Of a stretch of DNA of 64,000 nucleotides, positions 1 to 64,000 are shown piece after piece. The stretch's first letter is position 1; every line of letters begins with the position of its first letter. The DNA is taken from positions 1-64,000 of the IMG/VR virus record IMGVR_UViG_3300022752_000054; one strand, given 5' to 3'. A model generated the notes under the pieces. The model was not told where the DNA came from. It did no database searches and saw nothing but the letters and a program-made list of their open reading frames with translations. The DNA is from a virus. Made by a program: the position numbers and the translations under genes.

Positions 1-1
1 G

Positions 2-250
2 GTGGAACGAGGATCTAGAGATTTTGGAGGAACCGTGAAAACATTTCGAATTGAATCCAAGGATTTTCTAACCTGTTACAAGGCTCTCCGCCATTCCGAG
101 AGGATTTTCAAGGAGGCAATTCTGAGGAAGGATTTTCCAATGGAATCCAGTGAGGGTGAGTTTATTGGTTATCTTGCCGATATTCAGGAAACCAAGGAGA
201 AGATTGAGATGATTATGAAGGGTGATGAACCAAAGGAGGAGTTGCACTGA
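2..250 (+). CDS. hypothetical protein (possibly 5'-truncated)
   Basis: ORF coupled to the next gene (TGATG). Confidence 0.55.
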   Translation: MERGSRDFGGTVKTFRIESKDFLTCYKALRHSERIFKEAILRKDFPMESSEGEFIGYLADIQETKEKIEMIMKGDEPKEELH

Positions 251-678
251 TGAATACCGAACAAAAATACCTGATCAAGTACATGAGTGATATCGTGAAT
301 AACCCGGATGATCCACGAAAAAACCTGTATTGGGGAGAGAGTGGTGAGAGGTGGTATACCGATCCAAACATGGCAACCAGGTTCAATAATCCTGAAGGAA
401 TCTCAGAGGTTGGTAGGTTGCTTGTGGAACACGAATGGGTTACTCGATTGATTCGTGTGGAGGAGGTTCCAATGGTAAAACCAATCTCTCCACCGAATTC
501 TGGATTCATTCTCGTGGTGGATTGTGATGGAGATCCTCAGGAGGTATTCCCAGGAAATACCAGCATCGATCAGGTGTTTCAAGCGATCCAAAAGCTGGAT
601 AAGGATTCAGGTTATCATCCTCATTCCGCTTGGAAGTGGGGTACAGGTGGATTTTCCAGGGTTTTAGATAGGATCTGA
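250..678 (+). CDS. hypothetical protein; C-terminal domain paralogous to 1664..1855
   Basis: GAGGAG SD; DxDGD...PH(S/T)AWxW motif. Confidence 0.7.
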   Translation: MNTEQKYLIKYMSDIVNNPDDPRKNLYWGESGERWYTDPNMATRFNNPEGISEVGRLLVEHEWVTRLIRVEEVPMVKPISPPNSGFILVVDCDGDPQEVFPGNTSIDQVFQAIQKLDKDSGYHPHSAWKWGTGGFSRVLDRI

Positions 679-679
679 T

Positions 680-892
680 ATGTGTGAGGAATACTGTGGT
701 AAGGTATCATGGTGGTTAACCGATGAGTTCAAGGGGGTGAAAACATCGGAGATTCCAAACGCAAAGGATTTTCCTTGTTTCAATCCGAATTGTGAGGTGA
801 GGTTCAACCTTGCATTGGGGTATAGTGTTGGTGGTAGGAGTTATTGTTCCATTGAGTGTTTGAATCGCGCGGAGGAAATGAAACATGAGTGA
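680..892 (+). CDS. small Cys-rich (zinc-finger-like) protein
   Basis: CxNPxC...YCSxxC. Confidence 0.6.
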   Translation: MCEEYCGKVSWWLTDEFKGVKTSEIPNAKDFPCFNPNCEVRFNLALGYSVGGRSYCSIECLNRAEEMKHE

Positions 893-1142
893 TAAAATCG
901 ATCTGGAAGGAAACAAGGTGATTCCTGTACCAGGCCCAACCGCCACGAGCACAAAAGTTACTGCTGAGATGATCGTTGGATCGGTTGAGATCGATGATGA
1001 TGGAAACTCCAAGGTGAATTATTTTGTGAAGTTCTCCACCGAGAACAGCAACCATCACATTCTTTACCCCTGGGAGGGATTGAAAAGTTTAGTGCTTCAA
1101 TGGGTAAATATTGAAAAGGAGATGGGAAAGAATGTTGAATGA
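885..1142 (+). CDS. hypothetical protein
   Basis: overlapping operon ORF. Confidence 0.65.
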   Translation: MSDKIDLEGNKVIPVPGPTATSTKVTAEMIVGSVEIDDDGNSKVNYFVKFSTENSNHHILYPWEGLKSLVLQWVNIEKEMGKNVE

Positions 1143-1410
1143 TTGGAAACCTTTCACCGTGATTCCGGCCGGAGAGTTTAAGAATTCCAAAGGTGAAATG
1201 GAGGATTTCTACTATGTTGTTCTTCAGGTTCCGGGGTTTCAAACATTGGAACAATTCGAAGGAACTCTTCAGGAATGCCGGGAGGAGTGCCATGAGTTGA
1301 ATGTGAGAATCGGAGCATCACTATCACAACACATCATGGATGAGAATAAGAAACCAGGTAGGGTTACAATGGATCCTTGGGGTTCCTTGATGGGTAGGAA
1401 GGAAACATGA
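1132..1410 (+). CDS. hypothetical protein
   Basis: overlapping operon ORF. Confidence 0.6.
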   Translation: MLNDWKPFTVIPAGEFKNSKGEMEDFYYVVLQVPGFQTLEQFEGTLQECREECHELNVRIGASLSQHIMDENKKPGRVTMDPWGSLMGRKET

Positions 1411-1667
1411 GTGATTCCTACAAGTATGGGTACCAATCAGGGCCTTTCTACCGAAAGTTTCTGGCCGGTGATAATGTTTGGTGTGAGGTGAATAGGGATG
1501 GAGATGGTGGGCTTTGGTTACACCTTGGAAATTCCTTTGAGGGCCATCCATCACCGGAATCCAAACCAATTCACTTCAGTTCCGAGGAACAATTCATGGA
1601 GTTCTGCACCAAACTTCTAGGTGTGGATCACAATGGATTTGAGGAGTTCTGGTTGAGGTGGGGATGA
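1407..1667 (+). CDS. hypothetical protein
   Basis: ATGA coupling. Confidence 0.65.
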   Translation: MSDSYKYGYQSGPFYRKFLAGDNVWCEVNRDGDGGLWLHLGNSFEGHPSPESKPIHFSSEEQFMEFCTKLLGVDHNGFEEFWLRWG

Positions 1668-1855
1668 AGAAGGATGAGATCCAGTTCCCCAATGAGTTTG
1701 TGGCCATCCTGGATAAGGATGGTGATGTGGTGGATTTTTGTTCACCGAATGATGATGTGATTCAATCCTTACGAAGGTTGTTGGATGGAGAGAATCCTGA
1801 GGATGTTCCTCATACCGCCTGGGTTTGGAACCGTGGGTGGAGAAGGTGGGATTGA
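1664..1855 (+). CDS. hypothetical protein, paralog of the C-terminus of 250..678
   Basis: ATGA coupling; shared motif. Confidence 0.65.
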   Translation: MKKDEIQFPNEFVAILDKDGDVVDFCSPNDDVIQSLRRLLDGENPEDVPHTAWVWNRGWRRWD

Positions 1856-1892
1856 GGTGGAATTTTTGTTGGGTGAGGAATAATTAGATACC

Positions 1893-2192
1893 ATGAAACT
1901 AACCGCAACACAACTACGTAGGATAATCGCAGAAGAAGTTAAGAGAGCAACCCTCAAGGAGGAACTGGGGTATGGTACCGGTTCAGCCGAGTTACAAACC
2001 ATGTTAGATGTGGTTTGTGATGGTTGGAAATCCCAGTTTGATCCCAAGGATCCAAGCATGGATGCCAGTGGGGGTAAACAGGTTTGGGAAGCCCAGTGCG
2101 AAGCGGCTTGCGAAGTTCTCGGTGAAAAAATTGAGGAACTCATCATGCAGGTTGAGGAAGATCTTCACCTCGGGCAGTTCTATAAGGGTTGA
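1893..2192 (+). CDS. LRxIIxEE-leader protein (putative virion internal protein)
   Basis: MKLTATQLRRIIAEEV...LKEE; ATAATTA 6 nt upstream. Confidence 0.75.
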   Translation: MKLTATQLRRIIAEEVKRATLKEELGYGTGSAELQTMLDVVCDGWKSQFDPKDPSMDASGGKQVWEAQCEAACEVLGEKIEELIMQVEEDLHLGQFYKG

Positions 2193-2194
2193 TC

Positions 2195-2488
2195 ATGAAG
2201 ATCACAGTATCACAGTTGCGTAGGATTATCCGTGAAGAGGTGGAGAGAGTAACCGGAGCTCCATTGAAGGATGGTGGTGTTGTTAACCGTGATTCCGGTG
2301 AGATTCTGGATATGGATAGTGTTCCTCCTCAATACCTCGATCACATTGAGGTTGATGAGATGGGTTATACCACCCTTCCAAATGATAAGTTTGAGGAACT
2401 TCGTGGTGAACTGAAGGGTTTATCCGCGGGGAAACCAAAGAAACAAAGGTTGGCCCCGTTTCAAATCAACAGGATGCACAAAAGGTAA
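2195..2488 (+). CDS. LRxIIxEE-leader protein
   Basis: MKITVSQLRRIIREEV. Confidence 0.75.
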   Translation: MKITVSQLRRIIREEVERVTGAPLKDGGVVNRDSGEILDMDSVPPQYLDHIEVDEMGYTTLPNDKFEELRGELKGLSAGKPKKQRLAPFQINRMHKR

Positions 2489-2504
2489 CCCTGGATTACC
2501 TTCC

Positions 2505-2534
2505 GTGTAAAACCCGGTGAGGGTTGGATATTAT
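2505..2534 (+). promoter_or_regulatory. class I phage promoter (GTGTAA-N18-TATTAT)
   Basis: recurrent motif; ATG 6 nt after the -10 box. Confidence 0.65.
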
Positions 2535-2540
2535 CGAACC

Positions 2541-2765
2541 ATGTTACCGAGTGTTGGGGATATGGTTCGAATACATTTTGATGGGTTGGGTTCCTCCGGT
2601 GAAACCCTGGATGGAATTGTGTTGGATGTGATGTTTGTGGATCACATGGCCAAGTTGAACCGGGATAACAACTCACGGTGGATTTCATCACGAATGTTGG
2701 TGGATGGTAGGCCGAGGGTGGTGGATCTGTATTGGGATGATGAAGTGGAAGTGTTAAATACATGA
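2541..2765 (+). CDS. small KOW/SH3-like 'GDLV' family protein
   Basis: VGDMVRI...GIVL...VEVL. Confidence 0.7.
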   Translation: MLPSVGDMVRIHFDGLGSSGETLDGIVLDVMFVDHMAKLNRDNNSRWISSRMLVDGRPRVVDLYWDDEVEVLNT

Positions 2766-2941
2766 GTTTCCAGGTAAAAGATCTGGTGTTTGTGAAGGGT
2801 TCACGAACCTTGTATCAAATTCCACTCATCATTGTTGATATTCAAAGTTTTCAAGATGGTGTTGATTACATCCTACTTGATCCACAAACAGGAAATCGTT
2901 ATGCATATCAAAAACATGATCTAATGGATTCTCCACAGTGA
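2762..2941 (+). CDS. small 'GDLV' family protein (59 aa, absent from the ORF track)
   Basis: MSFQVKDLVFVKG...; coupled at both ends. Confidence 0.65.
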   Translation: MSFQVKDLVFVKGSRTLYQIPLIIVDIQSFQDGVDYILLDPQTGNRYAYQKHDLMDSPQ

Positions 2942-3156
2942 AAATTGGAACATTGGTAAAACCAAGGAGAAACAAAGGAATTCCTATCGATCTAATATCA
3001 CCTGATATTAAGTGTTATGTACCAATGGGATTGAATCAGGTTGGTATTGTAATCGATCCACTACCAAGTTCCTATGGAACCTTTGTTAGGTTATTGGTTG
3101 ATGGAAGGATTGGAGATGGATATCGAGTTGATTTTGAGGTAATAAGTGATCAATGA
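2938..3156 (+). CDS. small 'GDLV' family protein
   Basis: MKIGTLV...GIVI...FEVI. Confidence 0.7.
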   Translation: MKIGTLVKPRRNKGIPIDLISPDIKCYVPMGLNQVGIVIDPLPSSYGTFVRLLVDGRIGDGYRVDFEVISDQ

Positions 3157-3413
3157 AATTCTCGGTTGGAAACCTGGTGTTGGTAAATGGATACCAAAGA
3201 AAACTTTGGGGAAGTGAAGAGGAATTGGTTAGAGGTTATAAAACCTATCCAGGTGAATATGGTTATCATGGTTCCATATGGGTTGAACCAGGTTGTGGTG
3301 TGGTTTTAGGTGTAAAAAAAGAATTCATTCAGGTTTTAATTCATTCCTATTTTATTTGGTTTGAAAAAACTCAACTTGAACCGGTGAGGCACCATGAAGT
3401 ACCGTTACCCTAA
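3153..3413 (+). CDS. small 'GDLV' family protein
   Basis: VGNLV...GVVL. Confidence 0.7.
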   Translation: MKFSVGNLVLVNGYQRKLWGSEEELVRGYKTYPGEYGYHGSIWVEPGCGVVLGVKKEFIQVLIHSYFIWFEKTQLEPVRHHEVPLP

Positions 3414-3630
3414 AAAGAAGTATAAGATAGGTGATATGTTCACCGCAAATTTTCCATGGGAATCCCAGGAGGTTTGGAGTGAACTTCATGGTTTCATTCC
3501 TGAAGGAATTCATAGAGGAGATTCTCTACTGGTACTTCAGGTGGTGGATAAAAGATTGAAGGTTTTAACACCTCAGGGTACCGTTGGTTGGGTTTCGGTG
3601 AACATATTCGAGGATGATCACCATTTGTAA
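3394..3630 (+). CDS. small 'GDLV' family protein
   Basis: KIGDM...KVLTPQGTVGWV. Confidence 0.7.
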   Translation: MKYRYPKKKYKIGDMFTANFPWESQEVWSELHGFIPEGIHRGDSLLVLQVVDKRLKVLTPQGTVGWVSVNIFEDDHHL

Positions 3631-3685
3631 CAATCAAATTTCAATGATGAAACCGAGGAGAGTTTGATGAATTTTAGTTATCACC

Positions 3686-4726
3686 ATGAAGAAAATTTCC
3701 TCAGTGGTGATGGGTTTTTTATCTTTGTTGTTCATCGCAAATTGTAGGATTCGTGTTGAGGATCCGTTGGGGGAAAATCAATCCACCCTCAAATCTCAGG
3801 GAAAAACGAAGGTTGTTCTTCTAACCATCGATGGTGTAAGATGGGAAGAGGTGTTCTTTGGAACTGATTCAAGGTTATACAAGAAACACAGTTTAACACC
3901 TGAGGAACTTCTACCGAACATATACCATTACTTTGTGGAGAAAGGTTCATCCTACGGAAGAGAATCACCTGTTGTTGTTTCAGGAGAGAACCATATATCT
4001 CTTCCTGGTTACCTGGAGATGATGAGGGGTTATCCCACAATGGATTGCGTTACCAATCTTTGTGAACCTGAAGTGAAACCAACATTGGTGGATAACTTTG
4101 AGAAAGTTGCGGTTTTTTCATCTTGGGATACCGTGAGGAAATCCATAAATGGTTATCCCAATCATTTCGTGGTGAACTCAGGCAGGAATCATAGATCCCA
4201 AGGTTTCCACAACATGAAAATGAAGGATGATCAGGATTTCGATTGTTATGTTGGGCATTTTGATTACCGCCCTGATGAGTTCACGATGAAATCCACCTTT
4301 GATTATCTATCCAAAGAAGTACCCAATTTCTTGTGGGTATCCCTCGGAGACACAGATGAACACGCTCACTCCAATAACTACGAAGGTTACCTCTTCGCGT
4401 TGAAGAGGTTCGATTTCTTTGTGGGTGAGATCATCAGGGAGTATGATGATGATACAATCTTCATCATCACCACAGATCATGGTAGATCTTTGGACTGGAC
4501 TCAACACGGATACGATCCACAATCCTCAAGGGTATGGTTGATGATCCATGGAAATGGGATCCCTCACTCGGGCCACGTGAAACTAGCGGGGGCAAGAACC
4601 CTATCGGATATCACCCCCACAGTTCTTCAGTTAACTCATGGGATACAGAGCAACAGATCTTTCTTGAGAACCACCGGTGAATCACTTCAATACCAACGAG
4701 CATCCTTGAAGAATGAAAACCGGTGA
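3686..4726 (+). CDS. alkaline-phosphatase-superfamily metalloenzyme with N-terminal signal (possible lipoprotein)
   Basis: LTIDGVR, SLPGY, GDTDEHAH, TTDHG metal-binding motifs; hydrophobic N-terminus ending in ANC. Confidence 0.85.
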   Translation: MKKISSVVMGFLSLLFIANCRIRVEDPLGENQSTLKSQGKTKVVLLTIDGVRWEEVFFGTDSRLYKKHSLTPEELLPNIYHYFVEKGSSYGRESPVVVSGENHISLPGYLEMMRGYPTMDCVTNLCEPEVKPTLVDNFEKVAVFSSWDTVRKSINGYPNHFVVNSGRNHRSQGFHNMKMKDDQDFDCYVGHFDYRPDEFTMKSTFDYLSKEVPNFLWVSLGDTDEHAHSNNYEGYLFALKRFDFFVGEIIREYDDDTIFIITTDHGRSLDWTQHGYDPQSSRVWLMIHGNGIPHSGHVKLAGARTLSDITPTVLQLTHGIQSNRSFLRTTGESLQYQRASLKNENR

Positions 4727-4889
4727 TTGTGTGGTGGTTAATAGAACCTTGTATCGTAGAAAAACGATTGGAATTATTCTACGTGAGGAACCTCATGCAT
4801 GGGAAACCAGGTTTTTTACGGTAATTTTACCGGATGGAAATACCGAATTGTTTTCAGAGAATAATCTAGAGGTGGTTCCAACCAAATGA
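4713..4889 (+). CDS. small 'GDLV' family protein (58 aa, absent from the ORF track)
   Basis: MKTGDCVVV...IGIIL...LEVV. Confidence 0.65.
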   Translation: MKTGDCVVVNRTLYRRKTIGIILREEPHAWETRFFTVILPDGNTELFSENNLEVVPTK

Positions 4890-5098
4890 AGATGGATTTT
4901 GGTACCGGTAAGAGTATTGATTTGGAACCGGGAGATCTTGTGAAATATGTTCCGGTGTATGGTGGTGTTAATTTTGGTGTTTTTGTTGGAACAACCAAGA
5001 AGGGTTATCCAATGAGAAGATTGAAGATGAGGTTTTTGGTGGATGGTGTTGTTCAAGAGATACCAACCGGTTTGATATTTAAGATGGAAGTTGTGTGA
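4886..5098 (+). CDS. small 'GDLV' family protein
   Basis: PGDLV...MEVV. Confidence 0.7.
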   Translation: MKMDFGTGKSIDLEPGDLVKYVPVYGGVNFGVFVGTTKKGYPMRRLKMRFLVDGVVQEIPTGLIFKMEVV

Positions 5099-5307
5099 TG
5101 AAAACCGGGGATCTCATTTGGTACTATGATGAACATAATTCCTTGAGGAATGATTTCCTTGGGATATACCTGAGTTCCAGGGGAACCAAATGGAGTGATA
5201 AACATATGTTCCATAAGGTGATCCTGTGTGGGGGAGGAATAGATGAGTTTGTTTTGAGGATTGGTGGAGAAGGTAGGATAGAGGTGGTTCAGGGGTGGGA
5301 GGAATGA
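5098..5307 (+). CDS. small 'GDLV' family protein
   Basis: MKTGDLI...GIYL...IEVV. Confidence 0.7.
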   Translation: MKTGDLIWYYDEHNSLRNDFLGIYLSSRGTKWSDKHMFHKVILCGGGIDEFVLRIGGEGRIEVVQGWEE

Positions 5308-5549
5308 AAATTCGCTCAGGAGATTTGATGTTTTCCAATGTTGGAACCAATGTTTGGGATACCCCTGGAGATCATTCTCCTTCCAGTGTTGTTGATCTTC
5401 TGGAGGAAAAACAACCGGTGATTGTGTTGGAAATTTACAAGAGAAAATACTATGAACACAACCTCACCGAGATAAAGGTTCTCACCCCCAATGGTGCGGT
5501 TGGGTGGGTTGCGATAGAGAAGGTTGATAAGGTTTGGGTGATAATGTGA
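5304..5549 (+). CDS. small 'GDLV' family protein
   Basis: SGDLM...KVLTPNGAVGWV. Confidence 0.7.
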   Translation: MKIRSGDLMFSNVGTNVWDTPGDHSPSSVVDLLEEKQPVIVLEIYKRKYYEHNLTEIKVLTPNGAVGWVAIEKVDKVWVIM

Positions 5550-5806
5550 TCCCTGGTGATTCGGTACGAGTTTTATCTGTAAAGAACCACCACAATGATC
5601 TCCACCGGGTATACGATATCCCTGTTAAATTCCGTTGGGTAGGTGAATCCGTGGTTCCACGTTCCTTCATCTTCAAGGTTCCAGGTGGATCACTTGGAAT
5701 CATTCTGGAAATCCAAGGTGAACAACTCAAGGTTCTGTTCCACGGTGGTTCCGTGGGGTGGATCAAGAGTGAACTTGTGGAAGTTGTGGATATCCACACC
5801 CTGTGA
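5546..5806 (+). CDS. small 'GDLV' family protein
   Basis: PGDSV...GIIL...VGWI...VEVV. Confidence 0.7.
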   Translation: MIPGDSVRVLSVKNHHNDLHRVYDIPVKFRWVGESVVPRSFIFKVPGGSLGIILEIQGEQLKVLFHGGSVGWIKSELVEVVDIHTL

Positions 5807-5832
5807 AATCCTCCACCCACAGGTGATACAAT
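5803..5832 (+). promoter_or_regulatory. class I promoter (GTGAAA-N18-TACAAT)
   Basis: ATG 6 nt downstream. Confidence 0.65.
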
Positions 5833-5838
5833 ATACCT

Positions 5839-6057
5839 ATGGAATACCACTCCGGTGATCTCATCCTGGTAAAACCCGGAACCCATGTTCCACCAGGATC
5901 CAGGTATTCTTCAGGGATCATCATCAAATCCTACGAGGATCCCATGTTTCCACGTGTAACTCCTGAAATCTTCCTCGATATCCTGTGGGTGGATGGGCAT
6001 CAATCAACCCAAAGCATCAGGCTCGTAAAACCCTACTATGAATTCATCAAACCTTAA
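5839..6057 (+). CDS. small 'GDLV' family protein
   Basis: SGDLI...ILWVDGHQ. Confidence 0.7.
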   Translation: MEYHSGDLILVKPGTHVPPGSRYSSGIIIKSYEDPMFPRVTPEIFLDILWVDGHQSTQSIRLVKPYYEFIKP

Positions 6058-6286
6058 ACCCGGTTCACTTCTCAAGGTAAACCACCACGTGGTTCCGAAA
6101 CTTCGTTTCAACCACGAACTTCCCGATGATATCCATTGGGATGGAAAATCCATGGTTTACCCCAACGATATCCTCATTTACCTCGGGGTGGAAATCATCC
6201 GTTTCGTTCACTTCGCTCGTGTTTTCTCATCCTCCCACGGCCGAACCGGTTACGCGGCCCTCCAATACCTCTCGGATCTCAAATGA
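6038..6286 (+). CDS. small 'GDLV' family protein
   Basis: PGSLL...VFSSSHGRTGY; paralog of the next ORF. Confidence 0.7.
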   Translation: MNSSNLKPGSLLKVNHHVVPKLRFNHELPDDIHWDGKSMVYPNDILIYLGVEIIRFVHFARVFSSSHGRTGYAALQYLSDLK

Positions 6287-6528
6287 AACACCCCGAATTT
6301 CCAGGAGGAACCCTTCTCAAACTCCACGGTTCCCTTCTCTCCACCTCATTCCACAATGATGGTGTGGATAACCTATGGAATGGAGAACATCGCATCCATC
6401 CCCAGGAAATCCTCATTTCCCTAGGAAAAACCCTCAGGACTTTCACCCACTACACCCTCGTTTTCTCTCCCACCCACAATCGGGCAGGTTACATTAGAAC
6501 GGATCACATCTCGGAAATTCAACCATGA
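6283..6528 (+). CDS. small 'GDLV' family protein
   Basis: ATGA-coupled start MKHPEFPGGTLL...VFSPTHNRAGY. Confidence 0.65.
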   Translation: MKHPEFPGGTLLKLHGSLLSTSFHNDGVDNLWNGEHRIHPQEILISLGKTLRTFTHYTLVFSPTHNRAGYIRTDHISEIQP

Positions 6529-6713
6529 AAATTGGAGATCTACTTCAAAAACGCAGGATAACCTCCACCTCCTCTAAAATCCTTGGAATCCTACTGGATG
6601 AACCACAATTCCCCAGGTATGGAAACCATCCAAAGTACTATAGAATCCTAACCCCACAAGGAACCGTGGAAATCATAACGGATCAACACAAATACCTCAT
6701 AGAGGTTGTTTGA
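6525..6713 (+). CDS. small 'GDLV' family protein
   Basis: MKIGDLL...IEVV. Confidence 0.7.
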   Translation: MKIGDLLQKRRITSTSSKILGILLDEPQFPRYGNHPKYYRILTPQGTVEIITDQHKYLIEVV

Positions 6714-6925
6714 ATCCCCCTCCACTCGGATCCCTGGTTCTATACCACTTTGGAAATTCCAAGGTTTTTGGGATCATCACATCAATAATTCGAGGAGGAG
6801 AAGAACAATTTTACCCTATCCCATCATTATTCACACTTGAAATAATGGAAACCGGTGGAAGAAAAACATGGTGGGATATACACGAATCGGATCTTCTCAA
6901 CGGTAAATTTCAGGTTCTCCAGTGA
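6710..6925 (+). CDS. small 'GDLV' family protein
   Basis: LGSLV...FQVL. Confidence 0.65.
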   Translation: MNPPPLGSLVLYHFGNSKVFGIITSIIRGGEEQFYPIPSLFTLEIMETGGRKTWWDIHESDLLNGKFQVLQ

Positions 6926-7134
6926 AAATTGGTGATCTGGTGAGCATCACCCACATCGTTGGGATTCGCATGGAAACCAAAACCACGGTAGGAATACTTC
7001 TCTCCTACGAACCGGTTGAACCCAACATGTACGATAACATCTACGATCTTGAGATACTCACCACCGAAGGTAACGTAATCGGGCTCGGAATTTTTCACGG
7101 TGATAAACTGGAGGTGATCAGTGAAGATTGGTGA
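6922..7134 (+). CDS. small 'GDLV' family protein
   Basis: MKIGDLV...LEVISE. Confidence 0.7.
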   Translation: MKIGDLVSITHIVGIRMETKTTVGILLSYEPVEPNMYDNIYDLEILTTEGNVIGLGIFHGDKLEVISEDW

Positions 7135-7333
7135 TCTACTGGTTCCACTCAACTCCTCCACATCCCATAAACATCATCCAGGATTGGTAACAGGTTTAAC
7201 CGATAAAAGCTCCAACTTCAACGTGGTATACATCACCTGGAGGAATGGGGTAACCGATGGTTGGGATCACAACTTCGTTATCAAAAACTTCGAGGTGATC
7301 AGTGAACAAAACCCGGATCCCAAGTGTAAATGA
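7121..7333 (+). CDS. small 'GDLV' family protein
   Basis: MKIGDLL...FEVISE. Confidence 0.7.
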   Translation: MKIGDLLVPLNSSTSHKHHPGLVTGLTDKSSNFNVVYITWRNGVTDGWDHNFVIKNFEVISEQNPDPKCK

Positions 7334-7490
7334 TGTGATTCCAGGGGTACTGGTTCTCCACCATCTCACCCCAGAAATCGGAATTGTTCTCCGTGTAAAT
7401 TGGGAGATGGTTGAGTTACTATCGTGCAATGGATCGGTGGTTAGTTGGGAATTCGATTCATTTCGAAGCACCTATGAGATTCCACTATGA
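7302..7490 (+). CDS. small 'GDLV' family protein
   Basis: PGVLV...GIVL. Confidence 0.6.
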   Translation: MNKTRIPSVNDVIPGVLVLHHLTPEIGIVLRVNWEMVELLSCNGSVVSWEFDSFRSTYEIPL

Positions 7491-7675
7491 AAAAAGGTGA
7501 TCTGGTTCTAATCGATCATTATCATCCCAGGGATTCACCACAATCCTATGGGATCTACATCAAGGATATTCAACTACGAGATCCTCGATACACACCATCA
7601 TTTCCAACCTGTGAAATCATCACCTCCAATGGTTTACAGGTAATTGGAGTGGAAAGAATCCATGTACTACTATGA
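7487..7675 (+). CDS. small 'GDLV' family protein
   Basis: MKKGDLV. Confidence 0.7.
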   Translation: MKKGDLVLIDHYHPRDSPQSYGIYIKDIQLRDPRYTPSFPTCEIITSNGLQVIGVERIHVLL

Positions 7676-7854
7676 AACCCTCTGAGGTTCAGGTTGGAGA
7701 TCTTATGATCACAACAGATTTTCTAGATGCGGATCTACAACTGGTACTTCGGGTGGATCACAACCGGGATCTCGTTGATGTTTTCACCCCCAGGCTCGGG
7801 AAGGTGGAACAATATCGTTCCTCCTGGATTAAAGGTTGTGAAAAGGTTTGTTAA
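7672..7854 (+). CDS. small 'GDLV' family protein
   Basis: VGDLM. Confidence 0.65.
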   Translation: MKPSEVQVGDLMITTDFLDADLQLVLRVDHNRDLVDVFTPRLGKVEQYRSSWIKGCEKVC

Positions 7855-8306
7855 ACCTCAATGATTTCCTTTATCCAACCCCTAGGAATCGAAGGTAATG
7901 ATGTTCCTATTTCTCCATCCACACCATCAGGAAATTCATTCATAAACTCATAGTAACCATCATCACCACTTCCAAACCTATCATCAGGAACCACAAACTG
8001 GGGATTCAAATATTTCTTTGGAATTTCAACCCTAACCATCACCCCTTCTTTGGTTACCCACCTCGGAGAATCATACCAACCCACGGTAAAATAAATTCCA
8101 TGTGATTCCGATTGAAGTTTTAATCCACCCTTCTCAATCGAATCCTTGTTACTCAATGGTGATTCATGGGTTACACGAAGAAAACCTCCACTTCCATCCG
8201 CAAGATGATTTAAGGTGGAATAAAACCAAACCTTCTCAGGAATCCAATCCTCTTCCTCCAGGTTTTCCCTTATCAATCTTCTCAAATCACCAAGTGAAAT
8301 CTTCAT
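7851..8306 (-). CDS. LRxIIxEE-leader protein with putative ADP-ribosyltransferase-fold (H-Y-E/Tpt1-like) domain
   Basis: MKISLGDLRRLIRENLEEE; THES...SIEKGGL...GIYFT...EI...IPRGWI. Confidence 0.6.
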   Translation of the reverse strand: MKISLGDLRRLIRENLEEEDWIPEKVWFYSTLNHLADGSGGFLRVTHESPLSNKDSIEKGGLKLQSESHGIYFTVGWYDSPRWVTKEGVMVRVEIPKKYLNPQFVVPDDRFGSGDDGYYEFMNEFPDGVDGEIGTSLPSIPRGWIKEIIEV

Positions 8307-8364
8307 GGGGTTAATTATACAATTGAGTTGATATTATGAATTCCAATCGAATTGGAGATCTGTT

Positions 8365-9207
8365 TCAACTTTCTTGTTGAAGTTTTTTTAACTTTCGTTT
8401 TTCCCATGCTTTCTTCATGGATTCACTAACACGTTTTCTATGCTCAGGATCTTCCCACATTTTTTTATTTCTTTCTTTCATTTTTTCTTTATATTCAGGA
8501 TCTTCCCATAATTTTTTACTCATTTCACAATGATTTTTTCTATATTCAGGATCTTCCCATAATTTTTTACTCATTTCACTCATCTTTTCTTTATGTTCAG
8601 GATCCTCCCATAATTTCTCACTCATTTCACTCATCTTTTCTTTGAATCCTGGTTTCTCCCACATTTTCTTGCTCAATTCACCAACTTTCTTCTTAACCTC
8701 GGGATCTTCCCAAACCTTTCTACTTGCTTCTTTCCAATGTTCTCTGTATTTAGGATCCTCCCATTTTTTCTTCAATGATTCACTTACGGTTTTTTTGTGT
8801 TCAGGATCCTCCCACATTTTCTTGCTCAATTCACTCATTTTTTCTCTATGCTCAGGATTCACCAAAGTTTTTTTCAGTGATTTACTCAATTTTTCTTTGC
8901 TCTCAACCGTATGTTTACATCCTGAAAAACCTTCTCCACCATGGGTAAAATTAGCTCCACCTTCACCAAGATCAAAATAGGTTTTTAATTCCTGGATGAG
9001 TTCAATTTCTTTCTGAAAAGCTTCCTGTTCACTGTGAGTTTCAAGAACGATTTTCCTAACCATCCCATGTTTGTTTTTGATGTTGGTATGAAGAGGATTT
9101 CTTTTCTCTAATTTCACTCGTTTATCCAAACCTTTTCCAACGTAAAAAGGTTTCCCATCATCTTCTCTGAAATCAACATACACGAAGAATTTTTGTTCAG
9201 TTTTCAC
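8365..9207 (-). CDS. GIY-YIG homing endonuclease with NUMOD3-like and ~17-aa tandem DNA-binding repeats
   Basis: FFVY...PFYVGKG...R; ANFTHGGEG; KHTVESKEKLS; repeated KKxWEDPExKEKMSE. Confidence 0.85.
   Translation of the reverse strand: MKTEQKFFVYVDFREDDGKPFYVGKGLDKRVKLEKRNPLHTNIKNKHGMVRKIVLETHSEQEAFQKEIELIQELKTYFDLGEGGANFTHGGEGFSGCKHTVESKEKLSKSLKKTLVNPEHREKMSELSKKMWEDPEHKKTVSESLKKKWEDPKYREHWKEASRKVWEDPEVKKKVGELSKKMWEKPGFKEKMSEMSEKLWEDPEHKEKMSEMSKKLWEDPEYRKNHCEMSKKLWEDPEYKEKMKERNKKMWEDPEHRKRVSESMKKAWEKRKLKKLQQES
8420..8870 (-). repeat. coding 51-bp degenerate tandem repeat (~9 units)
   Basis: recurring TCAGGATC(T/C)TCCCA at ~51-nt period. Confidence 0.8.
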
Positions 9208-9269
9208 ATCAATAAATATACTTCAAGTATATGAAAAGATAACAAAAACCATGGATTTCGTATGGTTTT

Positions 9270-9299
9270 GTGTAAATTTAAGGTACCATAAGTTATGGT
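9270..9299 (+). promoter_or_regulatory. class I promoter (GTGTAA-N18-TATGGT)
   Basis: ATG 6 nt downstream. Confidence 0.6.
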
Positions 9300-9305
9300 A
9301 AAATA

Positions 9306-9494
9306 ATGTTTCGTGTTGGTGATTTGATCAAGTACATCAACCTAACACCGTATGGTGAACCTGAGTACCTAGGTGTTGTTCTGGAATACCATGAAACCTG
9401 GGTGAAAATGTTGTGGTGTTTCAATTTTCCTGGAAAAATTCACATTCAGGATTTCAACATCAAAGATCCAGAACAATGGAAGGTTATCCAGTGA
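9306..9494 (+). CDS. small 'GDLV' family protein
   Basis: MFRVGDLI...GVVL. Confidence 0.7.
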   Translation: MFRVGDLIKYINLTPYGEPEYLGVVLEYHETWVKMLWCFNFPGKIHIQDFNIKDPEQWKVIQ

Positions 9495-9685
9495 AAACCG
9501 GTGATTTGCTTAGAAACAAACAACCAGGTACCACCCACATCACCGGGTTGATCCTAGAAATTTTTCCAAATGGAACTGTGAGGAACAAAGCACAACAAAC
9601 ACTCACAAAAATGTTATGGAGTGATGGGCACCAAACCGTGGAATTCTTGGAAGATCTAAAGGAATACTATGAGGTTATCCAGTGA
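9491..9685 (+). CDS. small 'GDLV' family protein
   Basis: GTG start, KTGDLL...MLWSDGHQ; paralog of 5839. Confidence 0.7.
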   Translation: MKTGDLLRNKQPGTTHITGLILEIFPNGTVRNKAQQTLTKMLWSDGHQTVEFLEDLKEYYEVIQ

Positions 9686-9897
9686 GTTTCATTGGTAAAT
9701 TGGTTAGAATGGATCTTCCTCCACCTCATCCTCACTATGGTGAAACCGGTGTGATTATCCGGGTAAGGAAACCAACCGGTGGAACCGGAGATGGTTATCG
9801 TGGATCCAGGATTCTATATGATATCCTGTGTGAGGGGGAGATATTAGAGGATCAACTATATGAATACTTTGTTGAAGTGGATATGAGGGAGTGGTGA
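9682..9897 (+). CDS. small 'GDLV' family protein
   Basis: IGKLV...GVII. Confidence 0.65.
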   Translation: MSFIGKLVRMDLPPPHPHYGETGVIIRVRKPTGGTGDGYRGSRILYDILCEGEILEDQLYEYFVEVDMREW

Positions 9898-10091
9898 GAA
9901 ATATTCGCATTGGTGAATTATACCACTGTAGGTGGATGGAATGGGATGAAGATATCCTTGAGGTTTGTTTGGTGATTGGAAAAGAAAAAATCTACCATGG
10001 GTTTGAGAATCCTTACCAATACACGGTGTTGAGATCCAATGGAAAACTTCATCATCTTCATTCCAATGGAATTGGAGAGGAAATCAGGTGA
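9891..10091 (+). CDS. small 'GDLV' family protein
   Basis: RIGELY. Confidence 0.65.
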   Translation: MVRNIRIGELYHCRWMEWDEDILEVCLVIGKEKIYHGFENPYQYTVLRSNGKLHHLHSNGIGEEIR

Positions 10092-10324
10092 AGGTAGGTG
10101 ATCTTGTTCGCACTCATATGTTTGGTGATCATGTATTCCTTGGTATTGTATTGGATATCCAACCAATGAAGGATGTTTACAAGGATTCACGCCGTGGTGA
10201 GAGAATGAATTCGGTAAAGATACTATGGGAAAAACCTGTACCTGGTTGGTTGGGTGAAGGAAGAATTTGTGAAGTAACTGATTCAATTCTTCAGGTGGTG
10301 GAACCGGAGGAATTAGGTGAGTGA
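10088..10324 (+). CDS. small 'GDLV' family protein
   Basis: MKVGDLV...GIVL...LQVV. Confidence 0.7.
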   Translation: MKVGDLVRTHMFGDHVFLGIVLDIQPMKDVYKDSRRGERMNSVKILWEKPVPGWLGEGRICEVTDSILQVVEPEELGE

Positions 10325-10514
10325 TAAACACCGCGGATTTTTACCTGGAGATCAGGTGAAGGTGGTTAATCCCTGGTACACCAGGAAACCCCCACAACTC
10401 GGTGTTGTTATCGAGGTGGTTCCTAGTGGTGGTGTGGTTAATTCTAACAGGATAAAATTGGTGGTTCCTGAAGGAATTACCTGGAGATGGGATCATGAGT
10501 GCGAGAGAATTTGA
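10317..10514 (+). CDS. small 'GDLV' family protein
   Basis: PGDQV...GVVI. Confidence 0.7.
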   Translation: MSDKHRGFLPGDQVKVVNPWYTRKPPQLGVVIEVVPSGGVVNSNRIKLVVPEGITWRWDHECERI

Positions 10515-10725
10515 GTTAGGTTCTCTGGTGAAATTGACCAGAACCTATATTCAACACCCATCCAAACCTGTTCTTGGTATCCTGCTTGAATATGAAAAGT
10601 TTGATGATAACAATGGGGCCTTTGGAAAGGTTTCAAAAATAAAACTATTGTTATCCAATGGAATTTCCAAAGATTATTTCCTGTTCAAGGAGGATGAATT
10701 GGAGGTGGTTGGTGAAGGTAGGTGA
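10495..10725 (+). CDS. small 'GDLV' family protein
   Basis: LGSLV...GILL...LEVV. Confidence 0.7.
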   Translation: MSAREFELGSLVKLTRTYIQHPSKPVLGILLEYEKFDDNNGAFGKVSKIKLLLSNGISKDYFLFKEDELEVVGEGR

Positions 10726-10907
10726 GTTATACCGTGTTTGGAAATTTGAGGAGGAATACCTGGTTGGGATGTACCTTGGGGCCCGGGAGGGAGAAGGTAA
10801 CCGGGGAACTTTTGTTTCCGAAGTTCTATAGGTTCCTAACCTTGAATGGTGAGGTTATGGATGTTGATTTGAATAACAAATTGGTTTATGGTAGTGAGAA
10901 ATTGTGA
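10712..10907 (+). pseudogene. 'GDLV' family gene with an apparent +1 frameshift at the G-run 10778-10781
   Basis: KVGELYRV...GMYLG in one frame continues as PGREK...FLTLNGEV in the next frame. Confidence 0.5.
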
Positions 10908-11089
10908 GTATTGGTTCAATATCCCCAGGTGATTTGGTGATTCATTCCTATGGAATTCCAATGATCGGTATGGTGTTGGAGGTTAGGGGTGAATTTCCTT
11001 GGAGTTACCGAGTGGTGTGGAATTCAGGGGAGATAAAGGATTGTGAGATGGGTACCGTGAGGAGAGTATGGTGTTATGAAGGTAGGTGA
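10904..11089 (+). CDS. small 'GDLV' family protein
   Basis: PGDLV...GMVL. Confidence 0.7.
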   Translation: MSIGSISPGDLVIHSYGIPMIGMVLEVRGEFPWSYRVVWNSGEIKDCEMGTVRRVWCYEGR

Positions 11090-11324
11090 TTTGGTTACCC
11101 CAGATCCCCGGGGATGTACCGATAGGGGTTTACATGTTTACCCATTTTGGGGTTCCAAGGATACCGGAATACCGGTACCGGTGGGAAGTTGGAAGTTGGG
11201 TGAGGTTGGTGTGATACTGGAATCACTTGAGGTTCAAGGTGGAAATGGTTGTAAGGTGTTGTGTGGTGGTGTTTCAGGTTGGGTTTACCTATGTTACCTG
11301 AAAATTGTGGATGATGAAAAGTAA
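11076..11324 (+). CDS. small 'GDLV' family protein
   Basis: MKVGDLV...SGWV...LKIV. Confidence 0.7.
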   Translation: MKVGDLVTPDPRGCTDRGLHVYPFWGSKDTGIPVPVGSWKLGEVGVILESLEVQGGNGCKVLCGGVSGWVYLCYLKIVDDEK

Positions 11325-11411
11325 AATGAGGTTTTACTTTGGTGTAGGAAAGGTAACCCCAGGGATATTTTTGTGAGGAAGAGGAGTACCTCAGGAATAT
11401 GGCCTTTGGAT

Positions 11412-11594
11412 ATGATCACCGGTGATTTGGTGTTGCGTGAGGATTTTGATGGGAGAAATATATTGATTTTTATGGGATGGGTGGATAGAAACAAATACCA
11501 TGCCATGATTTATGATTATCAGGGTTATAGGTCTTTTTGGTTTAACCCGAATTATTCGATGGAGAAATGGTGGATTATAAACCCGATAGAATAA
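11412..11594 (+). CDS. small 'GDLV' family protein
   Basis: MITGDLV. Confidence 0.6.
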   Translation: MITGDLVLREDFDGRNILIFMGWVDRNKYHAMIYDYQGYRSFWFNPNYSMEKWWIINPIE

Positions 11595-11779
11595 CCGTTG
11601 GTGATCTGGTGAATTGGTATGAGAAGGAACTTGGGGCCAGTGTTACCGGTTTGGTTTTGGGGGTGAAACCCCATACATTTTATCCGGAAGTTGATACATA
11701 TTCGATTCTGGATCTTGAAGGTTTGAAGAGGGAGATACATTCCTCGGTGTGGCCGGAGTATAGGATTTTGAATCGATGA
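11567..11779 (+). CDS. small 'GDLV' family protein
   Basis: VGDLV...GLVL. Confidence 0.7.
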   Translation: MVDYKPDRITVGDLVNWYEKELGASVTGLVLGVKPHTFYPEVDTYSILDLEGLKREIHSSVWPEYRILNR

Positions 11780-12021
11780 AGAATGTGTGGAATAGTAGTG
11801 ATAATGGGGGAAATCCACCTGAGGGGTTGGATGAAAAGGTGAGGAAGGGTGATCTGGTTAGGTTTACCCATTTTCCTTCATTTAATGGTTTTGTGGGGAT
11901 TTACCTGGGTGTTGAGGATAATGGTGATGGTAGATCCAAGTGGAAGTTTGCTACCGATAAGGGAATGGAATGGGTGGATCCAAAGGGGTTGTCACATTAC
12001 CGGGTGGATTTGGTGGATTGA
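11776..12021 (+). CDS. small 'GDLV' family protein
   Basis: KGDLV...GIYL. Confidence 0.7.
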   Translation: MKNVWNSSDNGGNPPEGLDEKVRKGDLVRFTHFPSFNGFVGIYLGVEDNGDGRSKWKFATDKGMEWVDPKGLSHYRVDLVD

Positions 12022-12022
12022 A

Positions 12023-13567
12023 TCAAGCGATGTTGTAACGATTCATCAAATAAGCTTCTATCGCAGCCCGACCAGCTTCAGGTAAGGTTCCGCTGAATAT
12101 GAGAAGCTCCGCCTGTGATGATTCAAAGTGCCAAACATCTTGCCACAATGAACCAATTCGAAAGTGCGATGGATTAGAAGTACCAGCACCCACTAGTGTT
12201 GTGGGCCCTGACACTGAAGAACCGTTAATCCATGCTTCACAATTAGTGCCGGAAGATCCTGTACGCCAATTGACTGTGAATACTAGGGGCACATTGTCTG
12301 TAGGTCGTGTAAATGATAGGGTTGGTGTGACCCCAGATCTCACAATACCTATAGGCGGATTACCGTCCGGACCCCATGCCGCTAGACCGTAAGTATTCGT
12401 GAGCTGGTTGGGGCTCATATCCCACACGCCCTTGCTGGCGCCTGTCGTTCGGGACGCAAAGACATGGAACACAGTGTAACCGACATCCGACGCATCATCA
12501 AGATTCCAGATAGTTCCTGTCATGTACTGCGGGGAGCCTGAGAATCTCCATGTGTCATAGTTTCCAAATGTACCACCTGTATTTGTTTCTATGGTTGGAT
12601 AATAGGTATTTCCATTACTTTGCCCAAGATGCCTACCATTGCCGCTCTTGTCGTTTATGACGGTTACATAAGAGCCATCGAGCGTAACATTGTCAGATCG
12701 ATACCAAGATAAAAGATAATTCGACCAAGTGATTGGTGCTTCTGGCGTAGGTTGGCTGACAGATTTCACCTTAAATCCACTACCACTTCCCTTGCTTATA
12801 AAGCTTCCTACAATTTTCACGGGTGTTATCGGTATTCCATACTTGTTAGCAAGGTATCTCTCGATCCTTCCGCGGGTGACTTCATTGTGGGTGGTATTGA
12901 AAACAAGCACTTCAGCCACAGCTCCTGTCCAGCGTTCTGTCGCCGCTGTAGCAGGACGACCAATCGTGATCTCTGCAACAGGATTGCTAATGTTAGGAAC
13001 ACCAGACTGTCCCATATTCGACCCGGCGGCACTGACTCCATCAAGATATGACACAGCCTCAGTTACGTTAGCACCTGTAACATATGGATATGAGAATATA
13101 AAAGACTGATTCGCAGAAACTGAACGTGCTAGTGTACCAATTCCACCGTTCTCAAATATCATGCCGCCGTAGTATCCTGCACCCATTCTGGCGCCTGTAT
13201 ATGCATTAGATCCCCATGTGAACATGTCAGCCGTTGATGATGCACCACTCCAATAACCTACAACATATGTAGTGCACGCAGAAGATCCTACAGGAAGTCC
13301 CGTGGGGTTGGATCGATAGTTGGAATCGTTACCGTCATATGTGACAGAAGGCATGCCATTTAGCAATGCGTCGGATGAATTATAGATAGGAGCACTTTCA
13401 TAATTGTCCAAGTCATTATTATTCGGAGAATCGTCGGGCCAATTAGTCACCGTTGCCCCGTTGCTCAAAGCCAATGAGTCAGCCTTGTACCAAGCGACAA
13501 GATCGGGCATGCCGGTAGGATCTAAAGGAGAAACTGACAATCCTTGATTTTTCAATTTAAGCGCCAT
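12023..13567 (-). CDS. virion protein with two LamG/concanavalin-like domains
   Basis: two copies of WYxAD...W.DxSxNxN...AExLxF...IExYLxxKY. Confidence 0.8.
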   Translation of the reverse strand: MALKLKNQGLSVSPLDPTGMPDLVAWYKADSLALSNGATVTNWPDDSPNNNDLDNYESAPIYNSSDALLNGMPSVTYDGNDSNYRSNPTGLPVGSSACTTYVVGYWSGASSTADMFTWGSNAYTGARMGAGYYGGMIFENGGIGTLARSVSANQSFIFSYPYVTGANVTEAVSYLDGVSAAGSNMGQSGVPNISNPVAEITIGRPATAATERWTGAVAEVLVFNTTHNEVTRGRIERYLANKYGIPITPVKIVGSFISKGSGSGFKVKSVSQPTPEAPITWSNYLLSWYRSDNVTLDGSYVTVINDKSGNGRHLGQSNGNTYYPTIETNTGGTFGNYDTWRFSGSPQYMTGTIWNLDDASDVGYTVFHVFASRTTGASKGVWDMSPNQLTNTYGLAAWGPDGNPPIGIVRSGVTPTLSFTRPTDNVPLVFTVNWRTGSSGTNCEAWINGSSVSGPTTLVGAGTSNPSHFRIGSLWQDVWHFESSQAELLIFSGTLPEAGRAAIEAYLMNRYNIA

Positions 13568-13627
13568 ACCCGTCTAAATATCCTTCCTCGTGTAAATCGT
13601 ATAGTTTCTGTTGTAGTGTATAGAGCG

Positions 13628-14626
13628 ATGAGCGGAATTTTACCTCTAATCGGCCTGATAGGCTCCACACTTCTTTCAGTTTGGGCTGCATTCAAATACC
13701 TGTTGACATCATCTTATCGGCTTGAGGATGGTGTGTCGAAGCTTCTCCTGTCGCGTATACGAAAAGAAAAGCCCCTATCCTGGATGTTCGGCGGAGAACA
13801 TGTAACACCACCACGATTCCCTGAACTGTGGGAAGGCTTCCTGTTATTGGATAAAATTCCCCTGTATTTCCACCGCAACGAGAGGTTGATGACCGCCGGC
13901 TGGAAATCAAAGGAATCGGTGTCAACCCTGTCGTTCTTCAGGTGGAATAGATCACAGGTGGATAGGTTGCTTGTCCATGTGAACACAGGTGAATCGATAC
14001 AGGTTTCTGCTTTGACTCCCCACGGAACCGATAGGCTTGGTGAACTTGAGCCCGGGGGTGAAGGTGAGTTGTACCTGAATCCTGGAAGTTATGAAGACGT
14101 TGAGGAGGATGTGAAGAGAGTTTTGGCAGGCGAATTGAACAAGACCAGCGCTCTTCTCTATGGATCTCCGGGAAATGGAAAGACGCGATTCGTTCGTTAC
14201 CTATCAAAGAAGTATTCGTTGCCAATCAATGTTGTCTACCTTCTTCCGGACTACAACAACCTTGACATCAGTCTCATGTTCTCCAATATTCCTCAACGAT
14301 CAATCGTTCTTCTCGAGGACTTCGACAACCTGTTCGACGGTCGGAAGTGCACCATTCCAAACGACCAGATAAAGTTCACTTTTGATTCGATCATCAACGC
14401 CCTCGATGGGGTACACAACGATTATCGCCAGGTGGCGTTCATCATGACCGTGAATGATATTGGAAAGGTGGATGACAGCATCAAGGAGAGGCCATCAAGA
14501 TTTAAATTTGTCAAGGAATTTGGTCCGCCTAATATCGATGTGAGGGAGAGAATCTTGGGTGATAGGAACCTTGCTATCATTGCTGAAGGATTATCATTAG
14601 ATAAGGTGGTTCATTTTAAAAATTAA
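13628..14626 (+). CDS. membrane-anchored BCS1-like AAA+ ATPase
   Basis: N-terminal TM; GSPGNGKT; VLLEDFD; INALDG; RPSRF; class I promoter at 13590-13619. Confidence 0.85.
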   Translation: MSGILPLIGLIGSTLLSVWAAFKYLLTSSYRLEDGVSKLLLSRIRKEKPLSWMFGGEHVTPPRFPELWEGFLLLDKIPLYFHRNERLMTAGWKSKESVSTLSFFRWNRSQVDRLLVHVNTGESIQVSALTPHGTDRLGELEPGGEGELYLNPGSYEDVEEDVKRVLAGELNKTSALLYGSPGNGKTRFVRYLSKKYSLPINVVYLLPDYNNLDISLMFSNIPQRSIVLLEDFDNLFDGRKCTIPNDQIKFTFDSIINALDGVHNDYRQVAFIMTVNDIGKVDDSIKERPSRFKFVKEFGPPNIDVRERILGDRNLAIIAEGLSLDKVVHFKN

Positions 14627-14670
14627 AAAGAAGACATTTGTAAATGTGATTGATATTTAGGCTGCAATAT

Positions 14671-15018
14671 ATGAGAAAAGTTAATAAGCCTTGGGGTTAC
14701 GAATTGATCTGGGCAGAAAATCCAAAATATCTTGGTAAGATTCTTTACGTCATGGCTGGTAAACGTTTATCCTTGCAATACCACAAAGTGAAGGATGAAA
14801 CAATCATGGTGAAGAAAGGCACCATGAAGCTAGAGTTTGGAAATTCGAAGACCGGTCTCCAAGAGATTGAAATGAATGAAGGAGACTCCTTCCACATCTC
14901 GCCCGGGCTTCTTCACAGAATGGCTGCCGTCACTGACTGCGAAGTCATCGAGGTCTCGACTTCCGAGCTAGCAGACGTAGTCAGAGTAGAAGATGATCAT
15001 GGTCGCGTGAAACCCTGA
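14671..15018 (+). CDS. cupin (mannose-6-phosphate isomerase type II C-terminal-like)
   Basis: KPWG...LSLQYH...KDET...HRM...EVST...VVRVEDD. Confidence 0.85.
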   Translation: MRKVNKPWGYELIWAENPKYLGKILYVMAGKRLSLQYHKVKDETIMVKKGTMKLEFGNSKTGLQEIEMNEGDSFHISPGLLHRMAAVTDCEVIEVSTSELADVVRVEDDHGRVKP

Positions 15019-16566
15019 TCACTGGTCTTCGAACCACGAGATTGAAAAAGTTGCTTCAGAACTTAGTTTATTCGTCTTTGCTGCGATCGTCAATGTCTCA
15101 CCACTCGTGAGGAAGAAGTTTTCTGCTTGTATAGTCAAGATGGTAGCCTCGTTCGAACCAACTATGAAGCTTTTGACGAGTTGAGTATTAGGTCCGATGC
15201 TTATCGAAGTCGCAGACAGATCAGCTGCTGCTATCGATTTGTTTGTATCAACGTGTTGAAAGTTGACAGGGCCTCCGAGCACGGCATTCTTGTATACATA
15301 GACTTCCGTCAAAATTGTACTCGCGGCGTTGCCCGTATCAGTACCGACCGATATGTTGAAAAGATCTATCTCGCCGTAGTTACATTGACCCAGGAAGTTT
15401 CTGTTGGCACGTATGGTCAACACAGGTGTGAGCGTGGTGTCAAGATCAAGTGCTGCGCCGACGCGAGCAGAACCCGTAGCAAATGCTGGTCCTATGTTAC
15501 GAATCACCAATCCTTCAGCGAAAACTCCTGCTGAAGCACCTTTGATGGTGACAGGTGTAGCCAACGATCCGCTGTTGTAGACACCCCACTTGGCGGTCAT
15601 CTGGGGATTTCTGAGGACTGTGGTGGTCCTACTGTTGGCGTTCTTTATCATGTGGCACCCAGCCAACAGGCCCGTTTCGGAGTTCTCCACCGCAAAGAAT
15701 GCATTGCCGAACCCGAGATACTGGAAGCCGACGGAGTAAACATTTCCATACCTCGGGTTCAAGGCAAATCTCGATTCACCGGTTCCATCCATTTTATCAA
15801 TGTTCCACTGGGACTGTGAGATGAATGTCTCGATTGGTAGTTCTCCCGTTTGAACCACCGCTGTTGTGGCTATCTGAGTTGCTCCGTTGAACAGAGAAAA
15901 AGTTCCTCCTACGGGCCCTGGGCGTCTCGATACGAAGAAGACGGTTCCATCGATGGATTCTGCATCCCAGCCTGAACCGACCTGTGAGTAATCTGCCTGT
16001 GATAATTGGTAAGAAGTCTGGTTGTTTGAACTTCCACCATTTATCGCGACAGTTCTTGAGGCCCCTCCGAGGGTGACCGTGATGGTGGCAGCTCCGGCTG
16101 GTGGGGTGGTGATGGAGAAGCTTCTGATCTCCCGCTTGGATCTCTCGCGGTGCAGTATGCCGAACTCGCTGTTCCGTTGAGCGAAGAAGTAACCGGTCTC
16201 TTCGTTACCGATTCCTGCCAGCTGAAGCGTGTCGGGTGCGCCTGGATCGAAGATCGCCGTCATCCTACACATGGAGCCCTGTCCAGGGCGATACTTGAGA
16301 CTTCGAGACAGCCTCACCTCGGCGGATCCTGATGTAGATGTTCCTGAAGAGCTCGTCATGATTCCCAGCGAAGCGGTCACGAATGCACCAGCCCCAGCTG
16401 ACGATGTGGTCCATTGTACTGGATTTACGGTATAGATGAACGCAGCCTGAGCCGTGGGGTGCGCTTCGGACACAAGGGGAGAACCGAAAGGTCCGACGGC
16501 ATTCGCATTGATGCTTCCCTCGCTGGCAAATAAAGATTTCTTACCAATCGTCGTAAATCCTGACAT
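15019..16566 (-). CDS. putative virion structural protein
   Basis: 515 aa, beta-rich; YRPGQG, QSQWNIDKMDGTG, FQYLGFG motifs seen in large-phage structural proteins. Confidence 0.65.
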   Translation of the reverse strand: MSGFTTIGKKSLFASEGSINANAVGPFGSPLVSEAHPTAQAAFIYTVNPVQWTTSSAGAGAFVTASLGIMTSSSGTSTSGSAEVRLSRSLKYRPGQGSMCRMTAIFDPGAPDTLQLAGIGNEETGYFFAQRNSEFGILHRERSKREIRSFSITTPPAGAATITVTLGGASRTVAINGGSSNNQTSYQLSQADYSQVGSGWDAESIDGTVFFVSRRPGPVGGTFSLFNGATQIATTAVVQTGELPIETFISQSQWNIDKMDGTGESRFALNPRYGNVYSVGFQYLGFGNAFFAVENSETGLLAGCHMIKNANSRTTTVLRNPQMTAKWGVYNSGSLATPVTIKGASAGVFAEGLVIRNIGPAFATGSARVGAALDLDTTLTPVLTIRANRNFLGQCNYGEIDLFNISVGTDTGNAASTILTEVYVYKNAVLGGPVNFQHVDTNKSIAAADLSATSISIGPNTQLVKSFIVGSNEATILTIQAENFFLTSGETLTIAAKTNKLSSEATFSISWFEDQ

Positions 16567-16619
16567 ATTTCTCCCCTAACAAAAATCTTGTAGTATAATT
16601 AGGTAAGGGATCATAAAAT

Positions 16620-17012
16620 ATGTCGCTAAGTTGGCCACAGAATGGAGAGTATTACGCACCAGCCTACCAGGTATCGGCGTTACCCTATCTGTCCTCATCA
16701 ATTATATCTGTCGGGAACGTGCACAAGTATGAGTTCCCCTACGTCACCAAGTTCATCAACATTGTTAATAGAGGTGCCAATATCGGTGACAAAATTGCCC
16801 TGGCGTTTACCGAAAACGGCCTCCGGACAGGAAACTACATAACTCTCGACCAAGGCGTCGCCATCGATCAAGAGATCAGGACTTCCGTGCTCTTCATCTC
16901 AGGATCCGATGGAACAAACATCGACTATCAGATCTTCTGCGGGCTCACGACGATCCCAACCAAAAACTTCTTGACGCTCACCGGTTCCAACGGGCACTCA
17001 GGCGTCGGCTGA
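16620..17012 (+). CDS. putative virion protein, paralog of 26000..26404
   Basis: YQVSALPY...FPYVTK...FTENG...CGLTTI...LTGS...GVG; ATAATTA upstream. Confidence 0.7.
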   Translation: MSLSWPQNGEYYAPAYQVSALPYLSSSIISVGNVHKYEFPYVTKFINIVNRGANIGDKIALAFTENGLRTGNYITLDQGVAIDQEIRTSVLFISGSDGTNIDYQIFCGLTTIPTKNFLTLTGSNGHSGVG

Positions 17013-17041
17013 TCTCAACAGAAAAATAATTGAGCGACGGC

Positions 17042-17071
17042 GTGTAAAACACTCTGACCCTAGGTTACTAT
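17042..17071 (+). promoter_or_regulatory. class I promoter upstream of the tRNA(CAT)
   Basis: GTGTAA-N18-TACTAT. Confidence 0.6.
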
Positions 17072-17131
17072 AGGATCATCAAACAACGGAGGAAACGAAA
17101 ACAAAAGGTTGAGTTTGCAGATTGAATGTTT

Positions 17132-17443
17132 CCGCCTCTAGCTCAATAGGTCAGAGCAGTGCGCTTAAAGGTTCATAATACTAAACAGTAAAATGCATGT
17201 ATTATGAATCAGGGCTGCCGGATGAAACACTCCGGTATAACTTGACAAATTCGGGGAACGCTAAGTGGGGAAACTCATATGCCAATCCCGAGCCAAGCCT
17301 GGTAAAACAGGAAGGTGTAGAGACTAGACGTCAAGCCCGAGAGGGAAGGGATAGTCCAGACCACAAACAACGTAAGTTGGCGATGAAAATCGCAGTGGAA
17401 CTGCATAACGCAAAGTGTTACGGTTCAAGTCCGTAGGGGCGGA
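17132..17443 (+). tRNA. tRNA(CAT), probably Ile2, split by a group I intron (exons 17132-17165 and 17404-17443)
   Basis: acceptor CCGCCTC/GGGGCGG-A73; D arm GCTC/GAGC; spliced loop CT-CAT-AA; T arm TACGG-TTCAAGT-CCGTA; C4-G69 and C5-G68; no initiator features. Confidence 0.85.
17166..17403 (+). ncRNA. group I self-splicing intron (238 nt, no endonuclease ORF)
   Basis: follows exon U33; ends in omega-G; R element GTAGAGACTAGACG and S element GATAGTCCA (P7 GACTA/TAGTC); P/Q-like AAATTCGGGGAA and AATCCCGAG. Confidence 0.85.
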
Positions 17444-17459
17444 CAAATATAAGGAATCT

Positions 17460-18242
17460 TTAGACTAATCCTCTAAAGGTTCCTTTTTTTATTGCTTCGA
17501 TTTCATCCTTCATGATAATCTTTAATTTCTTGGGAAAACTTTTTCATTTGGCTTTGTCTCTGTCTGTTGCACAACCCTTTACTTCTACGTAGAGTTTTAA
17601 TGAATCTATGTAGAAGTCAGGAAAATATTTCCTCTGGCCTTCCCAATCATACTCAAAGTATTCTAGGCATCTTTGTGGGTTCAATCCTTCATTTTTAGCC
17701 CAATCATAAAATATTATTTCCCACGTGCTGTCAAATCTCACGCCATCTATTGTTACTTTTTTAGCACGAAAACGATTTAAGTTTGAATAAGATTCCGGGT
17801 GTTCTTCAACTGCTTTCTTCATGTAAGCGCGTATCTGATCTTTTCTTTCTTGCGAATATTGCCGACCAGACAATTTCTTTCTTAATTTCTCTTTTGTTTC
17901 TTCGGTGATTGGATTCCTGATTCTACGCGGATTGTCTGGACATTGTGATTCATGACACATGAGACTTAAGAAAGAAGATTTGAACTTCCCAAGATCACAA
18001 TCTTTTTGGCAGAATTTACATAAGAATTTTTGAGTCTCTGTGCACTCTTTTCTTCTCTCTTTGACCGCTTTTCTCTTTAAGGTTATCGGGGAAGCTTCTC
18101 CACCCACATATTTTCCTTTTCTAGAAGGAATTTTCAAGTTCTTGCTTCTGTTAGGATTTGATTCACACCAAGCTTCATGAATCCTCAGCGACATTAGGTT
18201 CGGCTTCTTCGATTCTTTCCCGCAATATTGACAATGATGCAT
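17460..18242 (-). CDS. free-standing zinc-finger/NUMOD3 + PD-(D/E)xK (TnsA-like) endonuclease with an in-frame TGA at 17544-17546
   Basis: CxxC...HExxC twice; FDSTWE...YFPDF...VEVKG; frame continues 27 codons after the TGA. Confidence 0.7.
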
Positions 18243-18290
18243 AATGATATAAGTATCAGCTACTCTTACCAATTGAGCTTTTCCACAAAT

Positions 18291-18324
18291 AAAAAACCGG
18301 CCCGAGATTTCTCCCAGGCCGGTC
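18291..18324 (-). terminator. intrinsic terminator
   Basis: ACCGGCCTG.../...CGGGCCGGT followed by a T-run. Confidence 0.7.
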
Positions 18325-18353
18325 ATGTTAGGTACGATTATGTGGTCAAATCA

Positions 18354-18866
18354 TCATGATGGTCCGCCGCCGAAGCCACCACCACCGAAGCCTCCACCAC
18401 CGCCGCTAAGCACTCCGACAGCGATCTTGAAGGTCACGCCGGAGACAGTTGCGATAAAGTAATAATAAGTTGCCGGTCCCATTACGGCTGAATAAGTGCT
18501 GCCGTATGAAGCAGCGAAGTTTATGTCGCCGAGGGTGAGTGGCACGTTTCCGCTGGCTATTTGAGAGACAGCGTTGTAAGAAGCATCTGAAGTTGATATC
18601 GTGTATGCTTGAGATGCATATGTTGATGTCAACGAATTGAATGCTGCAGATGAGTTCTGGAATACAACGTCGCCACCTTCGTTGACCGTTGTTGTTTCGG
18701 TTCCGCCTCCAAACATTGCCGGTCTGGTCCAAGATACCGCCTCGCCACCACCACCACCACCGCCGCCAAGCGGAGCAGTTCCAGCGGCCATTGAGCCACC
18801 AGATCCGGTGAACTTGATTTGTTGCCCAGCTGTGTGATTTTCTGTTTTCTTGTATTTAATGGCCAT
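18354..18866 (-). CDS. Gly-rich virion decoration/fibre-like protein
   Basis: AGGAG SD; MAI...QIKFTGSGGS anchor plus poly-Gly linker, like 23266..24201. Confidence 0.65.
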   Translation of the reverse strand: MAIKYKKTENHTAGQQIKFTGSGGSMAAGTAPLGGGGGGGGEAVSWTRPAMFGGGTETTTVNEGGDVVFQNSSAAFNSLTSTYASQAYTISTSDASYNAVSQIASGNVPLTLGDINFAASYGSTYSAVMGPATYYYFIATVSGVTFKIAVGVLSGGGGGFGGGGFGGGPS

Positions 18867-18952
18867 AAAGATCTCCTGATCGAACGCGATGTCGAGCGTC
18901 CGACGCAAATATAATTATGTAATCTTTAGTAGAATCGTTGTAATATAGAATC

Positions 18953-21900
18953 ATGTTCCGAAAATTCGAAATTGTTTTTTCGATGGTTCTGTTCGTTGTT
19001 GCAGGAGTCTACTCTACCGCTCGAGCCCAATTCACGCCGCCGCTTGATTCCAAAGTGAAGATTCCAAATGTGCTGTTGTTAATCGACACGAGCGGATCAA
19101 TGACATGGTCCCTTGACGGTGGCAACGCGGACTGCAAGGACACTTTAAATCCCAAGAAAGCCAGGTACACGATTCTAGGCGAGGTCCTTACGGGAACCGT
19201 GGACGATTTGGATTGTTGGTCTGGGATCGATCCCTTGAGCCTTGGAACATCTGCTGTTCCACTCATGTCTAATTCAGAGAGACATCAACCAGGTGGACAG
19301 AATTGTGTTCCTACATTAAACCTTGATGTTGATATCATTAATTCTCTCAAGGCACAACCCTTTGGTTGGCCTTACGAGGCGGCCGATAAAGACAACTCAT
19401 CCGCCATCACTTACTGCGGTGCTAAGACATCGTCGAGGTTCACACGTTGTTTCAACGCTTCGACGTGGGGTACCCGTGACGTGTGCAACAAGGCTAACAT
19501 CGGTTGGAACCAGGCTGCCGATGGTTTGCTTGACACCTATGGATCCAAGATTCGTTTTGGAATGATGTCATTTGATTCACTCGTGTGGTCAGGATACTCC
19601 ACGGCTGATTTCTATTCCAATAAAACGATGGCATGGTGGACTCCTGAGACCGGTGGAACTGTAACATACACGTATGATCCCCTGTGCCGAAACAACACGA
19701 TGGGTCACTATTGCTTCCTATATTATTTCCCATACATGTACTATGACGTGGCTGAATGGTCGTATTGGCATGGAACCGGTACCACGTTGAGTTCTACATG
19801 GCTCACAGGAACTAGATCGGCCACGTTGTTTCCTTCCACAGCTATCGTAGGTGGGATGTACTCGTTGGCTTCATCAGATATTGGTGCCAGGAATTCCCGA
19901 GCTTTGCCCCACAAGGGAAGACTGATTGGATTCGGACATCCGGATGCAGTTGCTACTGATACGGTTGCACACAACGAAATGGTGCAGGATTCTATCCTTG
20001 GTTTGTCGATGAACCTAGAACATAATACTCCTCTTGCAGCTCTAATGAGGGATGCCTATGAGTTCATTTCAAACGATGTTTCTACCAACGGTGTGACCAT
20101 TCCCCATCCAACGACTTCAGCACCTACGCTCACCACAATTGGACCTCAAACTGATGTTTATTTTTCCAATGCTGCCCGTTGTAGAGACACACTAGTGATT
20201 CTTGTGACAGATGGTGAGCCTACAGGAGATTTGAACGACAGGATGTCGTACTGGGCAGGAAAGCTCGCTGTCGAACAGGATGTCAAGACGATCGTGTTCG
20301 GCATTGGATTGGAGACAGCAAGGTGGAAACCTAATTCTACAATCCTCTCCAAGAAGTGTAGCGATCTAGTTCCTGCTGATTACAGTTCTGTTTCGACAGG
20401 AACTTCGATCTGTACTCGTGATGGATTGAACTGGAAGTACGCGGACAATCCACTGTTCACTTCCGGACTTACATCCACCGATAGATCTGCCATTCGTGCC
20501 TGTTGCAACCTTCTTGAGACCGCGATCCTTGGAGATCCAACAAATTCCTACGGACAGGTTCCGTACTTCCCCAACGATCAGGCTCAACTCAAGCAAACCC
20601 TTGATACGATCCTCAAATCAATCGCAGGAACAACAGTAAGCAGAACTGTTCCGGTCTTCGCCAATATCTCTTCAACCTTTCAATCAGGTAACGCCCCAGC
20701 TTCATACTATGAACTACGATCAGCTCTCATTCCTGCCTCAAAACCCACCAGTGGAACCCTCGAGCGGGTGAGGTATGCCTGCGATAATTCATCCGAACCT
20801 GTTCGACAAAACATCGAAGAGATCAAGGGGGATCAATTCCACAAGAACCTCGATGCTACATCTGTCAGGCCTCGAAAGTTCATTACTGTTGTTCCGTTGA
20901 AGGTTGGAAATGTTGTAAAACCAATGTGGACCATCAGGCCTTCCACCGTTGTTGAGGATCAACTAATGGGATCTCCTGCAACTTCAGGAAACTTTGTCAG
21001 GTTGGATGGAACATCACCCGATCTTACAGCACCATATCAATCTGATTTTGGTGTTACGATCGATAATTTATCTTCCACTATCACAGCCTTGGGCGGAACA
21101 TATCCGAAAGGATCAGAACTGTTGAACCTTTCGTCGACCGATGCCTCCACATGTCTGAGCCAGGTTGGTACCAACACATTAGAAGAATGTGCTAAAAGAG
21201 TGCTGCAGTGGTACGGAGGAAGTTCTCAGGTATACCCTCTGTCAAATGGCAACATGTCACCTTCACGAGATCCAAACGTTTGTGGTGGTTGGGACAAGTG
21301 CGGTCCGCTAGGAGCAATCTTCAGGTCCAATCCCGTGATTGTTGAACCGCCCACACCCAATGCAGCTGAGCAATCATTCTCATCCAATAAACCATCGGGC
21401 GCTCAATCATTCTACCAACAACAACGAACTCGTCCAACGATGCTGTATTCCCAAACGATCGATGGAATCCTACACGCATTTGTCATGTCCAAGAATGCTG
21501 CCCTTCCTGATCCATACGGAAACGTATCCACGGTGGATTCTCTGGAGAACAACGAGCTATGGAGCTTCATTCCTCCCGCGATCCTTCCACAGATCTGGCC
21601 TAACTTCAAGACAGAGGCTCGATTGTTGGATGGACCTCTCACAGTTGGAAACGTTGTGTTCAGCAGGAACATGACTCAGACTTCCGAGGGTGCAACAGAT
21701 CTCTCAGGGTTCAGAACTGTGTTGGTTGGTTCATCCGGTTACGGAGACTCAGGATTCTACTATGCGATGGATGTCACCAATCCGATGGAACCACGGTTCC
21801 TGTGGCAGCTCGTCAACTCATCGGGTGGAAACGCGTTGTTCGGAAAGGTCTTACCGGGAGCCGCAATCACAACGCTAAAGATCAAGGATCCAAAGGATGG

Positions 21901-23197
21901 AATCATCAAACAGGTCGGTGTTGCAATCCTTCCAGGAGGAAGAGATCCAGGTACACCCACGGTCACAATGTCTCGTAGGATCTTTTCTACATCACGTTCA
22001 CCAATCTTCTCATGGAACGGGCAGTATTATCCGCGTGCCCTGATCAGAAGCTGGGGCGCAAAGGTACCTTCTCGATCGTTGACCATCGTTGAGCTAGAGA
22101 CGGGTAGAATCATCGCCCGCATGGCAGGCGAATGGGGTGATAACCCAGGAAAGACATCGACAGTAACATGCTCAGGCGGTCCCAGCGGAGCTGATGCAAC
22201 AACTTGTGGTTTATCACCGAGTGTCATCGTGAATCCGACTCGTGTTAGCTTTGATTCGCCCCTAACAGGAACACCAGTGGCATTTCCATCCGGTGTTGCA
22301 CAAACATCCACACGGGTATACGTTGGTGATGCAGACGGTGTTGTTTGGCGTGTCAACATGATCGACCCAGAACCTCTAAAGTGGACTGCAGAGATTGCAT
22401 GGGATGCCTACAATCACTCTTCTGTCCCTAATAATTCTCTAAAACTATCCTATGTTGTCAATGGAATCAATTCAGGAAACCCTTTAAACCTATCCACAAC
22501 ATCACTGTCAGCTGCTACAATGGGCCAGCCTATCGAACAACAACCAATTATTTCCGTAGATTCTCGAGGAGTTCTAACTGTGACGCTGACAACAGGCGAT
22601 GGAGAATCTTTCAACACCGTTTCTCCAGGAACTCTCAACTTCCTTACAACATTTGTTGATGGTTTGAACACAAGTGGTACGGCATTCGAGCCAATCATCA
22701 ATGCCACACAAGGTATTTCAATGGTGTTTACCGACGGTGGAAGGGTGACAGGACCCCCTACGCTCTTCGATGGTAAACTATTCTTCAGTTACTTCTCGCC
22801 TCAAACGGCGACAGTTTGCACCTCAGGTAAAAGTGGTTGGTGCGCCGTTGATTTCCTGAATGGTAACAACTCAACTCCAATGGCTGTCATGGATGTGGAT
22901 CCGTTTCTTCCAGGTAACGATCGTTGCACCACATTCCAGAACGGTGAGGTCGTCTTCGGTCTTGCAATCAATGCTGTTCCATCCTGCGTTCAAACGGAGG
23001 ACAACTTCAACGATCAGTGGTTGGCAGGTCAATACAACAGTTATTCATCTTCGAAAGGTATGAACTACCAACTCGTGATGCAGACAAGCCAAGGTGGAAC
23101 ATCTGAGAATGGTTCAACAATCAACTCCACACGAATCGCTCTTCCTCCGCCCCGAGCGAAGTCTCGACTACAATCATGGGTCTCCGTGATGCAGTGA
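18953..23197 (+). CDS. pilY1: PilY1-like type IV pilus tip adhesin (signal peptide, vWA domain, beta-propeller)
   Basis: PNVLLLIDTSGSM, TPLAA, ILVTDGEP (MIDAS); LGAIFRSNP, DGILHAF, ELWSFIP, YYAMDVT, YVGDADGVVWRV, SRLQSW. Confidence 0.85.
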   Translation: MFRKFEIVFSMVLFVVAGVYSTARAQFTPPLDSKVKIPNVLLLIDTSGSMTWSLDGGNADCKDTLNPKKARYTILGEVLTGTVDDLDCWSGIDPLSLGTSAVPLMSNSERHQPGGQNCVPTLNLDVDIINSLKAQPFGWPYEAADKDNSSAITYCGAKTSSRFTRCFNASTWGTRDVCNKANIGWNQAADGLLDTYGSKIRFGMMSFDSLVWSGYSTADFYSNKTMAWWTPETGGTVTYTYDPLCRNNTMGHYCFLYYFPYMYYDVAEWSYWHGTGTTLSSTWLTGTRSATLFPSTAIVGGMYSLASSDIGARNSRALPHKGRLIGFGHPDAVATDTVAHNEMVQDSILGLSMNLEHNTPLAALMRDAYEFISNDVSTNGVTIPHPTTSAPTLTTIGPQTDVYFSNAARCRDTLVILVTDGEPTGDLNDRMSYWAGKLAVEQDVKTIVFGIGLETARWKPNSTILSKKCSDLVPADYSSVSTGTSICTRDGLNWKYADNPLFTSGLTSTDRSAIRACCNLLETAILGDPTNSYGQVPYFPNDQAQLKQTLDTILKSIAGTTVSRTVPVFANISSTFQSGNAPASYYELRSALIPASKPTSGTLERVRYACDNSSEPVRQNIEEIKGDQFHKNLDATSVRPRKFITVVPLKVGNVVKPMWTIRPSTVVEDQLMGSPATSGNFVRLDGTSPDLTAPYQSDFGVTIDNLSSTITALGGTYPKGSELLNLSSTDASTCLSQVGTNTLEECAKRVLQWYGGSSQVYPLSNGNMSPSRDPNVCGGWDKCGPLGAIFRSNPVIVEPPTPNAAEQSFSSNKPSGAQSFYQQQRTRPTMLYSQTIDGILHAFVMSKNAALPDPYGNVSTVDSLENNELWSFIPPAILPQIWPNFKTEARLLDGPLTVGNVVFSRNMTQTSEGATDLSGFRTVLVGSSGYGDSGFYYAMDVTNPMEPRFLWQLVNSSGGNALFGKVLPGAAITTLKIKDPKDGIIKQVGVAILPGGRDPGTPTVTMSRRIFSTSRSPIFSWNGQYYPRALIRSWGAKVPSRSLTIVELETGRIIARMAGEWGDNPGKTSTVTCSGGPSGADATTCGLSPSVIVNPTRVSFDSPLTGTPVAFPSGVAQTSTRVYVGDADGVVWRVNMIDPEPLKWTAEIAWDAYNHSSVPNNSLKLSYVVNGINSGNPLNLSTTSLSAATMGQPIEQQPIISVDSRGVLTVTLTTGDGESFNTVSPGTLNFLTTFVDGLNTSGTAFEPIINATQGISMVFTDGGRVTGPPTLFDGKLFFSYFSPQTATVCTSGKSGWCAVDFLNGNNSTPMAVMDVDPFLPGNDRCTTFQNGEVVFGLAINAVPSCVQTEDNFNDQWLAGQYNSYSSSKGMNYQLVMQTSQGGTSENGSTINSTRIALPPPRAKSRLQSWVSVMQ

Positions 23198-23204
23198 GCC
23201 AAAT

Positions 23205-23235
23205 AAAAACGACCGGGAGTTTTAGTTCCCGGTCG
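23205..23235 (-). terminator. intrinsic terminator between convergent genes
   Basis: CGACCGGGA/TCCCGGTCG stem followed by a T-run on the minus strand. Confidence 0.7.
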
Positions 23236-23265
23236 AAAAACTAGGTTAAGTTTTTAGTGTGTAAA

Positions 23266-24201
23266 TCAAACAGCGATTCCATGCTTGGCAGAGAGGTATG
23301 CCAATACTTGATTTCTCTCTGATGCTGTATGTTGTGTCTTGTAGAGAATTATTTCAGCTATTCTACCGCTGAAACCGTGAGCAATTCTTCCGTCGTAACC
23401 CATAAAGCCTCTTTCACCAGCTAGACCGCCGAGCACGATTTCAGTATTACCTGCGCTTGGCAAATTCATGGTAGTTGTGGATGTCGAATTTGAAATCACT
23501 CCGGAAGAAGAACCATTTATCAAGTACTCTGAATTCTGTAATTGTTCTCCTGATCCGATTATGAATGAAGTAATTTTTGCGTCTGTATTTGCTTGGTACA
23601 GATCGCTACCACCCCCTGTGAAGTTTGTATCTGAGACCCAGTTTGCAGTTCCGCTACTATTCTGAGGTGACCCTGCCGCCCAACCGTTGACGCCATTTGT
23701 ATCAGCACCACCCCATGTAATTAATCTATTGTATGTTTGACCGATAGATATAACTGGTTGCATAGCAAAGGGTATTGCCAAATCTGGTTTGAAAACTGCA
23801 TACAATGATATTGGATCAGAGCCTGCTGGAATGTTTCCTGCTGTAGGATCTCCTGCGAAATACATTGAGAATCCCACAGGGTAATATGGGTCTCCTCCGC
23901 GAACGTGATCAAATTTTACTGATTTTTTACCGTTAAAATAAGTTCCTGTTGTATCTAATCTTGGTTTCCAGTCGCCGCCATAATTGTATGGACTTAGATT
24001 GTTTCCATTTCCGCTCTTATCAGTCCAGCTAGTGATGTCTGAATCATCTGCTTGCATGATATCTTCTGCATCATACCAGGCTGACATTAGTGTCATCGGA
24101 GGCGCTCCGCCTCCGCCTCCGCCTGATGAAGCAATGCTTAAGCTTCCTCCCGTTCCGCTAAATTTGATGGATCCTCCGGATCCTTTTGTCACTATGGCCA
24201 T
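23266..24201 (-). CDS. virion protein: short MAI-KFxG anchor + LamG-like domain
   Basis: AGGAG SD; WYDAED...WTDKSGNGN...GRIAEIILY...YLSAKHG. Confidence 0.8.
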   Translation of the reverse strand: MAIVTKGSGGSIKFSGTGGSLSIASSGGGGGGAPPMTLMSAWYDAEDIMQADDSDITSWTDKSGNGNNLSPYNYGGDWKPRLDTTGTYFNGKKSVKFDHVRGGDPYYPVGFSMYFAGDPTAGNIPAGSDPISLYAVFKPDLAIPFAMQPVISIGQTYNRLITWGGADTNGVNGWAAGSPQNSSGTANWVSDTNFTGGGSDLYQANTDAKITSFIIGSGEQLQNSEYLINGSSSGVISNSTSTTTMNLPSAGNTEIVLGGLAGERGFMGYDGRIAHGFSGRIAEIILYKTQHTASERNQVLAYLSAKHGIAV

Positions 24202-24364
24202 AAAATCTCCTTCTGAACAGTATAAACTCTGTTCAGTCAATCATAAATATCGTAATTGATTTATATTATAGTTGATTTTTGCATATTACCTGGTTGATCG
24301 AGATAATTCTTCGCAAAATAAGCCTGTGAAAACCTCATCTCAATTATGTTAGTATTATCAAACC

Positions 24365-24973
24365 ATGATCAGGTTCCTTGGAAAGCTGCCTCGCAAGTGT
24401 GTGGTTGCCTTCAGCGGTGGTGTTGATTCCGTGGCAGTGACTGATTTTCTTCTCAACGGAAAGCGTGATGTTCACCTGGCATTTTTTCACCATGGAACTG
24501 TGACATCCGATGAGGCAGAGAAGTTTGCAAAGGAATTCGCCAGGGAGAGGAACCTCAACTTATCCATCGGGCGGATCAGCAATGAAAAGTCACCGGGTGA
24601 ATCCATGGAGGAATACTGGCGGAACGAGAGGTATCGATTCCTTTCCATGTACAATTTCCCGGTGATTACTGCACATCACCTTGGAGATGCCGTGGAGACA
24701 TGGATCTTCAATTCTCTGCACGGAAATCCCCGAATCTTGCCTTATCAGAGGAACAACATCATCAGGCCTTTCCTTATCACCCCTAAGTCTGAGTTGATTG
24801 ATTGGGCTAAAAGGAAAGGATTGAAGTGGATGGAGGATGAATCCAACAACGATCTGAAGTACATGAGGAACCTGATCAGGCACAAGATCGTCCCTGAGGC
24901 AATGGTGATTAATCCTGGTCTTGACAAGGTTGTAAAGAAGATGTATATTAAGGAAGAGATGAAAGAGGGGTAA
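24365..24973 (+). CDS. tilS: tRNA(Ile)-lysidine synthase (minimal, N-terminal PP-loop domain only)
   Basis: AFSGGVDS; RNERY; TAHHLGDAVET; IRPFL; DESN...RNLIR; class I promoter at 24326-24355. Confidence 0.9.
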   Translation: MIRFLGKLPRKCVVAFSGGVDSVAVTDFLLNGKRDVHLAFFHHGTVTSDEAEKFAKEFARERNLNLSIGRISNEKSPGESMEEYWRNERYRFLSMYNFPVITAHHLGDAVETWIFNSLHGNPRILPYQRNNIIRPFLITPKSELIDWAKRKGLKWMEDESNNDLKYMRNLIRHKIVPEAMVINPGLDKVVKKMYIKEEMKEG

Positions 24974-24976
24974 ACT

Positions 24977-25228
24977 ATGGAAATGTTTAGAAAATCCACG
25001 TGGATTGAGTTGCGAGTTCCGCCTCCTGCAGCTGGGATAGTTTTCATCCACGTTGCAAGGCCTGATCGACCATTAATGATAACGGATATCCTAGAGGATG
25101 AGATACAACGCGTAGACGTGGCAGGCGTCACGGCACCTTGGGGGTCCATCGAAGATTGGCGAGATGAGGTTCGCCATAGAAATATAGAGATTGTTTATGA
25201 CCCAAAGCATTACATTCAAAAAAGGTGA
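24977..25228 (+). CDS. hypothetical protein
   Basis: SD and operon position. Confidence 0.55.
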   Translation: MEMFRKSTWIELRVPPPAAGIVFIHVARPDRPLMITDILEDEIQRVDVAGVTAPWGSIEDWRDEVRHRNIEIVYDPKHYIQKR

Positions 25229-25433
25229 TTTGGTTCTCTACGATAAGTTTGGATCTTATCATGAGTCAGTATCCCCCTCTGTCTTCATTGACGATTTTGC
25301 TGTAGGAATTATTCTTGAAATCGTAGAGGAAAAAAGTGGGGGTGTTGACAACGCTTTCGCAGAGATCATGAAGGAAGATGGGTCAAAAGGTTTCTTTTCT
25401 TTATCTTACCTAAATTCGTTCGAACAGCCATAA
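25197..25433 (+). CDS. small 'GDLV' family protein
   Basis: FKKGDLV...GIIL. Confidence 0.65.
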   Translation: MTQSITFKKGDLVLYDKFGSYHESVSPSVFIDDFAVGIILEIVEEKSGGVDNAFAEIMKEDGSKGFFSLSYLNSFEQP

Positions 25434-25445
25434 AAAGGAAATTTG

Positions 25446-26021
25446 ATGAGTGACTTGAAAAATCCGTCGTGGCCGCAGGGACAGTTCGATCATAGGAATG
25501 TCATCGATTATTACAAATATTGGGAGCATGATGCGATCCTAGCCGACCAAGACAAGAACAGGTGCCGTTTGAAAATCGTGGCTGAGAATTTTGGAAATGA
25601 CTTCAACATCTCAACCGTCGTGAGATCTTCCAACGCTTTCTTGTGTAATGAAGTGATCATCGTTGGTCGAAGACGCTGGGATCGCCGCGGAGCTTGCGGA
25701 ACGCATAATTACGAGCACGTAAACTATGAAGAGAATATTGGGAGCGTCATTTCCAAGCATCCGAATCATAGAGTGGTCGTGCTAGATAATGTTCCAGGAG
25801 CCTCTTCGATTTATGACTATAAATGGCATGAAGATACATTGCTTGTTTTAGGACAAGAATCAATTGGGGTATCTCCTGAATCGATGGTGGCGGCCCACGA
25901 TGTGATCTACATCCCGCAGTGGGGTTCTGTTAGATCGTTGAACGTTGGATCAGCCGCCACAGTAGCCATGGCGTTTTATCGAGGGCAGTGGGGTAAAGAT
26001 CAGCCGACACCGTCCCAATAA
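25446..26021 (+). CDS. TrmH/SpoU-family (SPOUT) RNA 2'-O-methyltransferase
   Basis: NDFNISTVVRS; LVLGQESIGV; IPQWGSVRSLNVGSAA. Confidence 0.88.
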   Translation: MSDLKNPSWPQGQFDHRNVIDYYKYWEHDAILADQDKNRCRLKIVAENFGNDFNISTVVRSSNAFLCNEVIIVGRRRWDRRGACGTHNYEHVNYEENIGSVISKHPNHRVVVLDNVPGASSIYDYKWHEDTLLVLGQESIGVSPESMVAAHDVIYIPQWGSVRSLNVGSAATVAMAFYRGQWGKDQPTPSQ

Positions 26022-26404
26022 TTGGACCCGTCGACGGAACCGGTTAGAATTGGCATGAACCTTCCATCAATCGTGGTTAACGCGCAATAAATGCTGTATG
26101 TATATGCGCCTGAAGCATTTGCTCTAACGAATATTTCTTTCACTCTTGCATCAAGGGTTATAGTCTGACCACCATTTACTAATACGTAATTTGTTCCATT
26201 AATTCCATTCTCAGTAAATCCAACCCTGATTCTATTGGTGGCCGTCGTGTCGGTATTCACGAAAGTTATACTTTTAGTGACTTTTGGTAAAGAGTACTTG
26301 GCGACGATTACTCCGCTCGTGGCAGCTGTAACTGTCCATGGCAAACCTGAAGTTTGAAATTCTGGTGTGCTAAAAAAGCCTGAACTTGGATTATTAAGTG
26401 ACAT
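26000..26404 (-). CDS. putative virion protein, paralog of 16620..17012
   Basis: FQTSGLPW...PKVTK...FTENG...CALTTI...LTGS...GVG. Confidence 0.7.
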   Translation of the reverse strand: MSLNNPSSGFFSTPEFQTSGLPWTVTAATSGVIVAKYSLPKVTKSITFVNTDTTATNRIRVGFTENGINGTNYVLVNGGQTITLDARVKEIFVRANASGAYTYSIYCALTTIDGRFMPILTGSVDGSNYWDGVG

Positions 26405-26450
26405 AATTTCTCATTATATGTATAATGGGAGCGAGTAAACGGAAGCTAAA

Positions 26451-26816
26451 ATGAAAGTATTGGTTCTAAACGATTCTGAGAGTGAGTTTCTTACAATTGC
26501 AGCGCACCACGAAAATTCTGATGTGTTTCACGCACACCGTTACCTACAATTTTTACAGCAGATGGATGGACAAGATTGGGACATCGTGTACCTCGATGAT
26601 GACCTTTCTTCTACAGCTGAACCTGATTCCTGGTTCGACGGTAACGGGTTCAAGAGACTTTACGATGGCATTCACGCCGCAAGGGCGATAGCTACGTTGG
26701 CTGAAATTGGGAAGAACCCCACGAAGCGAGTCATCATTTCTTCGGCCTCCACCGCCGCGAGCAAAATGCTACAGATTTTATCTGACGTCGGAGTAAACGT
26801 CACAAAAAGTACTTGA
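26451..26816 (+). CDS. divergent stand-alone receiver (REC)-fold protein
   Basis: VLVLND...DIVYLDDDL...DGIHAA...VIISS. Confidence 0.55.
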   Translation: MKVLVLNDSESEFLTIAAHHENSDVFHAHRYLQFLQQMDGQDWDIVYLDDDLSSTAEPDSWFDGNGFKRLYDGIHAARAIATLAEIGKNPTKRVIISSASTAASKMLQILSDVGVNVTKST

Positions 26817-26852
26817 GTTTGAACAAAGAATCTTACATTGATTAATTTAGCA

Positions 26853-27359
26853 ATGATGAAAATTACATCTTCACAAAAGTTGTTTCTACATAACGTTCTT
26901 TTTCACTATCTCACCCTTCCAGATGTCAGCGTCAGAACTCAAGATAAAGTTGAAGAGATCATGCAAATTCTTGAAAATGAACTCATTCATCATGATCATG
27001 AAGATGATGATTTAGATGACGAACAAAATGAAAACGTAAAAGTAGAACTTCACCCTTACGATGAAGAAGTTTCTGCATGGAATTTGATGGATTTGCCTCC
27101 TTGCAGGGTAAAAACGCCCCGTGGCGAATCTGGTAATCTATCTTTCTTCGGTGATGACGAGGATCTTCGATTTGATGTCATCGATGACGACGGCACAGTC
27201 ATCGATGACGGAGAAAAAGTATTGCAGATTGTCCGCCGTGGTAAAGAGATTGCACTTCTTAATGAAGATGGTGATGAAAAGACCTTTCAAGTCGCAAAAT
27301 TCCCGAAGGAGTGGACTAGCTTACTTAAGGCTAACGTAATTCATGGTGTGGTGGATTGA
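26853..27359 (+). CDS. acidic hypothetical protein
   Basis: long ORF. Confidence 0.65.
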   Translation: MMKITSSQKLFLHNVLFHYLTLPDVSVRTQDKVEEIMQILENELIHHDHEDDDLDDEQNENVKVELHPYDEEVSAWNLMDLPPCRVKTPRGESGNLSFFGDDEDLRFDVIDDDGTVIDDGEKVLQIVRRGKEIALLNEDGDEKTFQVAKFPKEWTSLLKANVIHGVVD

Positions 27360-27679
27360 GTATGATGTTACAGCTATCACCTCAAGAATTGCTTGACTTA
27401 TATAAAGCCGTATTACTTTCGAACGACTCTGTTTCACGTCATGATATTCTCATGAAAATAGAGCATATAATGCTTTCTTCGTTAGAAAATTCTTGGCAAA
27501 AAACCGTAACGACAGGGTTTGATAAATGGTTAAAGTCTGAGACAAACAAGATTAAAGATCTAGAAGACGAGATTAAGAAAATAAATGAATCAATACCTAG
27601 GGAAGAATTAATTAAAAAATTTGTGCCTGCTTCTTCCTCAAGAAATAAGCAAAAAGGAAGACCGAGAAAAAACAAATGA
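27356..27679 (+). CDS. hypothetical protein (C-terminal KGRPRK, AT-hook-like)
   Basis: coupled ORF. Confidence 0.6.
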   Translation: MSMMLQLSPQELLDLYKAVLLSNDSVSRHDILMKIEHIMLSSLENSWQKTVTTGFDKWLKSETNKIKDLEDEIKKINESIPREELIKKFVPASSSRNKQKGRPRKNK

Positions 27680-27683
27680 TTCA

Positions 27684-27745
27684 GGGGCCAAAATAGTTTC
27701 GACGAAGTTCTAATGCCAAATGACACAGGCCCAAGTGAACGAGTA
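27684..27745 (+). pseudogene. possible 5' remnant of a tmRNA gene
   Basis: GGGGCCAAAATAGTTTCGAC resembles the ssrA 5' end; no 3' half found. Confidence 0.3.
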
Positions 27746-27768
27746 TCAGCATACTTATATAAAAATAT

Positions 27769-28371
27769 ATGAACATCATTAAAGACATCTCAAAGCGTTT
27801 AGAAAAAGTCGAGCTGCGTTACAGCCCGGTGATCATCAGGGTGAATAAATTTGACGAGGAGGCCGCTGAAAAGTTCTCCAACCAAATGTCGGCCGCTCAG
27901 TCCACGGGTCAAACGATGATCCCCGTGGTCATAGACTCTTATGGGGGTCAAGTCTACTCTCTCATGTCCATGATCGCAAACATTAAGGCTTCAAACATTC
28001 CGGTGGCAACAATCGTCGAAGGTAAGGCTATGTCATGCGGAGCTTTGTTATTCAGTTATGGTGCTTCTGGATATCGCTTCATGGATAAACATGCAACCAT
28101 CATGATCCATGACGTCTCCAGTGGTGCGCGCGGCAAGATCGAAGAGATCAAGGCCGACGCAAAAGAAGGTGACAGGTTGAATCAGCTTGTGTATAGAGAA
28201 ATGGCCGCAAATTGTGGTAAAGAACCTGAATTCTTTTTGAAGCAAATTCATGATAGGTCACACGCCGACTGGTATTTGGACGCAGAAGAAGCCCAATCGA
28301 TCGGTCTGGCAAACCATTTACGAGTTCCTAGCCTCAAGGTGAAGGTCGACGTGTCTTATAGCTTTGAGTGA
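27769..28371 (+). CDS. clpP: ClpP-like serine protease
   Basis: IDSYGGQV; GKAMSCG (Ser); IMIHD (His); DWYLDAEEA...GL. Confidence 0.88.
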   Translation: MNIIKDISKRLEKVELRYSPVIIRVNKFDEEAAEKFSNQMSAAQSTGQTMIPVVIDSYGGQVYSLMSMIANIKASNIPVATIVEGKAMSCGALLFSYGASGYRFMDKHATIMIHDVSSGARGKIEEIKADAKEGDRLNQLVYREMAANCGKEPEFFLKQIHDRSHADWYLDAEEAQSIGLANHLRVPSLKVKVDVSYSFE

Positions 28372-28425
28372 TCAAACAATTATAATTCGTTGGCGATTTT
28401 AAGCCATAATTATTCTTGTGGGACA

Positions 28426-28504
28426 TCTACAGATGTCTCTGAGGAGTAATTATGGCTATAAATTTTAATGGTGTGAGAATAAAACCCGCATCTGGTGGTG
28501 CAGG
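28426..28504 (+). repeat. 79-bp exact direct repeat (second copy 29687-29765) covering the RBS and gene start
   Basis: identical sequence. Confidence 0.9.
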
Positions 28505-29579
28505 TGGCGGAGTTTCTTGGCCTGGTGATGGAACTAAGTTGCTATCCGGTGACGGTTCACAGGTTATTGTTGGTGATGGTTTGACTTTGTCTGCCGGAAC
28601 ATTATCATCTAGTGGATCAGTTGGACCTCAAGGTCCTCAAGGTCCTCAAGGTCCTCAAGGTCCTCAAGGTCCTCAAGGTGCTACAGGTGCTACAGGTGCT
28701 ACAGGTGCTACAGGTGCTACAGGTGCTACAGGTGCTACAGGTGCTACAGGTGCTACAGGTGCTACAGGGTCTTCGGGATCTACATATATAGCAACGGTAG
28801 GAGACTCAACAGTTTCTTTGCTTCTTCACATGAATGGAGCAAACAACAGCACAACATTTACCGACAATTCTTATACACCAAAAGCTGCCACGGTTAGTGG
28901 CAATGCAAAGATTAGTACAACCGATAGCAAATTTGGCGGGTCTAGCGGATATTTTGATGGAAATGGCGACTATTTCTATTATTCGTATAATAACGATTTC
29001 AACTTAAGTACAGGAGATTTTACGATAGAAGGTTGGGTAAACCCCAGCTCTCTTGCATCTCAAATGTGTCCAATTGCAAAACATCAAACTACCATTTCTC
29101 AAGATTGGCAATTTTATATTATAAACTCTACGACAATTGGCTTTGCTGCATCTGGTCTTGTGACGAGAACGGTTCCAACGATAACAACGGGAACCTGGTA
29201 TCACTTTGCCGTAGTAAAACTCTCAGGTAACACATCCATCTATTGGAATGGTATTAGACAAGGAGCAACTTTTGCCAATGTACCAACTAATTCCGTAGCT
29301 GCAGTTGTAATTGGCGCTGACAGATTGAATGCTATTCAATATCCATTTCACGGATATATCGATGAAATTAGAGTCAGCAAAGGTATCGCAAGATATTCTA
29401 CTGATTTCACACCTTCTGCAACAGCTTTCGCAAATCCAGATGGCTCGGCTGAACTGCCTGCCGCCCCTGCAGTAGGAAATGTCGTTTACTCCGACACGGG
29501 AATCTACGTTTGCTCTAGTGCTTCTCCTGTTGTTTGGAAAAAATTTGACGGAGCACCAACACAAACTATAACAATCTAG
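28452..29579 (+). CDS. fibre protein: shared anchor + collagen repeat + LamG domain
   Basis: (GPQ)6(GAT)10; SLLLHMNG...GDFTIEGWV...[15 protein letters not shown]. Confidence 0.85.
28623..28766 (+). repeat. 9-bp coding tandem repeats (GGTCCTCAA)6(GGTGCTACA)10
   Basis: near-perfect tandem array. Confidence 0.95.
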
Positions 29580-29594
29580 TCGTTAAACACAACA

Positions 29595-29639
29595 AAAACT
29601 ATTCAGGACCTCGGCCTTTCAACCTTGGTCCTGAATTTT
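29595..29639 (+). terminator. terminator, duplicated at 30728-30772
   Basis: ATTCAGGACC/GGTCCTGAAT + T-run; 44 of 45 nt identical between copies. Confidence 0.8.
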
Positions 29640-29712
29640 ATTAATGACTAATTCATTAATTATGTCATATTTATTCTTAAGAGATGTCTACAGATGTCTC
29701 TGAGGAGTAATT

Positions 29713-30714
29713 ATGGCTATAAATTTTAATGGTGTGAGAATAAAACCCGCATCTGGTGGTGCAGGGGGCGGTGTTTCCTGGCCCGGGGATGGAACAAAGC
29801 TTCTAGCTGGTGACGGTTCGCAGGTCGTTGTTGGCGATGGTCTGGATTTGTCTGCGGGTACGCTAACTGCAGGTGGTTGGCAGACAGTTTTAGATATAGA
29901 CTTTACAACTCAAGCTGCGCAGACTTTCAGCACTGACGGCACGTACACGATCGCCGGAAAAACTTTTACTAAAGGAAATTCTTCAGCTGATTCAACCGCG
30001 GCCGCGTTGGTTCCTTCTGAAGGATTGAAGTTCATGCCTAATGCTGGTTCTGACTACAACGGATCTACACGTGGCATGCCATACCTGTGGACTCCGTTGA
30101 ACGGAATACTGCCAGCAGATCTTGCGTACAGCTGGAGTAGCAGGATTAGATTGTATGTTTCGTTGGGATCTAATAATATCAGCGCAAATTTCGACAATTT
30201 CGTTCTTGGACTTGACACAAATTCAACGACTTGGGGGATCATCATAAAATTGGGTTATGGCACTGGTGGTACAAATCCAACTACTGCTATGTTTTGGGAC
30301 ATAAATGGTACGGGTGGTAGCGTTGCTGGTAACGGAACTACATTCTTGAATGGTTCAAACTCTTACTCACTGGGTGCAGGTGGGATAAGAACTTTTTGTT
30401 TTGAATTTGGGTCGGTGAACAATTCGGGACCTGCCTTTACAAATGTAATGGAGTATAGAAACGGAAGCATGAATCCTGGTGATGCATTTCCTTCCATAAA
30501 AACATTCTCTCCTGGTCTATCTTGCAGTCTTAGAAATTATGCACAATTGCAAGATTGGTCTAGCACAGCACAAGGGTTTAATTCACATGGAAGCCCTTAC
30601 ATGAGTGGTGGACCTTGGGAATCTTTAGGAATTTTACTTGGCATGCAGAGAGCAGGAGGAACAGCCGGCTTGCATGGTAGATATCAAAGAGTCAGACTAG
30701 ACGTGCTAGTATAA
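29713..30714 (+). CDS. fibre protein: same anchor as 28452 with a different C-terminal domain
   Basis: first ~52 aa nearly identical to 28452..29579. Confidence 0.8.
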   Translation: MAINFNGVRIKPASGGAGGGVSWPGDGTKLLAGDGSQVVVGDGLDLSAGTLTAGGWQTVLDIDFTTQAAQTFSTDGTYTIAGKTFTKGNSSADSTAAALVPSEGLKFMPNAGSDYNGSTRGMPYLWTPLNGILPADLAYSWSSRIRLYVSLGSNNISANFDNFVLGLDTNSTTWGIIIKLGYGTGGTNPTTAMFWDINGTGGSVAGNGTTFLNGSNSYSLGAGGIRTFCFEFGSVNNSGPAFTNVMEYRNGSMNPGDAFPSIKTFSPGLSCSLRNYAQLQDWSSTAQGFNSHGSPYMSGGPWESLGILLGMQRAGGTAGLHGRYQRVRLDVLV

Positions 30715-30727
30715 TTAAAAATCATTT

Positions 30728-30772
30728 AAAACTATTCAGGACCTCGGCCTTTCGACCTTGGTCCTGAATTTT
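30728..30772 (+). terminator. terminator (second copy)
   Basis: as above. Confidence 0.8.
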
Positions 30773-30830
30773 TATTTATTTGCGTTTGTGCAACATCAAA
30801 TAATTATTGAAAGAATATTCTTGATGTCTC

Positions 30831-32765
30831 TCAAGCGTCACGCCACAAATTATTTGAAGCATACACAAGAATCTCTTCTGCGCTTTCGGCGGTGTATCCA
30901 TGATCCTTGATGAGTGTTGCCACCATCTCATTGTACTTTTCCTTCTGCTCCTCGTCACGAGTTTTGCTCTTGGTCACGACTCTAGCAAGTGATTTGACCG
31001 ATGAGATGAGGAATGATTCAATGGCCTCACGGAGTGGTTCATAAGAACGGAATCCGACCTTTTCGCCTCGACGCATTTTGGCGAACATGTAGGCGGCAAC
31101 GTCAGATCGGAATCCGTCGCGTGCGGAGCCGCTGATACCAATTTGCTCCTCAATTGAAGCCATGAATTGCTCGTCTGGCTTTCTCTCTTCTTTTGTGACG
31201 CGATCCTTGAGCTTAACGCGTGTGGTATAAGCCTCTGCATTGTCAAGGTAAGTGTCGAAGAGGGATTGAGCCTGTTCCTCGTAGGCGGAAATGAATGCCT
31301 TTGCGATCTCGTTCTCGAGGATCTTAAGGTATTCTTCACGAACTGTCTTCTGGAGAATTTCAAGGCACTTTGTCTTGAATGTCTCATCGTTGATCTGCTC
31401 TTTCACCATCTTGGTTAATGACTCAATGACAGAAACCGGCGTGATCATTCCTTTGTCGGATGCTGTGAGGGCATTATCCAACGCTTTGGTGATGAAGCGC
31501 GTGGAGATTCCATCCATACCCTCGTGTTTTGCTTCCTCACGAAGGTCTTTAATGTCGACCTTACGAACGCGACCTTTCTCTAAGACGTCCTCGCCGTTAT
31601 AGATCTTCATTTTCGTCAACAAATCGCATTTAGCCGAGGGTTTCAGGCGGCTCATGACTGAGAACATTGAAGCAACCTTGAGGGTGTGCGGTGCGATATG
31701 CGCTTTGAAGTCCGACTTACCGAGCATCTTTTCGTAGATCTTCTGTTCCTGATCAACTTCAAGGCAGTAAGGAACTGCGATCTTGACGATGCGGTCCATG
31801 ATAGCCTCATTGGTGTGCTCCGACTGGAATCGGTTCCACTCAGCCTCGTTGCAGTGGGCGAGAATGACGCCGTCGAAGTGAAGCATGTCCGATTTACCAG
31901 GTGATGGAACCCTCTTCTCCTGTGTGGCGGTGATGATGGTGTGGAGGAACTCGATCTCATTCTTGAAGACCTCGACCAGCTCCACGATGCCACGGTTGCC
32001 CACGTTGAATGCACCTGTGAGTGAGAGTGCTCGTGGATCATCCTCTGCGTATTTGTCAAGCTTAGAGATATCCACCGAGCCGATGAGGACAGAAACGTCC
32101 TGACTGTTGGCATCCATTGGAGGAACAGCAGCTACGCCTCTCCGTCCCCTCTGAGAGAACGTGGTCTCCTCGACCTCAAAATCCTCATACTTACCGCCAT
32201 AATCGTTGAGGAGCTTGTGACGTGCAACGGGAGAGATATCTCCATCAATCTTCACGTTGAGTGCCTTCTCAAATTCCGAACGAAGAGAACGTGGGACGAG
32301 TTGTAGGGGCTCACCACGATGAGGATCTCCCTTGAGGTGATAGTACTTCTTGCCTTCGAGCGCACGTTTAATGTGCTCTGTTAATGCTGATTTACCAGCT
32401 CCGACTGGTCCCATTAAGAGTAGAACCTGGCGAGATTCCTCACCCTTGTGTGCTGCTGAAGACAGGAACGACATGATCTTGTCAATGACCGTCTCCATTC
32501 CGAAGAACTCACCCTCAAAGTACTTGTGGACTTTAACGGCGTCGCCGTCAAACACCTTGAACTTGCGTGAGTCTGAGTCAGGCATCACGTAGGAACCGTG
32601 CTCCTCGATGGCCTCATAGAGCCTGCGATGCGCCGATTTTACTATTGATGGTTCCTTTTCGACGAGGTCGACGTAATCCATAAGATTACCAGAGAACTTT
32701 TTTGTTTTGGATGACTCTTCTCGAGCCGTTTGAATTTGTTTGAGTAGTTGCTTCTTGACGCTCAT
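30831..32765 (-). CDS. prkA: PrkA/YeaG AAA+ serine kinase family protein
   Basis: LLLMGPVGAGKS; SQDVSVLIG; GNRGIVELVEVFK; AHCNEAEW; VPYCL; HIAPHTL; EGMDGISTR. Confidence 0.93.
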   Translation of the reverse strand: MSVKKQLLKQIQTAREESSKTKKFSGNLMDYVDLVEKEPSIVKSAHRRLYEAIEEHGSYVMPDSDSRKFKVFDGDAVKVHKYFEGEFFGMETVIDKIMSFLSSAAHKGEESRQVLLLMGPVGAGKSALTEHIKRALEGKKYYHLKGDPHRGEPLQLVPRSLRSEFEKALNVKIDGDISPVARHKLLNDYGGKYEDFEVEETTFSQRGRRGVAAVPPMDANSQDVSVLIGSVDISKLDKYAEDDPRALSLTGAFNVGNRGIVELVEVFKNEIEFLHTIITATQEKRVPSPGKSDMLHFDGVILAHCNEAEWNRFQSEHTNEAIMDRIVKIAVPYCLEVDQEQKIYEKMLGKSDFKAHIAPHTLKVASMFSVMSRLKPSAKCDLLTKMKIYNGEDVLEKGRVRKVDIKDLREEAKHEGMDGISTRFITKALDNALTASDKGMITPVSVIESLTKMVKEQINDETFKTKCLEILQKTVREEYLKILENEIAKAFISAYEEQAQSLFDTYLDNAEAYTTRVKLKDRVTKEERKPDEQFMASIEEQIGISGSARDGFRSDVAAYMFAKMRRGEKVGFRSYEPLREAIESFLISSVKSLARVVTKSKTRDEEQKEKYNEMVATLIKDHGYTAESAEEILVYASNNLWRDA

Positions 32766-32798
32766 GTTGTTATGTATACCTCTCCCTGCTCCAGTGTA

Positions 32799-34103
32799 TC
32801 AAATCTCCCAAGTTTCATCTTCAATAATTGTGAAGAATTTCACGTCGCTACCCCACAGAGTCTTGACGTGTTCCACGACTTTATTGGCATGGCTTAATTC
32901 TAGATCTCGACCATCATGTTCATGTTTGATGATCAATGTACCATCTCTCTTTACGTCATCCACAAAGACAGCTGGAATGGATCCACCTGCCACTTGGTTG
33001 ACGAGATCTTTCTTCACCTCTTCCCACCCTAAGTCATCTGAAACTTCATCGACTGTAATTCCCTCGTGGCGCTTCGATGAATATGTGAAGAGATTGAGAT
33101 CCACGCAGTCCTCTTCCGTGAGATATTGGCGGAGGAAAGAAGCGTCATGGCATGTCTCTCTTGCGATGAAGCACTCTTCGATGCCATGCCTCTCCTTAAT
33201 CTTCTGGAATAGATGGAAGCCTAAGTGATAAGGATTGATCGCTCCCACGTGTGGTCTGACCACTTGGTTGTGCATTTTGATAAAAGGTAGATGCATACCA
33301 TCAGGTAGGTCCAACTCATGACACATGGTGTAGTGCCAGTAGGAAGCCCATCCTTCGTTCATGACCTTCGTTTGTATCTGTGGCCAGAAGTACTGGCCTT
33401 CGTCACGGCAAACGTCAATGATGTCGCGTTTCCAATCAGGCATCTTACCGTGTTCCGAGATGAAACCTAATAGATCATAATCAGGTTCTAGCGGAATTCT
33501 ATTGACATCGAAATTCTTATATTCATTTTTCTTGTCGTTGTTCATCAGTTCGACGTATTCGGCTCTGAGCTCTGCATGAGTCCTGCGGGTTTGTCCGTAC
33601 TTCGTCGTCTGGAACTGTATTGCGTGACAGGAGTCTATCACCTCTTCCACGTTTTCCACACCGATGTTGGGATTCTCAATGTAAGATTGGATTCTCTTCT
33701 TCGCCGCTCTGAACCGAGGCACAACTGTCTCAGGTCGTGTGGCCTTGAACATCCTGTTGTTCTTAAAGAAATCGCTATGTCCGACGCAATGCGCCATGAT
33801 GAGGATCTGCAGGTATAGTGGATTCTCACGCATGAGGTAAGCGATCGATGGATCACTGTTGATGATTAATTCATACGGCAAACCTTCCATACCTAGGTTA
33901 TAACGGTGGAATGTTTGTTCGAACGTTTTACCATAGGACCAATGATCGAAGTGTGTAGGAAGACCATGATAGGCCATGGCACCGATCATTGAATAATAAT
34001 CGAGAGTTTCATAGGCAATCTCAAACCAATCGAGATTGTGACCCTTGGCCAACTTGCAGATCTTATCATCCCATTCTGCCAATGTATCTAATGTGTAATC
34101 CAT
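32799..34103 (-). CDS. spoVR: SpoVR/YcgB family protein
   Basis: GLPTHFDHWSYGK; YELIINSDP; AHCVGHSDFFKNN; PQIQTKVMNEGWAS; NPYHLG. Confidence 0.93.
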   Translation of the reverse strand: MDYTLDTLAEWDDKICKLAKGHNLDWFEIAYETLDYYSMIGAMAYHGLPTHFDHWSYGKTFEQTFHRYNLGMEGLPYELIINSDPSIAYLMRENPLYLQILIMAHCVGHSDFFKNNRMFKATRPETVVPRFRAAKKRIQSYIENPNIGVENVEEVIDSCHAIQFQTTKYGQTRRTHAELRAEYVELMNNDKKNEYKNFDVNRIPLEPDYDLLGFISEHGKMPDWKRDIIDVCRDEGQYFWPQIQTKVMNEGWASYWHYTMCHELDLPDGMHLPFIKMHNQVVRPHVGAINPYHLGFHLFQKIKERHGIEECFIARETCHDASFLRQYLTEEDCVDLNLFTYSSKRHEGITVDEVSDDLGWEEVKKDLVNQVAGGSIPAVFVDDVKRDGTLIIKHEHDGRDLELSHANKVVEHVKTLWGSDVKFFTIIEDETWEI

Positions 34104-34105
34104 TT

Positions 34106-35278
34106 TCATCCTTTGGTCAAAGACACGCCTGTACCACCCATCAATGTTCTAAAAGCAGGCCATACGTCTGCCTTCTCTACCACCCTAACGGTCTTTAATT
34201 TTGGTCCGACGAGAGGTTGCATCGTTGTATGGAGCTTGTCTTGATTGTAATACCTTTCAGGTTCAATCTCGCAGTAACCGTACAGCTGACAGATGTCTTT
34301 TAGTTCACGGGCGAGACCTATGAACTTCTCATTGTCCGACGAGAAGTTATCACCGTCGGACGCCTGAAACGTGTAGATGTTCCATGATGACGGATGAAAT
34401 CGTTTACTTATCTCTTGTAACGTCAACTCCAAAGCGCTGGATGCGATCGTTCCTCCGCTGGTGGCTTCGGTAAAGAATTCTTTCTCTTCGACCACCCTCG
34501 CCTCGGTGTCGTGTGTGATGAAAACGACCTCAACCGTTTCGTACTTGGATCTAATGAACTGGTAGAGCAAGAAGAAGAAGGATCTTGCTAGGAACTTCTT
34601 GTCTTGCGTCATTGACCCGCTGACGTCCATCAAGAAAAATATGACTGCGTTGGTGCAAGGTTTCGGCGTGACCTTGAAGTGTCTGTACCTCAAATCGTCT
34701 TCGTGGAAAGAGAAGGTCTCTCCTTCTTCGGCCTTCTCAGGATCAAATCCTGCCGCCTTCATTCTCTTGATTCGAGCGATTGCAGACTTCTTCTTGTCTA
34801 GGCGTGGAAGAATACCATCGGTGCGATATCCATTCCTTTTCAGCTTGTCAGCTGATATGTTTGATAGTTGACGTCTCTGCAACTCGGGAAGTTGTAGTTC
34901 AGCGAAGAGATACTCTGCGAGTTCTTCTAACGTGATCTCAACATCGTAATACTCTTCTCCTTTTTTGTCGCTGGCTTTTTGAGGTTTTCCTTGACCTTGT
35001 TGCTGTCCCTCACCTATCTTTTGGCCACGTTTAACGTCTTTACCTGGAGCTGATCCAACTTGCTTGTTGCCGTTATTGTCGCCATAGACGAACTTGTATT
35101 CCTTAATTCCCCTGACAGGAACCCTGAATTTTTTCTTACCGTCTTGGCCTATGATGCTTTCATCTGCAACGATGTGATGGATTCCATCTCGAATTGCCTT
35201 CTCAATTTTCTGTTTGTGACGACGTCGATCGGAGGCAGATCGATCAGCGATTGTCTTATGTTCCTTAAAGATCGACAT
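34106..35278 (-). CDS. yeaH: YeaH/YhbH (DUF444) vWA-like protein
   Basis: DRRRH; FHEDDLRY; MDVSGSM; SGGTIASS; WNIYTFQASDGDN; leaderless class I promoter at 35286-35315. Confidence 0.92.
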   Translation of the reverse strand: MSIFKEHKTIADRSASDRRRHKQKIEKAIRDGIHHIVADESIIGQDGKKKFRVPVRGIKEYKFVYGDNNGNKQVGSAPGKDVKRGQKIGEGQQQGQGKPQKASDKKGEEYYDVEITLEELAEYLFAELQLPELQRRQLSNISADKLKRNGYRTDGILPRLDKKKSAIARIKRMKAAGFDPEKAEEGETFSFHEDDLRYRHFKVTPKPCTNAVIFFLMDVSGSMTQDKKFLARSFFFLLYQFIRSKYETVEVVFITHDTEARVVEEKEFFTEATSGGTIASSALELTLQEISKRFHPSSWNIYTFQASDGDNFSSDNEKFIGLARELKDICQLYGYCEIEPERYYNQDKLHTTMQPLVGPKLKTVRVVEKADVWPAFRTLMGGTGVSLTKG

Positions 35279-35310
35279 AGTTTTTATTATACTTCATTAA
35301 GAGGTTATTT

Positions 35311-35982
35311 TTAACCCAAACGTTCTCTTTCAAATCTTTCGACACCAGCCTTCGAGATTCGTGCCAATAGCGAATTAACGTCTACGGTTTTATCCTTAAG
35401 ACTTTCAACGAAGTTATCGTGATTCAATAATAACTTTTGAAAGATGGAATTTTCATTTCCTTTCGGGAAATACGCATTATCAAGTACGGGGTCTCCTAAC
35501 CACTGTCCTGTTTCTTTATCGCGACTCCAATTTCTGACTTTACAGTCATCAGAGTCATCTTCAGGAGTGGCCTTTTTCTCATCATCTACGTAGAAATTGT
35601 CAAGAGCTGTTTTTTTACGAGAACCTTGTTTGCTCCACCCTTTTACAGCGTCATCGGTAAGCGAGTTTCTATCAGGTATGAGTGGTCCTCCGACTGCAGC
35701 GAACATTGCAGGATATAAAACGCCTCCGTATCCACGACCACCTGCCATCTTAATTTCCCACGCCCCTGCGCAACGTTGCTTAGGCTTTTGAGCTGCGATG
35801 TATCCAACTACCGCTTGAGAAACGTCGTCTGCGTCTGGTTCGATTTTAGAAGGATAATACAACGTAATTGCCTTCATCCCCCAATCGCTTGCGTCTTCAT
35901 AGAACCCTGCTAATTCTTCCGTAGGAGAACTAACTTCCATTAACACTTGTCTGATGAATCTTCTAAGCTGTGTTTCTGACAT
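35311..35982 (-). CDS. LRxIIxEE-leader protein, GNAT-like paralog 1
   Basis: MSETQLRRFIRQVLME; GRGYGGVLY...PDRNSLT...W...LDN...DDC. Confidence 0.7.
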   Translation of the reverse strand: MSETQLRRFIRQVLMEVSSPTEELAGFYEDASDWGMKAITLYYPSKIEPDADDVSQAVVGYIAAQKPKQRCAGAWEIKMAGGRGYGGVLYPAMFAAVGGPLIPDRNSLTDDAVKGWSKQGSRKKTALDNFYVDDEKKATPEDDSDDCKVRNWSRDKETGQWLGDPVLDNAYFPKGNENSIFQKLLLNHDNFVESLKDKTVDVNSLLARISKAGVERFERERLG

Positions 35983-36057
35983 CCATGTGTAAATATACAA
36001 ACTGTTGTGGTAATCTTTCAAAAGAAAGCATAAAAGCTCGTAAGGAGGGTTGTTCTA

Positions 36058-36885
36058 GTGCCTGAAGGTCCTGAGCTTCGTCATTCAAGAGATCTTTTAC
36101 GTGAGATTTTGCTCAACAAACGCGTCAGAAAGTTCGAAGTAGTTGGTGGTAGATATATTAAGAAACCAGTCGAAGGATTGTCCGGATTTTTGCGAGACAA
36201 TGAAGCCAATTCCTATGTTATCGAATCCATCGACACCAAAGGCAAATTCATGTGGTGGAAGATGGGTCCCTGGAGGTTATGGTGTACCTACGGCATGTCG
36301 GGCCAATGGACCACTACACCTCCAGATAGAAACACTGCCGTTATACTCTCATACGGTGACGATCCGAAGAGCATCGGATTTCACGACGTTCGTAGGTTCG
36401 GCACGTTAAAATTCGTCAAAGATGAAAGAGAACATAGGAAGAAGTTGGAGAGTCTTGGACCTGATGTTCTCGGAGACGATGTATTACCACCAGAAATATT
36501 CGCAAAAAGAATGCTGAGTAAACCTAACAGGACGATTTGTGAGGCCCTCATGGACCAATCTGTGGTGGCTGGGATAGGAAATTACCTTCGCGCGGAACTC
36601 CTGTTTTCTTGTGGTATCGACCCATGGCGTAACGTGACGGACATTTCATCTCAGGAGTATGTGAGGTTGTGTGAGGAATCAGTGAGGATCTCTCGTCAGT
36701 CCTACTCATCTCAGGGAGCCTCCATCAAGACCTATAGAGACGTGAACGGATCGACAGGAACATCTCAATTTTCTTTCAAGGTGTACGCTAGGTCCAAATG
36801 TCCCAAGGGTCATGAAATTAACAATGAACGTGATGGCGGGGGAAGGATGGTTCACTGGTGTCCACAATGTCAACCGGCACGGTGA
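36058..36885 (+). CDS. mutM: Fpg/Nei DNA glycosylase
   Basis: MPEGPE; KGK; GMSG; DVRRFG; LGPD; LMDQSVVAGIGNY; C-terminal zinc finger WCPQCQ. Confidence 0.92.
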   Translation: MPEGPELRHSRDLLREILLNKRVRKFEVVGGRYIKKPVEGLSGFLRDNEANSYVIESIDTKGKFMWWKMGPWRLWCTYGMSGQWTTTPPDRNTAVILSYGDDPKSIGFHDVRRFGTLKFVKDEREHRKKLESLGPDVLGDDVLPPEIFAKRMLSKPNRTICEALMDQSVVAGIGNYLRAELLFSCGIDPWRNVTDISSQEYVRLCEESVRISRQSYSSQGASIKTYRDVNGSTGTSQFSFKVYARSKCPKGHEINNERDGGGRMVHWCPQCQPAR

Positions 36886-36917
36886 AAAGTCCCTATCTTT
36901 CATGTTATGTTAGATCC

Positions 36918-37256
36918 ATGCTAAGAGAATGTGTGGAGTGTAGCTGCATGTTCGATACAAATTCGCCTGCGAAGATTCGTGCCGGTGGCCGAGTCAACAC
37001 GTGCCCGGAGTGTTCGGTAGAATCTACGGTGAAATACCTGGGATTGGCCAACGGCGACGGCAAACAGGCTTCTGTCACCGTTCTTGCTTTTGACTCTACT
37101 GCTGATCGCGAAAAGTACTCATCATTTTACAGGAACAACGCAGGATACCATAAGGGCAAGAGCTGTCAATTAGGATCTCATCTGTCCACTGATCCAGGTG
37201 TAAGATTCAAGACGATCACTCAATCTTCGGCAACTAATCACAAAGGAAGAATGTAA
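36918..37256 (+). CDS. zinc-ribbon protein
   Basis: CVEC...CPEC; class I promoter at 36882-36911. Confidence 0.7.
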   Translation: MLRECVECSCMFDTNSPAKIRAGGRVNTCPECSVESTVKYLGLANGDGKQASVTVLAFDSTADREKYSSFYRNNAGYHKGKSCQLGSHLSTDPGVRFKTITQSSATNHKGRM

Positions 37257-37486
37257 TGACTTTAAAGGCAGCTGTGTCACTCGCTTTTTTGACAGCTTTG
37301 GCATTCGTTGGTTTCAAATCGTTCTCAAATCCCGATTCAGCGATGATAGGTATGACCATCCTTTGTTATGGCTGGGTGGCTACGCAAATAATCGCTGAAG
37401 GATTTGTTGCGATTATTTGGCTTACTTTTAAACGAATTATCGAAAAAACGTTAGATCAAAATCCTGATGACCATGACGAAAGCTGA
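37256..37486 (+). CDS. small membrane protein
   Basis: two hydrophobic segments. Confidence 0.6.
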   Translation: MTLKAAVSLAFLTALAFVGFKSFSNPDSAMIGMTILCYGWVATQIIAEGFVAIIWLTFKRIIEKTLDQNPDDHDES

Positions 37487-37503
37487 TAATTATTGATAAG
37501 AAA

Positions 37504-37788
37504 ATGATGAGCGCAGCTGAGACCAGCGAGCCTGACGAAATTCTTCAAGATTTGCGGAAAATCAGCATGCCGTGTCATCTTCCTCAAAATAAACCCATTG
37601 TTGGTGATATAGTTCGCTGGATTTACGAATGGGTTGAAGATCCTCTATACGGATCTCTCTACATTGTCGCTGGATTTCATGCTGAAGTTCAAGACATCGC
37701 CGTCGTTAGAGTCTTGAATAACCCCTTTGAAGTTCGAGAATTTCACGTGTCTCAATTAGAAATAGTCTCTAACAAATCTACGTCTTAA
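37504..37788 (+). CDS. 'GDLV'-like small protein
   Basis: VGDIV...LEIV. Confidence 0.6.
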   Translation: MMSAAETSEPDEILQDLRKISMPCHLPQNKPIVGDIVRWIYEWVEDPLYGSLYIVAGFHAEVQDIAVVRVLNNPFEVREFHVSQLEIVSNKSTS

Positions 37789-37848
37789 GCCCCAGAGTCG
37801 CCAGGAATATTCCGATTCCTACGAGAAGGAACAAGATGCCTGCCAACA

Positions 37849-38262
37849 TCACTTTTCTTTCAGAATTTCTTTTATAAATTCTCTGACGATCGTTTCACCA
37901 ATGTCCAACGTCTTTGGATAACCCTTTTCGCCTGGGCGTTTTGGACGTTTCCCAGCCTTTCGTCGTGCGTGGATGTTGGCCCATAACCCTCTTTTCTTCT
38001 TTTTACGACCTTCAAAAACGCCACTTGGCTGTTGAGTCTCATCATGAGATTCGTACTCTATATATGCGAAAGCATCGTTCAAATCGTTGTATGCTCGAGT
38101 GATCTTGTATTGTATCCAGCCTGGGATTTCATCATTTTCTCCCATCACTTCTAACATCATATCAGCCATTTCTGATATTCTGTGGAGTTGTGCGACGGCC
38201 ATGTAACCTTCATGGTCTTCTTCTCCACCATTCCAGTCTTTACCAAAAGATTCATCGTTCAT
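37849..38262 (-). CDS. putative virion internal protein
   Basis: DHEGYMA; GLWANIHARR; C-terminal VREFIKEILKE (leader-like helix). Confidence 0.65.
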   Translation of the reverse strand: MNDESFGKDWNGGEEDHEGYMAVAQLHRISEMADMMLEVMGENDEIPGWIQYKITRAYNDLNDAFAYIEYESHDETQQPSGVFEGRKKKKRGLWANIHARRKAGKRPKRPGEKGYPKTLDIGETIVREFIKEILKEK

Positions 38263-38325
38263 CATGACAATATGTATTCAAAATTCTTAAAGATGACGAG
38301 ATAAATCCATATATAGAATTTGCGT

Positions 38326-38505
38326 ATGAAATTACGATTACTCGAACTTCGCAAAATAATCAGAAAAATAATTGAGGAAGAAGCGTGGATGCCTGGTCGT
38401 TGGATGGGTTCCGCGAACGATCCTTTGGACGCAGAGGAACTAGAGATGTTGGGATCGCAAGGTTTCATCGAGGAAGATCTCGAAGATGAAAACGATCAAG
38501 ATTAG
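38326..38505 (+). CDS. LRxIIxEE-leader protein
   Basis: MKLRLLELRKIIRKIIEEE. Confidence 0.65.
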   Translation: MKLRLLELRKIIRKIIEEEAWMPGRWMGSANDPLDAEELEMLGSQGFIEEDLEDENDQD

Positions 38506-38791
38506 CCTAAGAGAGTTGCGGAGGATCATCAGAAAATTACTTCAGGAGGGTCCATCAGGCCCTGGAGTGACAGCTGACCCTACCGAAAAATCTGGATTTT
38601 ATCCCTATGAAATCGACAGAGGCGTTGACGTGCAGGGCTATTGGTATAGATCCCCAGGTCGTTCTCCAGGCTCTGACGGAGATCCCGGTCGTCCCGCTGA
38701 CGCTGCTGAGTACATCGGATTTAAGACCAAGGGAGCAACTCCTGAAGATGCTGCGGAGGCCGCCGCGCCAAAAGAAGTTACCGCAACGTAG
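38486..38791 (+). CDS. LRxIIxEE-leader protein
   Basis: KISLRELRRIIRKLLQE. Confidence 0.7.
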   Translation: MKTIKISLRELRRIIRKLLQEGPSGPGVTADPTEKSGFYPYEIDRGVDVQGYWYRSPGRSPGSDGDPGRPADAAEYIGFKTKGATPEDAAEAAAPKEVTAT

Positions 38792-38838
38792 TTTATCGTG
38801 ATACGATATAGTTATCGTAAGAATACCAAGGATTTCAA

Positions 38839-39237
38839 ATGCAAGTTACCATAGGCGTTTTAAGAGAAATAATAAGTGAAGCCTTCATATTGATGGAAGC
38901 TGGTGTTTTCGAGGATTACGAACTCAACTTGGAAGAAATCAGCCTCTTGTCAGAAGCAGAGTACAAAGGCCGCGAAGTTCAGCTTGGAAAACCGATGAAA
39001 GGTGACGTGAAGAAATACAAGGTGTACGTCAAGGACAAGAAAACAGGAAATGTGAAGAAAGTAAATTTCGGAGACCCCAATATGGAAATACGCAGGGACA
39101 ATCCGAAAGCTCGTAAATCTTTCAGGGCACGCCATGGTTGCGGCACTTCCAGGGCTTCTGATAGGACAAAAGCTGCTTTTTGGAGCTGCAGAATGTGGTC
39201 TAGAAAGCCAGTTTCAAAGATCTTAAAAGGAAAATGA
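38839..39237 (+). CDS. leader-bearing basic protein (DUF6321-like, common in large phages)
   Basis: VLREIISE...LME; KKYKVYV...KKVNFGD...RKSFRARHGC...WSC. Confidence 0.75.
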   Translation: MQVTIGVLREIISEAFILMEAGVFEDYELNLEEISLLSEAEYKGREVQLGKPMKGDVKKYKVYVKDKKTGNVKKVNFGDPNMEIRRDNPKARKSFRARHGCGTSRASDRTKAAFWSCRMWSRKPVSKILKGK

Positions 39238-39323
39238 TTTAATTGAATACAGTGTAAACAATACATGAACGTGATATATTCTTCACATCAGCCGTACTTT
39301 CGGTTGACAAGGTTAAAGAAAAA

Positions 39324-39584
39324 ATGATCAAGAATACTATCGCATTGTTCACCGCCGCCGCCGTCGCTCTTGCTGCTTGTGGTGATGATTCAGGTTCGAC
39401 TGGTACTGGCACCGGTGGAGCCGGTGGTGCTGGTCAAGGTGGTGCAGTTACTTCGACGGGCGGTGCGCCCGGAACTGGTGGTGCAGGAGTCGGTGGCGTT
39501 GCAACGGGAGGAGCACCTGGCGTCGGTGGCGCAGGTGGTACAACAGTCACGACTGGTACAGGTGGCGCAGGCGGCGGCGTCTGA
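39324..39584 (+). CDS. Gly/Thr-rich myxobacterial-style lipoprotein
   Basis: lipobox LAAC-GDD followed by GTGGAGG repeats; promoter at 39252-39280. Confidence 0.75.
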   Translation: MIKNTIALFTAAAVALAACGDDSGSTGTGTGGAGGAGQGGAVTSTGGAPGTGGAGVGGVATGGAPGVGGAGGTTVTTGTGGAGGGV

Positions 39585-39605
39585 TTTAAACTTAAAAAAT
39601 AATTA

Positions 39606-39640
39606 AAAGCTGTGGAGGAATATTCCTCCACAGCTTTTTT
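39606..39640 (+). terminator. intrinsic terminator
   Basis: AGCTGTGGAGGAA/TTCCTCCACAGCT + T-run. Confidence 0.8.
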
Positions 39641-39663
39641 ATTTACTCGAGATAAGTATTGAC

Positions 39664-39891
39664 GTGAATTCTGACGAAAAAGCATTAAGAATTTTAATAA
39701 ATGAATTTGTGAAAGAATATTCTTCTCGTGCAGGATCTCATCCAGAAGAGAGCTATCACGAGGATCTGCTAGATGATCCTGCTTATAAAGCAGATAGCGT
39801 CTACGTTCCTAATGATGTAAAGGGTAAGATAAACAAGTGGGCAGAAGACATGGGTCTGAAATCTAAGAAAAGTAAAAAGGAAACTAAGTAA
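39664..39891 (+). CDS. leader-like small protein
   Basis: EKALRILINEFVKE. Confidence 0.6.
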   Translation: MNSDEKALRILINEFVKEYSSRAGSHPEESYHEDLLDDPAYKADSVYVPNDVKGKINKWAEDMGLKSKKSKKETK

Positions 39892-40232
39892 TGCAACAGA
39901 GCGAGAAGCGTTTGAGAAAACTCATTAGAGAGTTTCTAGAAGCAGCCAATTTAAATGAGATGTCCGCGAAAGGTCTCAAGAAGACCAGCTTTGAAGAAAT
40001 ACAAAAGAAGTTTCCAAGGTTCGCCGAGATGCTTCAGGCAAAATACAAACAATCTGAACTAGCATCAGCATCATTCGCAATACAAGGTTCAGGAAGTATG
40101 TTTGGATTTGGAACAAAAGTTCCAATGATGGTCACTAAAGGTTATGATGATCCTGTTGTCCTGTGGCAAGACGATTTCCTAAAATACAATGGTAGCGAGA
40201 CGTTGGCTGATGCAGTAAGAAATGCTCAGTAA
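39891..40232 (+). CDS. leader-bearing protein
   Basis: EKRLRKLIREFLE...LNE. Confidence 0.7.
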   Translation: MQQSEKRLRKLIREFLEAANLNEMSAKGLKKTSFEEIQKKFPRFAEMLQAKYKQSELASASFAIQGSGSMFGFGTKVPMMVTKGYDDPVVLWQDDFLKYNGSETLADAVRNAQ

Positions 40233-40296
40233 ACCCAGAAATTTAAATGGGTATCATCGAATGACAGGCTAATGATGGAATGGAAGAAAAGGTAAT

Positions 40297-40446
40297 ATGT
40301 GTTATAGAAGACGTTGCGATATTTGCAACAAGCTGACATATGGAGGTTGCGGAAAACACGTTGAATATGTGCTGGCTGATGTGCCGCAAGAAGACAGGTG
40401 CCAAGGGCATGGTATCGTTCAAAGTGATGAAGAAGATTCAGATTAA
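40297..40446 (+). CDS. 49-aa Cys/His metal-binding protein (absent from the ORF track)
   Basis: MCYRRRCDICNKLTYGGCGKHVEYVLADVPQEDRC. Confidence 0.65.
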   Translation: MCYRRRCDICNKLTYGGCGKHVEYVLADVPQEDRCQGHGIVQSDEEDSD

Positions 40447-40763
40447 TAAGGTTCAGGGCAACCTAGATTTATGATGTTCTGTATTGGATCACAAAAAACC
40501 TGAATTTCTATCATATACTTCACACCATCTTTTTCAAGAATTAAATACGTGTCAACTGGACATGGTCCACCAAAGCTTTTGTCGTCGTGATCATCTTTTG
40601 TTACAGGTTCTGGTTTTTGATCATGATTTTTCGGAAGCTGAGAGATCTCAGTGGATTCTTCGTCGGCCATTTCTTCGCTTTCTTCAAAAGAAGAATCGTT
40701 GCCGACACAACCAGATAAGGTCACGCAAAAAAAACATACCGCATTCAGGAAACGTAAGTTCAT
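40443..40763 (-). CDS. putative lipoprotein
   Basis: lipobox LSGC. Confidence 0.55.
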   Translation of the reverse strand: MNLRFLNAVCFFCVTLSGCVGNDSSFEESEEMADEESTEISQLPKNHDQKPEPVTKDDHDDKSFGGPCPVDTYLILEKDGVKYMIEIQVFCDPIQNIINLGCPEPY

Positions 40764-40840
40764 AATGAACCCCCTGCCGTATAATAATAGTTATAGAAAA
40801 AACAAAGGTTTTTTAGATAATTTTACAAGATAGAGAACAA

Positions 40841-41212
40841 ATGCCATACAAGATACGCAAACAAAAATGTAAGCAGAGTGACGGAGATTCTGGCGGTTAC
40901 GTGCTTTCCTATACTGATAAAAAAGGTAAAAAGCACAGGGCTTGTCATACATCTAAAAAGAAAGCCAGGGGTCAAATAGCTGCCATAGAGGCTGAAGGTA
41001 CAAAGATGAATAACGAAGATAGTCTTTTGGAGTTAAGAGCTTTTATTAGAGATGTTGTGAAAGAAGAACTACATGCAGAGGGATCGCAAGAAGATTTAGA
41101 CAAAGACGATGACGGAGATAAAGATTTTGCTGACGTTTTGATATCCAGAATGATGGCAGGCGGGCTGTCCAAGAAAAAAGCAATAAAAAAGTCTAGGAAA
41201 TACGATTCTTAA
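40841..41212 (+). CDS. putative virion internal protein
   Basis: MPYKIRK...CHTSKKKARGQIAAI; internal ELRAFIRDVVKEE; DxDxDGDxDF. Confidence 0.7.
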   Translation: MPYKIRKQKCKQSDGDSGGYVLSYTDKKGKKHRACHTSKKKARGQIAAIEAEGTKMNNEDSLLELRAFIRDVVKEELHAEGSQEDLDKDDDGDKDFADVLISRMMAGGLSKKKAIKKSRKYDS

Positions 41213-41398
41213 TCGTATTTCCATTAAATCTTTTCATTTTTTGTACGTCTCAATTTGAGCTTAGTTGTGAATAAAACTTCACAACCACCGTAAAAAAGGT
41301 GTTCATAAAAGTGATAAAACGTTCATAAGATGAACTTAATAATCGATAATTATAGATCAATGAATTTAGGCTCGAAAGAGCCAGCACGAAAATATAGT

Positions 41399-41662
41399 AT
41401 GAAGACAAGGGGAAACTCAAATATTCCGATTAGCGAATGCACTGAGTTTACCATGCATATTTCTCAAAAAACAGAATTCGCGAATTCAAAGCAAAAACTT
41501 GTTGATTACACTGAACACAAGTTAAGAAAATACATTGAAAAGATCAGAGACAAACAACAAGAATTAATCTTAAACGTTATGTTGGTCGATTATGTCAAAG
41601 GTAATATAGCCGTTGCTTGGAGAAAAGGACAACCCGTGTACGTGAATGTTACAAAAGGATAA
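41399..41662 (+). CDS. hypothetical protein
   Basis: ORF; start uncertain. Confidence 0.55.
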   Translation: MKTRGNSNIPISECTEFTMHISQKTEFANSKQKLVDYTEHKLRKYIEKIRDKQQELILNVMLVDYVKGNIAVAWRKGQPVYVNVTKG

Positions 41663-41701
41663 AATCCTGTACAAATACGTCAGTGAGCTTACTATATTAC
41701 C

Positions 41702-43324
41702 ATGTCTTTTGAACCCCAATCTCTGAAGTCTAATAGTCGCGTCTTGTTTTCTAGCGATGCAAGAAAGAAATTATACGCTGGTCTTAGTATAGCAGCTGAA
41801 GCTGTCAGTTGTACTTTGGGTCCAAATGGAAAAACAGTTTTAATTCAAAATGGGAATGATTCTCCGATTATCACTAAAGATGGTGTGACGGTCAGCAAGT
41901 CTATAAGATTAGATGACCCAGTAGAGATGATGGGAGTAAGACTTTTGAGAGAAGCTGCGTCTCAAACCAACGATACGGCTGGTGATGGAACAACCACCTC
42001 TACTGTTCTTACTCACGCTTTAGTAAAAAATGGGTTAAATTTGCTAGAGGCAGGTTACAACGCAAAAAAGCTTGTAGAAGGAATGGATATTGCGATAAGG
42101 TTAGTAACAGATGCTGTTGTTTCTCAAGCCCATCCGGTTGAAACAGCTGAAGAAATTGCGCAAATTGGTACCATTTCAGCTAATGGTGACAAGAAAATAG
42201 GAGAGCTAATTTCAGCTGCAATGGAAAAAGTTGGAAGAGATGGAATCATTACTGTAGAGGATGCTAAAGGAATGGCAACCACTCTTGACGTGGTTGACGG
42301 AATGCAGTTTGACAGGGGTTATTTAAGCCCTTACTTCGTTACGAATAACGAAAAGATGCATGCTTCTTATAATGATGCATATGTTCTAGTTACAGATAAA
42401 AAAATATCTGCATTAAAGGATCTTATTCCTATTCTTGAAGCAGTGGTAAACTCTAGAAAACCTCTTCTCATCATTGCTGATGATGTTGATGGGGAAGCAT
42501 TACAAGGATTAGTTCTTAACAGGGTAAAATCTCAATTACCAGTTGTCGCCATTAAATCTCCTGGATTTGGAACTTCAAAAGATGAATACATCATTGATAT
42601 TTCAAAGCTGACAGGAGCTAAACTGATTTCTAGCTCTACTGGTTTGTCTCTGGACAAGGTAAAACTAACGGATTTAGGAATTGCAAAGAAGTTTGTGGTC
42701 GATGCAAAGACCACAACCATCGTTGGTCCCTCATCTGCAAGAGAGCAGGTTCAAGAACACGTTTCTGATCTAAAAGAGAGGCTTAGCGACGTAACAATAA
42801 GCTCTCTTGAAATGAACAACCTTCGAACCAGGATCGCTCGTCTTGCTTCTGGAGTTGCTGTCGTCCGAGTCGGCGGCGCGACCGAGATGGAAATGATTGA
42901 ACGTAAATATAGAATAGAAGATGCTCTTCATGCAACACGTGCGGCAACAGAAGAAGGAATAATTCCAGGCGGAGGAACGGCTTTATACACGGCCTCAATA
43001 GCTGCTAGAAAAGCTACAAAAAATGTTTCTTATGAAAGAGATGTTTTGGCTGGAATTGAAATGGTTTTTAAATCTTGTGTAGAACCACTAAGAAGAATTG
43101 CTCATAATAGTGGCAAGTCACCAGATGTCATTGAAGAATGTATGAGTAAGAATGTCAATAGTAACTTCGGATATGATGCTTCTTCAGGAGAGTTTGTCGA
43201 TCTTGTGGCAGCTGGTATTATCGATCCTGTCAAAGTTACTAAAATGGCTCTTAAGAATTCTTCTTCAGTTGCTAGACTATTTTTAACTTTGGACGCTGTC
43301 TTGGTCAATGGAGAAACTGCTTGA
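41702..43324 (+). CDS. groEL: chaperonin GroEL
   Basis: TLGPNG; ITKDGVTV; AGDGTTT; GMQFDRGYLSPYF; GGGTAL; GIIDPVKV. Confidence 0.95.
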   Translation: MSFEPQSLKSNSRVLFSSDARKKLYAGLSIAAEAVSCTLGPNGKTVLIQNGNDSPIITKDGVTVSKSIRLDDPVEMMGVRLLREAASQTNDTAGDGTTTSTVLTHALVKNGLNLLEAGYNAKKLVEGMDIAIRLVTDAVVSQAHPVETAEEIAQIGTISANGDKKIGELISAAMEKVGRDGIITVEDAKGMATTLDVVDGMQFDRGYLSPYFVTNNEKMHASYNDAYVLVTDKKISALKDLIPILEAVVNSRKPLLIIADDVDGEALQGLVLNRVKSQLPVVAIKSPGFGTSKDEYIIDISKLTGAKLISSSTGLSLDKVKLTDLGIAKKFVVDAKTTTIVGPSSAREQVQEHVSDLKERLSDVTISSLEMNNLRTRIARLASGVAVVRVGGATEMEMIERKYRIEDALHATRAATEEGIIPGGGTALYTASIAARKATKNVSYERDVLAGIEMVFKSCVEPLRRIAHNSGKSPDVIEECMSKNVNSNFGYDASSGEFVDLVAAGIIDPVKVTKMALKNSSSVARLFLTLDAVLVNGETA

Positions 43325-43539
43325 TTTTACCTAGATTTTCCAAGGGAGACCTTGTCAAATTTAAAATGAAAAGTCCTGAAAAAAATGGTATTGTTATAGA
43401 CGTACATCGTTCTAATTCATGTAAAAGCAAGCACGTCGAGCACATGTCCAACAGCTATTCTCAAGTCTACTATGTTCTTGTAGATGGAATTTCAGTTGAA
43501 GGACCATATTTTTTTGACGAGTTATTGAGGGTGGTTTGA
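43321..43539 (+). CDS. small 'GDLV' family protein
   Basis: SKGDLV...GIVI. Confidence 0.65.
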   Translation: MILPRFSKGDLVKFKMKSPEKNGIVIDVHRSNSCKSKHVEHMSNSYSQVYYVLVDGISVEGPYFFDELLRVV

Positions 43540-43925
43540 AAAATCATGCAAGGATTTCTTCATCTGGAAAAGTAGAAGAGATTATCTTACCCAGATACAT
43601 GTCATCTCTATGTGAGGAAGAAATTCTAGTAATAAAAGAAAAAATGAGAAAGAATGTGATAATTGCTTGTGGTTATCACCATTCGTCTAGGCGAATCGTT
43701 GTCCTGAAAGAAGATTCTAACGTTTTGGAATTGATCCCTGAAGATTTTTTTGGTATGAATTTAACGATTCTACGAGCGGCTCCTATAAAATCTGGGTCTA
43801 AAATTGAAATCACCACATCCAAGACTTTTATAGAAGTTGATTCAAGAGATGTCATTAATGCATCTAACTGCATCGACATGTCGAAATTGGAAATAGATAT
43901 GATACATGAAAATAACGTTATCTGA
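43536..43925 (+). CDS. hypothetical protein
   Basis: coupled ORF. Confidence 0.55.
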   Translation: MKNHARISSSGKVEEIILPRYMSSLCEEEILVIKEKMRKNVIIACGYHHSSRRIVVLKEDSNVLELIPEDFFGMNLTILRAAPIKSGSKIEITTSKTFIEVDSRDVINASNCIDMSKLEIDMIHENNVI

Positions 43926-44121
43926 ATTAAGAAAGATTATAAGAGAAGAAGTTGAAAGAAATTTACGCTGGTCTGCAGGATACTTTGGAGGAGATTTAAG
44001 TAGTCCTCAAAAGGGAATAAACTACGTGCCACTCCAAGGGTTGGGAAGTTCGACAGAAGAAAAAAATAAAATAGAAAATTATGAAGAAGAAGAAGAACTC
44101 GAAAGAGACACCACAGATTGA
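43906..44121 (+). CDS. LRxIIxEE-leader protein
   Basis: MKITLSELRKIIREEVE. Confidence 0.7.
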   Translation: MKITLSELRKIIREEVERNLRWSAGYFGGDLSSPQKGINYVPLQGLGSSTEEKNKIENYEEEEELERDTTD

Positions 44122-44332
44122 AAGAGAAGATAGTCTAGAGCTCACAGGAACTGTTGAAGAGGCGTTGCCTGGCACTCTATTTAAGGTGAAAACCACGACG
44201 GGTCAGACTGTGCTAGCAACGTTGTCAGGAAAACTACGACAAAATCACATTGTAGTGTTACCAGGCGACGATGTAACGGTCGAAGTTTCAATCTATGACA
44301 CCACAAGAGGTCGAATCTCGTGGCGCAGATGA
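44081..44332 (+). CDS. infA: translation initiation factor IF-1
   Basis: GTVEEALPG..FKV...LSGKLRQNHI.VLPGDDV.VE.S.YD.TRGRI.WR. Confidence 0.92.
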   Translation: MKKKKNSKETPQIEREDSLELTGTVEEALPGTLFKVKTTTGQTVLATLSGKLRQNHIVVLPGDDVTVEVSIYDTTRGRISWRR

Positions 44333-44345
44333 ATGGGAGAATGAA

Positions 44346-44504
44346 ATGATCCAATGGGCGCTTGAACATCCTTATCTCTTTTTTACCATGTTTTTGTTCT
44401 CGCTCGTAACGATGGTAAGCATCACAGCGGAAATTAGCAACTCTATAACATTATGTTTTGCTAAGAACAGAATAGAAAAAGAAAAGTCTGCCAAGGAATC
44501 CTAG
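44346..44504 (+). CDS. small membrane protein
   Basis: hydrophobic segment. Confidence 0.45.
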   Translation: MIQWALEHPYLFFTMFLFSLVTMVSITAEISNSITLCFAKNRIEKEKSAKES

Positions 44505-44514
44505 TTATAAGCAT

Positions 44515-44802
44515 ATGAAAAACAAAATCTTGAGAGAGTATATTAAAGAAACGATTAGAGAGGTGTTAGAAGGACCTCACATTAGCAATGTACTTTCTCA
44601 AGATTTAACTTCAAGAGAACAGCTGGGTTCTATTGCAGATCCTGAAGATGAAAAGATTATATCTCATCTTTCAGAACCAGAAGTAGATCTTGAAGATTGT
44701 TATGGGCCTGTTCCACCAACTTCAGATGATGTAGGCGTCTTTCCAGACATGTATACGAAAGATTATCATGTGATTCCACATAGCCCGATATACAGGTCAT
44801 GA
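44515..44802 (+). CDS. leader-bearing protein
   Basis: ILREYIKETIREVLE. Confidence 0.65.
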   Translation: MKNKILREYIKETIREVLEGPHISNVLSQDLTSREQLGSIADPEDEKIISHLSEPEVDLEDCYGPVPPTSDDVGVFPDMYTKDYHVIPHSPIYRS

Positions 44803-45137
44803 ATACTTTTAAGCATGCCTTTAATGTCTTTTTTGCTATCGTCAGAGAAAAATCTAAGGCGCTTAGAAGAGACAAACTATGGCCGATGGTTAGAGCAGCG
44901 CATTTAGAATCCAATGATTCTTGTGCAGCATGTGGAAAGAAAAAGAAAATACAAGTTCATCATATAATTCCAGTGCACATTGATCCTTCTTTCGAACTAG
45001 ATAGCGAAAATTTGATCACTTTATGCATGGATCAATACGAATGCCATTTGAACGTAGGTCATAAAGGTTCATGGCGTAATCACAATCCTAATGTAAGAAA
45101 AGATGCTCAAGATTTCTACTTAAAGTTAAAAACATGA
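44799..45137 (+). CDS. HNH endonuclease
   Basis: CAACG...VHHIIP...NLITLC...CH...H. Confidence 0.85.
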   Translation: MNTFKHAFNVFFAIVREKSKALRRDKLWPMVRAAHLESNDSCAACGKKKKIQVHHIIPVHIDPSFELDSENLITLCMDQYECHLNVGHKGSWRNHNPNVRKDAQDFYLKLKT

Positions 45138-45296
45138 AAAAATCAGAAAAAGATCTGTATTCGTCGATCGTAGAAAAAACCGCTTCTGGCATTTCTCTTA
45201 AAATTAAAGAAGAGCAAAGAAAAGATGCTCTTTCACTCGTTGATCAAGAACTGTGTTATTGGAGTCTAGATTACGATCACATTTGCTCTTACTAGA

Positions 45297-45722
45297 TCAA
45301 CCGATCATATTCCACATAATGTTATATACATCATGTTGCTTAATCAACATGTTGAAAACTCCTGTATTTTCTCCACCCAGCAAAAACCCAAGAGCTACAT
45401 TAGAAGATCCATCGATATCAATAATTTTCTTATCAAGAACTATCCCTAATCCCAATGACATATTTGGAATTGAATGATAAGGTTCCCAAGCACCATCATT
45501 CAAAGGTTTCCATATTATGCTTCTATCTGGAAGTATGGGATCTCCGTTCTTTGCGCAACCGATAATCAATAACTTGTCATAATCTGTCGGGCTTTTATCA
45601 AAAAAGCCCCAACAACCAAGCGAGGGTGACCACACCCTCGCTGAGTTTTTTTCTTTTGCAAAAAATTCTTTTGCAATTCTTTCTATAAGTTCAAGTCCGC
45701 AAACTTCATGTAATCCTGGCAC
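45297..45722 (-). CDS. hypothetical protein
   Basis: 141-aa ORF. Confidence 0.55.
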   Translation of the reverse strand: MPGLHEVCGLELIERIAKEFFAKEKNSARVWSPSLGCWGFFDKSPTDYDKLLIIGCAKNGDPILPDRSIIWKPLNDGAWEPYHSIPNMSLGLGIVLDKKIIDIDGSSNVALGFLLGGENTGVFNMLIKQHDVYNIMWNMIG

Positions 45723-45847
45723 GGTTGCCTTTGGAAAAGTAAGTACAATGTCCTGAATCGTTGGAATAAATAATCTTGTATATAACTTAATAGTTTTCGA
45801 TTGGAAGATTTTTCCGAATTATTCAGGCCATCATACATAACTATGTA

Positions 45848-46309
45848 TCAACATCCGCCAGACTTCGTGCAACGTTTTTCAACTAAAGTCTTCATACCAC
45901 CACACTTACCTGATGCATATGCACCGAGAGCTGGTCGAAGACCTCCGCAGGTTTTATTTAATGAACGAATCACGCCCAGTCCTGCTTTGAAGCCTGCCAC
46001 TGCCGAAGAACGTAGCTTATCGCAAGACACGCCTCCTGTTCTTGGCATTACTTGCATAATTCCGCAAGATCGACCACCATCGCCCAACGCGTCATGCTTC
46101 CATGATGATTCCCAGTATGACCAAGCAATGAGAAGTTTACCTAACTTTTCTTTCGCGGCTTTCGGGTCATTGGACAATTCAGGGTATAGTTCGGTCGCAT
46201 CCACGTCTGCAATAACTACAGAGATGGCATCAACTGCTGTTCGAGCCCTTGTCTCTGCTCCACCACCCGAAAGCGTAAGAGCGAGGGCAATAAGTGCTTC
46301 TTTCAACAT
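45848..46309 (-). CDS. secreted lytic transglycosylase (SLT/lysozyme-like)
   Basis: signal peptide; WESSW...GDGGRSCGIMQV...AYASG. Confidence 0.75.
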   Translation of the reverse strand: MLKEALIALALTLSGGGAETRARTAVDAISVVIADVDATELYPELSNDPKAAKEKLGKLLIAWSYWESSWKHDALGDGGRSCGIMQVMPRTGGVSCDKLRSSAVAGFKAGLGVIRSLNKTCGGLRPALGAYASGKCGGMKTLVEKRCTKSGGC

Positions 46310-46462
46310 ATCATGTCTACCTTTCTAATTCGTCAGCGAATATTCAAGACGCTGCCTCCTTAAATATGGAGGTTGCTCAAATGTAATCAACTTAAGTACG
46401 TTGTATTCCGTTCACATGTTTAATCTGAATAAAACTTTTAGAAGTAGAATATAATTAATGTC

Positions 46463-46759
46463 ATGAGTTCACCTGGAAAAGTAACGGAAAATCTTCTCAG
46501 GAAATTGATAAGAGAAATCATATTAGAGAAGAAAAAGCCGGGCGGAGGAATTACAAAAATAGGGGCAAAAAAGATTGTAGATCCTAGTTCAGCTGACATA
46601 GAAATTAGGAATGCTCTTGCAGACGAGCAAGGATCCGTTTCTGACGCTGCTGAAACATTAGATGTCTCTACAAGAACTCTTTACAATTATATCGACGATG
46701 ACTCTAGACTGAAGAGAGTAAAAGACAAATTTGAAAAAAATGACGAAAAGAACAAGTGA
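46463..46759 (+). CDS. leader-bearing Fis-like HTH protein
   Basis: LLRKLIREIILE; GSVSDAAETLDVSTRTLY. Confidence 0.75.
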   Translation: MSSPGKVTENLLRKLIREIILEKKKPGGGITKIGAKKIVDPSSADIEIRNALADEQGSVSDAAETLDVSTRTLYNYIDDDSRLKRVKDKFEKNDEKNK

Positions 46760-46766
46760 GTCATAC

Positions 46767-47597
46767 ATGAAAAGAAACAACTACGTTCTAGAGAAAATCT
46801 ACAAAAGACTCTTAAAAGAGGCTGAAGAAGATAAGCAGCTTTCAGCTCAGCAAATAGATTACGCAAAAAAAATCGCTGAAAAACTTGCGAGTGCTGCCAA
46901 AAAAGACGTAGGTCTTCTAACTGAAAAATATGGAGATACGGGAATTGCAATAGTCCTATATAAAACAAACGTATTTGTTGGTAATGTGTTAGCCAGTTTA
47001 AACACAGAAGAAGGTAGGGGAGGAGACACACAGGCCATAGCTGATGCCACTGAAAATAGCATCGTTGGCATGATTGTTATAGACAAAGCATCTGATAGGT
47101 GTAATGACGCGATGGTCGTCAAATATGTCTTTGCAAAAGAGAAGTATGGACCATTATTGTACATAATAGCTATGCAATTCTCGCCTTCAGGTAGGATTAT
47201 ATCTGACAGAACAGCGGTAAGCGATGACGCGAGACCAATGTACGTTACCCTAGGCCAACGTGGCGATATTGAGAAAAAAGCATTGGATGACAATCTTCTT
47301 CCAATGCACAAACGCCTGACGCCTGACGATCCATCTGACGATTGCGAAGTCTGGAACCACAAAGGACAACGTCCTGAAGCAGAGTTCCTTGATTACTCAT
47401 ACGGCGGTGCTTCCATCGACATTAACAAACTGAAGAATCACCACAAAGAATCTATGGAGATGCTGAACAGATACGTGCAGAAGTATCTCGGGTGGTCTCC
47501 AGACTTTGCGGCTGACTATCTGTCAAAAGTGGCATCTATGCTGTTTATGAGAATTTACCACGCAATGCCGATATCAAAAAGAGGATTAAAAAATTAA
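46767..47597 (+). CDS. GNAT-like paralog 2 (divergent leader)
   Basis: LEKIYKRLLKE; YGPLLY..AM...SDR..VS..A...LDD...DDC. Confidence 0.7.
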   Translation: MKRNNYVLEKIYKRLLKEAEEDKQLSAQQIDYAKKIAEKLASAAKKDVGLLTEKYGDTGIAIVLYKTNVFVGNVLASLNTEEGRGGDTQAIADATENSIVGMIVIDKASDRCNDAMVVKYVFAKEKYGPLLYIIAMQFSPSGRIISDRTAVSDDARPMYVTLGQRGDIEKKALDDNLLPMHKRLTPDDPSDDCEVWNHKGQRPEAEFLDYSYGGASIDINKLKNHHKESMEMLNRYVQKYLGWSPDFAADYLSKVASMLFMRIYHAMPISKRGLKN

Positions 47598-47608
47598 AAG
47601 TTAAAGAG

Positions 47609-47911
47609 TCATAGCTTCCAATCTTTTCTCCTTAATTTTAACCATTCAATGGGAAATTGACCACAAGAATCTACCCATTCCCTCACGTTGGATAAAAATT
47701 CATCCTCCCAACCTTCTGTTTTCGACTTTTCTCTTAGTTGATCCATCAGTTGCCACAGGGCTGAAATTTCTTCACTACTCCAGGCAGTGGGATCTGCAAT
47801 TTCATTTTTTAATCGCATAGAATATGTAGGATCCCACGATTTGCTATAGCGAGCAAACGGCAAAATGCAGCTTTTTAATCGATGACATTGCGCGTTCTTA
47901 CTGCGATTCAT
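47609..47911 (-). CDS. hypothetical protein
   Basis: ORF. Confidence 0.45.
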   Translation of the reverse strand: MNRSKNAQCHRLKSCILPFARYSKSWDPTYSMRLKNEIADPTAWSSEEISALWQLMDQLREKSKTEGWEDEFLSNVREWVDSCGQFPIEWLKLRRKDWKL

Positions 47912-47922
47912 ACATATTCTTT

Positions 47923-48147
47923 ATGAAGATTCGTAAGACATCCAAGCAAAATGCTAGAGAACCCTCATATAAAGATCTTCACGACGCGTGGTGGTGCATC
48001 TACAACGCTCTTAAACACATAAAACCAAACATCGTAAGAGATTATTTCGTGCGAATCACATTCGAATCTCTGCTGGAACAGTGTAACTGGAAAATAGAAG
48101 AATGGAACGAACTAACTTTGTTAGCAAAGAAAAAAGGCCTTGAATAA
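47923..48147 (+). CDS. hypothetical protein
   Basis: ORF followed by a hairpin. Confidence 0.55.
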   Translation: MKIRKTSKQNAREPSYKDLHDAWWCIYNALKHIKPNIVRDYFVRITFESLLEQCNWKIEEWNELTLLAKKKGLE

Positions 48148-48181
48148 AAATTCAAGGCCTTTGGACGTTAGGATTTATCTT

Positions 48182-48748
48182 TTAATCGACGCCAGCAGCT
48201 TTTCTCGCTTCGAACAAGTCACGAACCGCAGACAATAGTTTACTCTCGTATAATTCTACTGGAGGATTTTTCGTCCAGTATGGAACTTGCTGACTGTCTT
48301 CATCCTTATCTCCATAATTGTTCAGACAGAAGATAGATTCAGGAAACATGTCTGTCGTTGGCAATTCGACTTTTTCCCAAACGATCTGAGGTCTACAGAC
48401 TTTCCCGCTTTCAGATTCCAAAAACGACACTTTTAGATCCCACCTCCAGGGACGAATTGAAGAATTTGAGCATTGATCGACGAATTGCTTGACCCACTCT
48501 TCCGTGGTATCAAGATACTGAGCAACTTTTGCGATCCAAATGTCTGGTGGTGGGATCCAAAAGGTGTCATATTCGTTACCTTCTTTTCTCGTTTCAAAGT
48601 ACCAAAGGACGCACATTGCAGGAGAAAATTCTTTCTTATCCCAGTTCGCCCATCTCACCCGAGTCGTCACTTTGCATGCGTCTCGAGTTCCGACGCCCTT
48701 TGAATTAACCCATTGACACGCTTCCATGATACGATCTAGTCGTTCCAT
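48182..48748 (-). CDS. hypothetical protein
   Basis: class I promoter at 48756-48785, 7 nt before ATG. Confidence 0.65.
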   Translation of the reverse strand: MERLDRIMEACQWVNSKGVGTRDACKVTTRVRWANWDKKEFSPAMCVLWYFETRKEGNEYDTFWIPPPDIWIAKVAQYLDTTEEWVKQFVDQCSNSSIRPWRWDLKVSFLESESGKVCRPQIVWEKVELPTTDMFPESIFCLNNYGDKDEDSQQVPYWTKNPPVELYESKLLSAVRDLFEARKAAGVD

Positions 48749-48805
48749 GGAATTTATCTTACACCATTTGATCTCTTTATTTCACGACAACAAAAAACGT
48801 GATAC

Positions 48806-49318
48806 TCATGCTGGGTTGATTATCAGATAAGAAACTGTGTCAGAATCTCCTGCGGCGTTCGAAACCACCGTAAAACTACCATTGGATTTCGAAGACACCA
48901 AAGGCGCGCCAGCTGGGTATGTCGCGGACTGTTTCGTCAAAAAAACCATGGAAGAAGTTTTTGCAAGGGCGTTGGTTATCGTGACGGGATTGCTTCCACT
49001 TAATATCAATGTACCCATTGGAACATTAGAACCACTGCTCAACGATATTTCCCCAGTTACCAATAGAGAACCCGTCACGATTAGAGATCCAACATCATCG
49101 ATGATGAAGTCTCCACCAGTCATCGAAAAAGAACCAGTCATCTCAAAAGCCATCGAAGAATCGCCAGTTATTTCGAGCGGACCATCTATTGTTGTTGATC
49201 CTGAAACCGCAAGAGAACCAGAAACAACAACGCTAGTAAATGTAACGTTGTCCGCTAAATCATCAGACGTTATTGTCCCGTCCTGTATCTGACCGCCCCT
49301 TATCTGTGTTCTCGTCAT
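48806..49318 (-). CDS. fibre-like virion protein
   Basis: TQIRGGQIQDGTITSDDL; repeated (S/T)GSLxV beta motifs. Confidence 0.7.
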   Translation of the reverse strand: MTRTQIRGGQIQDGTITSDDLADNVTFTSVVVSGSLAVSGSTTIDGPLEITGDSSMAFEMTGSFSMTGGDFIIDDVGSLIVTGSLLVTGEISLSSGSNVPMGTLILSGSNPVTITNALAKTSSMVFLTKQSATYPAGAPLVSSKSNGSFTVVSNAAGDSDTVSYLIINPA

Positions 49319-49380
49319 TTTCTCACAATAATTATATGCTTCAAAGTATTTGATAATTATATAGACGAGACAAGGTAAAA

Positions 49381-50079
49381 ATGAAGATCAGGTTATCACA
49401 GTTAAGAAAAATTATAAGAGAAGAAATCGCAAAACCTGCTCTGCTAGAAAACCTTGACGATCTCATAACTTCTGATATGGCCGCTGTTGTCTCCGACACG
49501 GGAACTTCTCGCACGGCCGTCGTTTATAACGTCGATGCATTAATAACGGCCCTTGGCCGCCGGCGGCTTGACACTTTCAAGGTTGTAGGAATCGTTCAGA
49601 TATCTGAACCTCGTGGGGCTCCTTGTAGAGGAGCTTGGATGATTCGCGGCATCACAGGACCTGGAAAGATTATGTACGGTCTTGCGTACGCCATGTCGCC
49701 TACAGGACTCGTAGTCCCAGATCGATCGAGCGTGTCACCATCGGCCACCGCTGCGTGGAAGAAATATTCATCAAAAGTAGGTCCAGACAAGATGTTACCT
49801 CTTGACGATGCCAGTCATCCGAAACCTGGGACTGACCCTCATCACGATAAACATCACACAGAAGACCCCAACGATGATTGCTTCACGTCACACGATGAAG
49901 AGTTTCTCAACGCTGCGTACAAGGGTCCTGGGGGAGAAGCAGCGCTTCTCGATCGTTTGACCAATAATCACGAAAGAGCGTTGAAGATGATCGATCCCTC
50001 GGGCCACCGGCGAGAAGAGATAGAGTCAGAAATTCGCGACGCGGGATTCATGGCTTTCGACATTGCAATGGATTTTTAA
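49381..50079 (+). CDS. LRxIIxEE-leader protein, GNAT-like paralog 3
   Basis: MKIRLSQLRKIIREE...LLE; PCRGAW...GPGKIMY...PDRSSVS..A...W...DDC. Confidence 0.75.
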   Translation: MKIRLSQLRKIIREEIAKPALLENLDDLITSDMAAVVSDTGTSRTAVVYNVDALITALGRRRLDTFKVVGIVQISEPRGAPCRGAWMIRGITGPGKIMYGLAYAMSPTGLVVPDRSSVSPSATAAWKKYSSKVGPDKMLPLDDASHPKPGTDPHHDKHHTEDPNDDCFTSHDEEFLNAAYKGPGGEAALLDRLTNNHERALKMIDPSGHRREEIESEIRDAGFMAFDIAMDF

Positions 50080-50104
50080 GATTCGCTATACGCAATATAC
50101 ACTC

Positions 50105-50611
50105 TCAACGACGCCTAGAACCCATGGAAAGATTTCCTGGGGCTGAGGCGTCCCACTTCTTCCCGCTACCCATAGCACCAGGACCACCACCCATCCCGAA
50201 TCCAACGGGACCTGCTGAGTTGATTCCCATGCCAGATCCAGAATGCATTCCAACATATGGACTAGATCCGTGAACGCCTGATGTGACGCCTCGAACGCTC
50301 TTCAGCGGTTTGCGGCCGACGAATTTGAACCCCAGCCCTTCTAGTTCATCACGGATTTTATCCACTGTTGCTTGAGAAGCAGACGACACTTGAACCCTTG
50401 AACGAGACACATCTTTCTGGTCCACGTTACGTGCCAGCGCCTGAAGCTCAACGAAGTTGTACTCAAACTCTTCATTGTCCAACTTCATGTCTGCGAACAA
50501 CTCGACGTTCTTGAACTCAGGTTGACCTTGCAGATCCTCGATCTGCTCCTCCACATCATCTTCTAAAACTTCACGAATAATCTGTCTTAAATCGTCTAAT
50601 CGTATTTGCAT
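50105..50611 (-). CDS. LRxIIxEE-leader protein with Gly-rich tail
   Basis: MQIRLDDLRQIIREVLE; GGAG SD. Confidence 0.7.
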   Translation of the reverse strand: MQIRLDDLRQIIREVLEDDVEEQIEDLQGQPEFKNVELFADMKLDNEEFEYNFVELQALARNVDQKDVSRSRVQVSSASQATVDKIRDELEGLGFKFVGRKPLKSVRGVTSGVHGSSPYVGMHSGSGMGINSAGPVGFGMGGGPGAMGSGKKWDASAPGNLSMGSRRR

Positions 50612-50621
50612 GTTGTCTCCA

Positions 50622-51302
50622 TCACCACGCGGCCCTGTAACGAGTCCTCCAATAAGATAGACCGGCCGTGTCCAAGGCTTTCTCCACTTCATCACGTGAC
50701 AGAATACCGCTCTTTGTCACCCTAGCGATCACAGCTTCATGGTTGTCATTCATCGTCTCTAAGACGCTCATCTCCCAACCTTGTGCCTCATAGGCGTAGT
50801 TGAGGAAATCGTCCTTCAGGACGGCACAGTCATCCGCGGGGTCAGGAGTCTCAGGTTCAGTGACATTGTCTAACTTCTTCTTGCCACGGGTTCCTTTTGC
50901 AGACATGTTGCGCCAGGCAGAGACCGCGACGTTCGTCATGGAATCACGATCGGAGATCAAGAGACCGGAGGGAGATAAAGCATATCCGATGCCATACATC
51001 AGCTTGCCAGGACCAGCGATGGAAGCAATCATCATCGCATCCCAACAAGGATCCTTCGGTTTCACCACCTGGACCCAACCGACCATATACTTTTTCAACT
51101 TCGCCATCAGTTCAGGCGACCGGTCAACAACATCACCAGGCAACTTACGCATCATGTTCTCAATGGGCATTGGATGATATACCACCACCTTGGCGCCACC
51201 ATCATCTTCAGTCAACATCGCAGCAAGCTCGTCGGTGTTGAGACTCGCCCCTTCGGCTGCCTCGCGAATAATCCGCCGTAATTCATCCAACCGTATCTTC
51301 AT
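50622..51302 (-). CDS. LRxIIxEE-leader protein, GNAT-like paralog 4
   Basis: MKIRLDELRRIIREAAEG; PCWDAM...GPGKLMY...SDRDSMT..A..AW...DDC. Confidence 0.75.
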   Translation of the reverse strand: MKIRLDELRRIIREAAEGASLNTDELAAMLTEDDGGAKVVVYHPMPIENMMRKLPGDVVDRSPELMAKLKKYMVGWVQVVKPKDPCWDAMMIASIAGPGKLMYGIGYALSPSGLLISDRDSMTNVAVSAWRNMSAKGTRGKKKLDNVTEPETPDPADDCAVLKDDFLNYAYEAQGWEMSVLETMNDNHEAVIARVTKSGILSRDEVEKALDTAGLSYWRTRYRAAW

Positions 51303-51408
51303 ACCATTTATCTCGAATATTCGTGTATAACTATACGCCTCACGCGGGAAGATAAATTAAGATCTACTTTGCAGGTATCATCGACGGATCTCACAATAAA
51401 TATGTCCC

Positions 51409-52473
51409 ATGAAGATACGCCTCGGAGAACTCAGAAGAATCATTAGAGAAGCAGCGGAAGGCAGCGGACCACTGGAGAGCAGGACCTACGTGGAGATAGG
51501 ATGGCAGAGCCCAGCGATAAACTTCGATGGGACTCCCATCTGGAATTCCGGGTTCCGCAACAAGGCAAACCCAGGAGAATCGTTGTCCGACTTCATGACG
51601 AGACACACCCTGGAAAATCCTGAACACTACCCTTATGACGGTGAGGAAGAGCTCGGGGTCCACTTCTGGCTCGTCACCATGAAGGACAAACCGGACGTCC
51701 ACCCAGGTTACGTTGAGGCGTATGAGAGGGAGATAAAATGGACGGACCGCCAGAAGCAAAACGTGCTCAGCATGATCCGCAAGAGGGTCCAAAAGACGCA
51801 GAGCATGAGAGCCTCAGGAGCTGACAAGCTTCCACCTGAAGGTGGAGAGGACGACGCCTACGGGAAATACGCATTCGCAGGGGACGGAAGACGACAGGAC
51901 GCACCGGATGAGGACGACACAGAGAAGGAAAAGAAGTTCTTCAGCGACATCTATAATGTCATATGGGGAATCCCCGGAAGTTCCTTCGATGGGGAAACAA
52001 TGCAGACCTACAGGGACCTGCTGGGATCAGGGAAGTACAAGAAGGCACTCGACGACGTCACACCATCGAAGTCTGCGGGATCGATAACCAAGGCCTACAG
52101 GGGGATGTACGTCGACGAGGTGTGGCTCAGGGAAGCATTGGGCCTTGACGAATCAGAACCACTACCGGCCAAGGGATCGTCACAGGTCAACTACACCTAC
52201 AAGTCCAAGTACGCCGGCGTGTCGTCGTGGTCCTGGGACAAGAGCATCGCAGAAGACTCTGCCGAACCGGACCCAGAGGCGGAGAAACAAGGCAAGGTCT
52301 ACAGCGTCGTGATGCACGCACCCGCCTCTCTCGACGGACCCAACACCTTCGTCCACGTCACCAAGCTGATGTACACCCTCATCAAACCTCAGTTCTCAAA
52401 CGAGAGGGAATCCATCGGAGTGGGAGACATCACCGTGGATCGGATCGAATGGAAGAAGGCGGGAAGGAACTAA
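51409..52473 (+). CDS. LRxIIxEE-leader protein with C-terminal R-S-E ADP-ribosyltransferase-like domain
   Basis: MKIRLGELRRIIREAAEG; AYRG...SSWS...A...ERESI. Confidence 0.65.
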   Translation: MKIRLGELRRIIREAAEGSGPLESRTYVEIGWQSPAINFDGTPIWNSGFRNKANPGESLSDFMTRHTLENPEHYPYDGEEELGVHFWLVTMKDKPDVHPGYVEAYEREIKWTDRQKQNVLSMIRKRVQKTQSMRASGADKLPPEGGEDDAYGKYAFAGDGRRQDAPDEDDTEKEKKFFSDIYNVIWGIPGSSFDGETMQTYRDLLGSGKYKKALDDVTPSKSAGSITKAYRGMYVDEVWLREALGLDESEPLPAKGSSQVNYTYKSKYAGVSSWSWDKSIAEDSAEPDPEAEKQGKVYSVVMHAPASLDGPNTFVHVTKLMYTLIKPQFSNERESIGVGDITVDRIEWKKAGRN

Positions 52474-52564
52474 TCCCACGAGCGCAAGACAAATTCCAGA
52501 AAGTCTGCAACCCTCCATAATACATATAGACGACCCCCACGACGGGAGAAAGACAAACACCCAC

Positions 52565-52819
52565 ATGAAACTGACAGCAACACAACTAAAGAAGATCATA
52601 GCAGAAGAAGTACAGAAGGCCCACAAACTTCAGGAAGCCAACCCAATGATGATGAGCCCACGATATCCAGCCCGTGACAAAGTCAGGCTGAGCGTCACCT
52701 TCTTCGCCTCAGGCGACAAAATAATGGCGAACTGGAAAGACTCCATGTACGTCGAAGAGAACGAAGGATCGCTTGACGACCTCCTGGACTACGTCCACAC
52801 AGAACTAGAAGTGGATTGA
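52565..52819 (+). CDS. LRxIIxEE-leader protein
   Basis: MKLTATQLKKIIAEEV...LQE. Confidence 0.7.
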   Translation: MKLTATQLKKIIAEEVQKAHKLQEANPMMMSPRYPARDKVRLSVTFFASGDKIMANWKDSMYVEENEGSLDDLLDYVHTELEVD

Positions 52820-52852
52820 TACCCCAACAACGTACTCACCGGGAGAAGACAA

Positions 52853-53149
52853 ATGAAACTCACAGCAACCCAACTAAGATCAATCATCAGAGAAGAAGTG
52901 AAGAGAACAAAGAGACTCCACGAGGCCCCGGAACTGGATGCAGGCCTCATCAAACAAGACATGGTCTCAATCCTCAACGCGTACGAAGGCCTCAACGATC
53001 ACCTCTCTGGGGATCTAGAAGACGGGTCGTTCGAAGAACTAATGCGCGACATCTTCAGCGCCAAGAGCCTCCTCGAAGACCTCCTCGACAACGCAGAAGA
53101 ACTGCGCGGCCTCCACGGCTCCAACAAGTCCCCCACAGGATACTACTGA
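52853..53149 (+). CDS. LRxIIxEE-leader protein
   Basis: MKLTATQLRSIIREEV...LHE. Confidence 0.7.
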   Translation: MKLTATQLRSIIREEVKRTKRLHEAPELDAGLIKQDMVSILNAYEGLNDHLSGDLEDGSFEELMRDIFSAKSLLEDLLDNAEELRGLHGSNKSPTGYY

Positions 53150-53467
53150 ACCACGCAACCAATCTCCCACCTCCCACCGACCCCGCAGCGGACCCTACAT
53201 CCCTCCGGGGTCGACGTGCATCTACTACACGGACACACCACCCACGCTGCCCTCTCCTACCACCCTCCACCACTCCCTACCACCTGCCTCCACTCTATGC
53301 TGCAAATGCCACCCCACGAGCGAGGACAAGTGGACACAATCTCGAGTGCCTCTGGTGAGTCAGGAGGGCAGCTGATCTGCAAATGTGCCCTGGCGGGTGC
53401 GGGATGTGCAGGAGTTGCTAGTGACCTCTTGGCGCGTTATCCCAGACGAACCCCGCTCTGAGGCCCT

Positions 53468-53632
53468 GTGTGCCCCCATGCTCACCCATGACCCTTTCGG
53501 TCTGCTTGCTCCGGTGGTGGACAGTTGCCCGTCGCCCGCCGCGGCCTCTCGTCGCTCGTGAAGAGGGGTGGTCCTCTTGTCATCGCGATGACGTGTGCCC
53601 CCATGCGTCGTGGTGTCAGGTTCGGTCTGCTT
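53468..53632. repeat. two copies of bipartite GTGTGCCCCCATGC-N14-TTCGGTCTGCTT, 125-bp period
   Basis: copies at 53468-53507 and 53593-53632. Confidence 0.8.
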
Positions 53633-53843
53633 TTCGTGCTAGTCGACATGAGCCGTTGTGTATCCAGGCCGTGCCGCCGGAGGGTAGGATGATGTTGAGG
53701 TAGAAGTCGTGGGCTGCGATGACGAGAGCGGAGGTGTAGTCCCACCCCGAGGTGGGCGCGCCGACGGGGGCTGAGTAGGCGGATGGGTAGAGGGGGGTGT
53801 GGGGTGCTAGGGCGATGAGGTCTCCTCGTTCGATTTTGATCAT
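53616..53843 (-). CDS. small 'GDLV' family protein (GC-rich copy)
   Basis: ERGDLI...LPSGGTAWI. Confidence 0.6.
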   Translation of the reverse strand: MIKIERGDLIALAPHTPLYPSAYSAPVGAPTSGWDYTSALVIAAHDFYLNIILPSGGTAWIHNGSCRLARKADRT

Positions 53844-53847
53844 GGGG

Positions 53848-53861
53848 TGCAACTAGTTGCA
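53848..53861. promoter_or_regulatory. 14-bp palindrome TGCAACTAGTTGCA (copy 1 of 3)
   Basis: also at 58682-58695 and 63269-63282. Confidence 0.55.
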
Positions 53862-54053
53862 AGGTGGGGTCAGTTCGTCGAGGTGGATGAGGTCGTGGGC
53901 AGCTTCCCAGCGGAGGCCTGATGGAAAGAGGACCTGAGTGTCAGTCAGCGCGTGGTTGAGGTCCTGTTGGACGACGACGCCGTGATCGATCACCTTGTTG
54001 TCCCAATTGATCTTGGCGACGAGGGAACCTGCCGCGAAGTGTCGTATCTTCAT
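53853..54053 (-). CDS. small 'GDLV' family protein
   Basis: MKIRHFAAGSLV...GVVV...LFPSG. Confidence 0.6.
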   Translation of the reverse strand: MKIRHFAAGSLVAKINWDNKVIDHGVVVQQDLNHALTDTQVLFPSGLRWEAAHDLIHLDELTPPCN

Positions 54054-54250
54054 GTCTCCCCGCTCGAGTGGACTGTGAAGGTGGGTGCCCATTCCCAGAA
54101 GGTGTCCCCGTGTGGGGAGAGGACGTGGACCATCGTGTCTGATCCATTGGGTGATTCCACCTTGATGACCGGGTAGACCGCCGATCGATCTCGTTCGTTC
54201 CAGGTCAGTACGCCGTGGCGGAAGGTGACCATGTCTCCCACGCGGATCAT
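54050..54250 (-). CDS. small 'GDLV' family protein
   Basis: MIRVGDMV...VLSPHG; ATGA coupling. Confidence 0.65.
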   Translation of the reverse strand: MIRVGDMVTFRHGVLTWNERDRSAVYPVIKVESPNGSDTMVHVLSPHGDTFWEWAPTFTVHSSGET

Positions 54251-55554
54251 CGCCAGGCTCCGGACTTGGGGGTCGTGGGATCGAGGGAGATGGTGATCTC
54301 GTTGGTGGGGAACTCCAGCTTGTGGCCGGGGGAGATGACCCAACCGCGCTTGACTCGGGAGGGGCCGGGGGCGGAGCACTCACCGTCGGTCATGATGAGC
54401 ATGCCGTCCCACTTGCCCCGGTTCTTCGGGTCGTTGACGATCTTGGTGGGGGCGTTGAAGTCAGTTCCACCGCCTCGGACCCGCTTGGCGTCCACGTTGC
54501 TGCCCTTCTTCCATTCGAAGGCATCGCGGAGGTCTGCTGCGCAGTCGAAGGGGAGGATGGTGACCGAGACCTTCTTCGTGAGGGTGGCGAGTTCGTTGAA
54601 GAAGAGGGCGAGCTGGCGGTCATCCACGCTTCCGGATTGGTCGATGGCGATGAGGAGCTTGGCTACGTAGCCGCGCTTCGTGCCGGGGTGGATGTAGGGG
54701 AAGCGCTTGTTGATGCGCTTGATGGTGGTGGTGCGTTCACCGCGGGCGATGTTGCCGATGAATTGGCGGAGAACGTTGCGCCAGTCGACGAGCTTGCTGA
54801 CCGAGCGGCGGATCTCCTCACGTAGCTCCGAGGGGATGTTGCCCCAGCCGTTGGCCTGGGAGTCGGCGTGCTTCGTGGCCTTCTCCACCATGCCGTTGAC
54901 CTTGGAGGCGACCATCTCCTTCTGTTCGTCGGTCAGCTCATCCCAGGCCGAGTGGTCGTCGAAGGAGTCGAGGCCGCCGAAGGGGTCACCGTCGGGGTGA
55001 GGGGTGCCCTTGGCGTTGTCACCCTTCTTGCGTTCCTCCTCAACCTTGTCCTTGAGCTTCTCGAAGTACCACTCCGAGGATTGCCCCTTGGGGAAGTCAG
55101 CGATGAGTTGGGCGATGGGCATGGCGGCTTTCTCCTCCGCCGTCCACTCGCGACCTTCGGGACCGGCAGGGAAGACGCCTGGCATGAGGCAACCGGCCGG
55201 CAGTGTCATGTTGCTGTGGCCGCTGATGATCGAGTTGATGGCGAGGTCCGTCGCCACGTTCCACATCTTCGCCGGCTTCTTGCGGCGGGTCGTGAGGTGG
55301 CAGAAGATGAGGTGGTAGAACTCGTGGGTGAGGACGCCACGGATCTCCTGGTCGCTCATCGGCCGGAAGAACTCAGGGTTCCAGTACAGGGTGATGTCGT
55401 CGAACTCCGGGTCGAAGGCCACCGCCGCCGTGGGCATGTCGAGGGTGGGCGTCTTCCGGATGTGCCGGCTCAGTTCCGCAAAGAACGGCGTGTCCTGGAG
55501 GAACGAGATGAGGTGCCGGTCCAGGTTGAAGTCTGTGTCCGTGTGGCTGAACAT
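54247..55554 (-). CDS. DUF2201-like metallopeptidase + vWA domain protein
   Basis: PTAAV; HEFYH; WNVATDLAIN; DDH..W; AIDQSGSV; GGGTDF; MTDG. Confidence 0.88.
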   Translation of the reverse strand: MFSHTDTDFNLDRHLISFLQDTPFFAELSRHIRKTPTLDMPTAAVAFDPEFDDITLYWNPEFFRPMSDQEIRGVLTHEFYHLIFCHLTTRRKKPAKMWNVATDLAINSIISGHSNMTLPAGCLMPGVFPAGPEGREWTAEEKAAMPIAQLIADFPKGQSSEWYFEKLKDKVEEERKKGDNAKGTPHPDGDPFGGLDSFDDHSAWDELTDEQKEMVASKVNGMVEKATKHADSQANGWGNIPSELREEIRRSVSKLVDWRNVLRQFIGNIARGERTTTIKRINKRFPYIHPGTKRGYVAKLLIAIDQSGSVDDRQLALFFNELATLTKKVSVTILPFDCAADLRDAFEWKKGSNVDAKRVRGGGTDFNAPTKIVNDPKNRGKWDGMLIMTDGECSAPGPSRVKRGWVISPGHKLEFPTNEITISLDPTTPKSGAWR

Positions 55555-55800
55555 AGATACATCCTATCACGGGTGGTGTATACTTTGCACCGGTCCCGAA
55601 AAAAAATCTCAAGAGAAAGATAGTTATATTGGTGAAGGGCCTCAGGTCATCCGAGTCGTGGAGGACGTTTCTTGCAGGATTCCTGTTGGGGTACCTGGCA
55701 GCGTGGGGGTTCCACTGGGCCACCACCTTCTACGCGGGGGGTGTACCTACCCATCATCACATTCCGGGTCTCACCCCTGAGCCACCGGCCGTGGAGCGCC

Positions 55801-56061
55801 ATGGACGATAAATCCTGCAAGAAGTGTGCGGAACGGGAGGAGGCGTGGGACATGCTCTTCCAGGTGAAGGATATGTTGGCATCCGTAGACACCATGATCT
55901 ATCAGGCCACCGAGGCAGGATTGGACCAAGGTCGCATCGTAGGACTCCTTGAGGCCGCCACGGCCCTGGAAAAAGCCGGATATGGGGAACTTGGCGCGAT
56001 TATTCGTAAGTTGGTCCAGGAGGACGTGATGATCCTCGGGAAGCACGACGGAGAAGCCTAA
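55801..56061 (+). CDS. hypothetical protein
   Basis: GGAG SD; CxxC N-terminus. Confidence 0.55.
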   Translation: MDDKSCKKCAEREEAWDMLFQVKDMLASVDTMIYQATEAGLDQGRIVGLLEAATALEKAGYGELGAIIRKLVQEDVMILGKHDGEA

Positions 56062-56258
56062 AGTCCTGACAGGTTCTCGAACGTTTCCGAGACCCGTCCC
56101 ATCATGGACACCGCGTCGACGAGGCTCATGATCCGGCTTTCTTCTCCGACCTTCACGTGGATTCGTCCGTGATTCGAGACAGAGAAGACGAGATCGCCCA
56201 GTTCGTAGGCGGTGGTCCAACGTTCGAGGCGGGAGGCTAGATCGATGACTTTGAACAT
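56058..56258 (-). CDS. hypothetical protein
   Basis: class I promoter at 56265-56294, 6 nt before ATG. Confidence 0.65.
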   Translation of the reverse strand: MFKVIDLASRLERWTTAYELGDLVFSVSNHGRIHVKVGEESRIMSLVDAVSMMGRVSETFENLSGL

Positions 56259-56371
56259 GGTGTCAGGGTATCATGTTCTGACAGGACATTACACTGAGAA
56301 TTTTAATTTTCTACCCTTCATCCACCCATCTTCTAGATAGACCTGAGTACAAAAAGTGTTACCGCTCTTCG

Positions 56372-56459
56372 CGGAGAAGGAGAGATTCGAACTCCCGGTG
56401 GGCTTTCACCCACGACGGTTTTCTAAACCGTTGCTTTACAACCACTCAGCCACTTCTCC
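56372..56459 (-). tRNA. tRNA-Ser(AGA)
   Basis: GGAGAAG/CTTCTCC-G73; ACGGT-TTAGAAA-ACCGT; long variable arm; GTTCGAATC. Confidence 0.88.
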
Positions 56460-56465
56460 AAATAT

Positions 56466-57074
56466 TTACTCGTACAACTCAATAAAGTTTTGTCCATATT
56501 TCATGACAACATAGTCCAATATAGGCCGCATGTCATCTTCGTACAAAACTTTAATATCGGGATTTGATTTAATTTTTTCTTCCCATTGAGGAGTCTTATA
56601 TCCTTTTATCTCGACTAGAGAATCTTCTACCAAGAAATCCGGGATATAATTCTTGTCTTTACCTTCCCATGTATATGATCTTTTTTCTAGATTCCTGACA
56701 ATGCTAATTCCCTTGTCAAGACAATAGATAACATAAGCTAATTCCCAGCTGCTGTCACAAAAAAATCCTTTATACCATCCTTTTTTACCTCGACCTGAAC
56801 CTTTAATGTAACCTCCTAAATTTCTTTTCTTTGCTAGTTCAGATAATTTTTGTTTGAATTCTTCTGAATGTTTGCAACCCTTTAATCCCTTTAACCCCTT
56901 GTTCCAAGATTTAAATCCGGTTTTACCTTTATTCCAAGGTACGCTTCCTTTTTGTGCACCAGCTTTTTCAGAATGAATAAATTTTACTTTTTCTGGATTT
57001 AATTTGCAACGCATTTGGTGCGCCACAAGAGAACCTCTATTATTGATTTCTTTGCTGCAGAATTTACAATTCAT
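56466..57074 (-). CDS. zinc-finger/NUMOD3 + PD-(D/E)xK free-standing endonuclease
   Basis: CKFC...HQMRC; PWNKG; KHSEE; CDSSWEL...YIPDF...EIKG. Confidence 0.8.
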   Translation of the reverse strand: MNCKFCSKEINNRGSLVAHQMRCKLNPEKVKFIHSEKAGAQKGSVPWNKGKTGFKSWNKGLKGLKGCKHSEEFKQKLSELAKKRNLGGYIKGSGRGKKGWYKGFFCDSSWELAYVIYCLDKGISIVRNLEKRSYTWEGKDKNYIPDFLVEDSLVEIKGYKTPQWEEKIKSNPDIKVLYEDDMRPILDYVVMKYGQNFIELYE

Positions 57075-57132
57075 GCTTTAATTATAAAGCAAAAATTAAG
57101 ACTGTAACATTAAACCAATTTTCTTTGTGCGG

Positions 57133-57204
57133 AGCCCCCGACTGGAATCGAACCAGCTTTCTCCTCATTACAAGTGAGGTGCATGACCATTATGCTACAG
57201 AGGC
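57133..57204 (-). tRNA. tRNA-Thr(TGT)
   Basis: CCTCA-CTTGTAA-TGAGG; cloverleaf. Confidence 0.88.
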
Positions 57205-57210
57205 GTATAG

Positions 57211-57285
57211 TGGACCTGGACGGGATCGAACCGACGAAACCTCCTGAATGCAAATCAGGCGCTCTCCCAACTGAGCTACAGGCCC
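57211..57285 (-). tRNA. tRNA-Ala(TGC)
   Basis: G3-U70; CCTGA-TTTGCAT-TCAGG. Confidence 0.92.
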
Positions 57286-57320
57286 AACATGTCATATATA
57301 TTCTGTTGTCAAGAATTTTG

Positions 57321-57402
57321 TGGGGCATGATGGACTCGAACCACCGAAGTCTTTGACAGCTGATTTACAGTCAGCCCCCTTTGCCGCTCGGGACAATACC
57401 CC
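57321..57402 (-). tRNA. tRNA-Tyr(GTA)
   Basis: GCTGA-CTGTAAA-TCAGC; long variable arm. Confidence 0.92.
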
Positions 57403-57405
57403 ATG

Positions 57406-57480
57406 TGGAGCGGGGTACCGGTAACGATCCGGTCTTTCAGGCTTGGAAAGCCCGTGCACATCCACCTATACCAACCCCGC
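57406..57480 (-). tRNA. tRNA-Gly(TCC), atypical T-loop
   Basis: GCGGGGT/ACCCCGC-T-CCA; loop TTTCCAA; T-loop ATCGTTA. Confidence 0.85.
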
Positions 57481-57502
57481 ATGATTTTTACTATACTTTG
57501 TG

Positions 57503-58066
57503 TTACGTACTTTGTACAGATTTTCTTTGAAATGTTTTGATTTCTGGAAAGTACTTTTTCATGACTCTTCTTACATGAGTGTGAGAACAATTCATAGAAG
57601 AAGATAATTTTGATATCCACCCAAAATGGGTAAGATCAACTTCTTTGATTGCTTGTTTCCATATAACTAATTGTTTGTCAGACAACGCGTTCCATCCGCC
57701 ACCAACTTTCCCTGCTTTAGAAGCGATGTTTGAAAGAATTTCAGATGTTTTCTTTTCTCCATACTTCTTTAGTGTTCTTGAATGAATAGACGTCCATCTT
57801 CCAGCATCTTTTGCGTCTTGCCAATTGTCCTTTGGCGTTCCCCAATAGAGATGAACTGGGTTTGAACAATGTGGATTGTTACACGCGTGGCAAACATAAA
57901 TGTTTCTATTTCCTATAGTTGTTTTTAGGAAGTGTGCCAACAATCCTCTGAAAAGCCTAGAGTCTCCTCCTATTTCTATGCATTCTTCATGCAGTTTGAG
58001 ATGCAATCTTCTCTCTTCACGAGAGAGTTTCATGTGTTCGTGAATGTCTACAAATTCTTGTTTCAT
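57503..58066 (-). CDS. HNH endonuclease
   Basis: VCHACNNPHCSNPVHLYWGTPKDN. Confidence 0.85.
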   Translation of the reverse strand: MKQEFVDIHEHMKLSREERRLHLKLHEECIEIGGDSRLFRGLLAHFLKTTIGNRNIYVCHACNNPHCSNPVHLYWGTPKDNWQDAKDAGRWTSIHSRTLKKYGEKKTSEILSNIASKAGKVGGGWNALSDKQLVIWKQAIKEVDLTHFGWISKLSSSMNCSHTHVRRVMKKYFPEIKTFQRKSVQST

Positions 58067-58111
58067 TTGAACCTACAACATATATATATTGCAAGTTCGA
58101 ATTTGTATCGG

Positions 58112-58186
58112 TGGCTGGGGAACAGGGACTCGAACCCCAATTCGCGGATTCAAAGTCCGCTGTCCTAACCATTGAACGATTCCCCA
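58112..58186 (-). tRNA. tRNA-Gln(TTG)
   Basis: GCGGA-CTTTGAA-TCCGC; CCA encoded. Confidence 0.92.
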
Positions 58187-58191
58187 ATCAG

Positions 58192-58265
58192 CGTCCTTGA
58201 GAGGGCTCGAACCTCTGGCCGGGTGCTTAGAAGGCACCTGCTCTATCCAACTGAGCTACAAGGAC
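58192..58265 (-). tRNA. tRNA-Arg(TCT)
   Basis: GGTGC-CTTCTAA-GCACC. Confidence 0.92.
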
Positions 58266-58270
58266 ATGGG

Positions 58271-58342
58271 CTCCGGGGGTTGGGATCGAACCAACGACCG
58301 GGCGGTTAACAGCCGCCAGCTCTGCCACTGAGCTACCCCGGA
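58271..58342 (-). tRNA. tRNA-Asn(GTT)
   Basis: GGCGG-CTGTTAA-CCGCC. Confidence 0.92.
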
Positions 58343-58373
58343 AAAACCTCCACCCCGACCTGCAGGGTGGAGG
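58342..58373 (-). terminator. terminator-like hairpin abutting tRNA-Asn
   Basis: CCTCCACCC/GGGTGGAGG + TTTTT. Confidence 0.6.
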
Positions 58374-58385
58374 CAGTCACAGCAA

Positions 58386-58637
58386 TCAGCGACGACGCGT
58401 TGGGCGCTCTACTGGTCGAACCTCCGCGAAGTAGGCTGAGTAACCGTCTGGGCGTCGATAGTTGATGTTTGACGCGCATGACTGCGCCTCCTCGCGGGTG
58501 TCGAATGTCGTGGCCTCATCGAACGTACCCCAGACGCCCTGAACTCGACCACTGTACGTTGGCCGGGTAAGGAAGCGGCGGCTGTTGGCCTCACGAACGA
58601 CGTATGCTGTGATTGTGTTGTTGCTCTTGTTTGTCAT
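58386..58637 (-). CDS. hypothetical protein
   Basis: promoter TTGTAA-N17-TAGAAT at 58645-58673. Confidence 0.65.
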   Translation of the reverse strand: MTNKSNNTITAYVVREANSRRFLTRPTYSGRVQGVWGTFDEATTFDTREEAQSCASNINYRRPDGYSAYFAEVRPVERPTRRR

Positions 58638-58709
58638 GGTCTTTATTCTACTCTTTCTTTTTTTGTTTTACAAGCGTGCCATGCAACTAGTTGCACGACG
58701 AAATCTTTT

Positions 58710-58798
58710 TGGAAGGTGGTTACTACCCCGATGTGTGGCCCGGGGATTCACCTGCATATAACATGAGCTTTCCCTGCGACGCCAGGGTCCACAGCTGC
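58710..58798 (-). ncRNA. candidate structured non-coding RNA
   Basis: stems CCCTG/CAGGG, AGGTG/CACCT, CCCCG/CGGGG; possible TGTGG/CCACA pseudoknot. Confidence 0.3.
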
Positions 58799-58839
58799 AA
58801 TATATAATCTAAGTCTCCTGGATGCGTCGGTCTAGGAGA

Positions 58840-58915
58840 TGGTGGGTCCGGTGGGGTACGATCCCACAACTTATCGCTTAAAAGGCGACTACTCTACCAA
58901 TTGAGTTACGGACCC
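58840..58915 (-). tRNA. tRNA-Lys(TTT), atypical T-loop
   Basis: GTCGC-CTTTTAA-GCGAT; T-loop ATCGTAC; CCA encoded. Confidence 0.88.
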
Positions 58916-58925
58916 GTAACAGTAA

Positions 58926-59135
58926 TCAATCTTCCGACCAAGAGATGACTTCGGTCAGAGAATTGAGAACCTCTTTTTCAATTTCTGATTTGATCGTATC
59001 GCTGCTCGGAGATTCAGTATACTTGAACGCTCGATTCCATCCTCGATGGATTCCATCCTCCACCGCACGAGAGATAACCACGTATGTGTTGATCTTCAGT
59101 TCTGCATGCGGTCGAAGTCTTCTTGTGAGCTTCAT
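58926..59135 (-). CDS. hypothetical protein
   Basis: ORF between tRNAs; AVEDGI.RGWNRAFKY. Confidence 0.6.
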   Translation of the reverse strand: MKLTRRLRPHAELKINTYVVISRAVEDGIHRGWNRAFKYTESPSSDTIKSEIEKEVLNSLTEVISWSED

Positions 59136-59142
59136 TGTTGCG

Positions 59143-59218
59143 TGGTGCCTACCGTGGGATTCGAACCCACCCTGTATCGATTTTGAGTCGACTGCCTCTG
59201 CCACTGGGCTACGTAGGC
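59143..59218 (-). tRNA. tRNA-Leu(CAA) with short variable loop
   Basis: GTCGA-CTCAAAA-TCGAT; A73-CCA; class I promoter at 59238-59267. Confidence 0.82.
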
Positions 59219-59261
59219 GTGTTGTTTGGATGTTCTTAATCTACCCCATCGGGGTATCTTT

Positions 59262-59750
59262 TTACACCACTCGAATCATGTTAGGATCGTCGAGGAGATA
59301 TTTGTTCTGACCGACGAGGACCGTGCGGAAAGCACGATCGACAACGTTACCTTCGATGTGCGAAGAGCCTGCCGAGCGCTTCATCTTGACGGTGGTCATG
59401 CCGAGGTACACTGCAAATGTTCCTTGAGGAAGTTGCTCACCGCCAGGGATGTTTGCATACGTCACCGGCCCTCGCATGGTCAGAATGGGCGTTCCTTCTG
59501 ATTTCTTCAAGACAGGAAGCGGGAAGCCAGGAGATGACACTACCTTGGCCGCTGTGGCGAAGGTAATGGGCGATCCTTGGTTGATCTCGTCCCACGCCAC
59601 CCGAGCGGCATCGCTCATTGGAGGTTCAAGGTAGAACCATGGCTCATTGGTCACGCGAGCGATGCCGCTCGGGCGTGGGCGTCGAGGAGCCTTCTTGACC
59701 GCGGGTGTCGCAGACGGATTGGTCCACGTGATCTTCGGCCTGGGCTTCAT
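59262..59750 (-). CDS. hypothetical protein
   Basis: class I promoter at 59757-59786, 6 nt before ATG. Confidence 0.7.
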   Translation of the reverse strand: MKPRPKITWTNPSATPAVKKAPRRPRPSGIARVTNEPWFYLEPPMSDAARVAWDEINQGSPITFATAAKVVSSPGFPLPVLKKSEGTPILTMRGPVTYANIPGGEQLPQGTFAVYLGMTTVKMKRSAGSSHIEGNVVDRAFRTVLVGQNKYLLDDPNMIRVV

Positions 59751-59789
59751 GGTCCAATGGTATCCTATTGGACTTTGACTTTACACTGG

Positions 59790-60407
59790 TCAATCTTTTT
59801 TCTTGGGTTTCATGCCTTTAGACTTCATGTAGGCCGCGAGGATGACATCACGTTTTTTCTGGGGGGCAGAGGCCCATTGCCATAGGATGGAATTCTCGAT
59901 ATTTTTCAGGCGTCCTTCTAGGTCCCCTGCGACCTTCTCCAGTCTGGTCACCGCCGCCATGGATGCCTCAGGTAGGTCCATGCCTAGCTCTAGTGCGACG
60001 GCCACGATCTCGTCGATGGACCCGTCCGCCATGGCTGCTGCAGCCCGCCTGTAGAGTTCCGACTTGGCTACATCTCCACCGGTCTTGTCAGGGTGGGTGG
60101 CGACGGCGATCTTCTTCCAAAGAGCTTTTATTTCGTCTGGGATTTCTGGATCTTCACGCGTCGGAAGATCGGGTTCAGAGGTATGATCCCCTTCGGTCCG
60201 ATCTTCGACGACGGTTGTGGCAGGGCTGGGAGGCGCAGGCGAAGCTGGTTGTTCAGGAGGTTCTTCTGTGTCAGCTACTTTCGAAAGTTCTTCCATGAAC
60301 TGTTTGGTGATGTCGTCCATCGTTTCTTCGTGGTCTTCGATTTCGAGGCGAAGATGTTCCACCTTCAACGTCAGGCTTTTCCACTTGCGTTTGCCGTTGC
60401 CCTTCAT
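59790..60407 (-). CDS. J-domain (DnaJ-like) protein
   Basis: IKALWKKIAVATHPDKTGG. Confidence 0.75.
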   Translation of the reverse strand: MKGNGKRKWKSLTLKVEHLRLEIEDHEETMDDITKQFMEELSKVADTEEPPEQPASPAPPSPATTVVEDRTEGDHTSEPDLPTREDPEIPDEIKALWKKIAVATHPDKTGGDVAKSELYRRAAAAMADGSIDEIVAVALELGMDLPEASMAAVTRLEKVAGDLEGRLKNIENSILWQWASAPQKKRDVILAAYMKSKGMKPKKKD

Positions 60408-60435
60408 GGGCATAAATATTCATGAAAGAATTATT

Positions 60436-60996
60436 CTAGGGGTGGCTCTCGAAATCTGGGTCTTTTAGAGCCCACCGCATGTAAGACTTGATGAACTTTG
60501 ATTTCAGTTCATTCCAACGCATATCGTTGATCTCTATGTTCAATTTCTTGGCGAGCTTGCGACCTCTGTGCCATGCCTCAAATTCTTCTTCGATGACAGC
60601 ACAACGGTGGATGAACTTGCCCTTGACTGCTGGGTCATAAATCGAAGGGTAGCCTAAGGTGAACCTTGGATTGGTCATCCCGTCGCCTGATCCTACGAGG
60701 AGGTGACCACACTCGTGGAGGAGGATGAAGAGTTGGTTCTCGTATGATTGAGTGGAGTTGACGTAAATCTTTTTTTCGTCAGACACGAAGGATCCTGCTT
60801 CACGTCTGTTCGTAAATTCTACTTCTATTTTTCGGGAGGCACACCATGCGACAACGAGGTTTAAACTCGCAGAGGATGTTATATCTACATCCAAACGGGC
60901 CCGAGCCTTGGGCTCGGTGGCAGGATCCTTTGACCTCTGCTTTTCATACCGGGCCCAGGCTCGTTCCTCCCAGAGTCCGCGCTGGAAGGATGGCAT
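60436..60996 (-). CDS. HExxH zinc metallopeptidase (ImmA/IrrE-like)
   Basis: ILLHECGH...EEEFEAW. Confidence 0.7.
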   Translation of the reverse strand: MPSFQRGLWEERAWARYEKQRSKDPATEPKARARLDVDITSSASLNLVVAWCASRKIEVEFTNRREAGSFVSDEKKIYVNSTQSYENQLFILLHECGHLLVGSGDGMTNPRFTLGYPSIYDPAVKGKFIHRCAVIEEEFEAWHRGRKLAKKLNIEINDMRWNELKSKFIKSYMRWALKDPDFESHP

Positions 60997-61000
60997 GTGT

Positions 61001-62119
61001 TCACTTCTTCTTCTTCGGCGTCGTTACCGACTTCGTCTCTGCCGGGGTGAGGGCCTTGGCAGCCTCTCCCTTGTCGACCCCGAAGACCGAGAGGATGTGG
61101 TTGACACACCACTTGTGGACCGACTTGGCGAGCTCGAGGTTGTTGACCCCGCCGGCCGTGAGCTTCGACCAGGCCGCCACTCGGAGCTCCGCGGGGAGGT
61201 CACCCATGAAGTCTCGGAGGTTGGCACCTTGGTTGTCGTCGAGAACCTTCAGGTTCTTCGTGACGTAGTCGGCCACCTTCTCGATGGATACGTTGAGCTT
61301 CTCCTGACCGAGCTTGGCGATCTTCGACTTGACCTTAGCGTAGCCCTCGATGATCTCCTCACCGGTGACCTGAGCGTCGATGGTCTTGACGTAGCCGTGG
61401 AAGGCAATGGTCGCCTCCGTGCCGACGTAACCGAGGCACATCGGGTAGAAGAGGGCGTCATCCGGGAGGTCCGCGACCCCGTTGGAGACCAGAGCGTGGG
61501 ACAGACGCTCCCAGCTGCGGCGGCTGGGGGAGACGGCCGAGGCCTCGCCACCCTTGGGCGGGTCGAGCCACTTCTCGTTGCCGGCGATGAAGGTGATGAT
61601 GTTCTCGTGGATGGCCCCGGACTCCTTGGCCCAAGTGAGCCAGTCCTGCGTGTCCGGCGTCAGGTCGATGGCCCAGAAGCGATCGAGGAGTGCAGGGTCC
61701 ATCTCGTTGACCGAGTAGGCCGCCGAGGAGTTGATGGCCGCGTAGACTCGGGTCTGCGGGTGGAGCTTCCAGCCGTTGAGCTCACGATCCAGGACGACCT
61801 GGAAGGCGGCCTGCATGACCTCGGGAGTGGCGCGGTTGAGCTCGTCGAGGAACAGGGCCACCGGCTTCTTGCAGGCGTTCTTGTACCACTCCGGCGGGTT
61901 GAACCGCGTGACCTCGCCGTCCGTGGACGGGAGACCGATCATGTCGCCTTCGCTCATCTGTGAGAGGCGGCGGTCGATGACCTCGAGACCGAAGCCCTTG
62001 GCCACCTGGCGGACGACCTGGGACTTACCGATGCCGTGGTTACCACGGAGGAGGACCGAGGTCTCCACGGGGAGCTTGGAGGAGACCTTGAGGAACGTGC
62101 GGACGGACATGGTGGTCAT
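61001..62119 (-). CDS. MoxR/AAA_5-like ATPase
   Basis: GNHGIGKS; GDMIGLP; LFLDELNRA; AAIN; MDPALLDRF; SRRSWE; promoter at 62152-62181. Confidence 0.9.
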   Translation of the reverse strand: MTTMSVRTFLKVSSKLPVETSVLLRGNHGIGKSQVVRQVAKGFGLEVIDRRLSQMSEGDMIGLPSTDGEVTRFNPPEWYKNACKKPVALFLDELNRATPEVMQAAFQVVLDRELNGWKLHPQTRVYAAINSSAAYSVNEMDPALLDRFWAIDLTPDTQDWLTWAKESGAIHENIITFIAGNEKWLDPPKGGEASAVSPSRRSWERLSHALVSNGVADLPDDALFYPMCLGYVGTEATIAFHGYVKTIDAQVTGEEIIEGYAKVKSKIAKLGQEKLNVSIEKVADYVTKNLKVLDDNQGANLRDFMGDLPAELRVAAWSKLTAGGVNNLELAKSVHKWCVNHILSVFGVDKGEAAKALTPAETKSVTTPKKKK

Positions 62120-62247
62120 TGCGTTGTTTCCTTGTTAGGAGGTATGGTTAGATACTACCAGGATGTCTGCGGACTTTGCACAGCTTCTCAAAAAAAGTTT
62201 CGACGAAGGGGTCCAGTCTGGATGAGGACCCCAGGTCGAGATGGTGG

Positions 62248-62925
62248 TCACCCCACGGCTGCGACGGGAGATGACTCGTTCGAGAGGGGCTCTTGGATCT
62301 GGAGGACCTCAACATCGCTGGTGAATAGGTACACGGGACGCTTGGCACCGGGGACGTTGACGTAACACCGAATCCGCTGTGCACGATCGACCGTACCGAA
62401 CTTGCCGACGAACCGTGGATCACCACCAATGATGCGGACCTTGGCACCTGCCACGACTCGCTGGCCGAGGGCTCGTTCCGTGGCCTTCGCCCTGTTGAAG
62501 TGCTGGAGGTGGAGCGCAAGGGCCATCGTCTGCTCTGCAGAGAAGTTCGTCGTTGCCTCGTCGAACAAGCGCTGAACCTCGTTCTGCATCGCAGGCAACT
62601 TTGCCGCAGCCGTCTCGATCTTCTTCATGTGGACGGGCTTCTTACCTGAAGTTGCTTCTGCCTTCTCCTCGCGGCGCTTCTGGCGCTCTGCGTCACGGAC
62701 CGCCTTTGCTGCCTCGCGCGCCGCCTTCAGAGCCTCTGTCTTCTGCGACTTCACGACCTCGGGGTGCGTTTCCTTCTTTACCTTAGGCTGCTTCGCAGGT
62801 GCATCGGCCTCTGTGGCGGGTGCCTCACTTGCCTGGCGAGCTGCCTTGCGGGCCTTGGCTGCCGCGAGAGCCTTGTCGATGGCCGAGAGCTTCGTGTCGA
62901 GGTTCGTGTCATTCGTGGTCTGCAT
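62248..62925 (-). CDS. Ala/Lys-rich protein with C-terminal KOW-like domain
   Basis: GAKVRIIGG...GKFGTV; promoter at 62973-63002. Confidence 0.7.
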   Translation of the reverse strand: MQTTNDTNLDTKLSAIDKALAAAKARKAARQASEAPATEADAPAKQPKVKKETHPEVVKSQKTEALKAAREAAKAVRDAERQKRREEKAEATSGKKPVHMKKIETAAAKLPAMQNEVQRLFDEATTNFSAEQTMALALHLQHFNRAKATERALGQRVVAGAKVRIIGGDPRFVGKFGTVDRAQRIRCYVNVPGAKRPVYLFTSDVEVLQIQEPLSNESSPVAAVG

Positions 62926-63032
62926 GTTGTAATCCTTTCCGTGGGTTAGGCTGTTTGCCTGTTGATGTTTCTGTTATACCTTGTTGGCCGGGAACTTTAC
63001 ACTGACGTTTTTTTTATTTTTCTTCCGAGAAT

Positions 63033-63242
63033 TCAGCTGGGTTTGTTACGGTCAGACAGGAGGCGTTTCGCCTCACCTGCTCCTGCTTTCAATCCTCCGC
63101 TGGCGCCTGCGCTGAGAGCTCCGATCTTGGTCTTGATTCCCAGCAGGAACATCTTGAACTTCAAGAACGCCAGCTGAACGTAGGTCTTGGTGACGAGCGG
63201 GATGTAGAAGAACAACCAGATGAGACGTTTGAGAAACTGCAT
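63033..63242 (-). CDS. small hypothetical membrane protein
   Basis: hydrophobic N-half. Confidence 0.4.
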   Translation of the reverse strand: MQFLKRLIWLFFYIPLVTKTYVQLAFLKFKMFLLGIKTKIGALSAGASGGLKAGAGEAKRLLSDRNKPS

Positions 63243-63316
63243 GAAGTTTTTTCTTGCTGGAGGAATGTTGTAACTAGTTGCAATGAAAGGGGTAGGTTAC
63301 CCTACCCCGTGGATGA

Positions 63317-64000
63317 TCAGTCGTTGTAGCTGATGACTCCCTTCTCGTAGAGTCCCTTCTTCTCGAGGCCGAGGATGAAGGTCTTGCCGGAGCAACCGAA
63401 CCGGTTCTTCTGCACCTCGAAGAGGCGCTCACCGAAGGTCTCAGAGTTCTTCTTGTCGTCGATGTAGAGGTGGGCGTGGGCATCCACCGTGTGCTTGATC
63501 TGTTGCTTGCCGGCGAACTCGCCACCCTTGGTGACCTGGCCGATGATGATGGCCACACCGAACGTCTCCTTGCACCAGTTGGTGATCATCTCCGTGGCGC
63601 GAACCTGGCTCATCGAGTTGGTGAAGCCGTCCTTGTACTTGCCGTCGTCCAGCGTCTGGAGCGAATCAACGACGATGAAGACCTGCTTACCGGGGTTCTT
63701 CTTGCGCAGCTCATCGCCGTGTTTGAGGATGTCCGAGACGAGAGTGTCCTGGCCGGCGACGAAGCCGTTCTTCATCTCGAGGCGTTTGGCCACCTTACGA
63801 ACCTGGAAGAGCGACTCCTCGCCGGTGTTGAAGAGGCAGATGTTGCCGGCGCCAGTGATGGCATCCGCGAGCTGAAGGCTGAGCGTCGTCTTGCCGGCGC
63901 CGGGGGTACCGGTGAAGAGGAGGGCCGTGGAAGGCGTCATGCCCTCACCACCCATGGCATCGTCGAAGAACTTGACGCCGGTGCGAACCGTGCGCTCGAG
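63317..64000 (-). CDS. radA: RadA/Sms-like RecA-family ATPase (N-terminus runs off the window)
   Basis: RTG...D.AMGG.G; GTPGAGKTTL; TGEES; VVDSLQT; IGQVTKGGEFAG; HTVD; KNRFG. Confidence 0.85.
   Translation of the reverse strand, partial: LERTVRTGVKFFDDAMGGEGMTPSTALLFTGTPGAGKTTLSLQLADAITGAGNICLFNTGEESLFQVRKVAKRLEMKNGFVAGQDTLVSDILKHGDELRKKNPGKQVFIVVDSLQTLDDGKYKDGFTNSMSQVRATEMITNWCKETFGVAIIIGQVTKGGEFAGKQQIKHTVDAHAHLYIDDKKNSETFGERLFEVQKNRFGCSGKTFILGLEKKGLYEKGVISYND

What the first reader, a model, noticed from the sequence alone, without database searches (positions are those of the whole stretch)
1..12020. 12-kb zone almost free of GAC/GTC and strongly depleted of GC dinucleotides, ending sharply at ~12,020
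Seen: reading by eye I found only six GAC/GTC in 1-12,020 (4349, 4493, 4498, 6438, 10536, 11531/11991 region), where a few hundred are expected at ~40% GC. Stretches such as ~2905-3388 and ~10783-11401 contain no GC dinucleotide at all. The pressure reaches the proteins: many ORFs here have zero Ala (GCN), and Asp is almost always GAT. CCGG, GATC, GGATCC, GAATTC and CCWGG stay abundant, so this is not general palindrome avoidance. From 12,023 onward usage is normal, and paralogs of the same small-ORF family at 53.6-54.2 kb are Ala-rich. Inference: this is region-specific selection against a G(W)C-directed threat or mark. It could be first-injected DNA that must survive a host nuclease or DNA-modifying defence (analogous to restriction-site-poor T5 first-step-transfer DNA). 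Alternatively, it could be DNA kept free of the phage's own base modification so that host RNA polymerase can read it.
Basis: partly seen in the sequence, partly recalled or inferred. Interest (0 to 1): 0.88.

Follow-up and report, generated by a model that had tools for sequence, protein, structure and literature searches.

The report
GAC/GTC-free gene array in phage
A 12-kb block of about 45 small genes in a giant lake-water phage has been rewritten by natural selection to avoid the DNA words GAC/GTC and GC, even at the cost of alanine, which points to an unidentified activity that reads these short words on DNA.

Summary
In 1-12,020 there are 7 GAC/GTC where about 305-350 are expected, and 117 GC where about 530 are expected. 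[quoted passage not shown]

- **Source.** The contig is about 23% of an uncultured freshwater phage genome of roughly 300 kb.
- **Conservation.** The same purge appears in all 15 metagenome loci found and in four related virus records. One of these is complete, with a single 13-kb zone. Another has a 20.5-kb zone with both borders inside the contig.
- **Negative controls.** Three more distant relatives have no purge, although two of them carry the same small-gene arrays.
- **Selection.** The word counts are strand-symmetric. GAC/GTC is avoided across codon junctions, and in a close relative through paired substitutions. This points to ongoing selection on double-stranded DNA.
- **Two pressures.** GAC/GTC loss and GC loss can occur separately.
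- **Contents.** The zone is a cassette-swapping array of SH3-like small genes.

Its position relative to the physical genome ends is unknown, so the first-entry idea is untested. No motif-specific methylase or DpdA was found. The purged lineage does encode a cytosine-type 5-hydroxymethylase. This scan has noted different words purged in early cassettes of other phages.

The parts
1..12021 (.). GAC/GTC-free, GC-poor zone. It is cut at the left by the contig end and ends at the stop codon of the last gene of the array.
2..7854 (+). Tightly packed chain of about 30 small + strand ORFs, many with overlapping stop and start codons. Most belong to one SH3-like family with the consensus M-K-x-G-D-L-V ... 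G-I-V-L ... G ... W ... E-V.
3686..4726 (+). 346-aa alkaline-phosphatase-superfamily enzyme (Metalloenzyme/Sulfatase/Phosphodiest). It is absent from the close relatives G001 and G002 yet already purged: it holds 3 of the 7 residual GAC/GTC.
7851..8306 (-). 151-aa ORF on the opposite strand, also free of GAC/GTC. Its N-terminus resembles the MKLTATQLRRII leader seen on other proteins of this phage.
8365..9207 (-). 280-aa homing-endonuclease-like ORF with repeated KKxWEDPE motifs, also free of GAC/GTC. It is replaced by 215 other letters in one public contig and is present in several copies in the zone of G005.
9306..12021 (+). Second part of the + strand small-gene chain (about 13 ORFs of the same family).
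5803..5838 (+). Promoter-like site GTGAAA-N18-TACAAT, 6 bases before an ATG (leaderless type). It is a GC-free variant of the GTGCAAA-N17-TAGGAT-N6-ATG sites found outside the zone at 55566, 64743 and 67171.
12023..13567 (-). Convergent neighbour: a 514-aa virion structural protein (phrog_10356) with normal word usage. It marks the sharp right border, 1 base after the array's stop codon.

Best explanation
The zone is an accessory, fast-turnover array of about 45 small genes, mostly one SH3-like family, in a clade of freshwater phages with genomes of roughly 300 kb. Continuing purifying selection on double-stranded DNA words keeps it free of GAC/GTC and, less strictly and separably, of GC.

The most likely cause is a DNA-acting activity that is a stable attribute of this phage lineage rather than of a particular host strain. 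I favour one tied to its predicted 5-hydroxymethylcytosine-based DNA chemistry. It could be one of two things:
- a tailoring enzyme of the phage that marks G(N0-1)C; or
- a nuclease or glycosylase that attacks modified cytosines where two of them lie 1-2 bp apart on opposite strands.

On this view the array must stay unmarked or uncut because its genes have to work before the rest of the genome is protected or needed.

Shown: the depletion, its strand symmetry, the signature of selection, its conservation, its restriction to one sub-lineage, and the hydroxymethylase gene. Inferred: that the array is expressed early, that cytosines are really modified, and what reads the words.
For: - **Selection at the DNA level.** Codon-corrected deficits and junction avoidance. 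Strand-symmetric counts despite G 25.8% against C 17.3% on the sense strand. Genes on the opposite strand are purged too. In a close relative, 14 of 15 potential GAC/GTC-creating substitutions carry a compensating neighbouring change, by several different mutational routes.
- **A conserved reader.** The same two words are purged in all 15 metagenome loci (54-99% aa identity to one zone gene) and in G001, G002, G004 and G005. G002 and G004 share only 157 of 275 ORFs, at about 50% mean identity. Sequences of the zone occur in 20 runs from 16 studies of lake, freshwater, estuary and marine water.
- **A derived lineage trait, not a family trait.** G007 and G008 (both estimated complete) carry arrays of the same family with GAC/GTC 36 (expected 31) and 82 (expected 57). 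No 2-3-mer is purged anywhere in their genomes. G003 has none either.
- **DNA chemistry.** G002, G004 and G005 (3 of 3 purged records searched) have a ThyA-family protein. The G004 copy's best solved relative is CMP 5-hydroxymethylase (146 bits, against 86 for the best thymidylate synthase). It keeps the catalytic Cys and has Asp where thymidylate synthase has the base-selecting Asn (the meaning of that residue is recalled knowledge). G004 and G002 also have a separate ThyX, a thymidylate-kinase-like gene and a small PolX-like gene that are absent from G003, G007 and G008.
- **Early-array look.** A co-oriented chain of tiny genes of unknown function that converges on virion genes, with cassette gain and loss between strains.
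Against: - No enzyme with word specificity was found. C5 methylase, N4/N6 methylase and TGT/DpdA are absent from complete G004. TET/JBP gave no hit, but that search's control was silent.
- A nucleotide-level hydroxymethylase would modify every C, not only C in certain words.
- G008 has a hydroxymethylase-like gene but no purge, so the link rests on 3 purged against 3 unpurged records and is not exclusive.
- The hydroxymethylase is not on the 73-kb contig itself; it is inferred from relatives.
- Expression timing is unknown. The same promoter type occurs inside and outside the zone. Two or three zone proteins carry the N-terminal leader that other readers took for a virion-loading tag.
- The G004 zone tolerates an inserted 393-aa gene with 26 GAC/GTC, which fits poorly with any model in which one site in the block is fatal.
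- G and C cannot be told apart as the relevant base, because both words are self-complementary sets.
Confidence: 0.4

Rival explanations
1. First-entering (T5-like or T7-like leading) DNA. On this view the zone is the segment that enters the cell first. It has lost the core words of host restriction or other nuclease systems so that it survives until its anti-defence genes are expressed.
For: There is precedent. T5-like phages are restricted only when sites lie in the first-step-transfer region (PMC10644984, passages read). Autographiviridae escape a Type I system when the motif is absent from the leading region (PMC12455610, abstract). The zone is a hypervariable array of small unknown genes, as leading regions are. 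Long contigs of G000, G001, G002, the 115.8-kb record behind L016 and the 20.2-kb record behind L022 all end inside the zone.
Against: The contig ends are better explained by strain-level cassette variation that fragments assemblies. They fall at different homologous positions. The zone is a single internal copy in complete G004 and in G005. No terminal repeat was found. There is no non-coding stop region at the border. A host restriction system is usually strain-variable, whereas the purged words are constant across deeply diverged phages from many waters. The G004 zone holds an insert with 26 sites.
Confidence: 0.22
2. RNA-level avoidance. On this view the early mRNAs avoid GAC, GUC and GC to escape a short-motif RNA-targeting activity, such as an mRNA interferase toxin or an RNA-modifying defence, of host or phage. 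This would resemble ACA-less mRNAs and MazF, or CpG suppression in the HCMV IE1 gene against ZAP.
For: The purge follows gene borders. The L016 left border is a junction of two overlapping ORFs. A single purged cassette sits in foreign AT-rich DNA in L011. An unpurged insert sits inside the G004 zone. Gene-specific dinucleotide suppression against an RNA sensor is known in a herpesvirus (PMC7498042, title and start of abstract seen in the listing). The motifs of MazF and MqsR are recalled.
Against: Raw counts of each word and its reverse complement are nearly equal on the sense strand (GAC 17 and GTC 16; GCA 249 and TGC 236; CGC 114 and GCG 126) although G and C differ by half. That is what a double-strand reader gives. 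An RNA reader would need three separate motifs that happen to form complementary sets.
Confidence: 0.08
3. Mutational origin. On this view a context-specific deaminase or another targeted hypermutation process destroys G(N0-1)C in this heavily transcribed or repeated array, without selection on the words.
For: The sense strand is C-poor (17.3%) and valine is raised while alanine is low, as C-to-T changes at GCN would give. The array consists of repeated paralogues.
Against: T is not raised over A on the sense strand (28.2% against 28.8%). Avoidance in the close relative uses several different second changes (ATC/GTA, ATC/GTT, AAC/GAA and others). Non-family genes and opposite-strand genes are purged alike. 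G+C stays at 36-45% per kb, with GG/CC raised to compensate. The borders are sharp at gene ends.
Confidence: 0.05
4. Avoidance of priming sites. 5'-GTC-3' is the trinucleotide recognised by the T7 primase. A zone without GTC on either strand could not be primed by such an enzyme.
For: Prokaryotic and phage primases read trinucleotides. 5'-(G/T)2GTC-3' for T7 is stated at the start of the abstract of PMC12839067 (listing). GAC plus GTC equals one asymmetric 3-mer on both strands.
Against: No DnaG-type or T7-type zinc-ribbon primase domain was found in G004, G002, G005 or G000. The idea gives no reason why only this array should go unprimed, and it does not explain the GC depletion.
Confidence: 0.03
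5. A small DNA-binding or cross-linking molecule. GC and GNC are the steps where guanines of opposite strands face each other in the major groove, and GpC is the classic intercalation step of actinomycin. On this view early transcription would have to proceed on DNA exposed to such a compound.
For: Only the geometry of the words supports this. The depletion stops after a spacing of one base: GATC and GTAC are not lower than in the rest of the genome. The chemistry is recalled, not tested.
Against: No producer or compound is known for these waters or hosts. The whole genome would be exposed, not one array. The GGCC context is spared.
Confidence: 0.02
6. Artefact or foreign origin: a chimeric assembly, or a block recently acquired from a donor with this composition.
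For: The zone lies at a contig end and has a different composition.
Against: The same junction with the same neighbouring gene occurs in independent assemblies. X1's listed contig record 8 (7,993 letters) runs from 9165 across the border to 14000 without a difference. The zone is internal in G004 and G005. The family occurs unpurged in relatives. Avoidance continues between close strains.
Confidence: 0.01

Closest known systems
First-step-transfer (pre-early) region in the terminal repeat of T5/BF23 (Tequintavirus)
   Same: A block of about 10 kb of small host-takeover genes whose freedom from recognition sites decides whether restriction, CRISPR or Ssp systems can stop the phage (PMC10644984, passages read).
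   Different: In T5 the sites are 4-13 bp motifs of particular host systems. The block is a long terminal direct repeat, followed by a non-coding injection-stop region. Here the words are 2-3 bases and the purge reaches protein composition. The block is single-copy and internal in complete or long relatives. Its border has no non-coding region, and its entry order is unknown.
Motif-free leading region of Autographiviridae (Murciavirus against the Type I system Mme2I)
   Same: The location of motifs in the first-injected, highly variable, anti-defence-rich region decides sensitivity (PMC12455610, abstract).
   Different: That case involves one bipartite Type I motif of one host strain. Here a 3-mer and a 2-mer are purged over 12-21 kb, constant across a deep phage lineage.
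Phage cytosine hypermodification at GpC (C5-methyltransferase, then TET, then glycosylation; Burke et al. 2021)
   Same: A phage-encoded pathway that marks cytosines specifically in the GC dinucleotide (GpC[C/T], or any GpC) and ends in 5hmC-derived bases (PMC8256090, passages read). This shows that a 2-base GC-directed DNA mark exists in phages.
   Different: No C5 methyltransferase was found in G000, G001, G002, G003, G004, G005 or G006, and no TET was found (control silent). The hydroxymethylase here is of the nucleotide-level ThyA type. No local motif-free zone is reported in the passages I read.
DpdA 7-deazaguanine modification at short motifs (GA and GGC in phage CAjan), and the GA/TC-purged early cassettes noted earlier by this scan
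   Same: Short-word, phage-encoded base modification. The scan's notes e1-5940186 and e1-5766046 describe early cassettes purged of just that word.
   Different: No TGT/DpdA was found in any of the 5 related records searched. The CAjan motifs are recalled and quoted from the scan's notes, and were not checked here. The words here are different.
CpG suppression in the immediate-early 1 gene of human cytomegalovirus (evasion of ZAP)
   Same: A gene-specific purge of a dinucleotide in a first-expressed viral gene to escape a sensor of that word (PMC7498042, title and start of abstract in the listing).
   Different: That is an RNA sensor in an animal host. Here the strand symmetry points to DNA.

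Membership tests
T5-type first-step-transfer region | Lies in a long terminal direct repeat at the end that enters first | tested here: inconclusive
   No repeat of the first 20-400 bases elsewhere in the contig. The contig is about 23% of a genome. The zone is single and internal in G004 (which has a 123-bp end overlap only) and in G005. Physical ends could not be mapped because only contigs of runs were available.
T5-type first-step-transfer region | Followed by a long non-coding region with repeats (injection stop signal) | tested here: not met
   The array's stop codon ends at 12,021 and the convergent gene's stop codon begins at 12,023.
T5-type first-step-transfer region | Free of recognition sites of nuclease defences | tested here: met
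   7 GAC/GTC against about 305-350 expected; 0 GGWCC against 13; 1 GCGC against 23; 5 AGCT against 44. However, GATC, CCGG and CCWGG are enriched.
Motif-specific self-modification with a modification-free early cassette | The phage encodes an enzyme that marks DNA at a short motif (methyltransferase, DpdA, TET) | tested here: not met
   PF00145: 0 of 7 records. PF01702: 0 of 5. PF01555: found only in G002, out of 7 records. PF12851: 0 of 5, with a silent control. Unknown enzyme types are not excluded.
Motif-specific self-modification with a modification-free early cassette | The purged word equals the enzyme's target word | not testable with these tools
   Needs native-DNA modification calling.
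hmC-type phage DNA (T4-like chemistry) | Cytosine-specific ThyA-family hydroxymethylase | tested here: met
   Tested in relatives, not on this contig. G004 ORF 180602-181612: CMP 5-hydroxymethylase 146 bits against thymidylate synthase 86 bits; Cys kept; Asp at the thymidylate synthase Asn position. Homologues in G002 (57% identity) and G005. A separate ThyX is present.
hmC-type phage DNA (T4-like chemistry) | dCTP removal and hmC-DNA glycosyltransferases; modified base actually present in DNA | not tested
   Only a GT2 glycosyltransferase, a sugar epimerase and (in G004 only) a carbamoyltransferase were seen near or in these genomes. The chemistry needs mass spectrometry.
SH3-like small beta-barrel proteins | Five-stranded small barrel fold | tested here: met
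   AlphaFold2 model of 6922-7134 built with 28 paralogues: pLDDT 89.9, five strands. The best PDB matches are generic barrels (GatD N-domain, bL19, Tudor/SAWADEE), all with E>=0.035. No Pfam or useful PHROG hit for the zone proteins scanned: 9 family members and the 142-, 99- and 151-aa ORFs.

The most novel reading that the evidence does not exclude
A so far undescribed DNA-word reader with only 2-3 bases of specificity (G-C and G-W-C), inherited with this phage lineage and probably coupled to hydroxymethylcytosine-type DNA, has forced a whole array of about 45 genes to be rewritten down to the near loss of alanine. This scan has also noted other words (CG, AG/CT, GA/TC, GGG/CCC, GG-centred) purged in early cassettes of unrelated phages. 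Together these would define a general rule: word-free 'beachhead' gene blocks whose missing word reveals, from sequence alone, the specificity of an unknown DNA modification or defence system.
Probability: 0.35. Interest if true: 0.9.

Novelty: new variant of a known kind. Interest (0 to 1): 0.8.

Why it matters
Avoidance of restriction sites in first-entering phage DNA is known for ordinary 4-13 bp sites. Here the avoided words are so short that avoiding them costs an amino acid and constrains every codon junction over 12-21 kb. Even so, the purge is near complete and stable across a deep lineage.

This implies a strong per-site penalty from something that reads 2-3 bases on double-stranded DNA. 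No such reader is known for these phages or their hosts.

The same gene family occurs unpurged in sister phages, and GC loss and GAC/GTC loss can occur separately. That allows comparison of gene content and native-DNA modification between purged and unpurged relatives.

If the link to cytosine hypermodification holds, local word deserts become a sequence-only way to predict the target motifs of unknown DNA modification or modification-dependent defence systems in uncultured viruses.

Tried and rejected
**Searches that found nothing useful**
- The cultured-phage collection gave no match: DNA of the zone and the 1414-aa protein. PrkA gave only matches of 35% identity or less.
- The 346-aa enzyme gave no relative in viral contigs.
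- Pfam and PHROGs gave nothing useful for 10 and 10 zone proteins.
- Foldseek gave only generic small barrels.
- The Atlas gave nothing usable for the 341-aa lineage-specific protein.

**Analyses that did not discriminate**
- Promoter analysis. The simple sigma-70 scan found 9 sites against 27.8±4.7 in shuffles, which follows trivially from the lack of GAC in TTGACA. A conserved GTGCAAA-N17-TAGGAT-N6-ATG type occurs inside and outside the zone, so it does not define a temporal class.
- The list of genes shared by purged G004 and G002 but absent from G003, G007 and G008 has 42 entries. I annotated 16 of the 42. I dropped the rest, which are mostly large or poorly conserved ORFs, without a look.
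- The Fpg/Nei-like glycosylase is present in all 5 relatives compared, purged or not, so I rejected it as a correlate.
- DarT1 has no consensus motif (PMC11543638, passages read), so I rejected it as a lead.
- The G-N-N-C deficit (o/e 0.68) is a by-product of sub-words. GATC is enriched, and GTAC is as in the rest of the genome. I did not count GAAC/GTTC separately.

**Limits of the run data**
- Read laying on 4 runs gave contigs only: no molecule ends and no usable depth. Parts without cover there mean nothing.
- G006 and G009-G011 were not fetched or profiled for composition.
- Supplementary files of papers were not opened.

**Literature**
Searches for a described local short-word purge in phage early regions listed nothing of the kind. 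I read only the listings plus the papers named in this report.

Full report
**What is there**

The window is the first 64,000 bases of a single 73,430-base virus record, which CheckV rates about 23% complete. In its first 12,020 bases GAC and GTC occur 7 times, at 4349, 4493, 4498, 6438, 10536, 11531 and 11991. Base composition predicts about 305, and the rest of the window scales to 352. GC occurs 117 times against 530 expected (o/e 0.22), G-N-C has o/e 0.13, and CG has o/e 0.54. In the rest of the contig these ratios are 0.87, 1.00 and 0.97.

The change is abrupt. Each kb before 12,000 has 0-3 GAC/GTC, and each kb after it has 14-55. The last 9.4 kb of the contig is normal too. A blind search for the longest gaps of every 2-4-mer ranks GAC, CGTC, CGAC, GTCA, GACC and CAGC first, all in this zone. 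The only other deserts are A/T-rich words in a 61% G+C island.

The depletion does not extend to a spacing of two bases. GATC is enriched (106 against 44 expected), and GTAC is as in the rest of the genome. Among GC contexts AGCT is the most depleted (5 against 44). GGCC is hardly depleted at all (17 against 23), and this holds in the zones of six relatives as well.

**It is not codon usage or chance**

I took the same 44 proteins and drew codons from 20 large genes outside the zone. This predicts GAC/GTC 313±13 and GC 321±14, against 6 and 116 observed.

Even keeping the zone's own codon usage, shuffling synonymous codons within genes predicts GAC/GTC 98±7 (minimum 81) against 6. Words that would arise across codon junctions are therefore avoided as well.

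Asp is GAT 243 to GAC 2. Val GTC is 0 of 335. Alanine is 1.4% against 7.4%, and 20 of the 45 ORFs I listed have none. Part of the low alanine is a trait of the gene family: unpurged members in other phages have 1.9-3.3%.

**What the zone encodes**

The zone is a tightly packed + strand chain of small ORFs with overlapping stops and starts. It is interrupted at 7851-9207 by two - strand ORFs that are just as free of GAC/GTC. One of these is homing-endonuclease-like.

Twenty-eight ORFs align as one family (consensus M-K-x-G-D-L-V ... G-I-V-L ... G ... W ... E-V). A profile of them hits 29 frames inside the zone and 2 elsewhere on the contig. A model of one member is a five-stranded SH3-like barrel (pLDDT 89.9) with no informative structural neighbour and no Pfam family.

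A 346-aa alkaline-phosphatase-superfamily gene (3686-4726) is absent from the two closest relatives yet holds only 3 GAC/GTC.

The zone ends at the stop codon of the last array gene (12,021). One base later comes the stop of a convergent 514-aa virion structural gene.

**Relatives**

- **Close relative G001.** The neighbouring structural gene led to a viral contig (88% aa identity) with the same purge, starting right after the gene and running 7.8 kb to that contig's end.
- **Metagenome loci.** A zone protein (250-678) found 15 metagenome loci at 54-99% identity, and all 15 are GAC/GTC-poor around the match (o/e 0.00-0.10 in the long ones).
- **Larger virus records:**
  - G002 (278 kb, 84% complete, 97% identity in a neighbouring gene) has the zone at both contig ends: 1-5.5 kb with one site, and 270-278.4 kb with nine.
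  - G004 (297,894 bp, rated complete, ends overlapping by 123 bp) has exactly one zone, at about 56.8-69.9 kb.
  - G005 has a 20.5-kb zone (124,034-144,535) with both borders inside a 211-kb contig.
- **Sharp borders.** In L016 the last normal gene has 5 GAC/GTC in 250 bp. The next gene overlaps its stop codon and has none.
- **The two depletions are separable.** L016 3948-7500 has GAC/GTC o/e 0.07 but GC o/e 0.71 at 52-61% G+C. G005 121-124 kb has GC o/e 0.43-0.54 with normal GAC/GTC.
- **Unpurged relatives.** More distant relatives G003, G007 and G008 (97%, 100% and 100% complete) have no purged 2-3-mer anywhere. G007 and G008 nevertheless carry arrays of the same family (8 and 13 profile hits) with GAC/GTC 36 (expected 31) and 82 (expected 57).

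The purge is therefore a derived trait of one sub-lineage, not of the gene family or of arrays as such. That sub-lineage is deep: G004 and G002 share 157 of 275 ORFs at about 50% mean identity.

**Selection, on double-stranded DNA**

In 48 kb of pooled zones oriented by sense strand, GAC occurs 17 times and GTC 16. The pairs GCA/TGC (249/236), CGC/GCG (114/126) and GCC/GGC (196/183) are also nearly equal, although G is 25.8% and C 17.3%.

Between G000 and G001 there are 6,710 aligned bases and 489 substitutions. Random placement of the same changes would create about 36±5.5 GAC/GTC. Fifteen changes would do so alone, but 14 of these carry an adjacent second change that avoids the word, by several different routes. 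Only one site is really gained.

In the strongly purged zones even the -35-like element GTGCAAA of the phage's leaderless promoter type appears as GTGTAAA or GTGAAA (small numbers).

**Turnover and contig ends**

Public runs hold the zone in 20 rows from 16 studies of lake, freshwater, estuary and marine water. Laying the contigs of four runs shows gene-sized gains and losses (for example 204->680, 6524->6922, 7851->9671). It also shows many short contigs in the zone, and contigs that continue leftward beyond position 36 with other, equally GAC/GTC-free letters.

This explains why five long contigs end inside the zone without invoking a physical end.

A single purged cassette of about 1.15 kb (95% identical to 250-678) sits in L011 inside 25-38% G+C DNA with normal word usage. 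An unpurged 393-aa gene sits inside the G004 zone. The property thus travels with genes.

- **Not found.** C5 methyltransferase is absent from 7 records, including complete G004. TGT/DpdA is absent from 5. N4/N6 methyltransferase is present only in G002. TET/JBP was not found, but its control was silent. DnaG-type and T7-type primase zinc ribbons are absent from the purged records.
- **Found.** All three purged records searched have a ThyA-family protein. The G004 copy matches CMP 5-hydroxymethylase far better (146 bits) than any thymidylate synthase (86 bits). It keeps the catalytic cysteine and has Asp where thymidylate synthase has Asn in the P-F-N motif. By recalled knowledge, that switch selects cytosine.
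- **Lineage-specific genes.** G004 and G002 also have ThyX, a thymidylate-kinase-like gene, a small PolX-like gene and a CN-hydrolase that G003, G007 and G008 lack.
- **Neighbourhood.** A sugar epimerase sits beside the hydroxymethylase in both G004 and G002, and G004 adds a carbamoyltransferase.
- **Against an exclusive link.** G008 has a hydroxymethylase-like gene without a purge, G003 has a canonical ThyA, and G007 has none.

The lineage probably carries 5-hydroxymethylcytosine-derived DNA. What makes GC and GWC special is not identified.

**Weighing the mechanisms**

The constancy of the words across a deep, widespread lineage argues for a reader that is inherited with the phage or universal in its hosts, rather than a strain-variable restriction system. 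So does the absence of the purge from sister phages with the same array.

The words are exactly those in which the two cytosines (or guanines) of opposite strands lie one or two base pairs apart in one polarity. CG and CWG, the other polarity, are much less affected (0.54 and about 0.7). A symmetric DNA-binding enzyme would fit this. So would damage that becomes a double-strand break only where both strands are hit close together.

I therefore favour a link to the phage's own cytosine chemistry, at 0.4. It has good precedent but no positional support here, and it fits the G004 insert poorly. RNA-level, mutational, primase and small-molecule readings are less likely, for the reasons given under the rivals.

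That the array is early is inferred only from its look and from its convergence on virion genes.

**Comparison with what is known**

The nearest described cases are site-free first-entering DNA in T5-like phages and Autographiviridae, which differ in word length, extent and genome position. The next nearest is GpC-directed cytosine hypermodification in metagenomic phages, whose enzymes are not found here.

I found no paper describing a local 2-3-mer purge in a phage (searches; listings only).

This scan's own earlier notes describe purges of other words in early cassettes of unrelated phages. They are e1-6247647, e1-5940186, e1-6008942, e1-5766046, e1-5916866 and e1-6149496. They are unchecked AI notes, which I did not test. 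They suggest a wider pattern but are not evidence for this case.

Noticed in passing
G004:C1:179639-184029 (L125 2-4029); G002:C1:237716-239700: A cluster in relatives: NAD-dependent sugar epimerase/dehydratase, MilA-like cytosine 5-hydroxymethylase, an unknown 221-aa ORF and (G004 only) an O-carbamoyltransferase. This suggests a hypermodified, possibly glycosylated or carbamoylated, hydroxymethylcytosine in the DNA of this phage lineage.
   Followed up: partly
window 30831-35278 (-): A complete PrkA, SpoVR and YeaH/DUF444 module in the phage. PrkA has 158 related stretches in viral contigs. Its best cellular matches are Bdellovibrionota/Halobacteriovorax MAG contigs at 72-83%, which may be host or mis-binned phage.
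   Followed up: partly
window 36058-36885 (+): An Fpg/Nei-type DNA glycosylase (Fapy_DNA_glyco + H2TH), conserved in all five relatives compared. Purged relatives add a 193-aa PolX-like protein, hinting at phage-encoded base-excision repair.
   Followed up: partly
window 55566, 64743 (-) and G000 67171 (+); L016, L019, L022 and G004 zones: A conserved promoter-like element GTGCAAA(G)-N16-17-TGATAGGAT-N6-ATG, implying leaderless mRNAs. In the strongly purged zones the GC of the first element is replaced (GTGTAAA or GTGAAA).
   Followed up: partly
window 1893-2192, 2189-2488 (+), 7851-8306 (-), 52565-52819, 52853-53149 (+): A shared N-terminal segment MK(L/I)T(A/V)(T/S)QLRRII(A/R)EEV on otherwise different small proteins, inside and outside the zone. 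Other first readers took it for a capsid-loading tag.
   Followed up: no
L011 1803-2955: A single purged cassette of about 1.15 kb at 44% G+C, whose gene is 95% identical to window 250-678, embedded in 25-38% G+C DNA with normal GAC/GTC. It is either a recent transfer into another genome or a chimeric metagenome contig.
   Followed up: partly
window 8365-9207 (-); G005 130.3-142.4 kb: A homing-endonuclease-like gene with about ten tandem repeats of a KKxWEDPE(H/Y)(K/R) motif. G005 has at least four related copies inside its zone, all within the purged block.
   Followed up: no
window 53000-55600 and 61000-68000: Islands of 57-64% G+C in a genome that elsewhere ranges from 35 to 50%. They are strongly devoid of AAA/TAA/ATA. 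The cause of this compositional mosaic is unexplained.
   Followed up: no
G004:C1:198705-202607 (L198): A glutamine-synthetase-like gene, ThyX, and a ribonucleotide reductase fragment with an intein-splicing-domain hit.
   Followed up: no
zones of window, L022, G004, G005, G002: GGCC is nearly exempt from the GC purge (for example 17 observed against 23 expected, 22/21, 41/38), while AGCT is almost absent (5/44, 4/38, 15/64).
   Followed up: partly
window 24365-24973 (+) and 27769-28371 (+), 41702-43324 (+): A PP-loop ATPase (TilS-like), a ClpP-like protease and a GroEL-type chaperonin encoded by the phage.
   Followed up: no
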